Made by a program: the position numbers and the translations under genes | Part shown: one piece after another, positions 1-38,578 of the stretch | How positions within the stretch are numbered: the first letter of the stretch is position 1 | Layout: every line of letters starts with the position of its first letter | Notes under the pieces: generated by a model | What the model saw: only the letters and a program-made list of their open reading frames with translations | The model's database searches: none | Told to the model about the DNA's origin: nothing | Source: Minisyncoccota bacterium | Lineage (GTDB): Bacteria > Patescibacteriota > Minisyncoccia > Phycocordibacterales > UBA5272 | Length of the DNA: 38,578 nt | Assembly: GCA_022843645.1 (NCBI GenBank) | Contig: JALHNF010000001.1 | Span: forward strand, 1 to 38,578 | Reading direction: 5' to 3'

Positions 1-89
1 CAAAGATGCTTCTTTAATTATTAAAAATTAGAAAGAAACAGATTTCCACCATTAGGTACAGATAAAATAAGAGTTACTGGAAGTAAAAA

Positions 90-533
90 GTGACTCCAGT
101 TTTAAATATGATCAATTTAAGAAAAATAAATTCAAATTACGAATCAGATCCAAATATTGCTGATCCAGAAATTAAGCTAGACGAGGATAATATCACTCTT
201 TTCTTTGCACTAAATTATTTTATCTTTAAGTTCAAAGAAGGATCAGTTGGGAGTATTTTTTTTAAAAAAGTCCGTTGTTATAGAATAGGGAAACCAAATG
301 ATGAAGGTTTTTTTCTAAATGAGCATGAACTATGGAATAAAGATAACTTTCCAGAAGGCATAGTTTGGAATCATTTTTATGAAGCTGAAAATGTACCCAA
401 AGAACATTTTGATTCTTTTAGACAGGTAGCCGATTTCGAAAAAGCAGAAGTTCTACATCACTACGTCTTTTTCATGAAAGAAGCAACATTTGAATGCTTG
501 GCAGAATCTTTTGAAGAAAAATTCATAAATTAA
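90..533 (+). CDS. hypothetical protein (soluble, acidic; first ORF of the AT-rich block)
   Basis: Uninterrupted 147-codon ORF in very AT-rich DNA, where random ORFs this long are unlikely. GTG at 90, with an alternative ATG at 108. No recognisable catalytic motif. Its size and character are compatible with immunity-type proteins, which is speculative. Confidence 0.45.
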   Translation: MTPVLNMINLRKINSNYESDPNIADPEIKLDEDNITLFFALNYFIFKFKEGSVGSIFFKKVRCYRIGKPNDEGFFLNEHELWNKDNFPEGIVWNHFYEAENVPKEHFDSFRQVADFEKAEVLHHYVFFMKEATFECLAESFEEKFIN

Positions 534-571
534 AATGATTAAGACTTTTATAAAAAAAATAGACACTATAC

Positions 572-1078
572 ATGCAAACAAAATCAGAAAAGTTGCTAGT
601 CCCAATTGATTTCAATAGTTTGTCAAACATAGAGGAAAGTGTTCTTAAGTTGAGCGATTATTATATGACCTATGGGTTTTATAATGAAAATTATAAACCA
701 AGAGAAAATATGGAGGTTACTTTCTATGACAGATCGTGGGGAATTGATAACTCTGATGAAATAATGTGCCTTGATGCTATTTTAAAGCCAGAAAAACATA
801 AACTCGGTAAATGGACTGCCCACTTTAATGGTAAAATTTACACACAAGCAAAAATGCCTCAGAGATATTTTAATCCTTATGTAGGCGCTATTACAGATCG
901 TTTGTTCAAAATTAAAAACATTTTTTTAAAACCAAATTTTGAAACAGATAAACTCCAAGGGGTGTCTGTTTTTGTTTTTCCTCCAGGTACAAATTATCCT
1001 AATTTTGCAAAAGTAATAGGGATGAATGTTAAAGAATTATCTGAATTTTTTATGTTTAAAGATGTGGCTAAGGTTTGA
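572..1078 (+). CDS. hypothetical protein
   Basis: 168-codon ORF with an ATG start, same strand and tight spacing with its neighbours in the AT-rich block. No motif recognised. Confidence 0.45.
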   Translation: MQTKSEKLLVPIDFNSLSNIEESVLKLSDYYMTYGFYNENYKPRENMEVTFYDRSWGIDNSDEIMCLDAILKPEKHKLGKWTAHFNGKIYTQAKMPQRYFNPYVGAITDRLFKIKNIFLKPNFETDKLQGVSVFVFPPGTNYPNFAKVIGMNVKELSEFFMFKDVAKV

Positions 1079-1087
1079 AAAATAATT

Positions 1088-1684
1088 ATGAAAAAAAATA
1101 AAATATTTGTAACTTTTTCTATCGTAGTTGGTATACTTTTATCGATATACAGTTATCAAGTTATTGTTTCTAATAAAAATACAGACAATATATATGAATG
1201 CAATGTGGACTTAGCAATGAAAAATATTTCTCAAATGAGGCTAAAACAAAAAGATTATAGTTTTATTGAGTTAAATATTCCAGAAATTGCCACTGAAGGA
1301 GCTAGTGCAAAGATTTTTTATGATAGAGAAACAAAAGAATTAAAAATGATAGATGTCATAAGTTTTGTGTCTCTGGCAAAATATTCAAGTACCTATTATA
1401 TTCAAGATAATAAAGTTTTCTATATAAATTCAGTTATAGATGAATGGGATCCGACAAAGTTGTATGGCTCTACAGGAGAGCTAACTGTTATGGAGGGTGA
1501 GTATGTTATTGCCACCAGCACGAGGGAAGGTTACTTGATAAAAGATGAAAAACTGTGTGAGTATTTTGCAGAAAAATCGAGAAAGAAGTCAATCGCTGTA
1601 TCCGAAGCTAACCCAGAGAAAGATGCAAAAGAATTACTTGACACCTTTCGATTTATACAAGAAAAAATAAAATATAATAATTAA
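1088..1684 (+). CDS. hypothetical membrane-anchored/secreted protein
   Basis: N-terminal hydrophobic segment (KIFVTFSIVVGILLSIYSY) after a basic MKKNK start. Begins 9 nt after the previous stop. Confidence 0.5.
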   Translation: MKKNKIFVTFSIVVGILLSIYSYQVIVSNKNTDNIYECNVDLAMKNISQMRLKQKDYSFIELNIPEIATEGASAKIFYDRETKELKMIDVISFVSLAKYSSTYYIQDNKVFYINSVIDEWDPTKLYGSTGELTVMEGEYVIATSTREGYLIKDEKLCEYFAEKSRKKSIAVSEANPEKDAKELLDTFRFIQEKIKYNN

Positions 1685-1685
1685 T

Positions 1686-1952
1686 ATGATCGCAAAAGAA
1701 ATAAGAAGAGGAGTGCTACTGACAGGCGCACTGATGGCCCCTGTTTTTATCCTCATGTATTTAGTGAGTACTCTTGATTTACAAAATATTATCCATCTTA
1801 CTTCTACATTAGATGCTGTTGTTTCGACTACCTTTTTGATCCTCCTGGTTTTTTCTTACGTTATCCCTATTGTTTATTTGATAAGTAAAAAACTGGTGGG
1901 CAGTGGGCGGCTCCGTAATAGGAGGATTGATTATAGTTTTTTTACTGTTTAG
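1686..1952 (+). CDS. small hypothetical membrane protein
   Basis: 88 aa with two hydrophobic stretches. The ATG lies 1 nt after the upstream stop (coupled). Confidence 0.4.
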   Translation: MIAKEIRRGVLLTGALMAPVFILMYLVSTLDLQNIIHLTSTLDAVVSTTFLILLVFSYVIPIVYLISKKLVGSGRLRNRRIDYSFFTV

Positions 1953-2115
1953 TATTCTGCTACATATGTCTTGTGCACAAGGAGCATGTTTTTAGGTAAA
2001 AATATATCTATATTCCAGGAGGTAATAGAGGACTCCCTGTCAATTCATTTAGACAGAATCTAAGGACTATTATTAGTAACGTAAAAAATTCTGCCACTAA
2101 AAGCAAAGAATAAAT

Positions 2116-2385
2116 ATGACTAACTTTTTAAGAGTATTTTTGTCAATCTATTTTGCCTTTTTATTAATTTTATTTCCAATTACTCTTTATAAAATACTAC
2201 AGGGTCATACGATACTGGGAACAGTAAATGAGGTTGTTGAGGGTTGGATACTGATTCATTTTTTTTGGATAGCTCCCGCGGTAATAGCAACTGCCTTGGT
2301 AAACATTGTAAGTTACCGAAATTACAAAAAAGTCTTTTTAATAAGTTTATTAATACAAGCTGTATTATTTTACTTTCTTTTTTAA
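2116..2385 (+). CDS. small hypothetical membrane protein
   Basis: 89 aa, three hydrophobic segments, AT-rich codon usage like ORFs 90-1952. Confidence 0.4.
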   Translation: MTNFLRVFLSIYFAFLLILFPITLYKILQGHTILGTVNEVVEGWILIHFFWIAPAVIATALVNIVSYRNYKKVFLISLLIQAVLFYFLF

Positions 2386-2390
2386 AAAAA

Positions 2391-2399
2391 TGAGATAAT
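2391..2399 (+). promoter_or_regulatory. extended -10 box (TGaGATAAT) 6 nt upstream of ATG 2406; leaderless-type promoter
   Basis: TGA GATAAT at 2391-2399, then 6 nt (2400-2405), then ATG. No Shine-Dalgarno. Confidence 0.45.
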
Positions 2400-2405
2400 A
2401 CCCAC

Positions 2406-3569
2406 ATGTCCACCTTTGACCCTTTTGACAAGAAAACAGCGAGCGTACAAGCTGCACGTGATAGAGAAGCTGCAGAGCGTGCGCGTACTATGCAGAAAGA
2501 AGTCGAAGCACGTCGTAAGAAGCAGCTTCTTCAAACTGATATTGCAAGATTACAGCAGGAAATTCTCCGCCGAAGTCAAGAAAGTAAAACACTTGCTATT
2601 GATCTCGAAAAAACAGAACGCGATATAGAACAAAAGAAAGAATCTATACGTACTATCGAGCAGTCTATCCAAGTGATCGAAAAAAAAGTTCCCGAGGAAA
2701 ACACGAGGCTAAAACTCGGCATGCAGGTCCTGCAGAGGATCAGTGATACACTGAAATCAATAAAAACGAGGCTTAGCACACTCTCCTCACAAGAAAAAAA
2801 AGAAGAAGAGTCTGTTCACAACAGAAGAGCCCTTGTTGCAACAACGCAGCAAAAAAAGGCTGTTCTAGAAAACGAGCTGGCAAACCTGAATGCACAGCTG
2901 GCAAAACTCAAATCAGATATTGATAAAGAAAAGCGAGACTTGGTTCAAAAACAAACAGCTACTATACAGGTCGAGCGTGAGCAAGATCTCATTGAGCAAA
3001 AGATAGAAACATCGAATGCAAAAATACGGGACTTAGAGCGACAGTTGCAGGAAGAAAAAGCATTACACACGGCGCATACTCAAGAAAAAGCAAGAGTTGA
3101 TGGAGAATATACGAAGCATGCTCGCGAAGTCCAAATCCTTCTACAGAGCACCCAAGGAAAGGATGCGGAGATATATCGAGTCACGCAAGACGTCGATAGA
3201 GTACGGCGTGATTTTGATTTGCAAAAAGATACGTTATTACGACTTGAGACAGCATTGGCGCAAGAGGAAAGCTCGGAGAAACGAGATGAATCTGAGCTTG
3301 CCCGGATGGCACAAGAGAAACAAAAACTAGAACAAGAAGAAAAAGAAAAGAGGGGAGAAGTTGAGCATGTTCGTGAAGAATACGAAACAGATACAAATGC
3401 ATTACGAGCACTACAGTCCAAAAAGCTCGACGCACTTTCTCATATTTCTAATCAATCCTCAGTACTTCAGCAAAGGCAACAAAGATTACGTGTTTTAGAT
3501 GCTGAACTCAAGAAATTTGAAGCTGAGCTGAAGCAAAAAGAACAAGAAGCGAGACAAATGCGGTTTTAG
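2406..3569 (+). CDS. long coiled-coil protein (no TM segment, no enzymatic motif)
   Basis: 387 aa dominated by E/K/Q/R/L with heptad-like character throughout. Backbone-like G+C. Followed by a strong terminator. Confidence 0.7.
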   Translation: MSTFDPFDKKTASVQAARDREAAERARTMQKEVEARRKKQLLQTDIARLQQEILRRSQESKTLAIDLEKTERDIEQKKESIRTIEQSIQVIEKKVPEENTRLKLGMQVLQRISDTLKSIKTRLSTLSSQEKKEEESVHNRRALVATTQQKKAVLENELANLNAQLAKLKSDIDKEKRDLVQKQTATIQVEREQDLIEQKIETSNAKIRDLERQLQEEKALHTAHTQEKARVDGEYTKHAREVQILLQSTQGKDAEIYRVTQDVDRVRRDFDLQKDTLLRLETALAQEESSEKRDESELARMAQEKQKLEQEEKEKRGEVEHVREEYETDTNALRALQSKKLDALSHISNQSSVLQQRQQRLRVLDAELKKFEAELKQKEQEARQMRF

Positions 3570-3604
3570 ATTAGTCTAGGCTTTTATTGTATATCTTTCT
3601 AACT

Positions 3605-3639
3605 ACAAAAAACCACTCTTTTGTAGAGTGGTTTTTTGT
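3605..3639. terminator. bidirectional intrinsic terminator
   Basis: Perfect 15-nt inverted repeat ACAAAAAACCACTCT / AGAGTGGTTTTTTGT with a 5-nt loop. The A-run and T-run flank a GC core between convergent genes. Confidence 0.8.
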
Positions 3640-3661
3640 TTAACTTTCCGCGAGTATTTAA

Positions 3662-4357
3662 TTATTGTGTTGTGCGGAAAGATGAAGGAGATGTGATGCT
3701 TACATTTTTTGACGAGTCAAATACGACAACTAAATAAAAGTATGTAGTATTTGGATTCAGGTTGTTGATATTTACTGTATGAGTAGCTCGAGAAATTCCG
3801 TCATATTGAGCAAGGGTACCGCTCACTACCGGCTCGCCCGAGAACACACCTGTTGAGTCGAATGTATTGCTTACTTGTAGGGGTGATGTACTATAGTACA
3901 CTTTTCCCATAGAAGACTCACTTGCTGTCCATGTAATAGATGCTCCATCGTTATCCGTCCTCACGTTTACACTTTTGATAAGAGGGGCGTCAATATCAGT
4001 AGGATTTGTACTCACACCTCCTCCTAATTTTGCGTTAATCGCTGTGCGTGTCATTGGGCCAACACGTCCATATCCTGTTGTGCTAGGTGTTCCGCTAGAT
4101 ACTATCCCTTGTGTTGCTTGAAATCTTTTGACTCCAGCCTGGGTGAGAGATCCAAAATACCCAGTTATCATCCGAGAAGGATATATAGCTTGATCTGTTG
4201 CAAGATATGTTTGAAGTTCTGTAACCTCTGAGCCGCGGTCACCAAAATCTAGGTCATTATTGATAATGGCAAATGCGCCCTGACTTCCTAAAACTGAAAA
4301 GAGGAGTGCAGGCGCTAGTACCTTGCCTAGAACCTCTTGTATGTATGTTGTTTTCAT
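3662..4357 (-). CDS. secreted protein with peptidoglycan-binding (PG_binding_1-like) domain and C-terminal FN3/Ig-like domain
   Basis: MKTTYIQEVLGKVLAPALLFSVLGSQGAFA looks like a signal peptide. GSEVTELQTYL...GYFGSLTQAGVKRFQ matches the PG-binding repeat pattern. The C-terminus (ITWTASESSMGKVYYSTSP...NLNPNTTYFYLVVVFD) is FN3-like. The track ORF extends to 4468, but ATG 4357 gives the signal peptide. Confidence 0.7.
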   Translation of the reverse strand: MKTTYIQEVLGKVLAPALLFSVLGSQGAFAIINNDLDFGDRGSEVTELQTYLATDQAIYPSRMITGYFGSLTQAGVKRFQATQGIVSSGTPSTTGYGRVGPMTRTAINAKLGGGVSTNPTDIDAPLIKSVNVRTDNDGASITWTASESSMGKVYYSTSPLQVSNTFDSTGVFSGEPVVSGTLAQYDGISRATHTVNINNLNPNTTYFYLVVVFDSSKNVSITSPSSFRTTQ

Positions 4358-4604
4358 GTGTTTGTTGATTATTGTAGAGGTGGAGGTTTGTATAGTCGAC
4401 ATTATTCTACGCTTTAGTCTCGTCTCTATAGTATAAGCCGAGGCAGACGGGTTATTATTACAAGCCATCGTGCTGGTATGGGTGCATGCGGTACTGTGCT
4501 ATTCTTATGTATGTAGCTACTACTCTCTCCTTCGGTGTTATCTGGTGATTTGCAACGTGCATGCTTATTATTTTTTCTATCTAGGCAAGAGGGTCAACCT
4601 TTCT

Positions 4605-5120
4605 ATGACTATATCAAATCAAACAAAACAACAAGAACAGTTTTTAACTAAGGCGCACCATGACTATGAGAAGGGTATGAATACCTACACCTTTTTCAAG
4701 GTTCACAATCATGCAATGAGTCGTGATTTGGTTCAGGATACTTTTATAAAAACATGGGCATATATTACGAAAGGTGGAAATATAGAGACAGTGAAGCCAT
4801 TTTTGTATCACATCCTGAATCATCTTATTATTGATGAGTATCGAAAAAAGAAAGTAGTATCTCTTGATGTGCTTATTGAAAATGGTTTTCAAAAGAGCTC
4901 AGACCAACACAAAAGAGTTGTTGACATACTTGACGGTAGGATAGCGATTTTACTCATTGGCGATCTCTCAAAAAAATATGCAAAAGTTATGCATATGCGG
5001 TATGCCCAAGATCTTTCTGTGCAAGAAATATCTCACATTACTCGACAGTCAAAAAATGCTGTTACTGTGCGGCTGTCTCGTGGCCTTGTGCAACTGAGGG
5101 CTTTATATAATCACAAGTAA
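4605..5120 (+). CDS. ECF-type RNA polymerase sigma factor (sigma-70 regions 2 and 4)
   Basis: Region 2-like SRDLVQDTFIKTWAY...PFLYHILNHLIIDEYRKKK. Region 4 HTH-like YAQDLSVQEISHITRQSKNAVTVRLSRGLVQLR. The track ORF opens at GTG 4470, but that extension is Cys/Tyr-rich junk, so ATG 4605 (MTISNQ) is preferred. Confidence 0.8.
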   Translation: MTISNQTKQQEQFLTKAHHDYEKGMNTYTFFKVHNHAMSRDLVQDTFIKTWAYITKGGNIETVKPFLYHILNHLIIDEYRKKKVVSLDVLIENGFQKSSDQHKRVVDILDGRIAILLIGDLSKKYAKVMHMRYAQDLSVQEISHITRQSKNAVTVRLSRGLVQLRALYNHK

Positions 5121-5123
5121 AAG

Positions 5124-5147
5124 AAGAGGCGGAAAGACCTCTTTTTT
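5124..5147 (+). terminator. intrinsic terminator after the sigma factor gene
   Basis: AAGAGG / CCTCTT stem, 8-nt loop, followed by a T-run. Confidence 0.6.
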
Positions 5148-5162
5148 GTTTACGTTTTTGGG

Positions 5163-5235
5163 TGGACCCTAGGAGATTCGAACTCCTCACCTCTGGAGTG
5201 CAAAACCAGTGCTCTACCAAATGAGCTAAGGGCCC
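5163..5235 (-). tRNA. tRNA-Ala (anticodon UGC)
   Basis: The reverse complement folds as a 73-nt cloverleaf. Acceptor GGGCCCT/AGGGTCC carries the Ala identity pair G3:U70. D arm GCTC-ATTTGGTA-GAGC. Anticodon arm CTGGT-TTTGCAC-TCCAG (U31-U39 mismatch). T arm AGGAG-TTCGAAT-CTCCT. Discriminator A. The downstream bases are CCC, so CCA is not fully encoded. Confidence 0.9.
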
Positions 5236-5281
5236 AGTATGTGGTTGTTTAATTTACTACTTCTATTGCGTCATGTGGTTT

Positions 5282-5339
5282 TGCAAAACCAGTGACTTTT
5301 AAAATCTTGGTACCCTCGTGCCAAATGAGCTAAGGGTCC
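5282..5339 (-). pseudogene. tRNA-Ala 5'-half-derived fragment (no T arm, no 3' acceptor strand)
   Basis: 5321-5339 (ccaaatgagctaagggtcc) matches 5217-5235 of the intact tRNA at 18/19 positions. 5282-5294 (tgcaaaaccagtg) matches 5199-5211 at 13/13. The two blocks are separated by 26 nt here versus 5 nt in the real gene. Confidence 0.6.
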
Positions 5340-5448
5340 GTTTATTTTTTACTGGAGCCTCGCGGTACGCAAGACCCAATGGAAAATAGTATACACGAAG
5401 ATATCTTTTTTGGAAGAGGGCAGAAAGTACGTTATAGTATGGGCATAT

Positions 5449-6777
5449 ATGCGTGTCTTTCTCCTTGTATTTGCTGGGGTAATTCTCGGTGCTGTGGGGC
5501 TCTATTTTGTGGAGCGCTACTTTACGTTTCGTACTATTGCTCAAAACATAGAAGAGTATGTCCCAAGTCCCCTTGGTAAACAAGTAGCACACAACGAGTA
5601 TTCAGAAGACTTTTTATTACAAAAAATTGAAGAATTCAAGCGTTCCGGAGAAAAATTTGTATTAGCGGATCTCTCAGAGATGCGCCTGGACGTCTACGAA
5701 GGGGGACTTGCGACACTCTCGTTTCCTATCCAGGCAAAGGGAAGAGAGGGTTCCTGGTGGGAAACTCCAGCCGGCCTCTATAGTGTCAAGTCAAAAGCCG
5801 AAAACCATCTTTCGTCAATTGGAAACGTGTACATGCCGTGGAGCATGCAGTTTCAAGGCAACTTTTTTATTCACGGACTACCGTATTACCCCGATGGCAC
5901 CCCAGTAAGCACAAGCTATTCTGGTGGGTGCATTCGCCTTGCCACAGAAGATGCCGAGAAAGTATTTCGATATGTTAAAAATGGTACACCGCTTATTGTG
6001 TTTGAGAATACAAAAAGTGAATCGCCTGTACGTAACTACACTTTTGGGCCAAGTATACTGAGCGCAGGAACATTTCTTGTGGCAGATTTAAAAACAGGTT
6101 TTACATTTGGCTCACAAAAAACAAAAGAGCCCATCTCACCTTCTTTTGCGGCACAGCTTCTGCTTGCAGTTATTTCTGCTGAATACATGGACATTGAGAG
6201 AAACATCATGGTCGACCCAAGTGACTTGGTAGAGACACGCATTCCAAGGCTAAAGCCTGCCACAAAACACATGGTATACGACTACCTGTATCTGGTGTTG
6301 CAAGAAGGCTCATACGAGGCAAGTAACGTTTTGGCTCGGGCTCTTGGCACCATGCGCACAATCGACCTACTCGGCCAAAAAGCAAAAGCCATCGGCATGA
6401 AGGATACAACATTCAATATGTCAGAGACAAAAACTCTCTCTCTTGTTACAAACGCCGAAGACATTTACCAACTCCTTCGGTATATGTATTTCAATAGAAA
6501 GTTTTTGCTCACTATCAGCGCAAACACTGCCGAGACGCACATCTACGGCACGCCTTCTTTCAAGAATTTAGAAAACAATAATTTGTTTGTTGGGGACCCT
6601 TCTTTTGTGGGAGGGAGCGTGACAAAAAATGGCACTAAGGCAAGCGGGGCATTTATTTTTGAGATTCCTTTTGGCGATACAAAAGAGCCGATTGCCATTA
6701 TTGTTACTGACTCAGAAAATATTGTAAATGATGTCACGGCTATCCGTGCCTTTGTGCAGACGAGTTTTAAAAAATAA
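5449..6777 (+). CDS. membrane-anchored L,D-transpeptidase (YkuD domain) fused to a degenerate S11/PBP5-like domain
   Basis: TM anchor MRVFLLVFAGVILGAVGLYFV. YkuD signature FFIHGLPYYPDGTPVSTSYSGGCIRL (Cys codon 5929-5931). The C-terminal half aligns by eye to the neighbouring S11 carboxypeptidase but reads SFAA for SxxK, SYE for SxN and KNG for KTG. The track start is TTG 5410; ATG 5449 is preferred. Confidence 0.75.
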   Translation: MRVFLLVFAGVILGAVGLYFVERYFTFRTIAQNIEEYVPSPLGKQVAHNEYSEDFLLQKIEEFKRSGEKFVLADLSEMRLDVYEGGLATLSFPIQAKGREGSWWETPAGLYSVKSKAENHLSSIGNVYMPWSMQFQGNFFIHGLPYYPDGTPVSTSYSGGCIRLATEDAEKVFRYVKNGTPLIVFENTKSESPVRNYTFGPSILSAGTFLVADLKTGFTFGSQKTKEPISPSFAAQLLLAVISAEYMDIERNIMVDPSDLVETRIPRLKPATKHMVYDYLYLVLQEGSYEASNVLARALGTMRTIDLLGQKAKAIGMKDTTFNMSETKTLSLVTNAEDIYQLLRYMYFNRKFLLTISANTAETHIYGTPSFKNLENNNLFVGDPSFVGGSVTKNGTKASGAFIFEIPFGDTKEPIAIIVTDSENIVNDVTAIRAFVQTSFKK

Positions 6778-6782
6778 AAAAC

Positions 6783-7589
6783 ATGGCGCACATACTATCT
6801 GGTAGAGAAATAGCAGACGCGTATGAAGTATCTCAGAAAGAAAAAGTTGCTTCTCTGGTTCGAAGAGGAGTCATACCAACGCTTGCGATTATAAAAGCAA
6901 GTAGTTCTCTCGTGATCGATACGTATATTGCAGTAAAGAAAACCTACGCAGAGAAGATAGGGTGTAGGGCGCTTGAGTATGTTGCATACGAAGAGGGTGA
7001 ATTATTGGCATGTATTTCTAAGCTTAATCAAGATGATGCAGTGCACGGTATTATCGTACAACTTCCTCTGATAGAAGGTATTGATGTCGAAAGAGTTCTG
7101 TCTTCTATCTCGATACAAAAAGACGTCGACGGATTGCACCAAATGACTTCCTTTGTGCCGCCAACAGTACAGGCGATTTTAAAGTTAATGGATGTGTATG
7201 TTCCAAAGTTGAAAGAACAAAAAGTTGCAATTGTGGGAAGTGGTAAGTTGGTTGGAAAACCACTTAGGCTTGCCTTAGAAAAAAGGGGTGTAGATTCATG
7301 GGTATTCAAAAAAGGGGATTCACTTGAGTCTCTCAAAGAATACCGTGTGATTGTATCGGCAACAGGTGTACCAAGCCTTCTTACAAAAGAGCATTTTGGA
7401 GATGGCGCATATATTTTTGACGCAGGTACCGCAGAACAAGAAGGTTCTGTGAAAGGAGATGTTAAGGAAACCGTATACGAAGATGAAAATGTACATATAA
7501 CCCCTAAAAAAGGTGGTATCGGAATGCTCACTGTTCGATTTCTATTTGAAAACATGATACATGCCTGCCAAAAACATTTTGAATCTTAG
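6783..7589 (+). CDS. folD: bifunctional methylenetetrahydrofolate dehydrogenase/cyclohydrolase
   Basis: ILSGREIA..., PTLAIIKAS, YIAVKKTYAEKIG, GIIVQLPL, DVDGL, VGSGKLVGKPL, TPKKGGIGMLTV. The order and spacing are typical of FolD. Confidence 0.85.
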   Translation: MAHILSGREIADAYEVSQKEKVASLVRRGVIPTLAIIKASSSLVIDTYIAVKKTYAEKIGCRALEYVAYEEGELLACISKLNQDDAVHGIIVQLPLIEGIDVERVLSSISIQKDVDGLHQMTSFVPPTVQAILKLMDVYVPKLKEQKVAIVGSGKLVGKPLRLALEKRGVDSWVFKKGDSLESLKEYRVIVSATGVPSLLTKEHFGDGAYIFDAGTAEQEGSVKGDVKETVYEDENVHITPKKGGIGMLTVRFLFENMIHACQKHFES

Positions 7590-7615
7590 TGTATTTTTCG
7601 TATACTAAAAGCATC

Positions 7616-8590
7616 ATGTTCCAAAGGTTTCTTTTGGCTACACTCATCATCTCAATGACAAGTATTGGGATTGTGGGCGCTGCAACATACTACGGGAAAA
7701 AAACCGTGTCAGTATCTTCTTATGGTAATGAAGAAAACCACGCTATCTCTTTTTCGGAGGGGGCACAAGAATACATACCTACCTTTTTCGTATCTTTTCC
7801 TGAGACGGTAATAGATGCAGATGGCGCATACATAGGAAAAGTTGATCTTTCCTCTGGTACCATCACCCCTTTGTATACAAAAAATGAAAAGCAGAAGCTT
7901 CCGATCGCGAGTATCTCAAAGCTTATGACGGCGTATGTAGCTCTTCAAGGGAGAAGTTTGAATAGTACGTTTATCATCACTGACTGGGCAATATCGGGAC
8001 CATGGCCATCTCATAAATTCACTGCCGGAGATGTGTACTCTTTGCGGGAACTTCTAGAAGCGACGCTCGTAGAATCAAACAACGATGCTGCGCGTGTGCT
8101 CGCTGCAAGTATAGGTGAAAAAAACTTTGTACAAAAAATGAATCTTGCTGCAGCTGCTTTTGCTTTGCCTGACACGAAGCTCTATTCATCTGATGGTACT
8201 GAAAGAAAAATCGCTGACACATGGGTTGAAAATACGTCTACACCAGAAGATATCGCACACCTTATTGTGAGCCTACACTCTGTTGCTCCAGAGCTTCTTC
8301 AGGTGACTACAAAGCCCGCCGTGCTTATTTCTGACGTCACGGGAACAAAAACATTTACTGCATACTCCACAAATAGACTGATGGAATATTTTGGAAATGA
8401 ATTTACCCTCCTTGGCGGGAAGACGGGCACATCTGATTCAGAACGCAGACATCTCGTTATCCTTTTTGAAGATGCGCAAGGTGATGCATACGTAGCTGTT
8501 GTTCTTCAGTCTAAAGACAGTTTCAAAGACATGGCGACACTTCTTTCATCTGTCCGAGAGTATACACAAAGCTTGTATGCTAAAAATTAA
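7616..8590 (+). CDS. D-alanyl-D-alanine carboxypeptidase (peptidase S11, PBP5/6-like)
   Basis: All three motifs are present: SxxK (PIASISKLMTA), SxN (ESNNDAA) and KTG (GGKTGTS). N-terminal TM/signal FLLATLIISMTSIGIVGA. The track start is GTG 7589; ATG 7616 is preceded by TATACT (7601-7606). Confidence 0.8.
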   Translation: MFQRFLLATLIISMTSIGIVGAATYYGKKTVSVSSYGNEENHAISFSEGAQEYIPTFFVSFPETVIDADGAYIGKVDLSSGTITPLYTKNEKQKLPIASISKLMTAYVALQGRSLNSTFIITDWAISGPWPSHKFTAGDVYSLRELLEATLVESNNDAARVLAASIGEKNFVQKMNLAAAAFALPDTKLYSSDGTERKIADTWVENTSTPEDIAHLIVSLHSVAPELLQVTTKPAVLISDVTGTKTFTAYSTNRLMEYFGNEFTLLGGKTGTSDSERRHLVILFEDAQGDAYVAVVLQSKDSFKDMATLLSSVREYTQSLYAKN

Positions 8591-9092
8591 TCTGTTCCTT
8601 AAGGAGTTTCTCAAAAGACAATCTTGGGTAACTATTGGAATAACACTTCTTGTTTTTTATGCGATCGGGATTATTGCGCTTCGTTTTGCAACCATCGTGA
8701 GTCTCCTAGAGCAATTTCCATTATCGGAATCCGCCAAACTTGTAGCACTTGTCTTTGTGCGCCCACTTGATGCATTTACACTTGGAAACTTTGTTCTTTT
8801 TCTTGTGTCTGGGTTTTTATTCGGCTCTCAGATAGTTGCTTTACGGCTATACGTCAAGAAGCGCTTTTTCAACTCACATCACAGTCTCGGTTTTGTTGGT
8901 ATGCTAGGCACACTGTTTGGTTGTTTAGCGTGTTGCGGGTCAATTATTGTTGTCACATTCATTGGGGCACTCGGTGTTTCTTTGGGGACACTGCCATTTA
9001 ATGGCCAAGAAATAGCTTTTGTTGGCATTGCCGTCTCTTTACTTGCACTTCTTTATACCGTCAAAAAGATAGACGACCCACTTGTGTGTTAG
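8577..9092 (+). CDS. hypothetical polytopic membrane protein with CxxCC motif
   Basis: Four to five hydrophobic segments and GCLACCGS inside a TM segment. ATG 8577 overlaps the upstream stop by 14 nt. The track start 8499 would overlap the carboxypeptidase by 92 nt. Confidence 0.55.
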   Translation: MLKINLFLKEFLKRQSWVTIGITLLVFYAIGIIALRFATIVSLLEQFPLSESAKLVALVFVRPLDAFTLGNFVLFLVSGFLFGSQIVALRLYVKKRFFNSHHSLGFVGMLGTLFGCLACCGSIIVVTFIGALGVSLGTLPFNGQEIAFVGIAVSLLALLYTVKKIDDPLVC

Positions 9093-9094
9093 GC

Positions 9095-9122
9095 TTGACT
9101 ATCTATACATGTGTGCTACTGT
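9095..9122 (+). promoter_or_regulatory. sigma70-type promoter TTGACT-16-TACTGT
   Basis: TTGACT 9095-9100, 16-nt spacer, TACTGT 9117-9122. Followed by a ~35-40 nt leader and AAGGAGG at 9156-9162. Confidence 0.45.
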
Positions 9123-9167
9123 GAGAATAGAAGAGCTCTTTACTTCGACAGGCAAAAGGAGGTCTGT

Positions 9168-9767
9168 GTGGAAATTTCCATCGTTCTTAGCACGTTGGCT
9201 GGGCTAGGATTTTGTCTAGCTTATCTGGAATATAATCGCGTTGTCATCACAGGAAAAACGAAGCCTAACGGCGCGGCTTGGGCAATCTGGTCGGCAATTG
9301 CCGTGGTAAGTACAGGAAGTTACATCGCGGTATCTGAAGACTTCTGGAAAAGCTTGCTTCCTATCTTGAACATCATGCTGTGCATTGGGACATTTGTCCT
9401 GGCGCTCATCGCAGGCAAGTTCAAGAGGCTCGACGTTACAGATTGGATTGCTCTTGGCATAGGTCTCACCGCGGTGGTTGTTTGGGGAGCCTATAAATCT
9501 GCCACATATGCAAACCTGATCGTCCAAGTTGCCATCGCGGTTGGATTTATCCCCATCTGGCGAGCGGTGTGGAAGAATCCGTCATGTGAACATTCTCGCC
9601 CTTGGTTGATTTGGGTTGTGTCCTACTTGGTGTCTCTTATTGTAGTCACGCTGAGATGGAAGGGTCAATGGATTGACCTTGTCTATCCAATCAACTGCGT
9701 CTTGCTCCATGCCTCAGTACCTATTTTGTGCTCACTAAGAGCAAAAGCAAGGATTGAAGTGACATAA
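9168..9767 (+). CDS. hypothetical 6-TM membrane protein (higher G+C, SD-led)
   Basis: GTG 9168 lies 5 nt after AAGGAGG (9156-9162). Hydrophobic throughout. A sampled line (9241-9300) is 53% G+C. The track start GTG 9111 adds a non-hydrophobic Cys-rich extension and lacks an RBS. Confidence 0.6.
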   Translation: MEISIVLSTLAGLGFCLAYLEYNRVVITGKTKPNGAAWAIWSAIAVVSTGSYIAVSEDFWKSLLPILNIMLCIGTFVLALIAGKFKRLDVTDWIALGIGLTAVVVWGAYKSATYANLIVQVAIAVGFIPIWRAVWKNPSCEHSRPWLIWVVSYLVSLIVVTLRWKGQWIDLVYPINCVLLHASVPILCSLRAKARIEVT

Positions 9768-9768
9768 T

Positions 9769-9818
9769 AACCCACTACTCGGACAGAAACCCTCTGCTTC
9801 GGTGGTGGGTTTTCTGTT
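9769..9818 (+). terminator. probable intrinsic terminator
   Basis: AACCCACTACT (9769-9779) pairs with GGTGGTGGGTT (9801-9811) including two G-U pairs. An inner CAGA/TCTG helix is present, followed by TTTTCTGTT. Confidence 0.45.
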
Positions 9819-9850
9819 GCATTTTCATTTAACAAAATGAGGAAATATTG

Positions 9851-9856
9851 TATTAT
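9851..9856 (+). promoter_or_regulatory. -10 box TATTAT 6 nt upstream of ATG 9863 (leaderless-type)
   Basis: TATTAT at 9851-9856, a 6-nt gap, then ATG. No SD. Confidence 0.4.
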
Positions 9857-9862
9857 TTAAGC

Positions 9863-10663
9863 ATGCTTAATTTTCTTAAAACTCTTGGACTCTTAGCAAT
9901 TGGACTTCTTGTCATTGCAATCATTGCATGGTTTGTCTTTCCTGCTTCTCAAAAAGCAGTTGATAGCATTGCAAACACAGATGTGGCGCCGAAGCGTACG
10001 CTCGGAGAAATATTTGTGCGGGATTTTTTAGGAATTCCAAAATGTGGCATTCTTGGCGGCGGGTGTGACGCTCGAAATACAGATCCTTCTTCTGAGACGC
10101 AAATATTTTCTAATCCAGATATAAAAACCGTTGAGCCATATTCAGGGAGTACAGTAAAAAATCAGATGCTCATAGAGGGTGTGGCGCGAGCATCTTGGTT
10201 TAGCCAAGGTGTTGCGCCTGGAGAAGTTCGCAATGAACGAGGGGAAAAAGTTGGTGCGTTCATAATCAAGAAGGCTACTTCCACTATTCCTACACCTTCA
10301 AACTCATTTGTGTCATACACCGGCACTTTGCAATATGGAGATCCTGACACAAAAACAGGATATATTATTTTTAAACGTGGAACTGGAACTACAACCAACG
10401 CTACTTTGTCAGTACCGGTGCGATTTTATGAAACAAACACAAATTCGCAATCGTTTCTTACACCACCCCCTGTTGCATCAGAATGTCGAAAAACCGGATG
10501 TAGTGGGCAGATTTGTGCAGACCAGGAAATCATGACGACATGTGAGTTTCGCACGGAATACGCATGTTACCAAAACGCAAAATGTGAACGTCAGCCAAAT
10601 GGCACATGTGGATTCACTCCGACAAGTGAGCTCACAGGCTGTCTTGCAGGTACATCTAATTAA
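9863..10663 (+). CDS. secreted/anchored protein with Gmad2-like Ig domain and C-terminal eight-cysteine cluster
   Basis: N-terminal anchor LKTLGLLAIGLLVIAIIAWFV. IEGVARASWFSQGVAPGEVRNERGEKVG resembles the Gmad2 pattern. The C-terminal 60 aa contain exactly 8 Cys (CRKTGCSGQIC...TTCEF...ACYQNAKCERQPNGTCGF...GCL). Confidence 0.65.
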   Translation: MLNFLKTLGLLAIGLLVIAIIAWFVFPASQKAVDSIANTDVAPKRTLGEIFVRDFLGIPKCGILGGGCDARNTDPSSETQIFSNPDIKTVEPYSGSTVKNQMLIEGVARASWFSQGVAPGEVRNERGEKVGAFIIKKATSTIPTPSNSFVSYTGTLQYGDPDTKTGYIIFKRGTGTTTNATLSVPVRFYETNTNSQSFLTPPPVASECRKTGCSGQICADQEIMTTCEFRTEYACYQNAKCERQPNGTCGFTPTSELTGCLAGTSN

Positions 10664-10668
10664 GCGCG

Positions 10669-11706
10669 ATGTCTATGTATAAAGTCGCAGGTCTTATCCT
10701 TGCCTTTTTACTATTATGTATTTTCTTTCTATATCAAGAGTATCAACCCAAAACAGTTTTTCCTAATCAAGAATTCCAAGAAAGGATCGCAATCCCAGAG
10801 AAGAAAGACGTTATGGATATTCTCATATTTGGCGACGTCATGCTAGATAGGGCGGTGCGTGAATATATACATCAAAATACAACGCAATCTTTATTTAAAA
10901 ATGTCTCCTCAGAAATAGACAAAGCAGATATCACGCTTATTAATTTAGAGGGCCCAATCACAAAGAATCATTCTGTTGTTACAAAAACAAACTTTCAGTT
11001 TACGTTTGCTACTCATACGGCACAGGATCTTTCAGACATCGGTATAGATGTGGTGAGTCTCTCCAACAACCATGCGCATAATTTCGGTAGACAAGGACTT
11101 CTTGAGACAAAAGAATACCTCACTAATGCCGGTGTAGCTTTTTTTGGCGATCCATATAATAAAGCTGGTACAACATATACGCACACAAAAGGTAAAACAA
11201 ATGTTTCGTTTATTGGTTTCCACCAATTCGAGGCGTACGATATCAGTGTTTTGCTAGAAGAAATACGAGAACTCAAAAAACAAAATCATTTTATTGTTTT
11301 TTATCCACATTGGGGGGAGGAATACAAACTGAAAGCAAATGCCACACAAGAAGGCATTGCTAAGGAAGTACTCGCGGCAGGTGTGGATATTGTGATAGGT
11401 GCCCATCCGCACGTCATACAAAATGTTTCGTTATTACAAAACAAATTAGCATTTTACTCGCTTGGCAATTTCATTTTTGATCAGTGGTTCTCGAAAGATG
11501 TTCAGTACGGACTCGCCCTTAAACTGTCGCTTGAAAATAATGTTCTAAACAAAGTTGAGCTTAAGCCGTTTTTCAGAGAAAGGTTTGAGCCTGTATTTTT
11601 GAGCGGTGAAGAAAAAGATACATGGTGTGAAGCATACCTAAAAGTATCTCTCATGGCGCCAAATACCCAGTCTCCTTGTATAATTGAAATGAATCGAAAT
11701 GAATAA
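10669..11706 (+). CDS. CapA/PGA_cap family metallophosphatase-like protein
   Basis: ILIFGDVMLDR, LINLEGPIT, VVSLSNNHAHNFG, HWGEEY, GVDIVIGAHPHVIQ and YSLGNFIFDQ, in the family-typical order. N-terminal TM segment. Confidence 0.8.
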   Translation: MSMYKVAGLILAFLLLCIFFLYQEYQPKTVFPNQEFQERIAIPEKKDVMDILIFGDVMLDRAVREYIHQNTTQSLFKNVSSEIDKADITLINLEGPITKNHSVVTKTNFQFTFATHTAQDLSDIGIDVVSLSNNHAHNFGRQGLLETKEYLTNAGVAFFGDPYNKAGTTYTHTKGKTNVSFIGFHQFEAYDISVLLEEIRELKKQNHFIVFYPHWGEEYKLKANATQEGIAKEVLAAGVDIVIGAHPHVIQNVSLLQNKLAFYSLGNFIFDQWFSKDVQYGLALKLSLENNVLNKVELKPFFRERFEPVFLSGEEKDTWCEAYLKVSLMAPNTQSPCIIEMNRNE

Positions 11707-13081
11707 AACAGAATTACTCTTAAAACGCGTACGCACACTGCGGGATTTGCCATACAAAGAAGGTGGTATTGTATACTATTGTGTTCGGGACCAGAGAGTT
11801 GACCAGAATGCAGCTCTTTTGTTTGCTCAATCATTAGCAATTAAACATAAAACAACTCTCTCTGTCCTTTTTGTCCTTTATCCTGATTATCTTGGTGCCT
11901 GTGAGCGTCAATATGATTTTATGTTTCGTGGACTAGCAGAAATGGAGGAGTCGCTACGAAAACACAACATTCCTCTGGTAGTTCGTTTTGGTAAAGACGA
12001 GGAAGAACTTAACGCGTACATTAAGAAAGAACATGCCGGCGCTCTTGTCACTGATTTTTCGCCACTCAAAAGAAACAGGGAATGGAAAGACGTATGGGCA
12101 CGCGCCGCAGCAATACCTGTTTTTGAAGTGGACGCACGGAATATTGTCCCTGTTTGGATTGCTAGCAGCAAGCAAGAATACGGAGCGTATACATTACGGC
12201 CTAAACTGCAAAAACTAATTCCTGAGTATCTCCATCTGTTTCCGACAATAAAAAAAATGGAAGACTCAAACCTCGCGACACATAAACCAAACAATTGGGA
12301 GAAGATCGCTAAACATTTTACATACAAAAAAGAGCCTGCAAAAGTTGATTGGGTAACTCCGGGCGAAAAAGCTGGCTATAAGACGCTTGAGACATTTATC
12401 TCATCTCGCCTTCACGGCTATGCGTCAAAAAGAAACGATCCAAATGAAAGTGCACAATCAAACCTATCCCCATACATTACTTTTGGACAAATTTCACGTC
12501 ATAAAGTTGCGATTCTTGTACAAGAGTCCGGCGCACCGAAAGAAGACAAGGAGGCATTTCTAGAAGAACTCATTGTGCGTTCGGAGCTTGCGGAAAACTT
12601 TTGTTTTTACAATCCACACTATGACTCAGTACGCTCGTTTCCTGATTGGGCGCAAAAAACGTTAACGGCACATAAAGACGATGTGAGAGAGCATGTCTAC
12701 ACATTGTCACAATTTGAGCGTGCTCAAACACACGATGAACTGTGGAACGCTGCTCAGGAAGAGCTTCTACAGACTGGCAAAATGCATGGCTATATGAGAA
12801 TGTACTGGGCAAAAAAGATTCTTGAGTGGACAAAAAGTCCCGAAGACGCAATGAAAATAGCTATTTATCTCAATGACACATACGAACTTGATGGACGTGA
12901 GCCAAACGGCTATGCGGGTATTGCGTGGAGTATTGGTGGCGTACACGATCGAGCGTGGTTTCCTCGGCCTGTCTTTGGTACTATTCGTTTTATGAGTGTA
13001 GGTGGCGCTAGAACTAAATTCAATGTGGCAGAATATATAAAAAAGTGGACAGATAAAGAATATGAACAAAAAAGAAAATAA
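11699..13081 (+). CDS. phr: deoxyribodipyrimidine photolyase, class II type
   Basis: C-terminal FAD-binding region GKMHGYMRMYWAKKILEW...DGREPNGYAGIAWSIGGVHDRAW is typical of class II CPD photolyases. The N-terminal alpha/beta domain is present. Confidence 0.8.
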   Translation: MNKTELLLKRVRTLRDLPYKEGGIVYYCVRDQRVDQNAALLFAQSLAIKHKTTLSVLFVLYPDYLGACERQYDFMFRGLAEMEESLRKHNIPLVVRFGKDEEELNAYIKKEHAGALVTDFSPLKRNREWKDVWARAAAIPVFEVDARNIVPVWIASSKQEYGAYTLRPKLQKLIPEYLHLFPTIKKMEDSNLATHKPNNWEKIAKHFTYKKEPAKVDWVTPGEKAGYKTLETFISSRLHGYASKRNDPNESAQSNLSPYITFGQISRHKVAILVQESGAPKEDKEAFLEELIVRSELAENFCFYNPHYDSVRSFPDWAQKTLTAHKDDVREHVYTLSQFERAQTHDELWNAAQEELLQTGKMHGYMRMYWAKKILEWTKSPEDAMKIAIYLNDTYELDGREPNGYAGIAWSIGGVHDRAWFPRPVFGTIRFMSVGGARTKFNVAEYIKKWTDKEYEQKRK

Positions 13082-13844
13082 AGTCCCGAGACAAAAAACA
13101 GACTGGGAAAGTGTGTCACAGTGGTACATGAGGTATCTAGAAGAAGATGTGGATTCATATCACGCAAAAGTGATCATCCCAAATCTCTTAAGACTCCTTG
13201 GTAATGTACAAGGTAAAAAGATTATCGATCTTGGGTGTGGGGATGGAACTATAGGACATATCCTTGCAAACAAAGGGGCGCGTGTTGTGGGTGTTGATGG
13301 AAGCCAGACGTTAATTGCCCAGGCAAAAAAAGAAGCACAAGAAAATGAGACGTACATAGTCCAAGATGTGCGAAGAGGTCTACCAAAAGATTGTAAAGAA
13401 AGCGATATATGTGTGTCTGTGCTTGCAATCCAAAATATGGATATGATTCACACCGTATTTGATAGTGTCAGTAAAAACCTTATCTCGAAAGGGAGTTTAC
13501 ATATCGTGACACTTCATCCAGGTTTTAGAATACCGAAAGAGAGCGACTGGCATTTCGATCCCAAAACAAAAAAACAAGGCCGTCTGATATTTACCTATAT
13601 GTCTGAGACAAAAGTTTATATATCTCAAAATCCAAGTAAGCAAAATTCTGTGAAATCTGTTACTTTTCATAGACCACTTCAGGTATATAGCAAAAATCTT
13701 TACAATAGCGGTTTTGTCATTAAACGAATCGAGGAATGGTGTTCGCATAAAGAAAGTGAACAGGGTAGACGCAAAACAGCAGAGGATAGAGCTCGTCAAG
13801 AGATACCTATGTTTTTGTATATCGAGGCTGTCCGTGTACAATAG
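13062..13844 (+). CDS. class I SAM-dependent methyltransferase
   Basis: Motif I KKIIDLGCGDGTIGHILANKGARVVGVDGS. Overlaps the photolyase stop by 20 nt; the alternative ATG is 13128. Confidence 0.7.
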   Translation: MNKKENKVPRQKTDWESVSQWYMRYLEEDVDSYHAKVIIPNLLRLLGNVQGKKIIDLGCGDGTIGHILANKGARVVGVDGSQTLIAQAKKEAQENETYIVQDVRRGLPKDCKESDICVSVLAIQNMDMIHTVFDSVSKNLISKGSLHIVTLHPGFRIPKESDWHFDPKTKKQGRLIFTYMSETKVYISQNPSKQNSVKSVTFHRPLQVYSKNLYNSGFVIKRIEEWCSHKESEQGRRKTAEDRARQEIPMFLYIEAVRVQ

Positions 13845-13850
13845 CTATAT

Positions 13851-14459
13851 ATGAAAACAATGCTTATTGGAATTGTTGTGATCGCAGCGGGCTTTTTTGG
13901 GCTTGTGTGGTTTGGTGGCACTAAACCATCTGAAAATAATGGGGAAATTGGCACATATGTGTCATACACAAAAGGACCACAAACGGCGAAGGTTAAAATC
14001 ACTGAATACGCAGACCTAGAGTGCCCTGCGTGCGCCGCTATGCACCCAATTATCGATGACTTGCTTGCGAAGTATCCAAATGATATCGAGCTTACCTTCA
14101 AACATTTTCCACTTGCAACTATTCACCCCAATGCACTTCCTGCGGCAAAAGCTGCAGAGGCAGCGGGTATTCAAGGTAAATTTTTTGAAATGCTTGATCT
14201 CATGTTCACAAACCAAGGAGAGTGGTCAAAAAACTCAAATGAAGATGAGGTATTCACTCGATATGCCACAGAGCTTGGGCTTGATGTAGAAAAATTTAAA
14301 GCCGACATCAAAGATGCAACAATTGCAGCAAAAATAAAATCAAACTACGCCGAAGGCGTATCTCTTTCAGTGCGTGGTACTCCAACGTTCTTCATAAACG
14401 GCACAAAACTTGAGAACAATGCTCTCCTCATCTCTTCTGTTGAGGCCTTACTTAAGTAA
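13851..14459 (+). CDS. DsbA-family thiol:disulfide oxidoreductase, membrane-anchored
   Basis: N-terminal TM segment, thioredoxin-fold active site ECPACAAMHP (CPAC), and a C-terminal RGTPTFFING cis-Pro-loop region. Confidence 0.8.
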   Translation: MKTMLIGIVVIAAGFFGLVWFGGTKPSENNGEIGTYVSYTKGPQTAKVKITEYADLECPACAAMHPIIDDLLAKYPNDIELTFKHFPLATIHPNALPAAKAAEAAGIQGKFFEMLDLMFTNQGEWSKNSNEDEVFTRYATELGLDVEKFKADIKDATIAAKIKSNYAEGVSLSVRGTPTFFINGTKLENNALLISSVEALLK

Positions 14460-14473
14460 TAGACACTTCTATT

Positions 14474-14716
14474 ATGATTAAAGAATTTTTTCTTAAAAAA
14501 CTTCTCGACTACAAACTAAAAAACGTTCCCGAAGAGCAAAAGAAGTTTATTATGACGATCATGGAAAAGAACCCTGAACTTTTCCAAAAGATTGCCAAAG
14601 AAATAGAACACAAAACAAAACAGGGTGAAGGACAGATGAAAGCCTCTATTGATGTCATGAAAAAATATCAGCACGAACTCCGCGAAGTGCTCGCGGGGAC
14701 TGATATTAAAATGTAG
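14474..14716 (+). CDS. small hypothetical protein (helical, K/E-rich)
   Basis: 80-aa ORF tightly packed between neighbours. No motif recognised. Confidence 0.4.
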   Translation: MIKEFFLKKLLDYKLKNVPEEQKKFIMTIMEKNPELFQKIAKEIEHKTKQGEGQMKASIDVMKKYQHELREVLAGTDIKM

Positions 14717-14719
14717 TCT

Positions 14720-15211
14720 ATGACTGGAGAAGAGTTGTGGCTGTACATTGGCCTTCTGTGTCTATCTCTTGGCTCTTCTATATTTTTTGTGCTTTCGGCT
14801 TTTTTTGTACCAATACTCAAGCTTCCGCAAGTATTGCGCAAAATACACGTACCATACTTTAATCGCCTGTACCAAGTCTACACCATAGGACTATTTCTTA
14901 TTGCGATAGGCTTTAGTATAACCACGGTTAATCAGTTTGAATTAATACGAGCGCTTGATTATATGGCGATAGCGCGTTTTTCCTTAAGTATTATTGCTCT
15001 TTTGTCCGGGTTTGCCATCACAAATGCATTCAAAAAACAAAAGCTTTCTCGAGGACTTATTGTGCTTTCGGGGGTTGTGTTTTCGACCGCGCTTTTTATC
15101 TTTTCAAAAGAAGCTACGCCGATGTATCTGGAATACCTATGGGTTATATTCTTGCTTGCGCTATTTTTTGTTCTACGTTACGTTGTACATATCTTTACTA
15201 AAAAGTTCTAA
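14720..15211 (+). CDS. hypothetical membrane protein
   Basis: 163 aa with 5 hydrophobic segments. The ATG is 3 nt after the upstream stop. Confidence 0.5.
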   Translation: MTGEELWLYIGLLCLSLGSSIFFVLSAFFVPILKLPQVLRKIHVPYFNRLYQVYTIGLFLIAIGFSITTVNQFELIRALDYMAIARFSLSIIALLSGFAITNAFKKQKLSRGLIVLSGVVFSTALFIFSKEATPMYLEYLWVIFLLALFFVLRYVVHIFTKKF

Positions 15212-15222
15212 CACATCTATAC

Positions 15223-16320
15223 ATGGGATTATCTATTGGAATCGTTGGTCTGCCGAATGTTGGGAAAAGTACACTCTTTAATGCGCTCACAAAAAAAGGT
15301 GTGCCGGCAGAAAATTACCCTTTCTGTACTATCGACCCATCTGTTGGAATTGTCGGCGTACCTGACGAGCGTCTCGAAGCACTCGCACGTATAAGTAACT
15401 CAAAAAAAGTCATTCCCGCTGCGATTGAATTCGTAGATATCGCAGGGCTGGTGAAAGGTGCAGCAAGTGGTGAAGGGCTCGGAAATCAATTCCTCTCTCA
15501 TATTCGAGAAACAGACGCAATAGGGCATGTGGTACGTATTTTTGAAGATGGGGGAGTCATACATGTTGACGGCAAAGTACAGCCTCTCTCTGACGTACAA
15601 ACGATTGAGCTTGAGCTTGCCCTTGCAGATCTACAGACAGTAGAAAAGCGTCTCCAAAACATCGGCCGTGATGCAAAAAGAGGCGACAAAGATGCGCTTC
15701 TCGAGCAATCAATTTTAGAAAAGATTCGCCCGCATCTAGACCAAGGAAAACGTGCGGGTACACTTTCATATACAGAGGAAGAGCTACGAGTACTGAAGTC
15801 GCTACAGCTACTTACCATGAAGCCAATGCTTTATATTTTGAATAAAAAAGCAGGTGCGTATAATCTCGATGAAAAGTCCGACCCTCGTTTTGAAGAATTA
15901 ATGGATTATATTGCAAGCACGGGCTCACTTGCGACGATTGTTGATGCAAAAATAGAAGACGAGCTCAAAGACTTCTCTTTAGATGAGCAAGTGGTATTTC
16001 GTGCAGAGCTCAAGGCTCACAAAGATGGTATCCCTGAGCTCATAAAAGGGGCGTATGCGCTCCTTGGACTTGAGACATTCTTGACCACAGGAGAAGCAGA
16101 AACACGTGCCTGGACTATCAGAAAAGGCTCCACAGCTCCTGTAGCCGGCATGGCGATACATACAGACTTTAAAGAAAAGTTTATTCGCGCTGAGGTTGTG
16201 GCTTATGAGGACTTAGTTGGATGTGGCTCATATGCTGTAGCGCGCACACAAGGTAAAGTCCGCACAGAGGGAAAGGAGTACATTGTGAAAGATGGAGATG
16301 TGATTGAGTTTAAGATATAA
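15223..16320 (+). CDS. ychF: redox-regulated ATPase YchF (Obg-like)
   Basis: G1 GIVGLPNVGKSTLFNALT, FCTIDP, DIAGLVKGAS. The C-terminal TGS-like end is DGDVIEFKI. Confidence 0.9.
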   Translation: MGLSIGIVGLPNVGKSTLFNALTKKGVPAENYPFCTIDPSVGIVGVPDERLEALARISNSKKVIPAAIEFVDIAGLVKGAASGEGLGNQFLSHIRETDAIGHVVRIFEDGGVIHVDGKVQPLSDVQTIELELALADLQTVEKRLQNIGRDAKRGDKDALLEQSILEKIRPHLDQGKRAGTLSYTEEELRVLKSLQLLTMKPMLYILNKKAGAYNLDEKSDPRFEELMDYIASTGSLATIVDAKIEDELKDFSLDEQVVFRAELKAHKDGIPELIKGAYALLGLETFLTTGEAETRAWTIRKGSTAPVAGMAIHTDFKEKFIRAEVVAYEDLVGCGSYAVARTQGKVRTEGKEYIVKDGDVIEFKI

Positions 16321-16324
16321 AAAA

Positions 16325-16356
16325 CAACAAAGCCGCAACGACTTTGTTGCTATTTT
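16325..16356 (+). terminator. intrinsic terminator after ychF
   Basis: CAACAAAG / CTTTGTTG 8-bp stem with a 9-nt loop (or the alternative GCAAC/GTTGC), followed by CTATTTT. Confidence 0.6.
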
Positions 16357-16383
16357 AAATCACCAGCATTCAAAACTTTTTGA

Positions 16384-16947
16384 CTATTTCTTAATCGCGC
16401 CCAACTCTTTTTTAAGCTCAGAAAGCAATATTTCGATTTTCGCAATTCTTTCTTGCTGCTCACTGTCTATCTTTTGTTCACGGGCGATTTCTGAGTCTGT
16501 ACTTTCTTCAAGCTCTGCCACGTCTTCTTGAATTTCCTCTACGTCCGCGCTAATTTCCTGAACATTCTTTTCAATGCCTTCTACGTCAACGCTAATCTCT
16601 TCAATGTCTTCCGAAATTTCCTCGACATCTTTTTGCATTTCTTCTACGTCTTCTCCAATATCTTCAACCTCCTCTTGAATATCTTCAAGCTCTCCTTCTA
16701 CAGCTTCAAGTTGGGCCGTATTTCTGTTGATAGACATTTGAATAAAAAGCGCTAAGTAAATAGCCTCAAGTGAAACCGCTGTTGTCAGAATGAGAAGTGC
16801 TTTTTCAAGTGGAAAACCGAAAAGAGGAAGCGAAAGTACTGCTGCAAAAACTATTGTATGCAAAATTAGAGAAAGCGGTGAGCCAATCCAAAGAGTTGCC
16901 CGTTCGGCAAAAGAATCTATCTTTCTCGACATCTTTTTCTCTTTCAT
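16384..16947 (-). CDS. DUF1003-like membrane protein with acidic heptad-repeat tail
   Basis: The N-terminal half (FAERATLWIGSPLSLILHTIVFAAV...AVSLEAIYLALFIQMSINR) resembles the DUF1003 two-TM core. The C-terminal half is E/D-rich heptads. Confidence 0.65.
   Translation of the reverse strand: MKEKKMSRKIDSFAERATLWIGSPLSLILHTIVFAAVLSLPLFGFPLEKALLILTTAVSLEAIYLALFIQMSINRNTAQLEAVEGELEDIQEEVEDIGEDVEEMQKDVEEISEDIEEISVDVEGIEKNVQEISADVEEIQEDVAELEESTDSEIAREQKIDSEQQERIAKIEILLSELKKELGAIKK
16498..16707 (-). repeat. about 10 tandem 21-bp (7-aa) coding repeats, consensus E-E-I-x-x-D-V
   Basis: EDIQEEV EDIGEDV EEMQKDV EEISEDI EEISVDV EGIEKNV QEISADV EEIQEDV flanked by degenerate units. A recurring ctacgtc...aat(a/t)tc periodicity is visible in the DNA. 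Confidence 0.8.
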
Positions 16948-16954
16948 ACACTGT

Positions 16955-16963
16955 AATATATCA
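16955..16963 (-). promoter_or_regulatory. extended -10 (TGaTATATT) 7 nt upstream of ATG 16947 (leaderless-type)
   Basis: The minus strand reads ccaTGaTATATTacagtgtATG. Confidence 0.45.
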
Positions 16964-16974
16964 TGGTCTCCTCA

Positions 16975-17016
16975 TAAAAAATGAGAGGGCTCTGCATGTC
17001 ATACATGCAGAGCCCT
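16975..17016 (-). terminator. strong intrinsic terminator for the minus-strand gene 17025-17330
   Basis: Perfect 13-bp stem AGGGCTCTGCATG / CATGCAGAGCCCT (16986-16998 / 17004-17016) with a 5-nt loop. On the minus strand it is followed by CTCATTTTTTAT. Confidence 0.85.
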
Positions 17017-17024
17017 TGGTTGCT

Positions 17025-17330
17025 TCACGTGTTCCACCAGCTTGTTGAAGAGAGTGTCGTGGGTTTTGTGCTTTCTTGCGGCGACTTTCGAGCACCTTCC
17101 TGGCGCTCTGCTGCAAGTTTGTCGGCGGCTGCTTTGGCCGGAAGCTGCTCAACTGCACACTGACGTTCGCGGACAATAACGAGGACATCAACACCTTTCG
17201 CCTTAGCTGCTTTCTTGAGCTCAGTGCGTCGGGCCGCTTGATTTTCGCGCTTGCGGAAACTGGCCCGTGCCTGGCCTCGGTGCGGCCTACGACGCCGAGC
17301 AGGATCGTAGGCGTTTTGGAATTGATTCAT
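17025..17330 (-). CDS. small, highly basic, low-complexity orphan protein (high G+C)
   Basis: The ATG is preceded by AAGGAGG (17335-17341) with a 4-nt gap. The gene has its own promoter and terminator. 101 aa rich in R/K/A (PARRRRPHRGQARASFRKRENQAARRTELKKAAKAKG). Sampled lines are 62-67% G+C. Confidence 0.6.
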   Translation of the reverse strand: MNQFQNAYDPARRRRPHRGQARASFRKRENQAARRTELKKAAKAKGVDVLVIVRERQCAVEQLPAKAAADKLAAERQEGARKSPQESTKPTTLSSTSWWNT

Positions 17331-17350
17331 TGAACCTCCTTTTGGTTTTA

Positions 17351-17376
17351 TTAGTTAAGCGACATTGCTCAACTAA
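17351..17376. promoter_or_regulatory. 26-bp near-perfect palindrome (operator or leader hairpin)
   Basis: TTAGTTAAGC-gacatt-GCTCAACTAA has 10-nt arms complementary at 9/10 positions. The tenth position pairs as G-U in the minus-strand RNA. It lies between the -10 box and the SD of the small basic protein gene. Confidence 0.5.
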
Positions 17377-17384
17377 CATTGTGC

Positions 17385-17413
17385 AAGATAACAATACATT
17401 CAGATATAGTCAA
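17385..17413 (-). promoter_or_regulatory. sigma70-type promoter TTGACT-17-TATCTT
   Basis: The minus strand reads TTGACTatatctgaatgtattgtTATCTT. It would give a ~45-nt leader to ATG 17330. Confidence 0.5.
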
Positions 17414-17433
17414 CTTTGAGTGTTGCATATCTT

Positions 17434-17442
17434 TGATACACT
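17434..17442 (+). promoter_or_regulatory. extended -10 (TGaTACACT) 7 nt upstream of ATG 17450 (leaderless-type)
   Basis: TGA TACACT at 17434-17442, then attttat, then ATG. Confidence 0.4.
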
Positions 17443-17449
17443 ATTTTAT

Positions 17450-20400
17450 ATGGCTCGTGCGCAAAAAACACAAAACATAAAGAAAATATCTCCTCTTAAA
17501 AAAAGTGATGTAAAAAAAGCACCGATGATCACCACCTATGATCCAAAGAAGATAGAGTCAGCGATTCAGAAAAAGTGGGAGAAAGAAAAACCATTTAAAG
17601 CGTTTTCAAGTGCAAAGACAAAAAAGAAGCCATTTTATGCACTTTCGATGATTCCATACCCCTCTGGCACAGGGCTCCACATTGGCCATCCACGAAGCTA
17701 CACCGCAACCGACATTGTCGCTCGACAAAAGCGTATGGAGGGCTTCAATGTTTTAAATCCCATGGGATATGACGCGTTTGGGCTTCCGGCAGAGCAGTTT
17801 GCGATACAAAACAAAGTTCATCCTAAGAAGGCCGTTGCTATGAACGTAGCAACATTCGAACGCCAACTCAAAAAGCTTGGTTTATCTTTCGATTGGGATA
17901 GAAAAATAAATACCACTGACCCTGAGTACTACAAATGGACACAGTGGATATTTTTGAAGCTATATAACTCCTACTACGACACCAAAAAACAAAAAGCCAC
18001 TTCAATAGAATCTCTCATTTCAATATTTGAAAAAAGGGGCAATAAAGATGTTTCTGCATACGCAAGTGGGGAAGTACAGGAATTTTCAAAACAAGAATGG
18101 CTTCAAATGACTCCTCTGCAGAAACAAGAAACATTAATGCGCTACCGTCTTGCGTATGAAGGAATTGCAGAGGTGAACTGGTGCGAAGAGCTTGGCACCG
18201 TGCTCGCAAACGATGAAGTGGTTGATGGAAAAGACGGTCCTGTATCTGAGCGCGGCGGCTATCCAGTTACAAAAAAGAATATTCGCCAATGGTTTTTGCG
18301 TATTACCGCATATGCTGACAGACTTTTGTCTGGATTAAATGAAATAGAGTGGCCAGAACACATTAAAGAAATAGAGAAAAATTGGATTGGGAGAAGTGAA
18401 GGCGCAGAGATATCGTTTAAGCTTGACATCCCAGGCCAGTCTGAAAACAAGCATTCCGTAAAAGTTTTTACTACACGGGCAGATACACTATTTGGAGTGA
18501 CATTCATTGCCATATCTCCTGAGCTTGCACAAAGTTGGATTGATGCAGGATGGAGTCCTGATGTAAGTGTTGCTAGATATACCAAACAAACAATACAAGA
18601 ACATCAAAAAGCCACCTTTGACGCCACACAAAAGAAAACAGGTGTATATACGGGCGTCTACGCAAAGCATCCAGGCACAGGAGAAAATATTCCGGTATGG
18701 GTCACAAATTATGTATTGCCAGGATATGGCACGGGAGCCATTATGGGTGTACCTGCACACGATGAGCGAGATTTCGAATTCGCAAAAGAATACGGTCTGC
18801 CAATAAAAAATGTCATTGACCCTGTATATATACGGCCAGACGTGATTGCGCGCACTGACTTTACTAAAAAACACAAAGTGGTGAGCTTAGTCGAGGCTCC
18901 AGATGGGAAAATACTAACAATGAATTGGGGTCCAAAGCTCGGAGGCAGGCTTCTTCTTGGAGGAACTATTGAAAAAGGCGAAACACCTGAGCAAACCGCG
19001 CTGCGAGAGCTCAAAGAAGAAACAGGGTATGTACATGGAGACATTGTCTCAGTGAGTGAAGAAACATTTGACTACAAATACTTTGCAACATCGAAGAACG
19101 TGGCATATCAGGCGCTCACCCGCTTTGTCCACATCAAACTTCGTGATCTTGAAAAAGAAGAGGCTTCGCTTGAAGAAAATGAGAAGGGTTTATTTAAAGT
19201 GGAATGGGTAAGTAAGGAGCATGCGAAAAAAGAAATTGTCGAGGTTCTTCATTTGTACGCTCTTGATCTATATGCATTTCAAACTCCATTTTGTGGCGAG
19301 GGTGTTATTGCCCGCTCAGGTGAGTTCTCGGGGCTTTCATCATTAGATGCTCGGAAAGTAATTGCAGAAGCCGTGGGTGGCACACTCGTCACTCGGTACA
19401 AAATGCGAGACGCTATTTTTGCTCGACAAAGATACTGGGGAGAACCTGTGCCACTCTACAAGGACGCGCAAGCCATCATTCATGAAGTGAAAAAGTTGCC
19501 ACTTACACTTCCAAATACCGCCTCGTATGAACCAACTGGTACAGGCGAGGGTCCGCTTGCAAATATCCCTGCTTGGAAAAAAGGTGGGTATGAAACAAAT
19601 ACAATGCCAGGATGGGCAGGCTCAAGCTGGTACTATCTGCGGTACATGGATGCGGCGAATAAGAAAAAGTTCGCAGACGAAAAAGAAATTCGTTATTGGA
19701 AACATGTCGACATATATCTCGGGGGAGGAGAACATGCCACAGGGCACCTTCTCTATGCAAGGTTTTGGCATAAGTTTCTCAAAGATTACGGGCTTGTGCA
19801 TACTGAAGAGCCGTTCAAAAAATTTGTTGCTCACGGCATGATCCTTGCAAGTGATGGTAGAAAAATGAGTAAGCGGTGGGGAAACGTAGTCAATCCTGAT
19901 GACGTGATAAATATCTACGGCGCAGACACAGCACGTCTCTATATTGCCTTCATGGGTCCATACACAGAAGCTATACCGTGGTCCGAAGAGAGTATCGTTG
20001 GGTCTCGCCGTTTCATTGAACGCCTTTATAAAAAAGGACTCAGAGTGAATGCAGAAAATACTACAAAGACGGATCTAAGCGCCCTCAAGGCGATACACAA
20101 ACTTATTCAAAAAGTTTCACTTGATATTGCATCATGTAGCTTTAACACTGCTGTTGCCAAAGCCATGGAAACAATGAATATCCTCGAGTCTGCATCGATA
20201 AGCAAAAAAGACTTCTCAGTTTTTCTACAAGTACTGTACCCTTTTGTGCCTCATGTGACCGAGTACCTGTGGTCACAGTGGAACAAAGAGCCTATTCACA
20301 CATCAAAATGGCCTCGTGCGGACAAAAAATACACGAGAGAAGAGAATGTCACTATTGGCGTTCAAATAAACGGAAAGTTGCGAGGCAATATCACTATTCC

Positions 20401-20536
20401 GTTTAATTCGAGTGAAGATAGTGCCAAAAAACACGCCCTAGAAGAAGAAAATGTGCGTAAATATATCGAGGGAAAGACTATTTTGAAGGTTATTTACGTA
20501 CAAAATAGGATTGTAAACATCGTTATAAAGCCTTAA
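17450..20536 (+). CDS. leuS: leucine--tRNA ligase with an embedded Nudix-hydrolase-like domain
   Basis: HIGH (GLHIGHPRSY) and KMSKS-type (RKMSKRWGN) motifs. CP1 editing motifs TTRADTLFGV and GTGAIMGVPAHDERDFEFA, plus RQRYWGEPVP. The Bacteroidetes-like insertion LYNSYYDTKK...RYRLAY is present. Start uncertain: ATG 17450 (promoter geometry), ATG 17525 (canonical MITTYDPKKIE N-terminus) or the track GTG 17420. Confidence 0.9.
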   Translation: MARAQKTQNIKKISPLKKSDVKKAPMITTYDPKKIESAIQKKWEKEKPFKAFSSAKTKKKPFYALSMIPYPSGTGLHIGHPRSYTATDIVARQKRMEGFNVLNPMGYDAFGLPAEQFAIQNKVHPKKAVAMNVATFERQLKKLGLSFDWDRKINTTDPEYYKWTQWIFLKLYNSYYDTKKQKATSIESLISIFEKRGNKDVSAYASGEVQEFSKQEWLQMTPLQKQETLMRYRLAYEGIAEVNWCEELGTVLANDEVVDGKDGPVSERGGYPVTKKNIRQWFLRITAYADRLLSGLNEIEWPEHIKEIEKNWIGRSEGAEISFKLDIPGQSENKHSVKVFTTRADTLFGVTFIAISPELAQSWIDAGWSPDVSVARYTKQTIQEHQKATFDATQKKTGVYTGVYAKHPGTGENIPVWVTNYVLPGYGTGAIMGVPAHDERDFEFAKEYGLPIKNVIDPVYIRPDVIARTDFTKKHKVVSLVEAPDGKILTMNWGPKLGGRLLLGGTIEKGETPEQTALRELKEETGYVHGDIVSVSEETFDYKYFATSKNVAYQALTRFVHIKLRDLEKEEASLEENEKGLFKVEWVSKEHAKKEIVEVLHLYALDLYAFQTPFCGEGVIARSGEFSGLSSLDARKVIAEAVGGTLVTRYKMRDAIFARQRYWGEPVPLYKDAQAIIHEVKKLPLTLPNTASYEPTGTGEGPLANIPAWKKGGYETNTMPGWAGSSWYYLRYMDAANKKKFADEKEIRYWKHVDIYLGGGEHATGHLLYARFWHKFLKDYGLVHTEEPFKKFVAHGMILASDGRKMSKRWGNVVNPDDVINIYGADTARLYIAFMGPYTEAIPWSEESIVGSRRFIERLYKKGLRVNAENTTKTDLSALKAIHKLIQKVSLDIASCSFNTAVAKAMETMNILESASISKKDFSVFLQVLYPFVPHVTEYLWSQWNKEPIHTSKWPRADKKYTREENVTIGVQINGKLRGNITIPFNSSEDSAKKHALEEENVRKYIEGKTILKVIYVQNRIVNIVIKP

Positions 20537-20548
20537 TTCACTAGGTAT

Positions 20549-20577
20549 TTGACAAATTTACCTATATATCATAATAT
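20549..20577 (+). promoter_or_regulatory. sigma70-type promoter TTGACA-17-TAATAT
   Basis: TTGACA 20549-20554, a 17-nt spacer, TAATAT 20572-20577. The leader to ATG 20604 is about 20 nt, without an SD. Confidence 0.55.
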
Positions 20578-20603
20578 ACTTATTAATTGTCCTATTGAAG
20601 TTT

Positions 20604-21635
20604 ATGTCTACACTATCATTTAAACCAAAACAAGTTACCAAAAAGCTCCTCTCGCCACTATCTGGCCGAGCAAAAGATGTGGTTACTAATCGTTTTGGTA
20701 TTACAGAAGGCGCAGAACGAAAAACACTTGAAGCAATCGGAAAACAATACGGTATTACTCGAGAACGAGTTCGACAAATTGAGCAATTTGCTCTTTCAAC
20801 GATCAAAAAATCTGACGCGTACAATGAGTTTAAACATATCTCAGACGAGCTCAAAGGCATCATTCAAAAACTGGGTGGCATTGTTGCAGAACATGATTTC
20901 CTTGCGCATGTTTCAAAAGATCCAGAAGCCCAAAACCATATTCATTTCTACCTCACACTTGGGGACGATTTCAAAAAACATAAAGAGGACGATCATTTTC
21001 ATCATCGATGGACTATTGATCAAAAACTTACTGATGTTGTCCACGATGCACTAAGTAGTCTTTACAAAAGCCTCGACGACGAGGAGCTTGTAAGTGAAAC
21101 TCACATTGTCAACACATTCACTGAGAAACTAAAAGACTTAGCAGATGAATACCGAAACGAAGAGATTGTTCGCCGCTATCTTAAGATCTCAAAATCAATC
21201 GGTCGAAACGCACTTGGTGAATGGGGAAAATCTTCATCTCCACACATTCATACACGAGGCATCAAAGACTACGCATACCTTGTTATGCGAAAGTTCGGTT
21301 CTCCAATGCACTTCAAAGAAGTGGCAAGAGACATATCAAAATACTTCGGTAAAAAAGCTCACGTTGCAACAACGCACAATGAACTTATTAAAGACGCTCG
21401 TTTTGTGCTTGTTGGACGAGGTGTGTACGGACTTCGAGAGTGGGGACATGTTGGTGGTGTAGTACGAGACGTCATTGCAGACGTATTACGAGAAGCAAAA
21501 AAACCTCTCAGTAAAGAAGATGTTGTGGATGCGGTTCTTAAAAAGCGTGTGGTCAAAGCAAATACAGTTATCGTGAACCTCCAGAACACAGAATTCTTCA
21601 AGAAAAACAAAGACGGTTTATACGAGCTCGTATAA
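20604..21635 (+). CDS. DNA-binding protein with sigma-70 region 4 HTH (N-terminal) and HARE-HTH-like domain (C-terminal)
   Basis: LSGRAKDVVTNRFGI...RKTLEAIGKQYGITRERVRQIEQFALSTIKK matches sigma70 region 4. MHFKEVARDIS...LVGRGVYGLREWG resembles HARE-HTH. No sigma regions 2 or 3 are present. Confidence 0.7.
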   Translation: MSTLSFKPKQVTKKLLSPLSGRAKDVVTNRFGITEGAERKTLEAIGKQYGITRERVRQIEQFALSTIKKSDAYNEFKHISDELKGIIQKLGGIVAEHDFLAHVSKDPEAQNHIHFYLTLGDDFKKHKEDDHFHHRWTIDQKLTDVVHDALSSLYKSLDDEELVSETHIVNTFTEKLKDLADEYRNEEIVRRYLKISKSIGRNALGEWGKSSSPHIHTRGIKDYAYLVMRKFGSPMHFKEVARDISKYFGKKAHVATTHNELIKDARFVLVGRGVYGLREWGHVGGVVRDVIADVLREAKKPLSKEDVVDAVLKKRVVKANTVIVNLQNTEFFKKNKDGLYELV

Positions 21636-21649
21636 TAAAAGTAAAAATT

Positions 21650-21658
21650 TGGTATAAT
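21650..21658 (+). promoter_or_regulatory. extended -10 (TGgTATAAT) 6 nt upstream of ATG 21665 (leaderless-type)
   Basis: A consensus TATAAT at 21653-21658 preceded by TGG, then agtgtg, then ATG. Confidence 0.55.
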
Positions 21659-21664
21659 AGTGTG

Positions 21665-22990
21665 ATGAGTTACTTCGGTGACATTATCACGCTATTATTT
21701 TTTGTTGCCATTACATCACTTCTTGGTATTGTGTGGTGGAGACAGTGGGTGCGACATGTGCAAGCGCAGTTTTTAAACTCTATTAAGTGGATAGTGCTTG
21801 AAATACGTCTTCCGCGAGATGTTTTTAAATCACCACTTGCAATGGAAATGGTATTAAATTCAATTCACCAGGGAGGTGGTACAGGTAACAATTATGCCAA
21901 ATTTTGGGATGGAAAAGTTCGTAATTGGTTTTCTTTAGAAATCGCCTCAATTGAGGGGGACGTGCGTTTTTATATCCGCACCAACAGTAAGTTCAAAAAT
22001 GCAATTGAAGCAGCATTGTATTCTCAATATCCTGATGCAGAGGTAACAGAAGTAGAAGACTATACAAACTACACGAGATTTGACGATGCAATTCATGATG
22101 TCTGGGGTGCAGAGTTTAGTCTCAAAGGACAAGACTTTTTGCCAATACGAACATATGTTGACTTTGCCTTAAATAAAGATCCGAAAGAAGAGTATAAAGT
22201 TGACCCTATTGCGCCTATCATCGAGTGGATGGGGAGTATTAAAAAAGGTGAGCAGGTTTGGTTTCAGATAATCACACGAGCTGTTGACGGAAAATTTGAA
22301 AACTGGAAAAAAGAAGGCGAAGAGGCGTTGGAAAAAATATACTACGGAGTAAAATTTACTGATGACTTAAAAGCAAAGAAGGCTGAAGCTGAAGCGTCGG
22401 GCAAAAAACTTGAGAAAAGAAAACCCGGAGATCTAAGCGAGATAGAGAAAATCCAAGCTGAGGCAATTAGCCGTAATCTAAGTAAACTTGGTTTTGAATG
22501 CGGAATTCGTGTAGTTTATATTGCCAAAAAGGAAAACTTTGATGGCAAGAATATAGATGCGCTTACGGGTTGTTTACGGCAGTTCAACTCACCACTTCTA
22601 AATTCTTTCGCTCCAATTGGGGATACAATGCCTTCTTTTGACTATCCGTGGCAAGACAGAACGGGGAAAAAGAAGCTAGGGCGCAAAGAGGGAATTGTAG
22701 ATAGCTTCATCAAGCGCAAACTATTCTATAAGGCTCATAGCAACGAAGACTGGTACAATGGTATTCCTGAAAACATATTCCATGACATAAAAGAGGCCTT
22801 CGTGATACGTTTTTTTGCAGTCGACCCAGATCATGTTAATTACAAAGGATCAAAAGACGAGAATCGTTTCATCTTGAATGCTGAAGAGCTCGCAACGATC
22901 TATCACTTCCCAGGACAAGTAGCCGCATCTCCATCACTCAAACGTATTACCTCTACAAAAGCAGAGCCACCAGTAAATTTGCCACTATAA
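21665..22990 (+). CDS. hypothetical N-terminally anchored membrane protein
   Basis: TM segment IITLLFFVAITSLLGIVWW followed by a 400-aa soluble region. No catalytic motif recognised. Confidence 0.6.
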   Translation: MSYFGDIITLLFFVAITSLLGIVWWRQWVRHVQAQFLNSIKWIVLEIRLPRDVFKSPLAMEMVLNSIHQGGGTGNNYAKFWDGKVRNWFSLEIASIEGDVRFYIRTNSKFKNAIEAALYSQYPDAEVTEVEDYTNYTRFDDAIHDVWGAEFSLKGQDFLPIRTYVDFALNKDPKEEYKVDPIAPIIEWMGSIKKGEQVWFQIITRAVDGKFENWKKEGEEALEKIYYGVKFTDDLKAKKAEAEASGKKLEKRKPGDLSEIEKIQAEAISRNLSKLGFECGIRVVYIAKKENFDGKNIDALTGCLRQFNSPLLNSFAPIGDTMPSFDYPWQDRTGKKKLGRKEGIVDSFIKRKLFYKAHSNEDWYNGIPENIFHDIKEAFVIRFFAVDPDHVNYKGSKDENRFILNAEELATIYHFPGQVAASPSLKRITSTKAEPPVNLPL

Positions 22991-22996
22991 CATCGT

Positions 22997-23908
22997 ATGA
23001 AAAAAATCTACTGGGCCATTGGCCTCGTCCTCTTTCTTGTTTTCTATATTCACAGTACTCCTTTACGGTGTGAAACCGTCTCAGTCACAGTACTCCCAAA
23101 TGATTCTATCCACGACGTGGCAACAAGTCTTGATGACCAAAAATGTCTACGTTCAAAAACACTTTTTGAAAAATATGGTGTTCTCTTTGACGTACAGGTA
23201 TTGCAAGGCACATACAGTATTGAGGCCCCAAAAAGTTTTTTTGGCTACTTGTTTGCTTTCGAGGGCACACGATACAAAAAAGTTGTACGAATGACTATTC
23301 CTGAAGGTTCAACAAATAGAGAAATTTCCGCTCTCTGCGCAGAGCTTCTCCCTGCGTGCGACTCAAAGAAGTTCTTAGAGCTTGCGAAAGATAAAGAGGG
23401 ATTTTTATTTCCAAACACATACAATTTTATTGGCACAGAAACAGCAAGCGTAGTTATTGAGAGGCTTCATAAAGAATTTCAAGAAAAGACGGCGTCAATC
23501 TTTCAAGATCTATCTACGGCAGAGCAAAACGACATCGTCATTCTTGCCTCTATACTTGAAAAAGAGGCAAATACAAAAGAGGATATGCATATCATTGCCG
23601 GTATTTTAGAGAGACGACTCGCTATTGGTATGCCACTTCAAGTAGACGCGACTCTTTTTTATGAAAGAAGGAAGACCTCGGCACAACTAAGTACGAGGGA
23701 TCTACAAACAGACTCTCCATTCAACACGTACACAAATATCGGCCTTCCACCACACCCAATTGGTAACCCTGGAATTGTAGCAATACAAGCGGTATTAGAA
23801 GCGCAAAAGACACCTTACCTGTTTTATCTCACAGGAAAAGATGGCAACATGTACTACGCACGTACACATGACGAGCATGTACAAAACAAGTTGCTTTACC
23901 TACGCTAA
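22997..23908 (+). CDS. mltG: endolytic murein transglycosylase MltG (YceG-like)
   Basis: FLFPNTYNF, ILASILEKEA, PLQVDATLFY, SPFNTYTNIGLPPHPIGNPG and YLFYLTGKDGNMYYARTHDEH. Confidence 0.85.
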   Translation: MKKIYWAIGLVLFLVFYIHSTPLRCETVSVTVLPNDSIHDVATSLDDQKCLRSKTLFEKYGVLFDVQVLQGTYSIEAPKSFFGYLFAFEGTRYKKVVRMTIPEGSTNREISALCAELLPACDSKKFLELAKDKEGFLFPNTYNFIGTETASVVIERLHKEFQEKTASIFQDLSTAEQNDIVILASILEKEANTKEDMHIIAGILERRLAIGMPLQVDATLFYERRKTSAQLSTRDLQTDSPFNTYTNIGLPPHPIGNPGIVAIQAVLEAQKTPYLFYLTGKDGNMYYARTHDEHVQNKLLYLR

Positions 23909-23917
23909 CACTTTAGG

Positions 23918-23923
23918 TACAAT
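23918..23923 (+). promoter_or_regulatory. -10 box TACAAT 7 nt upstream of ATG 23931 (leaderless-type)
   Basis: TACAAT, then cacttaa, then ATG. No SD. Confidence 0.4.
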
Positions 23924-23930
23924 CACTTAA

Positions 23931-24482
23931 ATGAAAGCAGAAACTCTTGCGTTTATTGATGTAGAAACAACAGGTCTTGACCCAGAAAAACACGAGATCA
24001 TTCAGCTTGCATGCGTCCTTGCAAAACAAACACCTCGTACTGGCAAAGGGCCTGAGATTTCTCTCCTTGAAGAGTTTGAATTGAAAATTGCGCCAACAAG
24101 ACTACATGATGCTGAGCCCGAGGCGTTGCGAATAAATGGTTTCAATGAAATGGAATGGATGTTTGCTATAGATTTGAAAAATGCAATGGAGCACTTTGCA
24201 AAGAAAGCAAAGGGTGCGGTCATGGTGGCGCACAATCTGACATTTGACGACGCGTTTATTCAAAAAGCATTCAAATCAACAGGTGTTGAAAACACGCTCT
24301 ACTTTCAAAAGCTCGACACGCTCTCGATTGCGTTTGCACAGCACTACAACAGAGGAGATATTGATAAGTACTCTTTACGGTATTTATGCGAAGTCTACGG
24401 AGTCAAAAATGAGCGGGCGCACACAGCACTCGCAGACACAAAAGCCCTTTTTGAGGTGTACAAAAAAATGATGGGAGCATAG
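23931..24482 (+). CDS. DEDDh 3'-5' exonuclease (DnaQ/epsilon-like)
   Basis: Exo I FIDVETTGL, Exo II VAHNLTFDDAFI, Exo III HTALADTKALFEVY. Confidence 0.8.
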   Translation: MKAETLAFIDVETTGLDPEKHEIIQLACVLAKQTPRTGKGPEISLLEEFELKIAPTRLHDAEPEALRINGFNEMEWMFAIDLKNAMEHFAKKAKGAVMVAHNLTFDDAFIQKAFKSTGVENTLYFQKLDTLSIAFAQHYNRGDIDKYSLRYLCEVYGVKNERAHTALADTKALFEVYKKMMGA

Positions 24483-24496
24483 CCTGAAAGAGGGTA

Positions 24497-24505
24497 TGGT
24501 ATATT
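24497..24505 (+). promoter_or_regulatory. extended -10 (TGgTATATT) 7 nt upstream of ATG 24513 (leaderless-type)
   Basis: TGG TATATT at 24497-24505, then gtgcaaa, then ATG. Confidence 0.5.
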
Positions 24506-24512
24506 GTGCAAA

Positions 24513-25592
24513 ATGACGAACTCTCAAAAAACAGTTTTTCTTGGTATGTCAGGCGGGGTGGACTCCTCGGTCTCTTTGCTTTTACTCAAAAAAGCTGGGT
24601 ACAATGTTGTGGGAGTGTTTATAAAAGTATGGCAGCCTGAAGGATTTCCCTGTACTTCAAAAGAAGACCGTCTCGACGCGATGCGCGTTGCTGCGCAATT
24701 TAATATTCCATTTCTTACGCTTGATTTAGAAAAAGAGTACAAAAAAGGTGTTATTGATTACATGTTTTCTGAATATAAGAAAGGTAATACCCCAAATCCT
24801 GACGTCATGTGCAATCGTGAAGTGAAGTTTGGTGCATTTTTGAACTTTGCACGCACGCACGGTGCAGATTTTGTTGCCACAGGGCACTACGCGCAGGTTC
24901 TCCACTCCGAACATGAGTCAAAGGTACTCACAAGCAAAGATATTGAGAAAGATCAAACATACTTTTTGTGGACATTAGAGCAAAAACAGATACAGTCCAT
25001 TTTGTTTCCAATTGGTCATCTTAAGAAAAGTGAGGTACGAGAAATCGCCCGCAAAACAAACATATACACCGCACCAAAAAAAGACAGTCAGGGGTTATGT
25101 TTCGTGGGAAATGTTTCTTTCAAAGATTTACTCAAGCAAGAGCTGAAGCCGCTCCCTGGGGACGTATTAAATGAAAAAGGTGATGTGATTGGGGTTCATA
25201 ACGGCGCAATCCTCTACACAAAAGGTGAGCGACATGGATTTACTATCACAAAAAAGAGTCCTCATGATGAGAAGCTTTTCATAGTTGATCGCGATATACA
25301 AAAAAATACAGTCACTGTCTCACAAGATACCCCTGAAAATAGTAGCCGTTTGCTAGATGAATATGTCACACTGACAGATCACTCCTTCACACGAGAGGCT
25401 TTCTCAGTGGGTAAAAATGTATTGGCACGATTTCGATATCGAGCAGAACTTTTTCCCTGCACTGTCTCAAGTGTGAATGCAGAGACACTCACCCTCAAAG
25501 TAAGCACGCCTGTTTCAGTAACAAAAGGCCAGTCTGCGGCGCTGTACGATACGGCTAGCACAGAATTACTCGGAGGAGGTATAATAATGTAA
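24513..25592 (+). CDS. mnmA: tRNA-specific 2-thiouridylase
   Basis: PP-loop VFLGMSGGVDSSVS, plus NPDVMCNREVKFGAF and DQTYFLW. ATG 24513 (MTNSQK) is preferred to the track GTG 24504. Confidence 0.9.
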   Translation: MTNSQKTVFLGMSGGVDSSVSLLLLKKAGYNVVGVFIKVWQPEGFPCTSKEDRLDAMRVAAQFNIPFLTLDLEKEYKKGVIDYMFSEYKKGNTPNPDVMCNREVKFGAFLNFARTHGADFVATGHYAQVLHSEHESKVLTSKDIEKDQTYFLWTLEQKQIQSILFPIGHLKKSEVREIARKTNIYTAPKKDSQGLCFVGNVSFKDLLKQELKPLPGDVLNEKGDVIGVHNGAILYTKGERHGFTITKKSPHDEKLFIVDRDIQKNTVTVSQDTPENSSRLLDEYVTLTDHSFTREAFSVGKNVLARFRYRAELFPCTVSSVNAETLTLKVSTPVSVTKGQSAALYDTASTELLGGGIIM

Positions 25593-26044
25593 TGGATTAC
25601 ATATCAGGTATTGAAATAGAATTTTCTATTCGCATTCTCATTGCTCTTGTACTCGGAATGGTGATTGGTATCGAGCGAGTCCGCGCACACAAAATAGCTG
25701 GCCCACGAACATATGCGCTTGTGTCTATGGGTGCAGCACTTTTTATCGTGACAGGGGAGCTCGTATATGAAACCGTCAACCAAACAGTTGACTCACTTCG
25801 TATTGCTGCACAGATTGTTGTAGGAATTGGCTTCTTGGGCGGAGGAATGATTATGTTCAAAAATGGCGAGAAAACCGGCCTCACAACAGCTGCGGGGCTC
25901 TGGGTAGCCGCCGCGATAGGAGTTGCGTGTGGTTTTGGATTTTATACACTAGCAATAGTGGCAACACTAGCGACACTTCTTACTTTCACCATTCTCTGGG
26001 AAGTTGAGAACAAATTCATTGCTCCACATGACGATACTAAATAG
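25592..26044 (+). CDS. MgtC/SapB family membrane protein
   Basis: LIALVLGMVIGIERVRAHKIAGPRTYALVSMGAALF is the family signature. The start overlaps the mnmA stop (TAATG). Confidence 0.8.
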   Translation: MDYISGIEIEFSIRILIALVLGMVIGIERVRAHKIAGPRTYALVSMGAALFIVTGELVYETVNQTVDSLRIAAQIVVGIGFLGGGMIMFKNGEKTGLTTAAGLWVAAAIGVACGFGFYTLAIVATLATLLTFTILWEVENKFIAPHDDTK

Positions 26045-26504
26045 CTGGGTTATCTTGGCGCTTTTAGGCGCAGTTGCGGCATCACTTGGAACTATTTTTG
26101 CAAAAATAGGTTTGCAAGATGTACCATCGCATATTGTTACCACAGTACGAGGGGTTGTCATGGCTATTGTGGTCACTCTTGTCACGCTCTTTATTTCAAA
26201 AAAGGTCAGCATGCAGTCTATCACCGAGCTTCCAACATCAGCCTGGATCTTCATTATTCTTTCTGCTGTGTGCGGGGCAATATCGTGGCTTCTCTTTTTT
26301 CAATCTCTTGCCCTTGGGCCAGTACAGGGGGTGACTGTCCTTGATAAACTGAGTCTCATTTTTACTCTCGTCTTAGCGGCCCTTTTTCTTGGTGAAGCAT
26401 TTACTATACAAACTATTATTGGCGGACTCCTTGTGCTTATTGGCACTCTTTTGGTGGCACTTCCAAGTGAATTCTTACGTTTAGTAGGAAAGCTTTTTTC
26501 TTAG
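26028..26504 (+). CDS. EamA-like (DMT superfamily) small transporter
   Basis: Five hydrophobic helices, with a WVILALLGAVAASLGTIFAKIGL start typical of single-EamA proteins. ATG 26028 overlaps the end of the MgtC-family gene. Confidence 0.6.
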   Translation: MTILNSWVILALLGAVAASLGTIFAKIGLQDVPSHIVTTVRGVVMAIVVTLVTLFISKKVSMQSITELPTSAWIFIILSAVCGAISWLLFFQSLALGPVQGVTVLDKLSLIFTLVLAALFLGEAFTIQTIIGGLLVLIGTLLVALPSEFLRLVGKLFS

Positions 26505-26526
26505 ACACACCCTCATTTGTTGCCAG

Positions 26527-26778
26527 ATGGGAGTCGACTTCACATTCATTTATTGGTATTACCACACCTTCGTTGGTGTTCCGCCCTTTGGTTTTGATGG
26601 CATCGACATCAAAAGCTTTGCCATGGCGGCTCTCAGAAAAAGAACACTGCCGGAAGTGTCACGGACAGAATTAAAGAGAATACTCGAGATTCCTGATTAT
26701 GGATTCTCTCATGACCCACTCGAAGATGCTGAAATGCAAGCCGCTCTTTTCTTCGGGCTTCTTCACAAGGTAGGCTGA
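26527..26778 (+). CDS. C-terminal fragment of a DEDD 3'-5' exonuclease (possible gene remnant)
   Basis: Only the Exo III-like end is present (FSHDPLEDAEMQAALFFGL), preceded by a DFTFIYWYYHTF...PFGF segment. No DxE Exo I motif exists, and there is no room for one upstream because the EamA-like gene ends at 26504. Confidence 0.4.
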   Translation: MGVDFTFIYWYYHTFVGVPPFGFDGIDIKSFAMAALRKRTLPEVSRTELKRILEIPDYGFSHDPLEDAEMQAALFFGLLHKVG

Positions 26779-26799
26779 CATGTCTTACCTTCATACACC

Positions 26800-26828
26800 C
26801 CTCGCGCTCACTTGGGCGCGAGGTTTTT
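26800..26828 (+). terminator. intrinsic terminator
   Basis: CCTCGCGC / GCGCGAGG 8-bp GC-rich stem, 8-nt loop, then TTTTT. Confidence 0.8.
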
Positions 26829-26852
26829 ATTGTTTTCGATTATGAAATAAAT

Positions 26853-26861
26853 TGCTATATT
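26853..26861 (+). promoter_or_regulatory. extended -10 (TGcTATATT) 6 nt upstream of ATG 26868 (leaderless-type)
   Basis: TGC TATATT at 26853-26861, then gtgtag, then ATG. Confidence 0.5.
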
Positions 26862-26867
26862 GTGTAG

Positions 26868-28802
26868 ATGAAAGTAAAAGAGCTTAGAGCGACATTCTTG
26901 AGTTTTATGGAAGAAAAAGGGCATGTCATCGTCCCCTCATCTCCGCTTGTGCCCGAAAATGACCCTACAACGCTCTTTACGGGCTCTGGCATGCAACCGA
27001 TGCTGCCGTATCTACTCGGACAGCCACACCCAAGCGGAAAACGTGTGGCTGACTCTCAAAAAGCGTTTCGGAGTCAAGACATAGAAGAAGTTGGCGATAA
27101 CCGTCATACGACTTTTTTTGAAATGATTGGAAATTGGTCTTTTGGAGATTATTTCAAAGAAGAGCAAATTACATGGATGTGGGACTTTCTAGTGAGCAAG
27201 TTAAAGCTCGATCCTGAAAATTTTTATCTCACATGTTTTATTGGTAATGATTCTCTTGGTGTACCTCGTGATACATATTCGGCAGAACTTTGGCAAGCTT
27301 TTTTTAAAAAGAAAGGAATAGATGTTGGAATCGGCGAAAATCCCGAGAAAGATGGTATTCGAACAATCAATGGAGTAAGAGATCATATATTTTACTATTC
27401 CGAAAAAAAGAATTGGTGGAGCCGCACAGGAGCACCTGCAAATATGCCCATTGGAGAGCCGGGTGGTCCGGATACTGAGATGTTTTATGACTTTCACCCA
27501 GAACTAGGACGAAGCTGTATTCCAAATACTCCGTTTAGTGGTGAATTTTGCCATGTAAACTGTGATTGTGGACGATTTGTGGAAATAGGTAATAACGTAT
27601 TCATGCAGTACAAAAAAACTGCACAAGGCTTTGAAGAGTTGCCACAAATGAACGTTGACCACGGCTCAGGACTTGAACGTATTTGTGCTGCTGTAAATGA
27701 TGATGGTGATGTCTTTAATATTGATATCTTTGAAAACGCAAAGAAAACCATTGAAAATCTTTCTGGAAAAGCGTATACGGGCGAAGCGCAGTATGCATTT
27801 CGAGTAATTCTCGATCATATTCGCGCTGCAACATTTTTAATAAGCGATGGGGTGCTTCCGGGAAACAAAGACCAGAGCTATTTTGTACGGCGCCTCATTC
27901 GTCGTGCGGTACGGTTTGCTCGCAACCTCGACATTCACACAAACTTTTGTGCCGAAGTTGCAGATTCATTTATTCAAGTCTACAAAGACGAGTACACAAA
28001 CCTTGAAACTAACAAAGACGTTATTCTTGGCGAAATAACAAAAGAGGAGGAGAAGTTTAGAAAAACACTTGAGAATGGAATGAAGGAGTTTGAAAAAGCT
28101 ATCATAGAAATTCATAAATCAGTTAACGGAGAAACAAAAGAGATAATTAGACATTTGTCGGGCCGCATCGCTTTTGATCTACTTCAGTCATATGGATTCC
28201 CAATTGAGCTTACAGAAGAACTTGCAAAAGAGCGAAACATCATTGTGGACCGGGAGGAATTTGAAAAGCATAAAAAAGAACATTCTGATCAATCTCGCAC
28301 AGCATCAGCTGGAAAATTCAAAGGTGGCTTAGGTGGCGATGGGGAAATGGAAGTCAAGTTCCACACAGCCACACACTTGCTCCATCAAGCACTCCGCGAG
28401 GTACTTGGCGAGCACGTATTGCAAAAAGGCTCAAACATCACTCCTGAACGCCTCCGCTTTGACTTTTCTCATGATGCAAAAATGACCGACGAAGAAAAAA
28501 AGAAAGTAGAAAATCTTATTAATTCAAAAATTGCTGCAGATTTACCAGTAACACGTGAAGAAGTCTCATTTGAAGAAGCAAAAGCACGTGGTGCTATTGG
28601 ACTTTTTGAAGACAAATACAGTGACGTGGTGAGCATTTACCGAATAGGTGAGGGCACAAAACGTGGTGATAGCAATCTGTACTCAATCGAGTTTTGTGGC
28701 GGTCCACATGTAGAACGTCTTGGGGTGCTCGGAACGTTTAAAATTCAGAAAGAAGAAGCTGTAAGCGCTGGTGTGCGACGAATTAAGGCTGTGTTGATAT
28801 AA
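26868..28802 (+). CDS. alaS: alanine--tRNA ligase, short form lacking the C-Ala domain
   Basis: DPTTLFTGSGMQP, HTTFFEMIGNWSFGDYFK, the editing-domain motifs HTATHLLHQAL and CGGPHV, ending ...GVRRIKAVLI. It is 644 aa. Confidence 0.9.
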   Translation: MKVKELRATFLSFMEEKGHVIVPSSPLVPENDPTTLFTGSGMQPMLPYLLGQPHPSGKRVADSQKAFRSQDIEEVGDNRHTTFFEMIGNWSFGDYFKEEQITWMWDFLVSKLKLDPENFYLTCFIGNDSLGVPRDTYSAELWQAFFKKKGIDVGIGENPEKDGIRTINGVRDHIFYYSEKKNWWSRTGAPANMPIGEPGGPDTEMFYDFHPELGRSCIPNTPFSGEFCHVNCDCGRFVEIGNNVFMQYKKTAQGFEELPQMNVDHGSGLERICAAVNDDGDVFNIDIFENAKKTIENLSGKAYTGEAQYAFRVILDHIRAATFLISDGVLPGNKDQSYFVRRLIRRAVRFARNLDIHTNFCAEVADSFIQVYKDEYTNLETNKDVILGEITKEEEKFRKTLENGMKEFEKAIIEIHKSVNGETKEIIRHLSGRIAFDLLQSYGFPIELTEELAKERNIIVDREEFEKHKKEHSDQSRTASAGKFKGGLGGDGEMEVKFHTATHLLHQALREVLGEHVLQKGSNITPERLRFDFSHDAKMTDEEKKKVENLINSKIAADLPVTREEVSFEEAKARGAIGLFEDKYSDVVSIYRIGEGTKRGDSNLYSIEFCGGPHVERLGVLGTFKIQKEEAVSAGVRRIKAVLI

Positions 28803-28836
28803 AAAGACGTTCTTTCGGGGGGTCACGATAGTGTAC

Positions 28837-28865
28837 TTGACAAGACTGCTCTTATTGTGTATAGT
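28837..28865 (+). promoter_or_regulatory. near-consensus sigma70 promoter TTGACA-17-TATAGT
   Basis: TTGACA 28837-28842, a 17-nt spacer, TATAGT 28860-28865. Followed by a ~37-nt leader and AGAGGAGG at 28897-28904. Confidence 0.65.
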
Positions 28866-28908
28866 ATAGATGGTTGATCATTTTGAATTGCCCCAAAGAG
28901 GAGGTATT

Positions 28909-29298
28909 ATGCTCCGATTAAGAGTAACAGTATCTCTACAGTGTCCTCACTGTAGAGAGTCGATTAACGCCCACTCCCCGAACTGCCCAGCTCATGATCT
29001 TCAGAAGCTTGTCGAGAAGCGCATGGCATCCACTGGACTATGCCCGGTATGCAAGAAAGAGTCGGCATCTGTTGAATTAAATGCCGGTGACTTTTACGAG
29101 TGTCGTAAATGTCATACGCAATTCTCAACAGCCGAAAGCGGCTCAGCCGAGGAAGACTGGACATGGTTAACAATCAACGGCGAGTTCATTATCGTCATCG
29201 TGCTCAAGGATAAAGGCAAGGGAGACTTTCCTCTTGACAAGCTCTTTGAGGAAGCGCGGCAGAGACTAAAGAAGAAAAGAAAGCAAGCACCTACCTGA
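28909..29298 (+). CDS. orphan zinc-ribbon protein with basic C-terminal tail
   Basis: ATG 28909 lies 4 nt after AGAGGAGG. CPHC-x10-CPAH plus CPVC-x17-CRKC. The tail is RQRLKKKRKQ. A sampled line is 52% G+C. The track start 28870 lacks an RBS. Confidence 0.6.
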   Translation: MLRLRVTVSLQCPHCRESINAHSPNCPAHDLQKLVEKRMASTGLCPVCKKESASVELNAGDFYECRKCHTQFSTAESGSAEEDWTWLTINGEFIIVIVLKDKGKGDFPLDKLFEEARQRLKKKRKQAPT

Positions 29299-29355
29299 AC
29301 TGTGAAAACTTGTGACGATTAGTCCGGTTTTTGCTTAAATAGGTCGTAAAACAAG

Positions 29356-29378
29356 AAGAGCCTGACCAGCTCTTTTTT
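29356..29378 (+). terminator. intrinsic terminator
   Basis: AAGAGC / GCTCTT stem, 7-nt loop, T-run. Confidence 0.55.
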
Positions 29379-29402
29379 CATTATTTATTTTTGAGAATAC
29401 GG

Positions 29403-29408
29403 TATACT
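29403..29408 (+). promoter_or_regulatory. -10 box TATACT 7 nt upstream of ATG 29416 (leaderless-type)
   Basis: TATACT, then taatctc, then ATG. No SD. Confidence 0.4.
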
Positions 29409-29415
29409 TAATCTC

Positions 29416-30396
29416 ATGCAACGCGGCACGTTACTTTCAAAAGAAAAGTGTTTTTTAATTCTTGATATCTATCTTGGGGGTGTTGATGCTGTGCTTGTAG
29501 AAAATAAAAAGATTACTAAAAACGCGCACGCAGAAATTGCTCTCTCTACCGAAGATCCTGTCGCGACTTTTTTGCTTCAAGCGGAAGACCTCATACAAGA
29601 AAGCATCGCCAACCTTTCAGCAAAAGCTAAAGACATCCCAGTTTTAGTTTCTGTAGCTCCACCTCTGTCTCATTCCACCAAAGAAGAAGTTACTTTTTCT
29701 GAGACCGACAAAAACTTTTTTAACACCTCGTATACAACCATATATGATAAAGAGCTAGTGCTTCCGATGCCACATAAAAACATACTCCAAAATTTTGCCC
29801 ATGACGGCGTGATTGTAGAACACCCGCCCGAAAACCGAACTATAAACGGTTACGCGACTAAAAATCTAGAGCAAAAAGGTATTCGGAGCGCGGATCTTTA
29901 TGAAACGTGGATCCAAGGAACTGTTTATAATGCCATTGAGAAAGTGAAAATTAAATATTCACTTGGCAGCATGCTTTTTGTTGCCCCGTATGCAATACAA
30001 AATACATTCATTTTTGGACCTTACATGAGCTGTCTGTATGTAGAAGACAATGGGTTCCTTGTCGGTATAGGTACAGAAACGGTTGTTCGAGATGTGGCTA
30101 AAGAGCTTTCGCTTTCTGTATATCAGGTCAAAGATGTATTAAAAGGTATTCTGCGTGGTCACATAGAAAAAGAAATTGTATACAAAAAAACAAAACATCT
30201 GATTGATACGGCAATAGAAAACACGGTTCGTTTTGCACATATCGACGTATACAAAAAATATCTCTGGAGATGCACTACAAACGACCTTGGTTTTGATCAG
30301 ATTCTTAGAGATGCACTTTATGACCACAGAAACATTACACTACAACCAACATCAAATTCAATAATCACACATATACTAAAAAATACGTTACAATAA
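29416..30396 (+). CDS. hypothetical protein (possibly a divergent actin-fold/FtsA-PilM-like ATPase; very tentative)
   Basis: 326-aa soluble ORF. The N-terminal FLILDIYLGGVDAVLVE loosely resembles the phosphate-1 strand of actin-like ATPases. No firm motif. Confidence 0.5.
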   Translation: MQRGTLLSKEKCFLILDIYLGGVDAVLVENKKITKNAHAEIALSTEDPVATFLLQAEDLIQESIANLSAKAKDIPVLVSVAPPLSHSTKEEVTFSETDKNFFNTSYTTIYDKELVLPMPHKNILQNFAHDGVIVEHPPENRTINGYATKNLEQKGIRSADLYETWIQGTVYNAIEKVKIKYSLGSMLFVAPYAIQNTFIFGPYMSCLYVEDNGFLVGIGTETVVRDVAKELSLSVYQVKDVLKGILRGHIEKEIVYKKTKHLIDTAIENTVRFAHIDVYKKYLWRCTTNDLGFDQILRDALYDHRNITLQPTSNSIITHILKNTLQ

Positions 30397-30408
30397 AATC
30401 ATCGCTGT

Positions 30409-31674
30409 ATGCAAGACATTGTACCTAAGAAAAGTATCCGAGAAATTACTAAGCCACACGTACCTCGTGCACTTGAGGCAAGCTTGCACCCTCATCCGCA
30501 GAAACAAAAAACAGAAGACATACAAACAAAAGGGACACCGGGTGGGAGAGAGTACGTACATACAAAGAATATCCCTCCTCGAATTGCTGAAAAAGTAGAA
30601 AGAAAGGAGAGAGCAGGTAAAATACTTTTCGGCTTGTTTGTACTCATCTGTGCTGCCGTTCTATACTTTTTGCATACAAACAAAAGTGTCACTGTCTACA
30701 TAACTCCTGAAATCAAAACCGTGCAGCTAGACAAGCAAGATATCGTTATTCCTAACAGTGATATTAAAACACTCGAGGTAAGCACCACGTCAATCATTGC
30801 TCTCAAAACAACAACCGGCACCCCAACAATAACAAAAGCGAAAGGGGAGGTTATTATTTACAATGCCAATTCAACATCACAAACTCTTGTCGTTGGCACA
30901 AGACTTAAAACCAAAAATGGGCTTATATACAGGTTAGATGAGCGGGTTGTGGTCCCTGCTTCAAAAAGAGAAGCCGGAAAAGAGATTCCTGGTTCTATAA
31001 CCACCAAAGTTACAGCCGACAAGGGCGGTGAAGCTTATAATGTTGCTCAAACAGACTTCGTCTTTCCAGGTCTAGAAGGCTCTCCTCGATACAAAACAGT
31101 CTATGCTCGTACAAAAAGCAATATTACAGGTGGCGCTCAAACTAGTGCAGTAGCACTAGACGAAGTAGACAAAAAAGAAAAAATCACGTCCCTTCAAGAC
31201 GAAGCCTCTCCTCTGCTTAAGTCAGAGATCACAAAGAAGCTCGAGGGTAGTATTGCAATCGGCACCCCATCTACAACACATGTATTCAAAAACATAGACG
31301 ACAAACAAGGCGAAGTTCAAATCATTACAACCGTACAAGCAGTCGACAGTAACACCTTTGCTTCTCTTGTGGCAAGAAAGCCCAATACCAGCACAAGCAC
31401 AACAGCTCTCATGGGAAATACGCAAAGTATCACACTTGCCAAAGAGCAGTCGGGGAGCACGTCAACTATTGTTCGGAGTAAAGACGAAGTGAGTATACGA
31501 GTGCTTCCAACAAGTGCCTTTATCCAGGACACCTTAACAGGTAAGCCGTTCTCTGAATTTAGAGACCTTGTTTCAAATTTTGAAGATGTGCGAGAAATTA
31601 GATTTACCTCACGTCCATTTTGGATGCGAGCGTTTCCGAAACCGTCATACATAGAAATTCAAATTCAAAACTAA
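30409..31674 (+). CDS. hypothetical N-terminally anchored protein, beta-rich (loosely baseplate-J-like; tentative)
   Basis: TM segment ILFGLFVLICAAVLYFL after a basic N-terminus. The T/S/V-rich ectodomain contains KGEVIIYNANSTSQTLVVGTRLKTKNGLIYRL...PGSITTKVTADKGGEAYNV, which by eye resembles baseplate J/gp47-type segments. Confidence 0.5.
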   Translation: MQDIVPKKSIREITKPHVPRALEASLHPHPQKQKTEDIQTKGTPGGREYVHTKNIPPRIAEKVERKERAGKILFGLFVLICAAVLYFLHTNKSVTVYITPEIKTVQLDKQDIVIPNSDIKTLEVSTTSIIALKTTTGTPTITKAKGEVIIYNANSTSQTLVVGTRLKTKNGLIYRLDERVVVPASKREAGKEIPGSITTKVTADKGGEAYNVAQTDFVFPGLEGSPRYKTVYARTKSNITGGAQTSAVALDEVDKKEKITSLQDEASPLLKSEITKKLEGSIAIGTPSTTHVFKNIDDKQGEVQIITTVQAVDSNTFASLVARKPNTSTSTTALMGNTQSITLAKEQSGSTSTIVRSKDEVSIRVLPTSAFIQDTLTGKPFSEFRDLVSNFEDVREIRFTSRPFWMRAFPKPSYIEIQIQN

Positions 31675-31731
31675 TATATCTGCGTGATTGTTATTTTGTA
31701 GATGTGCTATATACTACTCTCTATATATACT

Positions 31732-31947
31732 ATGTCAGATAAAGATAAAGAGACGGTTCTGGGACAGGTAGTTGAAGCTCTTCCGAGTACCTTGTTTCGA
31801 GTGAAGCTCCAAGAAGATGGAAGGGAAGTCCTCTCGTACTTGGGCGGCAAAATGAGGATAAACAAAATACGTATTTTAGTTGGGGACAAAGTGGCACTTT
31901 TGATTGATCCATATGGTGGAAAAGCGCGTATTGTCAAAAGACTCTAA
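31732..31947 (+). CDS. infA: translation initiation factor IF-1
   Basis: VLGQVVEALPSTLFRVKLQEDGREVLSYLGGKMRINKIRILVGDKV...DPYGGKARIVKRL. ATG 31732 gives the normal ~71 aa length. Confidence 0.9.
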   Translation: MSDKDKETVLGQVVEALPSTLFRVKLQEDGREVLSYLGGKMRINKIRILVGDKVALLIDPYGGKARIVKRL

Positions 31948-32003
31948 AATCCTTGCGTTAAACAAAAAAATATCGTATTATACATAACCATATTGCCGTT
32001 ATC

Positions 32004-32126
32004 ATGAAAATTAAATCAACAATTAAGGCAAAAGACCTACGAAATGGAGAATTTCTTGTTCGAAGAAAAGGGAAACTTTTTCGAATTAACAAAAAAGATC
32101 CATCTCGAAAAGCTCGACAGGGCTAG
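32004..32126 (+). CDS. rpmJ: 50S ribosomal protein L36 (cysteine-free variant)
   Basis: Not in the ORF track because it is only 40 aa: [40 protein letters not shown]. It has the MK(V/I)(K/R)-S(V/I)K start, the RRKG core and the K-RQG end, and sits in the canonical position between infA and rpsM. Confidence 0.8.
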
Positions 32127-32154
32127 ATAAAGGGTATATAAATTATTAAAACAC

Positions 32155-32535
32155 ATGCGAATTTCAGGTATTACAATCCCAGAGAAAAAACGGCTCGAAA
32201 TCAGCCTCACTTCAGTGTATGGAGTAGGTCGCCCTCGAGCAAAAGCTATTCTCAAAAAACTAAAGATTGACGAAAGTAAAACAGCTAAAGATCTTTCTGA
32301 AGCAGAAGAAAATGCTATCCGAAAAGAATTAGAAGCTTTCAAAATAGAAGGCGACCTCAAGCGTGAGGTTGCTCAAAACATTAAGCGCCTCAAAGACATC
32401 AAAGCATATCGTGGTGTTCGGCACTTACGAAAGATGCCTGTTCGAGGCCAGCGAACAAAAACAAATTCTCGTACCGTACGAGGTAATGTTCGTAAGACTA
32501 TGGGTAGCGGTCGACGAAAAGCTGAAAAGACATAA
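32155..32535 (+). CDS. rpsM: 30S ribosomal protein S13
   Basis: MRISGITIPEKKRLEISLTSVYGVGRPRAKAIL and KAYRGVRHLRKMPVRGQRTKTN. Confidence 0.95.
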   Translation: MRISGITIPEKKRLEISLTSVYGVGRPRAKAILKKLKIDESKTAKDLSEAEENAIRKELEAFKIEGDLKREVAQNIKRLKDIKAYRGVRHLRKMPVRGQRTKTNSRTVRGNVRKTMGSGRRKAEKT

Positions 32536-32564
32536 TCTTGAATTCATAACTACTTACAATAACT

Positions 32565-32999
32565 ATGGGAAAAAAACGAATTGTTAAAAAAGCAGGATCT
32601 ACAATGGATCAAGGTCTCAAGGCTCGATCTTTAGCTAAACTTGTTAAACGGAAGCTCACACACGGGGTTCTTCATGTTGAAGCAACCTACAACAATACAA
32701 AAGTAACCCTCTCTGATCTTGAAGGAAACACTCTCGCATGGTCTTCAAGCGGAGCACTTGGGTTTAAGGGTGCAAAAAAAGGCACACCTTTCGCGGCATC
32801 TAAAATCGGTGAACTCCTAGGAGAAAAAGCTCTTCAGGCTGGCATCAAAGAAATTGACGTTATTATCAAAGGTGTTGGCTCTGGTCGAGAAGGAGCGCTC
32901 CGAGCATTTATTGCTCATGGAATCGAAGTCCGCACCATCAAAGACAGAACCCCAATCCCTCACAATGGTCCAAAGGCACCTAAGCCACGACGTGTATAA
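32565..32999 (+). CDS. rpsK: 30S ribosomal protein S11
   Basis: GVLHVEATYNNTKVTLSD..GNTLAWSSSGALGFKGAKKGTPFAA and DRTPIPHNGPKAPKPRRV. Confidence 0.95.
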   Translation: MGKKRIVKKAGSTMDQGLKARSLAKLVKRKLTHGVLHVEATYNNTKVTLSDLEGNTLAWSSSGALGFKGAKKGTPFAASKIGELLGEKALQAGIKEIDVIIKGVGSGREGALRAFIAHGIEVRTIKDRTPIPHNGPKAPKPRRV

Positions 33000-33014
33000 T
33001 CCTTCTATAATTGT

Positions 33015-33614
33015 ATGAAACTTAAAGCAAAAATCGCACGACGAATCGGTGAACCACTCATTGGCCAAGCAAAGAAAGTCTCGGTCATCAAAAGAAATTT
33101 CCCACCAGGACGGCTCGACTCACAACGAAAACACAAAACTTCATCATCCGAATACAAAGGACAGATGAAAGAAAAGCAGAAGGTACGTTTTAGTTATGGA
33201 CTCAAAGAACATCAGTTCAAGTCATACGTAAAAGCAGCTGCTCTTACAAAAAACCCAACAGAGACTCTCTTTGGCACCCTTGAACACCGCCTCGATAACG
33301 TTGTATACCGCTCTGGATTCGCAAAGACAAGACAGCACGCACGACAACTTGTAACTCACGGACACGTGACCGTAAACGGCAAAAAACTTAATGTTCCTTC
33401 CTACATCACAAAAAAGAATGATGTTGTCGCTATCCGTGAGGGTAGTGTAGGAAAGAGTCCGTTTCTTCTTGTTAAAGAAACTATCAAGGAACATAAAGAG
33501 CCTTTATGGCTTAAAGTAGATAAGATGGAGTTAAAGTCAGAAGTTACAAGTGAGCCAAAAGACACAGAGCGATCCTTCAACCTCCAAACAGTACTCGAGC
33601 TCTACAGTCGCTAA
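33015..33614 (+). CDS. rpsD: 30S ribosomal protein S4 (no N-terminal Cys cluster)
   Basis: SEYKGQMKEKQKVRFSYGLKEHQF, LEHRLDNVVYRSGFAKTRQHARQLVTHGHVTVNGKK. Confidence 0.95.
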   Translation: MKLKAKIARRIGEPLIGQAKKVSVIKRNFPPGRLDSQRKHKTSSSEYKGQMKEKQKVRFSYGLKEHQFKSYVKAAALTKNPTETLFGTLEHRLDNVVYRSGFAKTRQHARQLVTHGHVTVNGKKLNVPSYITKKNDVVAIREGSVGKSPFLLVKETIKEHKEPLWLKVDKMELKSEVTSEPKDTERSFNLQTVLELYSR

Positions 33615-33690
33615 AAGTGGATAAACTGTTTGCATTTTGTCAAGCGGTACTGTATAATTTATAAATTCTAGTCTGTTCGAGCGTATATTT

Positions 33691-34626
33691 ATGTCACATT
33701 CAATACTTTTACCTTCCAAACCAAAAATAGTTTCGGAAGATGCGTTTTCTGGCGTTTATGAGATAGACGGCCTTTACCCTGGGTATGGTCATACATTAGG
33801 TAACTCATTACGAAGAATCATTCTTTCGTCGTTGCCTGGTGTTGCCATCACATCAGTTAAAATTGATGGCGTTGACCATGAGTTCTCAACAATTCCTGGA
33901 ATTAAGGAAGATGTTATTACTATTCTCTTGAACCTAAAGCGCATCCGATTTGCCATGGCAAGTGATGAGCCTCAAGTGGTGACAATCGATGTAAAAGGTG
34001 AACGTATTGTTACCGCAAAAGATATCGATGTGGGAGGACAAGTGGAGATAACCACAAAAGATCAATACATCTGCGAACTTACACAAAAGAGCACTGTTTT
34101 TTCAGTCGAAATGACACTCGAAAAAGATCTCGGATACGTTTCTAAAGAAAATCTTCGAAAAGAAAAAACCCCGATCGGAACCATTGCTCTTGATGCCTCA
34201 TTTACACCTATCAGACGAGTAAGCTACGAAGTCGAAAATATGCGCGTTGGCGACAGAACAGACCACAACAGACTTCGCCTCATCATCGAAACAGATGGCA
34301 CTATCAGTCCACGAAAAGCCCTCGAGACTTCTATCGAGACAATGATCACACAGTTACAGTCAATTGTTGGATTTCGAGAAAGTTTATCCGCTCAAGCAAA
34401 TGAGGTCGAAGTCAAAGAAGACGTAGATCTGACTAAGATAAAAATTGAAGATCTAGACATTTCAAAACGATCTCAAAACGCACTCCTAGAAGTGGGTATA
34501 AAATCGGTCGCAGGACTCGCTCGAAAGTCATCTCAAGACCTGTTAGAAATTGACGGTATTGCAGAAAAGGGTGTTGAGGAAATTCGTGAAGCACTTGTAA
34601 AGTTTGGTGTCACGTTAAAAGATTAA
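33691..34626 (+). CDS. rpoA: DNA-directed RNA polymerase subunit alpha
   Basis: GYGHTLGNSLRRILLSS-type motif (GHTLGNSLRRIILSSLPG). C-terminal domain with IEDLDISKRSQNALLEVGIKSVAGL. Confidence 0.95.
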   Translation: MSHSILLPSKPKIVSEDAFSGVYEIDGLYPGYGHTLGNSLRRIILSSLPGVAITSVKIDGVDHEFSTIPGIKEDVITILLNLKRIRFAMASDEPQVVTIDVKGERIVTAKDIDVGGQVEITTKDQYICELTQKSTVFSVEMTLEKDLGYVSKENLRKEKTPIGTIALDASFTPIRRVSYEVENMRVGDRTDHNRLRLIIETDGTISPRKALETSIETMITQLQSIVGFRESLSAQANEVEVKEDVDLTKIKIEDLDISKRSQNALLEVGIKSVAGLARKSSQDLLEIDGIAEKGVEEIREALVKFGVTLKD

Positions 34627-34634
34627 ATTAAGGT

Positions 34635-34991
34635 ATGAATCATCATAAATCAGCTAGAAAGTTTGGTCGAGAGAAAAATGCGCGTACTGCACTCATGCGG
34701 AGTCTTGTACTTGCTTTGATTGACAAAGAAAGTATCACCACAACAGAAGCAAAGGCAAAAGAACTTCGACCAAGAATAGAAAAACTCGTTACGAAAGCAA
34801 AAGAGTCAACACTTGCAAACAAGCGAGTTGTATTAAGCCGGCTCTACAACAATACAAAAGCAATGCGAAAACTCTTTGGAGACATCTCTCCTCGTTTTGA
34901 GGGGGTAAGCGGTGGTTACACAAGAATCGTGAAGCTCGGGGCGCGCAAAGGTGACGCAAGTAAGATGGCAGTAATCGAATTTACCAAGTAG
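34635..34991 (+). CDS. rplQ: 50S ribosomal protein L17
   Basis: KFGREKNARTALMRSLVLALIDKESITTTEAKAKELRP..EKLVTKAK and GGYTRIVKLGARKGD. Confidence 0.95.
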   Translation: MNHHKSARKFGREKNARTALMRSLVLALIDKESITTTEAKAKELRPRIEKLVTKAKESTLANKRVVLSRLYNNTKAMRKLFGDISPRFEGVSGGYTRIVKLGARKGDASKMAVIEFTK

Positions 34992-34992
34992 T

Positions 34993-35337
34993 ATGAAATA
35001 CACAATCGACGCAACAAACCAATCTCTTGGAAGAATCGCCACACAGGTAGCTTCTATCTTGAATGGTAAAAATACTGTTACATTTGCAAAAAATAAAACT
35101 CCGAATAGTATCGTAGAAGTGACCAACGCTTCAAAGCTTAAAGTAACAGGTAAAAAAATGGATGTTTCTGTTCATAAAAAGTACTCTGGATATCCAGGAG
35201 GTCTTGTGGAAGAAAAGCTTTCTCATGTAGTGTCTAAAAAAGGCTACAGCGAGCTTATTCGCCATGCTGTTGAGGGAATGCTTCCTAAAAACAAGCTCCA
35301 GAAAATTCGCATGAAGCAATTAACAATTTCTGAATAA
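34993..35337 (+). CDS. rplM: 50S ribosomal protein L13 (short form)
   Basis: IDATNQSLGRIATQVASILNGK, KYSGYPGG, AVEGMLPKNKL. It is 114 aa. Confidence 0.85.
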   Translation: MKYTIDATNQSLGRIATQVASILNGKNTVTFAKNKTPNSIVEVTNASKLKVTGKKMDVSVHKKYSGYPGGLVEEKLSHVVSKKGYSELIRHAVEGMLPKNKLQKIRMKQLTISE

Positions 35338-35342
35338 GTGGT

Positions 35343-35741
35343 ATGACGACAAAAAAATACATTGAATCAGTAGGACGAAGAAAGACAGCCATTGCGCGAG
35401 TACGAATATCGGAAGCAGCAAAGAGAGTAATCACGGTCAACGACAAAGAGCTTTCTGTATATTTCCCAACAAAAGAGCTTCAAATGATTGTACTCTCACC
35501 ACTCGAAGCAGGAGAGCTTGTACACACATACTCGGCATCTGTAAAAGTTCTTGGTGGAGGCATTCACGCACAAGCAGAAGCAGTGCGACACGGCCTTGCA
35601 CGTTCACTTGTAAAAAGTGAGCCAGCAATCAAGGACGCCCTCAAAAAACTCGACTTACTCAAGCGTGACCCTCGAGCGGTAGAACGAAAGAAATTCGGTC
35701 TCAAAAAAGCTCGTAAAGGTCCGACGTGGTCTAAGCGATAG
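35343..35741 (+). CDS. rpsI: 30S ribosomal protein S9
   Basis: VGRRKTAIARVRI, GGGIHAQAEAVRHGLARSL, LLKRDPRAVERKKFGLKKARKGPTWSKR. Confidence 0.95.
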   Translation: MTTKKYIESVGRRKTAIARVRISEAAKRVITVNDKELSVYFPTKELQMIVLSPLEAGELVHTYSASVKVLGGGIHAQAEAVRHGLARSLVKSEPAIKDALKKLDLLKRDPRAVERKKFGLKKARKGPTWSKR

Positions 35742-35753
35742 GAAAAACATTAT

Positions 35754-35786
35754 AAAAAAAACCGTGGAATCCTCCATGGTTTTTTT
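35754..35786 (+). terminator. intrinsic terminator after rpsI
   Basis: ACCGTGGA / TCCATGGT stem (one G-U pair), 4-nt loop, flanked by an A-run and TTTTTT. Confidence 0.7.
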
Positions 35787-35792
35787 ATAAGA

Positions 35793-35817
35793 AAGAACCC
35801 GAACAACGGGTTCTTTT
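35793..35817. terminator. second hairpin, probable terminator of the convergent minus-strand gene
   Basis: AAGAACCCG / CGGGTTCTT perfect 9-bp stem with a 5-nt loop. It lies 10 nt beyond the stop of 35828-36349 (-). Confidence 0.6.
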
Positions 35818-35827
35818 GGGGTGACAG

Positions 35828-36349
35828 TTATTGTCTCGGAAGGCGGGGGACAAGTTTTTCTAGTCCTTGTATGTCTTGAAAAATTAAGGATGCTAAATAT
35901 TTCCAGGACAAAGCATTTCGAGAAAAGGAACGCAGAGAGTACGTGTTTACATGGATGTTATTCTCAGGGTCTCCGTCCCATTCAAAATATCCAGGCCTAA
36001 ACGCTACATTTCCGAAACAGAAGAATACCATATCTTCGTACCGGTACGCTGGTCCAATTGACCCAGGGCTCGAGGAATCTATCTTGACTACAAAAGCAAC
36101 TTCGATGTCTCTTCCTGGTAATCCCCTAACATCATCTGTTTCTACTTCCTTCTGTTCACAAATGAAACGTTCAACCCCAGGAATAATCCTGCCGAACTCT
36201 TCGTCAGTAGGTAACACTACCTTTATCCTCTGAGAGAGCTCACCAAAATGTCTCAGCCAAGACTGTAACCTCTGAAAACCTTGCGCTGAGATGGGTTTGG
36301 TTTTTTTCGGAGCTATAGGAACATCTCTATCAATACTTTTTCTTGGCAC
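35828..36349 (-). CDS. orphan hypothetical protein (SD-led, own promoter)
   Basis: GTG 36349 is preceded by AAGGAG (36358-36363) with an 8-nt gap. 173-aa soluble ORF with no motif recognised. It is the only minus-strand gene between the r-protein cluster and grpE. Confidence 0.55.
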   Translation of the reverse strand: MPRKSIDRDVPIAPKKTKPISAQGFQRLQSWLRHFGELSQRIKVVLPTDEEFGRIIPGVERFICEQKEVETDDVRGLPGRDIEVAFVVKIDSSSPGSIGPAYRYEDMVFFCFGNVAFRPGYFEWDGDPENNIHVNTYSLRSFSRNALSWKYLASLIFQDIQGLEKLVPRLPRQ

Positions 36350-36400
36350 AGCACGATCTCCTTACGCTCATAAAACAACGGTTAACGAACAACTGATGTG

Positions 36401-36429
36401 ATACTACTTAAAGCACGAGTCACTGTCAA
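36401..36429 (-). promoter_or_regulatory. sigma70-type promoter TTGACA-17-TAGTAT
   Basis: The minus strand reads TTGACAgtgactcgtgctttaagTAGTAT, giving a ~45-nt leader to GTG 36349. Confidence 0.55.
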
Positions 36430-36474
36430 TGAATCGATGCAAAAACTGCCAAAATATGGTAGTTTTTTGTATAT

Positions 36475-37047
36475 ATGGATGAGAAAGAAATGAATGAAGA
36501 ATATAAAGATGATGTATCTTTTGAAGCAACAGACTCTGAAGGAGGCGAGGAGACAAAAGACTCAAAAATAAAAAAGCTTCGTGAAGAAATCGAAAAGTTG
36601 CGCAAGGAGCGTGATGAATACTTGACCGGCTGGCAGCGCGCAAAGGCAGACTATGTGAATCAAGCGAAAGCTCATGCTGAAGAACGTGCCGAACTCATTA
36701 AAAGCGCAGCGAGAAAAACTATTATCACTATTTTGCCGAGCCTCGATACATACGATCTTGCTAAAGGGAATACGGCTTCATGGAATGCGGTTGACCCAAA
36801 CTGGCGCATGGGCATTGAGTACATATTCCAACAGCTTTTGGGAAGCCTTGAGAGCGAGGGCTTAAAGAAGTTCGGTACGATAGGAGAGCCATTTGACCCA
36901 AACCTCCACCAGAGTATTGAAGCTATCCCAGTTTCTGATAGAATGCAAGACAATACCGTGATTGCAGTTTTGCAAAGTGGCTATATGCTACATGAGAAAG
37001 TGATACGTCCAGCGAAGGTGAATGTCGGCATATTTACACAAGAATAA
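36475..37047 (+). CDS. grpE: nucleotide exchange factor GrpE
   Basis: Acidic N-terminus, coiled coil [28 protein letters not shown], and a C-terminal beta domain [18 protein letters not shown]. Confidence 0.9.
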
Positions 37048-37058
37048 CATTGAATTTT

Positions 37059-38578
37059 ATGGCAAAAATTATCGGAATTGACCTAGGAACGACAAATTCA
37101 GCGGTTGCCATTATTGAAGCAGGGCAGCCAAAAATAATTGAAAACATTGAAGGCAATAGAACAACTCCATCTATCGTGGCACAAGCAAAAAATGGAGAGC
37201 GTCTCGTTGGCCTTCTTGCAAAACGACAAGCGGTGACCAACCCTCACAACACCATCTATGGCGTAAAGCGCTACATGGGGCATCGCTTTGATGATACAGA
37301 AATCCAGAAAGATAAAGCTATTGTTCCGTACAAAATCAAAAAATCAGAGAACGGCGGTGTACATGTGGAAATGGATGGAAAAGACTATCGTCCAGAAGAA
37401 GTCTCTGCAATGATTTTGCAAAAAATCAAAACAGATGTGGAAGCAAAACTTGGCGAAAAAATTACCGAAGCGGTCATTACCGTTCCGGCATACTTCAACG
37501 ACTCACAGCGCCAAGCAACAAAAGACGCAGGTAAAATTGCCGGCCTTGATGTAAAACGCATCATCAATGAACCAACCGCCGCAGCGCTTGCGTACGGCTT
37601 TAACTCAAAAAAGAATCAGCAAATTGCTGTATACGACTTCGGAGGAGGAACGTTTGATGTTTCGATCCTTGAAGTAAGTGACGATGTGATAGAGGTGAAG
37701 TCAACCGACGGAGACTCACACTTAGGCGGTGAAGACATCGATCAAAAAATCGTAAAATGGATAGGAGACGAGTTTAAAAAAGAAAGCGGTATTGATGTGA
37801 CAGGCGACCCACTCGCGCTACAGCGCCTCAAAGAAGCAGCAGAAAAAGCGAAACATGAGCTCTCGACCACAATGGAGTCCGAGATTAATATTCCATTTAT
37901 CACCTCGGATGCGGCAGGTCCAAAGCACTTACTTTTGAAAATGTCTCGTGCGCAACTTGAGACACTTGCAAAAGAATACATCGACCGCTCGATTGAAATC
38001 ACAAAACGTGCGCTTGAAAACTCTCCGTTTAAGAAAGAAGATATCGACGAAGTGATCCTTGTAGGAGGGCAAACACGCATGCCCGCGATTGTAGAAGCAG
38101 TGAAAAGCTTCTTTGGTAAAGAGCCAAACAGAACCATCAACCCAGATGAAGTGGTAGCCCTCGGTGCCGCAGTGCAAGCCGGCGTACTTCAAGGTGACGT
38201 GAAAGACGTTCTCTTACTTGATGTTATTCCGCTTTCACTTGGCATTGAGACAATGGGAAATGTTGCCACAAAGCTTGTAGAGCGCAACACCACCATCCCA
38301 ACATCTCGCTCGCAAGTCTTTTCGACAGCGGCTGACAATCAAACTTCGGTAGAGATTCACATTGTACAAGGTGAACGCCCTATGGCAGCCGACAATAAGT
38401 CACTCGGACGTTTTGTACTTGACGGTATTCCCCCAAGCCCTCGTGGTGTACCACAGGTAGAGGTAACTTTTGACATCGATGCAAACGGAATTTTGCAAGT
38501 AAAAGCAAAAGACAAGACCTCTGGCAAAGAGCAGAGTATCCGTATTGAAGCGTCGTCTGGACTCAAAGAGGAAGACAT
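37059..38578 (+). CDS. dnaK: molecular chaperone DnaK (Hsp70), 3'-truncated by the window end
   Basis: [73 protein letters not shown]. It is absent from the ORF track because no stop codon occurs before the window end. Confidence 0.95.

Follow-up and report, generated by a model that had tools for sequence, protein, structure and literature searches.

An L,D-transpeptidase fused to a disarmed S11 penicillin-binding domain in a Minisyncoccota bacterium, from a fusion family that appears to have lost either active site repeatedly

The window considered here is a stretch of 38,578 nucleotides of DNA from a Minisyncoccota bacterium. One of its genes encodes a YkuD-type L,D-transpeptidase (LDT) joined to a domain with the fold of an S11 D-alanyl-D-alanine peptidase in which the catalytic motifs are gone, and an intact S11 gene lies two genes downstream. 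The question raised by this locus is why a penicillin-binding fold should be kept on an LDT after its chemistry has been lost. The relevant features, all on the + strand, are as follows.

5410..5438, +: promoter-like site TTGGAA-17-TATAGT, a consensus match only, which ends 10 nt before the ATG
5449..6777, +: LDT/dead-S11 fusion gene, encoding a 442-aa membrane-anchored protein (ORF call, Pfam, homologs)
5449..5520, +: N-terminal transmembrane helix, residues 1-24, MRVFLLVFAGVILGAVGLYFV (AF2 secondary structure and pLDDT, hydrophobic sequence)
5653..6000, +: YkuD L,D-transpeptidase catalytic domain, residues 69-184 (Pfam, genome search)
6046..6768, +: S11/PBP-fold pseudoenzyme domain, residues about 200-440, with SxxK, SxN, and KxG all lost
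6783..7589, +: folD, methylenetetrahydrofolate dehydrogenase/cyclohydrolase (Pfam PF00763, PF02882), lying between two cell-wall genes and conserved in the dead clade
7616..8590, +: stand-alone S11 DD-peptidase, N-terminally anchored (Pfam 90 bits, E 2.2e-25), with SISK, SNN, and GGKTG intact
8577..9092, +: gene for a polytopic membrane protein (171 aa, CLACC motif), its first 14 nt shared with the end of the S11 gene
10669..11706, +: PGA_cap (CapA-like) gene, part of this string too (Pfam E 6.3e-54)

The ATG at 5449 is supported as the start of the fusion gene because homologs begin at the same 'MR..' position. Given how close the promoter-like site lies to this ATG, the leader would be very short or absent; such sites are no more numerous in the region than shuffling would lead one to expect. 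Beyond the transmembrane helix, residues 28-49 form a linker that is modeled by AF2 with low confidence. The YkuD domain that follows scores 59.1 bits with PF03734, where the cut-off is 23.4 (E 9.9e-16), and it retains His142 (IHGLP) and Cys161 (SGGCIRL), both of which are invariant in 120 homologs. The intact YkuD active site described in an earlier note on this DNA is thereby borne out, and the protein is, to judge from these residues, an active-looking LDT. Profile searches of its own genome return a single YkuD domain, that of the fusion protein, beside one real S11 and three PF00905 PBPs; no other L,D-transpeptidase is encoded in the genome. By analogy with known LDTs, which need tetrapeptide donors produced by DD-carboxypeptidases (PMC5089857; PMC13753750), this enzyme would be expected to use tetrapeptide donors too (PMC5089857).

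Although degenerate, the C-terminal half is genuinely homologous to S11 enzymes. The profile comparison proposed in the earlier note succeeds for YkuD, but the score of this half against Pfam S11 (PF00768), at 13.5 bits, is below the cut-off of 27.6, and its homology is supported instead by a phmmer search of the PDB, in which residues 201-391 match Mycobacterium tuberculosis DacB1 (4ppr; E 1.8e-6). The AF2 model of the fusion protein (pLDDT 87.4, pTM 0.80) is matched by Foldseek to single-domain S11 enzymes (E 3e-11, target-normalized TM 0.73-0.76), so this half does adopt the S11/penicillin-binding fold that had been proposed for it. To judge from the pTM, the YkuD and S11-like halves may pack against each other. 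The label "PBP5-like" given previously suits the catalytic fold but goes too far beyond it: the C-terminal beta-sandwich and amphipathic anchor of PBP5 are absent, there being no further Pfam domain in either the fusion or the stand-alone S11, and both proteins are anchored by an N-terminal helix. A BLASTP alignment of the fused domain with the product of the neighboring S11 gene spans 179 aa at 21% identity (E 2e-5).

The three motif columns were read against 96 intact fused relatives.

SxxK: IAS(I/V/L)TK in intact relatives; PSFAAQ in the window protein (Ser233 to Phe, Lys236 to Gln)
SxN: ESSNEA in intact relatives; EGSYEA in the window protein (Ser287 to Gly, Asn289 to Tyr)
KxG: GGK(V/I/T)G in intact relatives; GGSVT in the window protein (Lys390 to Ser, Gly392 to Thr)

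All three motifs are lost, as the earlier note had proposed from a comparison by eye, the register of which was off by one to two residues at SxxK and KTG. The acylation Ser, both Lys residues, and the SxN Asn are gone, and the fused domain is therefore incapable of DD-peptidase action or canonical beta-lactam acylation. That it might still be catalytic by means of noncanonical or displaced residues is hardly credible, since the strings on which such a mechanism could draw in the window protein, SVTK (390), SETK (325), and KTG (215), are found at nonequivalent positions and are not conserved in the clade, and the nucleophile column itself reads F/V/I/S/E/A among close relatives. Across the aligned homologs, no conserved SxxK or KTG was found at other positions in the fused domain; shifted catalytic residues, which the earlier note had named as a finding that would refute the motif loss, are thus ruled out, and the loss stands.

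The window protein is not alone. A survey of the kind suggested in the earlier note recovered a large family of YkuD-S11 fusions in the Patescibacteria (CPR), with 913 matches, and with 280 clusters at 50% identity (E <= 1e-30), both domains being covered in most of the 150 that were listed. The LDT-S11 fusion is present in about 11% of the sampled genomes of the host's class, and no description of the family was found in the literature searched. The window protein falls inside the family tree and has full-length homology, the same domain order, and the N-terminal anchor. Intact fusions such as P0024 and P0107 have the same transmembrane helix-YkuD-S11 architecture and are 38-47% identical to it over their full length, but they keep S-x-x-K, S-S-N, and K-x-G, whereas the window clade has lost all three. 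In databases, the intact fusions go under the name of either "L,D-transpeptidase family protein" or "D-alanyl-D-alanine carboxypeptidase."

All S11 motifs are kept in 96 of 120 close homologs and in 69 of 134 diverse representatives, and all three are lost in 40 of these 134 (about 30%). Well-supported branches of the family tree force at least 7 independent origins of S11-motif loss. The reciprocal form, in which the LDT Cys is changed to Gly and the S11 motifs are intact, occurs six times among the 134 representatives; a fusion with both YkuD and S11 sites lost was not seen among them. The counts were essentially unchanged when an HMM-anchored alignment was used, which rules out MAFFT misalignment as a source of an inflated census of dead forms. 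Many of the motif-intact fused domains carry K-V/I/N-G rather than K-T/S-G. The term "intact motif" as applied to fused S11 domains denotes a state of the sequence and is no proof of activity. Read in this way, the window protein exemplifies a family in which one or the other predicted active site has been lost time and again.

How the dead domain arose can be followed in the same tree. The 22 dead forms among the close relatives all fall into a single clade (SH-aLRT 99), and the smallest set with good support (97) to enclose it brings in nothing but the P0023-P0026 group, the members of which are intact except for P0023, where the Lys of the third motif is lost. The S11 site was lost once in the clade of the window protein, and on this phylogeny the dead domain descends from a motif-intact fused domain, in a Patescibacteria fusion whose two sites both carried intact motifs. 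A recent duplication of the neighboring S11 gene, an origin that the earlier note had thought worth checking, is ruled out as the source: the fused S11 domains and the stand-alone S11s belong to separate old paralog clades with 100/99 support, and the dead domain is only 19-21% identical to the product of its neighbor. Nor was the stand-alone S11 acquired to offset the loss, given that it is present in 10 of the 10 genomes checked, whatever the state of the fusion, and that the fusion-folD-S11 synteny is found with an intact fusion as well. With a stand-alone S11 in all ten genomes, the fused S11 site would therefore be redundant.

The sequence behavior of the dead domain bears on what it is kept for. 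Codon and identity comparisons show it to be under purifying selection: dN/dS is about 0.13 for the least-saturated pair, an approximate value because dS is near saturation (it is saturated for most pairs of the window protein with its relatives), and the ratio of C-terminal to N-terminal identity stands at 0.85 for the dead clade, compared with 0.79 for the intact forms. A functionless, decaying remnant on its way to deletion would suit the disappearance of all three catalytic motifs and the fact that the window protein is the most degenerate of its clade, being the only one with GSY where others keep the SxN Ser (S-S-Q/E/N/H). Such decay is nevertheless very improbable in view of the low dN/dS, a conservation ratio that is not below that of the intact forms, a confident AF2 fold, and the survival of a full-length domain not only in the clade, the members of which have diverged to 52-62% identity, but also in no fewer than 7 independent dead lineages.

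Selection has not been even across the domain. In the dead clade, the former catalytic positions fall between the 5th and 29th percentile of conservation, and pocket-associated residues that are invariant in the intact forms (Arg413, Ser264, Ala232, Thr239, and Thr399) are relaxed in the dead forms, in this clade as well as in independent dead lineages, even as the core of the fold is preserved. Glu286, Ser288, Arg267, and Gly388-Gly389 are invariant in dead and intact forms alike. According to the earlier note, the domain could serve as a noncatalytic module for stem-peptide binding or targeting; in that case its old groove would present penta- or tetrapeptide stems to the LDT. Such a role would be in keeping with the retained fold and groove-forming secondary structure, the shared invariant residues, and the purifying selection, but a true binding pocket would be expected to keep such residues or to switch them consistently rather than to randomize them, and here the catalytic positions and their five pocket associates are among the least constrained of all. 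We regard stem-peptide binding as unlikely. A residual ligand sub-site may persist, since the pocket-adjacent Glu286, Ser288, and Arg267 stay invariant. Purifying selection on the domain, together with a highly variable former pocket, speaks more for a structural or scaffolding part than for the canonical binding of stem peptides.

The explanation that we prefer, with a probability of roughly 0.55, is that the S11 chemistry of the fusion became redundant and was lost, the domain being retained as a structural partner of YkuD and tetrapeptides being supplied in trans. In the ancestral fusion, a DD-carboxypeptidase or DD-endopeptidase step producing tetrapeptides would have been coupled to 3-3 cross-linking. 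A stand-alone S11 elsewhere in the genome would have made the fused activity dispensable and allowed its loss. The dead domain would then have been kept for its contribution to the YkuD half, be it in folding, in rigid positioning above the membrane, or as a docking surface, and in this organism the tetrapeptide donors would come from the intact S11 encoded two genes downstream.

The neighboring genes fit this supply route and also raise a further alternative. The gene at 7616-8590, which keeps all three of its motifs just as the earlier note had it, is the only bona fide S11 found by a search of its own genome, and folD indeed lies between it and the fusion gene. The compact, operon-like layout of fusion, folD, and S11 is kept in every dead-clade locus examined. 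The gene for the CLACC membrane protein, which extends the string by its overlap, holds a conserved position in the dead clade, with equivalents in loci L004, L005, and L008 (38% identity to the L005 ortholog, E 2e-42). The single transcription unit that was proposed previously is well matched by this layout and overlap, and the fusion gene and the downstream S11 probably share a transcript, co-transcription being read from spacing only. The downstream position of PGA_cap is conserved in L004 and L005, and in other lineages PGA_cap is fused C-terminally to LDT-S11, as in the triple fusions P0188 and P0226, which constitutes a Rosetta-stone link.

From these associations, and by analogy with dead LytM factors, the dead domain could be a docking or regulatory partner of the stand-alone S11, and perhaps of PGA_cap, bringing together a complex that channels tetrapeptides to the LDT; it is possible, too, that it serves the active carboxypeptidase as a scaffold. 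The strict synteny and the PGA_cap fusions speak for docking, as do invariant positions that are new and specific to the dead clade (Gly200, Pro201, Asp256, Arg297, Gln341, Thr363, and Phe408). The synteny is, however, older than the loss, because an S11 also lies downstream of some intact fusions, P0024 and P0107 among them, and no S11 lies within about 4.5 kb downstream of two dead fusions that belong to other lineages and were examined in GTDB loci, so that such a docking role seems doubtful to us. A broader and equally tentative proposal, which we think improbable as it stands, is that the YkuD and S11 halves make up an obligate structural unit that can lose either site, though apparently not both, and that the disarmed pseudo-PBP has become a docking or allosteric platform tying the LDT to the stand-alone DD-peptidase and PGA_cap in a previously unrecognized peptidoglycan stem-editing complex particular to ultra-small CPR bacteria.

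As a natural "Rosetta stone," the fusion ties LDTs to the DD-carboxypeptidases on which they depend, a dependence known genetically in Escherichia coli and Clostridioides difficile, and it makes this link visible in the CPR bacteria, a group whose cell walls have received very little study. The recurrent loss of a single site with retention of the whole domain provides a natural experiment that shows which part of the penicillin-binding fold serves an end other than catalysis. There is also a consequence for annotation, in that naming by domain matches alone ("D-alanyl-D-alanine carboxypeptidase") will misdescribe about one in three of the diverse members.

Set against known systems, a YkuD-S11 fusion with a dead S11 domain is not a new kind of system. 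Among the fusions themselves, the nearest intact relative examined, P0024, has the same fusion-folD-S11 neighborhood as the window. The dead domain shares its fold with the single-domain S11 class C low-molecular-mass PBPs (Foldseek E about 1e-10), which likewise have no PBP5-type beta-sandwich; the matches include the PBP7/PbpG-type DD-endopeptidase (6muq, 6azi), M. tuberculosis DacB1 Rv3330 (4ppr) and Rv2911 (4rye/4p0m), and Listeria PBPD2 (5zq*). It differs from them in the absence of the three catalytic motifs and in a Pfam S11 score below the gathering cut-off. The dead LytM factors EnvC and NlpD have a hydrolase fold without catalytic residues and are kept as amidase activators. In these factors, as in the dead S11 domain, the fold has remained under selection after catalytic loss, but they have a LytM fold, stand alone, and have shown partners.

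The YkuD half has the same catalytic domain and His/Cys motif as Enterococcus faecium Ldtfm, the Ldt proteins of M. tuberculosis, and E. coli YcbB/LdtD, and the window protein matches M. tuberculosis LdtMt5 (6d5a, 4z7a) in sequence and 5bmq and 4xxt in fold. Known LDTs carry peptidoglycan-binding, Ig-like, or scaffold accessory domains and work with separate DD-carboxypeptidases, whereas the accessory domain of the window LDT is an S11 penicillin-binding fold. The same logic of donor supply operates in the known pairs of LDT and DD-carboxypeptidase, namely YcbB with PBP5 in E. coli (PMC5089857), the LDTs with DacA/DacC in C. difficile (PMC13753750), and the Ldtfm pathway of E. faecium (PMC4161250), in which each partner is a protein of its own and a pseudo-PBP module plays no part. 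In the window, unlike in these pairs, the predicted LDT and S11 activities lie in one gene string and would ancestrally have resided in one polypeptide.

The fusion gene belongs to a gene string on the forward strand; the following features were recognized in this part of the window.

5159-5236, reverse strand: tRNA-Ala(TGC), the single tRNA found by ARAGORN within 5000-5600
5410-5438, forward strand: promoter-like TTGGAA-17-TATAGT
5449-6777, forward strand: L,D-transpeptidase (LDT) fused to a dead S11 domain, one with all three catalytic motifs lost; 442 aa
6783-7589, forward strand: folD (Pfam)
7616-8590, forward strand: stand-alone S11 enzyme, a clear Pfam match (E 2.2e-25)
8577-9092, forward strand: polytopic membrane protein of 171 aa with a CLACC motif and a C-terminal Cys, beginning 14 nt before the S11 stop and so overlapping it
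9848-10663, forward strand: secreted protein ending in an eight-cysteine-cluster domain (TIGR04289, E 3.4e-7)
10669-11706, forward strand: PGA_cap (CapA-like) gene of the same string (E 6.3e-54)
13851-14459, forward strand: DsbA-like thioredoxin-fold protein of the same string (PF13462, E 5.5e-27)

The start is placed at ATG 5449, because the equivalent 'MR..' begins all close homologs in the alignment and the other candidate, TTG 5410, coincides with the -35 hexamer in the promoter-like element. Judged by spacing alone, the string from 5449 onward fits the single transcription unit proposed in the earlier note; the layout is compatible, and no convincing forward-strand terminator was found from 5449 to about 10687. 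The genes at 9848-10663 and 13851-14459 are both kept downstream of S11 in related loci. The membrane protein at 8577-9092 matched no Pfam or NCBIfam family, and its position is kept in loci of the dead clade (the window protein and its close motif-less relatives), with 38% identity to the ortholog in the related locus L005. The sole solved relative by sequence of the window PGA_cap protein is PDB 8gq9 (E 2.5e-6).

The fusion protein carries a YkuD LDT domain at residues 69-184 (Pfam, E 9.9e-16), and its C-terminal half is a genuine S11 domain. The Pfam Peptidase_S11 match at residues 204-346 is sub-threshold, at 13.5 bits against a cut-off of 27.6. In phmmer searches of PDB sequences the top match of this half (residues 201-391) is M. 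tuberculosis DacB1 (4ppr, E 1.8e-6), followed by Rv2911 and PBP7-type endopeptidases. An AlphaFold2 model, made with an input alignment of 97 sequences, is confident (pLDDT 87.4, pTM 0.80): residues 2-24 form a transmembrane helix and 28-49 a disordered linker, ahead of the YkuD beta-domain at 70-185 and an alpha/beta domain at 206-438. S11 enzymes fill the top 40 or so PDB matches of this model in Foldseek (E 3e-11 to 1e-8), with target-normalised TM scores of 0.73-0.76 against single-domain S11 proteins such as 6muq, 4p0m, 5tr7 and 5zq*, which bears out the homology first noticed by eye.

Motifs were scored per column against fused relatives, and the reading was repeated on an HMM-anchored alignment.

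Catalytic motifs of the fused S11 domain
SxxK: intact fused relatives IAS(I/V/L)TK; window PSFAAQ; Ser233 to Phe, Lys236 to Gln
SxN: intact fused relatives ESSNEA; window EGSYEA; Ser287 to Gly, Asn289 to Tyr
KxG: intact fused relatives GGK(V/I/T)G; window GGSVT; Lys390 to Ser, Gly392 to Thr

The window domain has lost all three motifs, as the earlier note had claimed from a register that was off by one or two residues at two of them. The possibility that the catalytic Ser and Lys persist at shifted positions was rejected, as the stray SVTK, SETK and KTG strings lie at non-equivalent positions and vary within the dead clade. The YkuD active site is indeed intact, His142 and Cys161 being invariant in 120/120 close homologs. 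Residue 144 (window about 5878-5880), beside the catalytic His, is Trp (IHGWP) in nearly all family members and in most other dead lineages, and Leu or Ile throughout the window's dead clade (IHGLP; VHGIP in the homolog P0018); a co-change confined to this clade, at the LDT site or the domain interface, is one possible reading. The word intact, as applied to a fused S11 domain, means only that the motifs are present: in most of them the third reads K-V-G, K-I-G or K-N-G instead of the canonical K-T/S-G, whereas each of the six stand-alone S11 neighbours that were examined has KTG, and intact fused domains may therefore differ in substrate recognition.

The window protein belongs to a wider family. 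By word-indexed search 913 homologs were found, and the labels on those with a named source read Patescibacteria, Paceibacteria, Parcubacteria-group or related candidate phyla; an exhaustive HMMER search of 1.84 billion cluster representatives gave 280 clusters at E <= 1e-30, most of the 150 listed matching across both domains. All three S11 motifs are kept by 96 of the 120 closest proteins; they are lost in the window protein, in P0030 and in 21 close relatives at 52-62% identity, and P0023 has lost the third-motif lysine alone. A diverse census of 134 complete representatives contained 69 fully intact proteins, 40 with all three S11 motifs lost and the LDT site intact, 19 partial forms and 6 reciprocal forms, in which S11 is intact and the LDT Cys is Gly; loss of both sites was found in 0/134. 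The reciprocal proteins (P0164, P0213, P0219, P0227, P0253 and P0262, all outside the window) have xGGGIRL for SGGCIRL and a YkuD domain still recognized by Pfam, and all but one of the six group together on the tree. On the representatives' tree (FastTree, midpoint root, so that counts are approximate) 16 changes are required for the all-dead state, and well-supported branches force at least 7 of these. Among evenly sampled genomes of 80% completeness or more, 4/301 carry the two-domain gene phylum-wide, and 23/201 (20/157 genera) do so in the window's class, where it is always in single copy. About a third of the class-level matches sit in frames of about 720-800 aa, and two proteins of that length, P0188 and P0226, are YkuD-S11-PGA_cap triple fusions by Pfam. 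Such triple fusions, including other forms of about 770-800 aa, belong to other lineages. Together with the separate PGA_cap gene in the window string, they connect the 'capsule' domain with the processing of peptidoglycan stems.

The full-length maximum-likelihood tree unites all 22 close relatives without the motifs in one clade (SH-aLRT 99), and the smallest well-supported set holding it (97) adds only P0023-P0026, intact apart from P0023; a single S11 loss explains the clade. The S11-domain tree, which includes six stand-alone enzymes drawn from the fusion gene neighbourhoods, places these and all fused domains on opposite sides (100/99), and the suggested origin of the dead domain as a duplicate of the neighbouring gene was rejected on this split. 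Together, the split and the adjacency to the largely intact P0023-P0026 group show that the dead domain descends from an intact fused domain.

Identity of the S11-like half relative to the YkuD half is 0.85 in the dead clade and 0.79 in intact forms, and falls to 0.63 between the two groups, consistent with a surge of change when the site was lost and a return of constraint afterwards. The least-saturated codon comparison (loci L010 and L011) gives dN/dS of 0.13 for the dead domain against 0.06 for YkuD, values that are rough at a dS of about 1.2. Within the dead clade the positions of the lost Ser, Lys, Asn, Lys and Gly fall at the 5th-29th percentile of conservation, and Ala232, Thr239, Ser264, Thr399, Arg413 and Leu420 are relaxed though invariant or nearly so in intact forms. 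The core is kept (Asp213, Arg267, Glu286, Ser288, Gly300, Gly316, Asp338, Phe352 and Gly388-389), and Gly200, Pro201, Asp256, Arg297, Gln341, Thr363 and Phe408 are newly invariant. This division into relaxed pocket and kept core is common to the 40 dead representatives from independent lineages.

The window genome, 568 kb at about 90% completeness, encodes a single YkuD protein, a single true S11 and three transpeptidase PBPs (PF00905). The string of fusion, folD, S11 and small membrane protein recurs at all loci of the dead clade that were examined, in two same-genus genomes and at L004, L005, L008 and L009-L011. The pairing of fusion and S11 predates loss of the fused site, because it is also found around intact P0024 (fusion-folD-S11) and P0107 (fusion-scpA-scpB-S11-mraY...ftsW). 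Among species-representative genomes whose downstream sequence is long enough, an S11 gene lies within a few kb of 14/49 intact fusions and of 3/5 dead fusions, all three from the window's clade. A strong stand-alone S11 turned up in whole-genome searches of 5/5 dead-fusion and 5/5 intact-fusion genomes, which makes this enzyme the constant and the fused site a second, dispensable copy.

Tetrapeptide donors for LDTs come from DD-carboxypeptidases: E. coli YcbB requires PBP5 (PMC5089857), and C. difficile LDTs are fed by DacA and DacC (PMC13753750). The ancestral fusion plausibly coupled tetrapeptide production with the LDT step; DD-endopeptidase activity, also among the closest folds, would equally give tetrapeptide stems. 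With a stand-alone S11 always at hand, the fused chemistry was free to go, and it did so repeatedly. The dead domain had been proposed as a stem-peptide binder, but its old pocket drifts while the core is kept. Taken with purifying selection on the whole domain and the retention of both halves in reciprocal LDT-dead forms, this points to two halves that depend on each other structurally, and away from canonical binding of a ligand in the dead pocket. A live alternative is that the dead domain docks the stand-alone S11 or the PGA_cap enzyme.

No paper on a YkuD-S11 fusion, or on disarmed forms of one, came up in full-text literature searches; in databases the family goes under the names 'L,D-transpeptidase family protein' or 'D-alanyl-D-alanine carboxypeptidase'. 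The window case is a pseudoenzyme domain within known enzyme families. Its description as PBP5-like holds for the catalytic fold only, which it shares with the neighbouring S11 enzyme, since both lack the C-terminal beta-sandwich of PBP5.

Follow-up and report, generated by a model that had tools for sequence, protein, structure and literature searches.

Shine-Dalgarno-led single-gene cassettes, probably acquired horizontally, in a Patescibacteria lineage whose 16S rRNA appears to lack the anti-Shine-Dalgarno motif

Results

We have identified four single-gene units in a 38,578-nt window (the whole stretch of DNA analysed) of genome G000, a 52-contig, 90%-complete MAG of a streamlined, Parcubacteria-type Patescibacteria, which was compared with three congeners (G001, G002 and G003). 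Each unit is predicted to run from a sigma-70-type promoter through a leader, a canonical Shine-Dalgarno (SD) box and an ORF to an intrinsic terminator. All four units were read directly in the sequence, and a consensus scan also listed the promoters of inserts 2 to 4. Insert 1 (9095..9825, plus strand) is a self-contained cassette that begins with a -35 box TTGACT (9095-9100) and, at a spacing of 16, a -10 box TACTGT (9117-9122). Its SD box AAGGAGG (9156-9162) lies 5 nt ahead of the GTG start at 9168 of g1 (9168-9767), which encodes a 199-aa, 7-TM protein with a modelled SWEET/PQ-loop/KDEL-receptor fold, and the gene is followed by a terminator hairpin at 9769-9811 (-23.8 kcal/mol, z -5.1) and a U-rich tail. 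Insert 2 (16964..17429, minus strand) carries TTGACT (17413-17408), TATCTT with an upstream TG (17390-17385), the SD box AAGGAGG (17341-17335) 4 nt before an ATG at 17330, the Arg/Lys/Ala-rich, 101-aa g2 (17330-17025) and a terminator at 17016-16986 followed by U6 (-26.0 kcal/mol, z -6.2). Insert 3 (28805..29390, plus strand) has TTGACA (28837-28842), TATAGT (28860-28865), AGGAGG (28899-28904) 4 nt before an ATG at 28909, g3 (28909-29298; 129 aa with a CxxC...CxxC zinc ribbon) and a weak terminator at 29353-29377 (-9.0 kcal/mol, z -1.8). Insert 4 (35742..36440, minus strand) has TTGACA (36429-36424), TAGTAT (36406-36401), AAGGAG (36363-36358) 8 nt before a GTG at 36349, g4 (36349-35828; 173 aa) and a terminator at 35816-35792 (-14.5 kcal/mol, z -4.6); beside it, an additional bidirectional hairpin (35755-35786) closes the rpsI operon.

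An earlier note on this DNA had counted exactly four strong SD genes in the window. This count was essentially right, as the remaining AGGAGG or AAGGAG matches with a start codon are internal in-frame starts or antisense ORFs; one borderline case, at 25592, has its box 11 nt upstream, within the preceding gene. The description of all four promoters as canonical two-box elements holds for g2 (9/12 matches to consensus plus the extended TG), g3 (11/12) and g4 (10/12), but is generous for g1, whose TTGACT-16-TACTGT scores 8/12, matches only 3/6 in the -10 box and falls under the scan cut-off. From the end of the -10 box to the start codon the distance is 43-54 nt across the four genes, which gives leaders of about 36-47 nt (~35-45 nt in the earlier note). 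A hairpin terminator for each gene, likewise proposed, is clear in g1, g2 and g4 (z -4.6 to -6.2) and weak in g3. Gene finders gave g3 and g4 other start codons, so that SD-led starts in such genomes are a warning for these programs.

Core genes of G000 have a GC of 0.432 +/- 0.027, a GC3 of 0.384 +/- 0.043 and a codon score of 0.197 +/- 0.054. Whole-gene GC and GC3, respectively, are 0.480 and 0.52 for g1, 0.569 (99th percentile) and 0.51 for g2, 0.482 and 0.51 for g3, and 0.429 and 0.37 for g4. The GC3 of g1-g3 lies at about the 95th percentile among the genome's genes. Despite its ordinary GC and GC3, g4 has an aberrant codon score (0.01), and when ranked against core segments of matching length, g1, g3 and g4 score in the bottom 0.6% or less. 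Thus, g1-g3 are atypical in GC3, and g1, g3 and g4 in codon score. The raised G+C that had been claimed is borne out at third codon positions in g1-g3 (0.51-0.52 versus 0.38), but g4 is not GC-rich at all, and the hand-counted values of 60-nt lines exaggerate the contrast at gene level (whole-gene GC 0.429-0.569 versus 0.432 for the core).

The AF2 model of g1 (pLDDT 90.9) identifies it as a membrane protein of the SWEET/PQ-loop/KDEL-receptor fold. It has seven helices in the 3+1+3 arrangement of the SWEET/PQ-loop superfamily, and a Foldseek search matched it to KDEL receptors (TM 0.54-0.59, probability 1.00) and also to SWEET and PnuC. The likeness to SWEET, PQ-loop, KDEL-receptor and PnuC transporters lies in the seven helices and the fold match, whereas sequence identity to solved SWEET/KDEL-receptor/PnuC-type structures is only ~10%. 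In a profile search, E. coli SemiSWEET 4x5m was matched only weakly (E = 0.077), and no Pfam family, including the MtN3/PQ-loop HMMs, matched at E <= 0.01. The g1 family comprises 1094 representative clusters in a representative library of 1.8 billion proteins, with a best match of 56% identity. Identity is 45% to a protein of G405, a genome from another family, 40% to one of a 'Saccharibacteria' MAG, and at most 31% inside its own family. In the tree, g1 groups with metagenome proteins, apart from native-looking copies in the family genomes G011 and G009. Its closer relatives have TTGACA-N17 promoters, leaders and AAAGGAGGTG-type boxes as in the g1 cassette, and their GC3 (0.54-0.62) exceeds that of their own flanks. 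Strong SD boxes are kept by g1-family cassettes in three genomes of this anti-SD-less order (G000, G038 and G405).

The other three genes had each only themselves as a match among 5.8 billion proteins, and no donor or close homologue was found for them there, in IMG/VR or in GenBank phages. The orphan status that had been given to all four genes is thus correct for g2, g3 and g4 and not for g1. In Pfam, g3 had only sub-threshold zinc-ribbon matches, and the single-sequence AF2 model of g4 (pLDDT 33) was unusable. The inserts had no phage or plasmid-like hallmarks and no significant PHROG, IMG/VR or phage matches; no integrase, target duplication, repeat or terminal inverted repeat marks them, each occurs only once in the genome, and neither a repeat nor a 3' element is common to them or links them to other parts of it. 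Exact insert boundaries could not be fixed because the congener spacers are too diverged. For g2, g3 and g4, it is synteny and composition that suggest a foreign status.

The window is collinear with all three congeners, from which g1-g4 are missing, and the matching junctions measure only 25-68 nt. The gap is 25 nt in G001 at insert 1, ~51 nt in G001 at insert 2 (beside the DUF948-like gene 16384-16947, divergent from leuS), ~68 nt in G001 and G002 at insert 3 (alaS to the next operon), where G003 carries a different insert, and 60 nt in G001 and G002 at insert 4 (rpsI-grpE). A search of 40 relatives, 21 of which represent other genera in this family, turned up no homologue of g2, g3 or g4, which makes gain more parsimonious than repeated loss. 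Several Logan assemblies, independent and built from different runs, place both g3 and g4 in the same surroundings. The four genes are, as had been suspected, lineage-specific insertions at otherwise conserved junctions, and the identities given to their neighbours were confirmed for the S11 carboxypeptidase (dac-operon), ychF, leuS, alaS, rpsI and grpE. ORF 16384-16947 has Pfam matches to DUF948 and DUF1003, both sub-threshold, and the product of 9863-10663, called Gmad2 before, had zero Pfam matches. G002 shares with G000 the gene at 8577-9092 and a photolyase gene (11699-13081), both of which are missing in G001 and G003.

A fifth lineage-specific insert (26505..26830, plus strand) has neither promoter nor SD box and ends in a terminator hairpin. 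Its 83-aa ORF (26527-26778) is absent from G001, G002 and G003 and had no Pfam match; by eye, its C-terminus looks like an exonuclease motif.

Start signals were compared genome-wide in G000 and its sister species G001 with a decoy-controlled SD test on conserved and non-conserved genes. Conserved genes carried SD boxes at chance level in both (G000: 15 seen, 15.5 expected, P = 0.58; G001: 17 seen, 16.7 expected, P = 0.51; neither significant), whereas non-conserved genes had 19 with 5.0 expected in G000 (P = 1.5e-6) and 27 with 4.2 expected in G001 (P = 1e-13). The SD-led accessory class therefore exceeds chance by about 14 genes in G000 and 23 in G001, the latter a 100%-complete assembly of 13 contigs, and the dichotomy seen in the window is no sampling artefact. 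Turnover is evident in this class, as G003 lacks 16 of the 28 accessory genes that are SD-led in G001, although core proteins of the two are 93% identical. GC3 is higher in SD-led than in other accessory genes (P = 2e-4 in G000, 2e-5 in G001). The promoter pattern TTGAC[AT]-N16-18-TANNNT occurs at 49 sites versus 13 for a reversed-box control; where it faces a gene start, 18/26 sites precede genes not conserved in G001 (18/24 with a second gene call), and promoters whose leader is 20 nt or longer are linked to non-conserved genes (Fisher P = 2.8e-6). These promoter and SD counts agree with the view that the cassettes carry expression signals unused by the conserved genes of G000. In contrast, the conserved gene downstream of insert 1 has a native leaderless-type start (9851..9865, plus strand), with the -10 box TATTAT 6 nt before its ATG at 9863. 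Genome-wide, TANNNT peaks at -12 from starts (68 versus a background of ~14), and 239 leaderless-type starts were seen versus 82 expected by chance. The start signal thus predicts core versus accessory in this lineage and is a cheap marker of recent gene gain in CPR genomes.

The 16S rRNA ends in a GGAUUAAUUCAA-like tail, without CCUCC, in 30 related genomes that sample the order widely. Two congeners and a member of another genus in their family have the tail GGAUUAAUUCAAU(G/U). CCUCC is absent from the readable tails of 27 further genomes of the order, each from a different family; one of these genomes is assembled as a single contig and has one 16S match. In G001, CCUCC is absent from the entire 16S. 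The 16S of G000 is not in the assembly and probably shares the CCUCC-less tail of its relatives. A search for uL1 (PF00687) found no match in the 90%-complete G000, and the control search found uL1 in 14/14 known genomes. Textbook SD boxes with optimal spacing pose a paradox in a lineage whose 16S rRNA appears to lack the anti-SD.

Discussion

We hypothesize, with a probability of roughly 0.6, that an SD-using gene pool supplied the four units, as self-contained single-gene cassettes gained recently, and we infer both their horizontal origin and their recency. The units would have entered short intergenic spacers of a compact Patescibacteria genome and would belong to an accessory class that spans the genome and the genus, with a source pool that is presumably SD-dependent and richer in G+C at third codon positions. 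The recipient lineage, for its part, would start conserved genes on leaderless or SD-less mRNAs. Because the core is leaderless or SD-less and the relatives' 16S lacks CCUCC, promoter, SD box and terminator are best seen as imported with the DNA and not as the native expression mode. Survival in a compact genome may be restricted to transcriptionally insulated, between-gene inserts, which would account for the complete promoter-to-terminator layout. The earlier note had spoken of foreign, moron-like insertions; lineage-specific placement, own signals and atypical composition favor this, but no donor could be named, mobile hallmarks are absent and 'moron' serves as an analogy only.

A useless relic SD box should decay, and conservation above the neutral rate counts against the boxes being imported relics. 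When G001 is compared with G003, identity is 79% at SD positions (54/68; P = 5e-4) and 75% in flanking leaders (398/532; P = 2e-13), in comparison with 59.7% at four-fold degenerate sites, and two pairs have a nearly identical leader with proteins only 47% identical. Near-identical leaders on diverged proteins suggest that these leaders are maintained or repeatedly exchanged and do not decay neutrally. It is accordingly possible, although we consider it rather doubtful, that the cassettes are a maintained functional class whose GGAGG leaders are recognised, beside a leaderless core, by a reader distinct from the 16S 3' tail, for which a protein factor, a different RNA or a ribosome in a specialised state would come into question. 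Such a class would fit the limitation of SD enrichment to accessory genes in two species, the conservation of leader and SD above the four-fold-site baseline, the pairs whose proteins are down to 36-47% identity (core 93%) while leaders are kept, the strong boxes kept by g1-family cassettes in three genomes, and the optimal SD spacing (4-8 nt) in 4/4 units. It is difficult to reconcile with the lack of CCUCC throughout the G001 16S and in all the tails read from the order and with the zero SD excess on conserved genes, and no candidate reader has been identified. Moreover, SD positions are not better conserved than the remaining leader (79% versus 75%, P = 0.46) in a small sample of 12 pairs, in which ~3 boxes lie inside coding sequence by our reading of the alignments, and these are comparable G001/G003 cassettes, g1-g4 themselves having no orthologue. 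The earlier note's own alternative, a distinct class with a different initiation route, is thus weakened in its classical SD form by the absence of CCUCC from every relative's 16S examined, and gains from leaders and SD boxes conserved above neutral. A tentative and broader idea, to which we give limited credence, is that anti-SD-less Patescibacteria keep a second initiation channel, in which a reader of GGAGG leaders would serve a mobile, fast-evolving cassette pool circulating among CPR genomes. If so, canonical SD boxes survive, conserved between species, where the ribosome cannot pair with them.

It is improbable that g1-g4 are ancestral genes, lost by deletion from the three congeneric species, with signals and a composition that are old features of fast-evolving genes. 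The comparison does comprise three congeners without a resolved branching order relative to G000, and loss does occur, as with the 8577-9092 and photolyase genes; however, four independent clean excisions to 25-68 nt spacers would be needed, homologues of g2, g3 and g4 occur in 0/40 relatives across family and order, GC3 and codon use are atypical, and the closest g1 relatives lie outside its own family. We give almost no weight to the idea that the inserts arose during assembly or binning, as chimeras with another organism's DNA. A MAG of 52 contigs, with several other SD-led, GC-rich genes near contig ends, could raise this suspicion, but every insert has syntenic native genes at both sides on one contig, g3 and g4 keep their context in Logan assemblies made separately from different runs, and the same gene class is found in the 13-contig, 100%-complete G001. 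Either the SD boxes are fossils by which horizontal transfer into Patescibacteria could be dated and traced, or some other component reads them.

Several known systems invite comparison with the cassettes. An integron gene cassette is a promoterless ORF with an attC site shared among cassettes, beside intI/attI; this identity was rejected, since the four units have their own promoters, share no repeat or 3' element and are scattered, not arrayed. A passenger borne by an IS or MITE did not fit either, as the units lack terminal inverted repeats and each occurs just once in the genome. Phage 'morons', a term associated with Hendrix and colleagues, are reportedly autonomous extra genes between conserved phage genes. 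Like them, the cassettes are single genes with their own promoter and terminator between genes that are adjacent in relatives, have atypical composition, and are present in one genome and missing from close kin. Unlike morons, they are set in a cellular chromosome among housekeeping genes (ychF/leuS, alaS, rpsI/grpE) and not in a prophage, had no matches in PHROG, IMG/VR and phage-GenBank searches, and occur in a recipient whose ribosome seemingly cannot pair with the SD box that they bring in. The GeneMarkS-2 'group C' of Lomsadze et al. in 2018 is said to contain bacteria in which first genes are leaderless and other genes are SD-led. G000 resembles this group in its -10 box fixed 6-7 nt before many starts, alongside some SD-led genes. 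In group C genomes, however, the SD serves ordinary internal or core genes and the anti-SD is present, whereas in G000 and G001 core genes have SD boxes at chance level, accessory genes alone are enriched in them, and relatives lack the anti-SD. A subgroup of Parcubacteria without the anti-SD motif and uL1 has already been published (Tsurumaki et al. 2022, RNA 28:1041, PMC9297842). With that subgroup, as portrayed in the parts of the paper considered here, our lineage shares the lack of CCUCC in relatives' 16S, the lack of a uL1 match and conserved genes without SD. Those parts report the rRNA loss and do not mention canonical SD boxes on accessory genes; set against them, our finding that such boxes persist on accessory genes despite anti-SD loss appears to be new.

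Four SD-led units and their junctions

The window holds four single-gene units, each led by a strong Shine-Dalgarno (SD) box: g1 (9168-9767, forward strand; GTG start, AAGGAGG, spacer 5 nt), g2 (17330-17025, reverse strand; ATG start, AAGGAGG, spacer 4 nt), g3 (28909-29298, forward strand; ATG start, AGGAGG, spacer 4 nt) and g4 (36349-35828, reverse strand; GTG start, AAGGAG, spacer 8 nt). Our reading of the sequence agrees with the earlier note that these units exist, and its count of exactly four strong-SD genes in the window is fair, the remaining AGGAGG or AAGGAG sites with a start codon being internal in-frame codons or antisense ORFs. Public gene calls put the start of g3 at ATG 28870 (142 aa), unlike the SD-supported start, and in some assemblies give g4 as 129 aa from an internal start, versus the SD-supported start at 36349.

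In all four units a TTGAC(A/T) -35 box is followed, after a gap of 16-17 nt, by a TANNNT box. The claim of canonical two-box promoters holds in a consensus scan for g3 (11/12), g4 (10/12) and g2 (9/12, with an extended TG), but is generous for g1, whose -10 box has just 3/6 consensus matches. Since the -10 boxes end 43-54 nt upstream of the start codons, the leaders are ~36-47 nt long, with transcription predicted to begin ~7 nt beyond each box. Terminator hairpins are strong after g1 (-23.8 kcal/mol), g2 (-26.0 kcal/mol) and g4 (-14.5 kcal/mol), with z-scores of -4.6 to -6.2, but weak after g3 (-9.0 kcal/mol).

Gene for gene, the window is collinear with contigs of three congeners (G001, G002 and G003), and all four units are missing at these loci in each of them. 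The empty junctions measure 25 nt in G001 between the carboxypeptidase and the next gene (g1), ~51 nt in G001 between the divergent 16384-16947 gene and leuS (g2), ~68 nt between alaS and the next operon (g3) and 60 nt between rpsI and grpE (g4). The flanking genes have kept their native leaderless-type promoters, in which a -10 box lies a few nt before the start codon, at the edges of the inserts. The insert spans (9095-9820, 16964-17429, 28805-29390 and 35742-36440) are approximate, as the congeners' spacers are too diverged for base-by-base alignment. Both g3 and g4 recur in the same context across several independent Logan assemblies, so a chimeric join can be ruled out. In G003 the alaS junction is occupied by another single-gene insert (contig C3, ~6540-7200, reverse strand; L034/L035), different from that of g3, which encodes a 124-aa multi-TM protein (GC3 0.38) behind a TTGACA promoter and a GGAG box. 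Insertion here has thus happened more than once, which makes the spacer a repeated landing place.

Other features of the window were noted as well. A 171-aa membrane ORF (8577-9092) and a photolyase-domain gene (11699-13081) are common to G002 and missing from G001 and G003, and gene loss or gain thus touches SD-less genes too. A fifth lineage-specific insert (26505-26830) lies amid conserved genes and has neither promoter nor SD; it consists of an 83-aa ORF followed by a strong hairpin, and the C-terminus of the ORF (FSHDPLEDAEMQ) resembles, by eye, the final motif of DnaQ-type exonucleases. This insert may be what is left of a decayed cassette. At positions 1-2400 the GC content falls to 0.28-0.31 in a block of five small ORFs, which have no SD boxes and are unmatched in the compared stretches of the three congeners; this is an accessory island whose compositional sign is opposite to that of the SD-led cassettes. 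In LeuRS (gene at 17447-20536) the editing domain is followed by a NUDIX domain (residues 481-594; Pfam E = 2.8e-13). Its gene probably begins at ATG 17447, which is preceded at 7 nt by TACACT, and not at GTG 17420.

Composition and genome-wide start signals

Whole-gene GC is 0.480 for g1, 0.569 for g2, 0.482 for g3 and 0.429 for g4, against a core mean of 0.432 +/- 0.027; the corresponding GC3 values are 0.52, 0.51, 0.51 and 0.37, against 0.384 +/- 0.043. The higher G+C that had been noticed is thus a property of g1, g2 and g3, which lie at about the 95th percentile for GC3, but not of g4. Codon usage divides the genes differently: the scores of g1, g3 and g4 fall within the lowest <=0.6% of length-matched core segments, and g2 is not among these.

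Genes were called throughout the window's genome and G001 with a home-made, simple codon-model finder. They were regarded as conserved when present in one congener, the complete genome G001, which was fetched whole, and internal in-frame start codons served as decoys for the SD. Strong SD boxes precede conserved genes at chance frequency, with 15 seen versus 15.5 expected in the window's genome and 17 versus 16.7 in G001. Before non-conserved genes there are 19 versus 5.0 expected (P = 1.5e-6) and 27 versus 4.2 expected (P = 1e-13), respectively. This restriction of the SD excess to non-conserved genes in both genomes means that the division into SD-led and SD-less genes is real and general, and that g1 to g4 are a local sample of a wider gene class. 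Within the accessory set, SD-led genes have a mean GC3 of 0.47 in the window's genome and 0.45 in G001, and other accessory genes are lower (P = 2e-4 and 2e-5). Promoters of the form TTGAC[AT]-N16-18-TANNNT number 49 versus 13 for a control pattern and, where followed by a leader, mostly stand ahead of non-conserved, SD-led genes. For leaderless-type starts, in which TANNNT lies 5-8 nt upstream of the start codon, the count is 239 versus 82 expected.

Products of the four genes

None of the four proteins has a significant match in Pfam, NCBIfam or PHROGs (PHROG cut-off E <= 0.001). The g2 product is rich in Arg, Lys and Ala, g3 encodes a clear CxxC...CxxC zinc ribbon, and the single-sequence AF2 model of g4 is unusable (pLDDT 33). 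All three found only themselves among 5.8 billion proteins, and no homologue among 40 relatives. The orphan status ascribed to the four genes thus applies to these three but fails for g1, whose family comprises 1094 representative clusters (best match 56% identical). An AF2 model of g1 built from 20 homologues has seven helices (pLDDT 90.9) and matches KDEL receptors (TM 0.54-0.59, probability 1.00), SWEET and PnuC, from which g1 is predicted to be, probably, a small-solute transporter of this fold.

A single-protein g1 scan of genome contigs gave one match. Homologues of g1 from its own genus and family do not exceed 31% identity to it; closer copies occur in the genome G405 (45%), which belongs to a different family of the order, and in a 'Saccharibacteria' MAG (40%). 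These two copies and a more distant one in G038, another genome of the order, have a TTGACA promoter, a leader and a AAAGGAGGTG-type box, and their GC3 (0.54-0.62) exceeds that of their flanks. In a tree of the family, g1 groups with metagenome proteins and the cassette-type copies form the next clade out; family-level relatives have native-looking copies with low GC3 and no SD, and these are placed well away from g1.

Origin of the units

On the simplest account, the four units were imported from a gene pool that uses SDs and is richer in GC3, and their promoters, SD boxes and terminators came along with the imported DNA. Import would explain why the junctions are empty in relatives and why the composition is atypical, as well as the limitation of SD boxes to accessory genes, the association of SD with GC3 inside the accessory set and the fast turnover of SD-led accessory genes, 16 of 28 of which in G001 are missing from G003 at a core protein identity of 93%.

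More specific vehicles were considered and rejected. No sequence is shared among the inserts or between them and other parts of the genome. BLASTN against the whole genome and G001, together with repeat scans, revealed neither common ends nor terminal inverted repeats, duplications or extra copies, which argues against a transposon, MITE or integron. A phage origin was likewise rejected: no significant match was obtained with PHROGs, a pattern scan of IMG/VR or tblastn against 50,697 phage records, with g2, g3 and g4 matching nothing in either IMG/VR or the phage records. The SD region of g2 matches the native G001 spacer at 13/15 positions; descent from that spacer was set aside, the match being a probable motif-level coincidence.

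One result, on leader conservation, clashes with a reading of the SD boxes as pure 'fossils'. Among 12 SD-led accessory genes common to G001 and G003, identity is 79% at SD positions, 75% in the surrounding leader and 59.7% at four-fold degenerate sites. In two pairs (G001 C9 4963-5628 and C10 16592-17047) the leader is almost unchanged and the proteins are just 47% identical, versus 93% for the core, a pattern of conserved 'head' and hypervariable body; the N-termini of these proteins are signal-peptide-like. We treat this as a warning and not as proof, because the sample is small, conservation of the SD does not exceed that of its own leader (P = 0.46) and about 3 of the 12 boxes, by eye, lie inside coding sequence. 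The 5' regions of the cassettes may be maintained or repeatedly replaced, through selection by a putative reader or through cassette exchange.

The 16S rRNA tail

The window's genome is a MAG of 567.6 kb in 52 contigs (90% complete, GC ~0.43), of which the window is contig C1, and its assembly yielded no 16S gene. The usual bacterial 16S tail reads GGAUCACCUCCUUU where the anti-SD (CCUCC) stands. In G001 and G003, the two congeners with a 16S gene, and in one other genus of the family, the 3' end is instead ...GGAAGCUGGUCGUGGAUUAAUUCAAU(G/U), in a register borne out by Rfam alignment. CCUCC occurs in 0 of 27 further readable tails from the rest of the order (27 different families, including one single-contig genome with a single 16S match). 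Classical SD:anti-SD pairing is therefore very unlikely in this lineage, consistent with the total lack of SD before core genes. An anti-SD hidden elsewhere was rejected, as CCTCC is absent from the entire G001 16S and from the sequence just downstream. The idea that a different SD has arisen to pair with the altered tail was also rejected: CATTGAATTAATC 5-mers show no specific enrichment at -20 to -3, where the enriched words are generic AT-rich ones only. Where a single-stranded anti-SD would stand, the order's tails have UUCAA-N(1-3)-UUGAA or similar, a self-complementary mini-hairpin extending into the spacer (seen in the G001 16S 3' end, L079 3040-3062, and in L077, L078 and L081-L107).

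Genome size (0.5-1.1 Mb in relatives), relatives and ribosome features place the window's genome within the Patescibacteria/CPR, and no gene for uL1 was detectable in it. Loss of the anti-SD is already published for a subgroup of Parcubacteria that is also without uL1 (Tsurumaki et al. 2022, PMC9297842), and the window's genome most likely belongs to this Parcubacteria-type subgroup.

Follow-up and report, generated by a model that had tools for sequence, protein, structure and literature searches.

A Nudix hydrolase domain nested in the CP1 editing domain of a Patescibacteria leucyl-tRNA synthetase and its cassette-like exchange

The leucyl-tRNA synthetase (LeuRS) gene of a tiny Minisyncoccota bacterium of the candidate phyla radiation (CPR), from the Paceibacteria within the Patescibacteria, lying in a window of 38,578 nucleotides (the whole stretch of DNA analysed, contig JALHNF010000001.1), encodes within the CP1 editing domain a complete Nudix pyrophosphohydrolase domain (nt 18821-19282) with an intact catalytic motif and a predicted hydrolase activity. 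This LeuRS-Nudix fusion is real, common in Patescibacteria and apparently undescribed: in agreement with the first-pass annotation of this DNA, which knew of no such architecture, no published description was found in the literature open to readers without subscription. We favour, with a probability of roughly 55%, the view that the module, which behaves as an exchangeable cassette, is an autonomous, active house-cleaning hydrolase of nucleotides or dinucleoside polyphosphates tethered to LeuRS. The features on which the analysis relies are as follows.

17450..20536, + strand: leuS coding sequence, bacterial-type leucyl-tRNA synthetase (TIGR00396, Thermus 1h3n, P0121)
17678..17689, + strand: HIGH signature (aa 87-90); H87, G89 and H90 invariant in 91 homologues
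18377..18820, + strand: CP1 editing domain, N-terminal part (aa 320-467), PF13603 positions 1-146 of 185
18470..18487, + strand: Thr-rich editing-site motif TTRADT (aa 351-356), aligned with Thermus TTRPDT
18755..18763, + strand: AHD editing-site motif (aa 446-448) with its conserved Asp; H447 and D448 invariant in 91 homologues
18755..19354, + strand: probable exchange unit, Nudix module plus CP1 flanks (aa 446-467 and 622-645), from flank covariation and the P0163/P0180 mosaic
18821..19282, + strand: inserted Nudix hydrolase module, "type C" cassette (aa 468-621, ~154 aa; boundaries +/- 3 aa)
18962..19030, + strand: Nudix box GTIEKGETPEQTALRELKEETGY (aa 515-537), strict GX5EX7REUXEEXGU match
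19079..19081, + strand: Tyr554, candidate X-loop aromatic for substrate-base stacking, 17 residues past the Nudix box
19283..19405, + strand: CP1 C-terminal part, return to the catalytic core (aa 622-662), aligned with Thermus residue 380 onward
19862..19873, + strand: KMSK(S) signature (aa 815-818); K818 invariant, K815, M816 and S817 at least 90% conserved in 91 homologues

The LeuRS host and its inserted domain

The leuS open reading frame is continuous from 17420 to 20536 on the forward strand (1038 aa counted from a GTG), with the ATG at 17450 as its likely start; the resulting 1028-aa product is 100% identical to the database protein P0121. Judged by its sequence, this product is an intact, functional-looking LeuRS of the bacterial type. 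It scores 857.3 bits against TIGR00396 (leuS_bact), above the equivalog cutoff of 548.4, and aligns at both ends with the Thermus thermophilus enzyme 1h3n (E 1.2e-167). With the latter and the Escherichia coli structures 4aq7/3zgz it shares the HIGH/KMSKS core, the position and motifs of CP1, and the anticodon-binding and C-terminal domains, while it differs from bacterial-type LeuRS in an extra segment of ~58 aa at aa 183-244 and in lacking most of the ZN-1 cysteines. The editing domain is recognized by PF13603 (180.4 bits, E 3.2e-53); in its TTRADT motif T351 and T352 are invariant among 91 homologues, with R353, D355 and T356 at least 90% conserved, and G628 in the C-terminal part of CP1 is 100% conserved. 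The intactness claimed for the enzyme in the first-pass annotation is thus upheld both by the family model and by the invariance of T351, T352 and D448.

The leucine-specific domain, present in most but not all bacterial LeuRS, is missing near the KMSKS signature, where aa 811-816 of the query correspond to Thermus residues 580-638 and some four residues stand in its place. Its absence is compatible with membership of the bacterial type, because it is likewise replaced in a known natural variant, the Mycoplasma mobile LeuRS (PMC3643597). A GC-rich patch upstream of leuS, searched against Rfam for a structured RNA or a T-box leader, gave no match.

The insert lies in a variable surface loop of CP1. 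All the motifs on which the first-pass annotation had based its reading were located in the protein: the conserved CP1 motif of 30 residues (aa 437-466), KVVSLVEAPDGKILTMNW within the insert (aa 486-503), GEGVIARSGEFSGL (aa 626-639) and RYKMRDAIFARQRYWGEP (aa 659-676) beyond it, and the HIGH and KMSK signatures. The excess of about 160 residues that it had pointed out is confirmed by alignment, as query positions 467 to 627 span 160 aa where positions 363 to 380 of the Thermus chain span 17 aa, and the PF13603 match is broken at model position 146 of 185. In the nearest insert-free relatives (~75% identity) 0-47 aa occupy the site, and the Nudix segment is missing from the syntenic relative P0127 (76% identical). 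The segment is therefore not the ordinary CP1 extension of characterised LeuRS.

The Pfam NUDIX family PF00293 is detected at aa 490-603 with 50.4 bits (E 2.8e-13) in the whole protein and with 54.6 bits in the excised insert, against a gathering cutoff of 21.1. The fold is modelled with confidence both in context and in isolation: AlphaFold2 gave pLDDT values of 84-96 over the module in the full-length protein, one loop excepted, and a pLDDT of 87.6 with a pTM of 0.83 for the domain alone, where the box helix occupies model residues 62-74. Foldseek matched the domain model to many solved Nudix structures with a probability of 1.00 and TM scores of 0.6-0.79, and the model displays the alpha/beta/alpha sandwich with the box on a loop-helix-loop that defines the superfamily.

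That the architecture is an artefact of mis-assembly, or of a frameshift that joined two genes, is extremely improbable, even though the sequence is from a metagenome-type assembly. The identical 1028-aa protein recurs with the same neighbours in independent assemblies (SRR28154526; SRR28154528 and two further samples), so it is not a chimera; besides, the module occupies the identical site in hundreds of homologues, and LeuRS sequence resumes on either side of the insert within one fold. The continuity of frame and the gene-like composition pointed out in the first-pass annotation also hold, with a GC content of 0.431 in the insert vs 0.428 in the rest of the gene, a GC3 of 0.377 vs 0.389, and a codon-usage score within the range of the gene body. 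An intein, transposon or homing element was rejected on the grounds of this native composition, the absence of border repeats and the finding of NUDIX as the sole Pfam family in the insert.

Catalytic residues and substrate class of the Nudix module

The Nudix box had been described as letter-perfect from the DNA, and is so. Across 77 insert-bearing LeuRS its residues are nearly invariant (G515 77/77, E521 73/77, R529 73/77, E530 77/77, E533 76/77, E534 77/77, G536 76/77), whereas the median identity across homologues is 25% for the insert vs 56% for the LeuRS body. Retention of the box residues at 95-100% in an insert only ~25% identical is the signature of selection on catalysis. The alternative of a non-catalytic Nudix fold, which would sense a ligand or else influence the movement of CP1 through a structural or interaction role, draws on the existence of Nudix-fold proteins devoid of enzyme activity (PMC5389931), on the loss of a box residue in ~5% of homologues and the absence of a strict box match from 39 of the 150 best representatives, and on the lack of some family-conserved non-box residues in the query type, whose subclade departs from the main family at K..N562-R563 (K..AY), H592 (F) and R484 (K). 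Given the conservation above and the presence of every metal-binding and catalytic box residue in the query, we hold this alternative to be very unlikely.

The spacing of Tyr554 may be equivalent to that of the X-loop Tyr of ApnA hydrolases; of the 77 homologues, 74 have an aromatic residue there (44 Phe, 27 Tyr, 3 Trp), a property that is not specific by itself. A conserved X-loop Tyr downstream of the Nudix box marks ApnA hydrolases (PMC5389931). ADP-ribose pyrophosphatases, for their part, are marked by a conserved Pro ~15-16 residues after the box (PMC5389931), and aa 538-556 (VHGDIVSVSEETFDYKYFA) contain no Pro; consistently, TIGR00052 gave 16.8 bits against a cutoff of 79.55, and this assignment was discarded. 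The same applies to a MutT-type 8-oxo-(d)GTP diphosphatase, matched in the box region only (TIGR00586, 28 bits vs 97.9; NF008044, 27.3 vs 148), and to RppH (NF001938, NF001936 and NF001935, 20-23 bits vs cutoffs of 116-259), NudE and YtkD, all far under their curated cutoffs; no NCBIfam equivalog cutoff was approached.

The best matches of the insert profile are Ap4A hydrolases (1f3y, 6e-11; 3i7u, 4e-9), and the best characterised folds retrieved by Foldseek belong to E. coli RppH (among them 7sp3, its complex with Ap4A), the Aquifex Ap4A hydrolase and the Thermus Ap6A hydrolase, the top structural match overall being the uncharacterised Enterococcus faecalis Nudix protein 2azw. This set, comprising RppH/NudH (4s2x, 6vck, 7sp3), aq_158 (3i7u), Ndx1 (1vc8) and the Lupinus enzyme 1f3y, has the fold and the Nudix box in common with the insert (E 4e-9 to 4e-8, TM 0.58-0.78) at an identity of just 16-22%, and consists of free-standing proteins, unlike the query domain nested in an aminoacyl-tRNA synthetase (aaRS) editing domain. 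Only small margins separate the Ap4A-type, ADP-ribose-type and MutT-type matches in both profile and fold, and the type-C insert of the query by itself best matches, weakly, NUDT5. Judging from these sequence and model comparisons, with their small margins, Ap4A is a plausible substrate. The aaRSs are a main cellular source of Ap4A, and RppH, aq_158 and similar Nudix enzymes degrade it (PMC10148737). Hydrolysis of mis-activated aminoacyl-AMP, which the first-pass annotation had also contemplated, is chemically unlikely for a Nudix enzyme from what is generally known of the superfamily, because aminoacyl-AMP, a mixed anhydride, contains just one phosphate and is not a nucleoside diphosphate attached to some further group.

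Distribution of the module and its association with LeuRS

A survey of related LeuRS, which the first-pass annotation had put forward as informative, found Nudix at the same CP1 site in most of the Paceibacteria/Patescibacteria sequences retrieved, with almost invariant catalytic residues. Public databases contain hundreds of module-bearing homologues from Patescibacteria, for which the only NCBI name is "class I tRNA ligase family protein"; two close named relatives, identified by scanning contigs with peptide patterns specific to the query protein, belong to Candidatus Paceibacterota/Paceibacteria. The first-pass annotation had foreseen neither the common occurrence of the architecture nor the cassette-like behaviour of the module.

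In an exhaustive search, ~113 (~75%) of the 150 best representative clusters of the Nudix family lie inside LeuRS, always following position ~142-150 of PF13603; the rest do not, and no other host protein was seen within that set. Such a distribution could mean coupling to LeuRS or tRNA-Leu instead of mere hitch-hiking. In such a scenario the module would clear in cis the Ap4A and Ap3A that arise when ATP or ADP attacks Leu-AMP, or would act on bound tRNA-Leu, removing a pyrophosphate-containing modification or a cap from its 5'-end or 3'-end. The exclusive and persistent association would fit this coupling, as would the fact that a replaced cassette gives way to another Nudix, the position of CP1 as the domain that takes the tRNA 3' end in editing, the production of Ap4A by aaRSs, and the nature of the nearest characterised relatives, which include, besides Ap4A/Ap6A hydrolases, an enzyme of RNA 5' ends and Np4 caps (RppH).

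Several observations weigh against it, however, and we regard coupling as rather unlikely. At sister loci with full synteny the encoded LeuRS lacks the module, and these close relatives of the enzyme function without it. Homologues of the same family also work as free-standing proteins of ~160 aa, which match the insert profile with E values of 1e-48 to 1e-23 and are independent genes that do not adjoin leuS. Those designated P0241-P0257 (157-168 aa; E 1e-48 to 1e-28) belong to the same subfamily as the majority LeuRS insert, with which they share the family motifs, including the N-terminal lead-in and FFAAHKxxNR, and are 19-28% identical to the type-C insert of the query; being uncharacterised, they add no functional information. 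A second CP1 site of some relatives bears an unrelated module, be it Ham1 (of the ITPase family), an HAD, an ASCH or an alpha/beta-hydrolase, so that CP1 would seem to be a permissive platform. Allele swapping by recombination would trivially account for the constant site, and LeuRS is not known as one of the classic strong producers of Ap4A.

No free-standing Nudix gene that might compensate for the missing module was found within +/-10 kb of an insert-free leuS gene, and residual segments of insert-free relatives gave only negative profile scores when searched for decayed Nudix remnants.

Cassette-like exchange and the house-cleaning interpretation

Identities of LeuRS body and insert are decoupled (r = 0.26 across 2926 pairs): LeuRS pairs 88-96% identical may carry inserts just 19-31% identical, as in the body/insert values of 0.96/0.28, 0.89/0.31 and 0.88/0.19. 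Within the clade of the query, three Nudix types, or none, occur at 72-76% body identity. Insert type and CP1 flanks vary together, whereas the remaining LeuRS is equidistant among relatives, and comparison of P0163 with P0180, one of the pairs with discordant inserts, revealed a clean mosaic tract at the same place. The decoupled identities and this mosaic thus mark the module as a recombining cassette: even at 75-96% LeuRS identity, leuS alleles exchange it along with ~15-40 CP1 residues of its flanks, or do without it.

House-cleaning, one of the options raised in the first-pass annotation, is favoured since the family exists also as free-standing proteins, near-identical LeuRS differ in the module or lack it, and the CP1 of relatives has received other small hydrolases or tandem Nudix copies. 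The Nudix module would then act on its own, hydrolysing with the help of divalent cations a soluble nucleoside-diphosphate-X compound, most likely a (di)nucleoside polyphosphate such as Ap4A/Np4N or a non-canonical NTP, and substrates may differ between cassette types. It would ride on an essential, constitutively expressed protein, with LeuRS serving as scaffold and expression vehicle, and leucylation and editing would be independent of it. Hypervariability of this cassette-like kind is atypical of housekeeping hydrolases and counts against the interpretation.

The same hypervariability, together with recombinational mosaicism, is reminiscent of conflict systems, and tandem Nudix copies in some relatives and the several alternative hydrolase modules point in the same direction. 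The CP1 hydrolases might accordingly form a variable cassette of detoxification or immunity, turned over by diversifying selection, that would shield LeuRS, tRNA-Leu or the nucleotide pool from varying toxins of nucleotide type, from phage signals or from damaged nucleotides of host origin. A class Ia synthetase with an added small-molecule-modifying enzyme domain on an essential protein has a precedent in NCBIfam, ileS_w_GNAT (NF040702), which differs from the query in its GNAT instead of Nudix domain and in its isoleucine-tRNA ligase instead of LeuRS host. Defence-system models, however, yielded a single weak match confined to the Nudix box (PADLOC PDC-S07, E 3.5e-6 at best), PHROGs matches of the insert are generic Nudix, the leuS neighbourhood consists of plain housekeeping genes among which no toxin, immunity or phage genes were seen, and dispensability with frequent recombination would explain the turnover as well. 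We consider a conflict-driven origin of the variation improbable.

Similarly improbable is a broader proposal in which the CP1 of Patescibacteria LeuRS would serve as a platform, shuffled by recombination, on which hydrolase cassettes dock interchangeably (several Nudix types, Nudix in tandem, Ham1, HAD, ASCH, alpha/beta-hydrolase), their activity being tied to LeuRS or tRNA-Leu and their diversity to conflict; such cassettes could, for example, strip tRNA ends of caps or of modifications linked through pyrophosphate, or act at the enzyme to destroy alarmones or LeuRS poisons of nucleotide type. If true, the cassettes would add to an aminoacyl-tRNA synthetase an accessory layer of a new kind.

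An analogy to the fusion as a pairing of activities is NadM/NMNAT-Nudix, where a HIGH-motif, adenylyl-transferring Rossmann enzyme is joined to a Nudix domain that degrades its dinucleotide product NAD+ (PMC7824862). The logic of a synthetase plus a hydrolase of its nucleotide product is similar to that of the query; in contrast, NadM/NMNAT-Nudix is an end-to-end fusion in NAD metabolism, is not an aaRS, and is not nested in an editing domain.

Eukaryotic aaRSs are well known to carry extra domains; for a bacterial synthetase to enclose a complete second enzyme in its proofreading domain is an unusual case of domain accretion. The cassette-like exchange of this second enzyme inside an essential gene constitutes a striking instance of intragenic modular recombination, and provides natural pairs with and without the module. 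The insertion affects LeuRS annotation, phylogenetic-marker alignments and the use of CP1-directed inhibitors. If the substrate is Ap4A/Np4N, the fusion would physically link an Ap4A-producing enzyme class to Ap4A removal. More generally, it indicates how an essential protein can be loaded with nucleotide-sanitising or alarmone-degrading activities in the CPR, whose genomes are ultra-small and dependent on salvage.

The leuS gene and its Nudix insert

The leuS gene of the window is likely to start at the ATG at 17450, giving a 1028-aa product identical to the database protein P0121, and its leucyl-tRNA synthetase (LeuRS) carries a Nudix domain inside the CP1 editing domain, as follows:

17420-20536, plus strand: leuS ORF, uninterrupted, 1038 aa from a GTG
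18821-19282, plus strand: Nudix insert, about aa 468-621, boundaries from comparison with the insert-free LeuRS relative P0127
18962-19030, plus strand: strict Nudix box GX5EX7REUXEEXGU, aa 515-537, reading GTIEKGETPEQTALRELKEETGY

The first-pass annotation had described such a module from the sequence alone, in a continuous reading frame, and all the motifs that it quoted, including the strict box, were found where it had placed them. Its Nudix assignment was confirmed by profile HMM, Pfam NUDIX (PF00293) matching aa 490-603 with 50.4 bits (cutoff 21.1, E 2.8e-13), while the match to the LeuRS editing-domain model PF13603 breaks off at model position 146 of 185 (query aa 472). The estimate of about 160 extra CP1 residues also held in the alignment with the Thermus thermophilus LeuRS structure 1h3n, in which the query has 160 residues (467 to 627) where Thermus has 17 (chain 363 to 380). 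The closest insert-free homologue, P0127, with 76% identity elsewhere, reads ...VISDEEEKLPFTGEG... at the same site, and the insertion limits were therefore set at about aa 468-621. As had been supposed, the composition of the insert is native, its GC, GC3 and codon usage being indistinguishable from those of the remaining gene. The same protein recurs in independent assemblies (SRR28154526; SRR28154528 and two further samples) among the same neighbours (methyltransferase, DsbA-like, YchF, DUF948-like, leuS, sigma70_r4/HARE-HTH, DUF8128, YceG, RNase_T), and an artefactual Nudix-LeuRS fusion is extremely improbable.

The host protein is a bacterial-type LeuRS in every feature that could be tested, with 857 bits against TIGR00396 (cutoff 548) and a match to 1h3n at E 1.2e-167. 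The editing residues and class I signatures that had been reported as intact (the Thr-rich TTRADT, the AHD Asp, HIGH and KMSK) are kept across homologues, and from this conservation the host LeuRS looks fully functional. Three peculiarities of its body were observed. The leucine-specific domain is absent (19850-19873, aa 811-818), Thermus 580-638 corresponding to about four residues (..ASDGRKMSK..), a shortening that resembles the tetrapeptide variant of Mycoplasma mobile LeuRS (PMC3643597). An extra segment of about 58 aa, conserved in the family, lies at 17966-18151 (query aa 183-244 vs Thermus 145-148). In the ZN-1 module (18170-18290, aa 251-291; VNWCEELG...DGKDGPVSERGG vs VNWCPKCQ...GRCWRHED in Thermus), zinc binding is probably lost, because a single Thermus Cys/His ligand is retained.

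The surroundings of leuS comprise the following genes:

16384-16947, minus strand: 187-aa protein, an N-terminal membrane-like segment followed by highly acidic repeats (V/I)EE(I/M)xxD(V/I)EE
17025-17330, minus strand: 101-aa Arg/Ala/Lys-rich ORF, annotated as a gene in publicly available assemblies
20595-21635, plus strand: sigma-70 region 4 and HARE-HTH protein, immediately downstream of leuS, conserved in relatives
21662-22990, plus strand: DUF8128 protein, second gene downstream, conserved in relatives
26868-28802, plus strand: alanyl-tRNA synthetase (AlaRS), 644 aa, catalytic domain and tRNA_SAD

The gene of the 187-aa protein, which gave only weak coiled-coil-type and DUF948 matches, adjoins leuS in relatives too. 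The 101-aa ORF, with no Pfam match, lies in a GC-rich patch directly upstream of leuS (17025-17350; 56% GC vs about 40% nearby) that has no Rfam match, and the equivalent spacer in the related locus L004 is just about 49 nt. The C-terminal C-Ala region usual in bacterial AlaRS is apparently missing from this one, and the AlaRS of a syntenic relative has 639 aa.

Distribution of the LeuRS-Nudix architecture

A survey of LeuRS in related (CPR) genomes, as suggested at first pass, found the same Nudix insertion to be widespread in Patescibacteria. Most of the proteins retrieved with the full-length sequence were about 1000 aa long and combined PF00293 with LeuRS domains; where their source was named, it was Candidatus Paceibacterota/Pacebacteria, the Parcubacteria/Patescibacteria group or Liptonbacteria. 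Two species-representative MAGs close to the query, both syntenic with the window, differ at the site: LeuRS of a Candidatus Paceibacterota MAG (72% identical, 1022 aa) has the insert, and that of a Candidatus Paceibacteria MAG (74% identical, 875 aa) does not. When 1.84 billion representative proteins were searched exhaustively with the profile, 174 clusters were obtained at E<=1e-30; among the best 150 of these, LeuRS context was recognised by motif in 105 and by Pfam in eight more, 31 were free-standing (<=250 aa), and neither motif nor Pfam revealed a host protein other than LeuRS. In every fragment examined, the Nudix domain was placed after PF13603 position ~142-150. That the family occurs only as free-standing proteins and at one fixed site of LeuRS favours the main rival explanation, in which the Nudix domain would be functionally coupled to LeuRS or tRNA-Leu. 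The fact that aminoacyl-tRNA synthetases (aaRSs) are a main source of Ap4A, which Nudix enzymes, RppH and aq_158 among them, degrade (PMC10148737), points in the same direction, and we regard such coupling as possible if rather unlikely.

NCBI labels LeuRS-Nudix proteins 'class I tRNA ligase family protein' and not leucine--tRNA ligase, even though the query scores above the TIGR00396 cutoff; the insertion seems to be responsible for this annotation gap. Bacterial-type LeuRS about 40% identical to the query were also observed in many Asgard (Promethearchaeota, Hodarchaeota, Hermodarchaeota) and DPANN archaeal MAGs (loci L024-L083).

Besides Nudix, some homologues harbour a further module, inserted at the N-terminal CP1 edge (PF13603 ~20, protein aa ~302-470) and belonging to the Ham1/ITPase family in P0147, ASCH in P0181 and P0209, alpha/beta-hydrolase in P0190 and, below threshold, HAD in P0191. 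Nudix, Ham1 and HAD are classic nucleotide 'house-cleaning' enzyme families, and small hydrolase domains seem to have a hotspot in CP1. Two or three Nudix copies stand in tandem in some LeuRS (P0209, P0222, P0361, P0362, P0372), and P0366 and P0431 consist of Nudix repeats without a LeuRS part. In P0109, a partial LeuRS from Parcubacteria GW2011_GWF2_38_8, endonuclease-like domains (PF04480, PF18741) are annotated beside the editing domain and may represent yet a different insertion in or close to the Nudix site.

Exchange of the insert as a cassette

Free-standing genes of the same Nudix family (157-168 aa; E 1e-48 to 1e-28 against the insert profile) exist in Patescibacteria-like neighbourhoods away from leuS, and their products share with the inserts an N-terminal lead-in and the motif FFAAHKxxNR. 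Within the query's own LeuRS clade, whose bodies (the LeuRS outside the insert) are 72-76% identical, the insert site occurs in four alternative states.

States of the insert site in the query's LeuRS clade
Nudix type C: query, P0122, P0123
Nudix type E: P0125, P0126
Nudix type A: P0124
No Nudix: P0127, P0130, P0132, P0134, P0135, P0140

Types C, E and A are mutually just 21-24% identical, and for every type, closer insert relatives are found in LeuRS whose bodies are more distant, as illustrated by the type E insert of P0149, 65% identical at 60% body identity. Body and insert identity are decoupled (r = 0.26, 2926 pairs): body identities of 0.96 (P0163/P0180), 0.89 (P0145/P0151) and 0.88 (P0214/P0226) go with insert identities of 0.28, 0.31 and 0.19, respectively, and P0196/P0207 has 0.93 for both. 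Aligned directly with each other, P0163 and P0180 are ~97-99% identical over aa 1-420 and ~640-1010 and their identity collapses at ~aa 421-632, a stretch comprising the Nudix domain and 15-40 CP1 residues per side that, judged from sequence, carries the signature of a recombination tract. Likewise, the regions flanking the insert in the query's clade (aa 446-467 and 622-645) co-vary with its type, other LeuRS parts being equidistant among relatives. Between YchF and AlaRS, the insert-free P0127 locus shows synteny with the window; no border repeats were found at the insert, nor any recognisable Nudix remnants in insert-free LeuRS. The module is dispensable in sister lineages and is exchanged as a cassette. 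That it could be a conflict-driven detoxification cassette is improbable, given the negative PADLOC evidence.

Predicted catalytic competence, candidate substrates and significance

Across 77 insert-bearing LeuRS, median identity to the query is 25% for the insert and 56% for the body. The box residues are G515, E530 and E534 in all 77, E533 and G536 in 76, and E521 and R529 in 73; at the sequence level, the catalytic motif is intact and under selection. The predicted Nudix fold, another expectation of the first-pass annotation, was recovered by AlphaFold2 both in the whole protein (mean pLDDT 88.1, pTM 0.80; insert blocks 84-96, barring one acidic loop at aa 581-590) and in the domain alone (pLDDT 87.6, pTM 0.83), with strands and helices in the expected order, and Foldseek matched it to solved Nudix enzymes with probability 1.00. 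Every testable feature places the domain in the Nudix superfamily. We infer that the insert is catalytically active; a non-catalytic Nudix domain is a very doubtful alternative.

Among solved structures, the best matches to a profile built from 29 inserts were the Ap4A hydrolases (Lupinus 1f3y, 6.4e-11; Aquifex 3i7u, 4.4e-9), closely followed by ADP-ribose pyrophosphatases and MutT. The top fold match was 2azw, an uncharacterised E. faecalis protein, and next came E. coli RppH (among its structures 7sp3, a complex with Ap4A), the Ap4A hydrolase of Aquifex, the Ap6A hydrolase Ndx1 of Thermus and the decapping effector AvrM14. None of the curated subfamily models (MutT, RppH, NudE, YtkD, TIGR00052 for ADP-ribose pyrophosphatase) came near its cutoff. 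At the candidate X-loop position (box +17 residues), where a conserved Tyr is the proposed marker of ApnA hydrolases and Pro that of ADP-ribose pyrophosphatases (PMC5389931), the query has Tyr, 74 of 77 homologues have an aromatic residue, and the query's X-loop region has no Pro. The small type C clade (query, P0122, P0123, P0157) is without some main-family residues (K..N562-R563 to K..AY, H592 to F), and its insert searched alone weakly prefers NUDT5, in a match limited to the box region. Our reasoned guess is that the substrates may be (di)nucleoside polyphosphates or NTP-type compounds. Given what is established for the superfamily, aminoacyl-AMP, a substrate suggested at first pass but no nucleoside-diphosphate-X compound, would be an unlikely Nudix substrate.

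We put the odds at somewhat better than even (about 0.55) that the insert works as an autonomous Nudix hydrolase, catalytically active and tethered within a permissive CP1 loop. Its substrates would be soluble compounds of nucleotide type, with Ap4A/Np4N or non-canonical NTPs the likeliest; its action would be independent of leucylation, and LeuRS would serve as its scaffold and expression vehicle.

Each component belongs to a known family, and precomputed domain annotations already show the architecture. The combination of a Nudix domain nested in CP1, widely distributed in Patescibacteria and recombining as a cassette did not come up in full-text literature searches, and a review of the Nudix clan nowhere mentions tRNA synthetases (PMC5389931). 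IleRS carrying a GNAT domain (NCBIfam NF040702) and the HIGH-nucleotidyltransferase-Nudix fusions of NAD metabolism (PMC7824862) offer partial precedents. The LeuRS-Nudix architecture would be surprising to an aaRS specialist, and its cassette behaviour is unusual in an essential gene.
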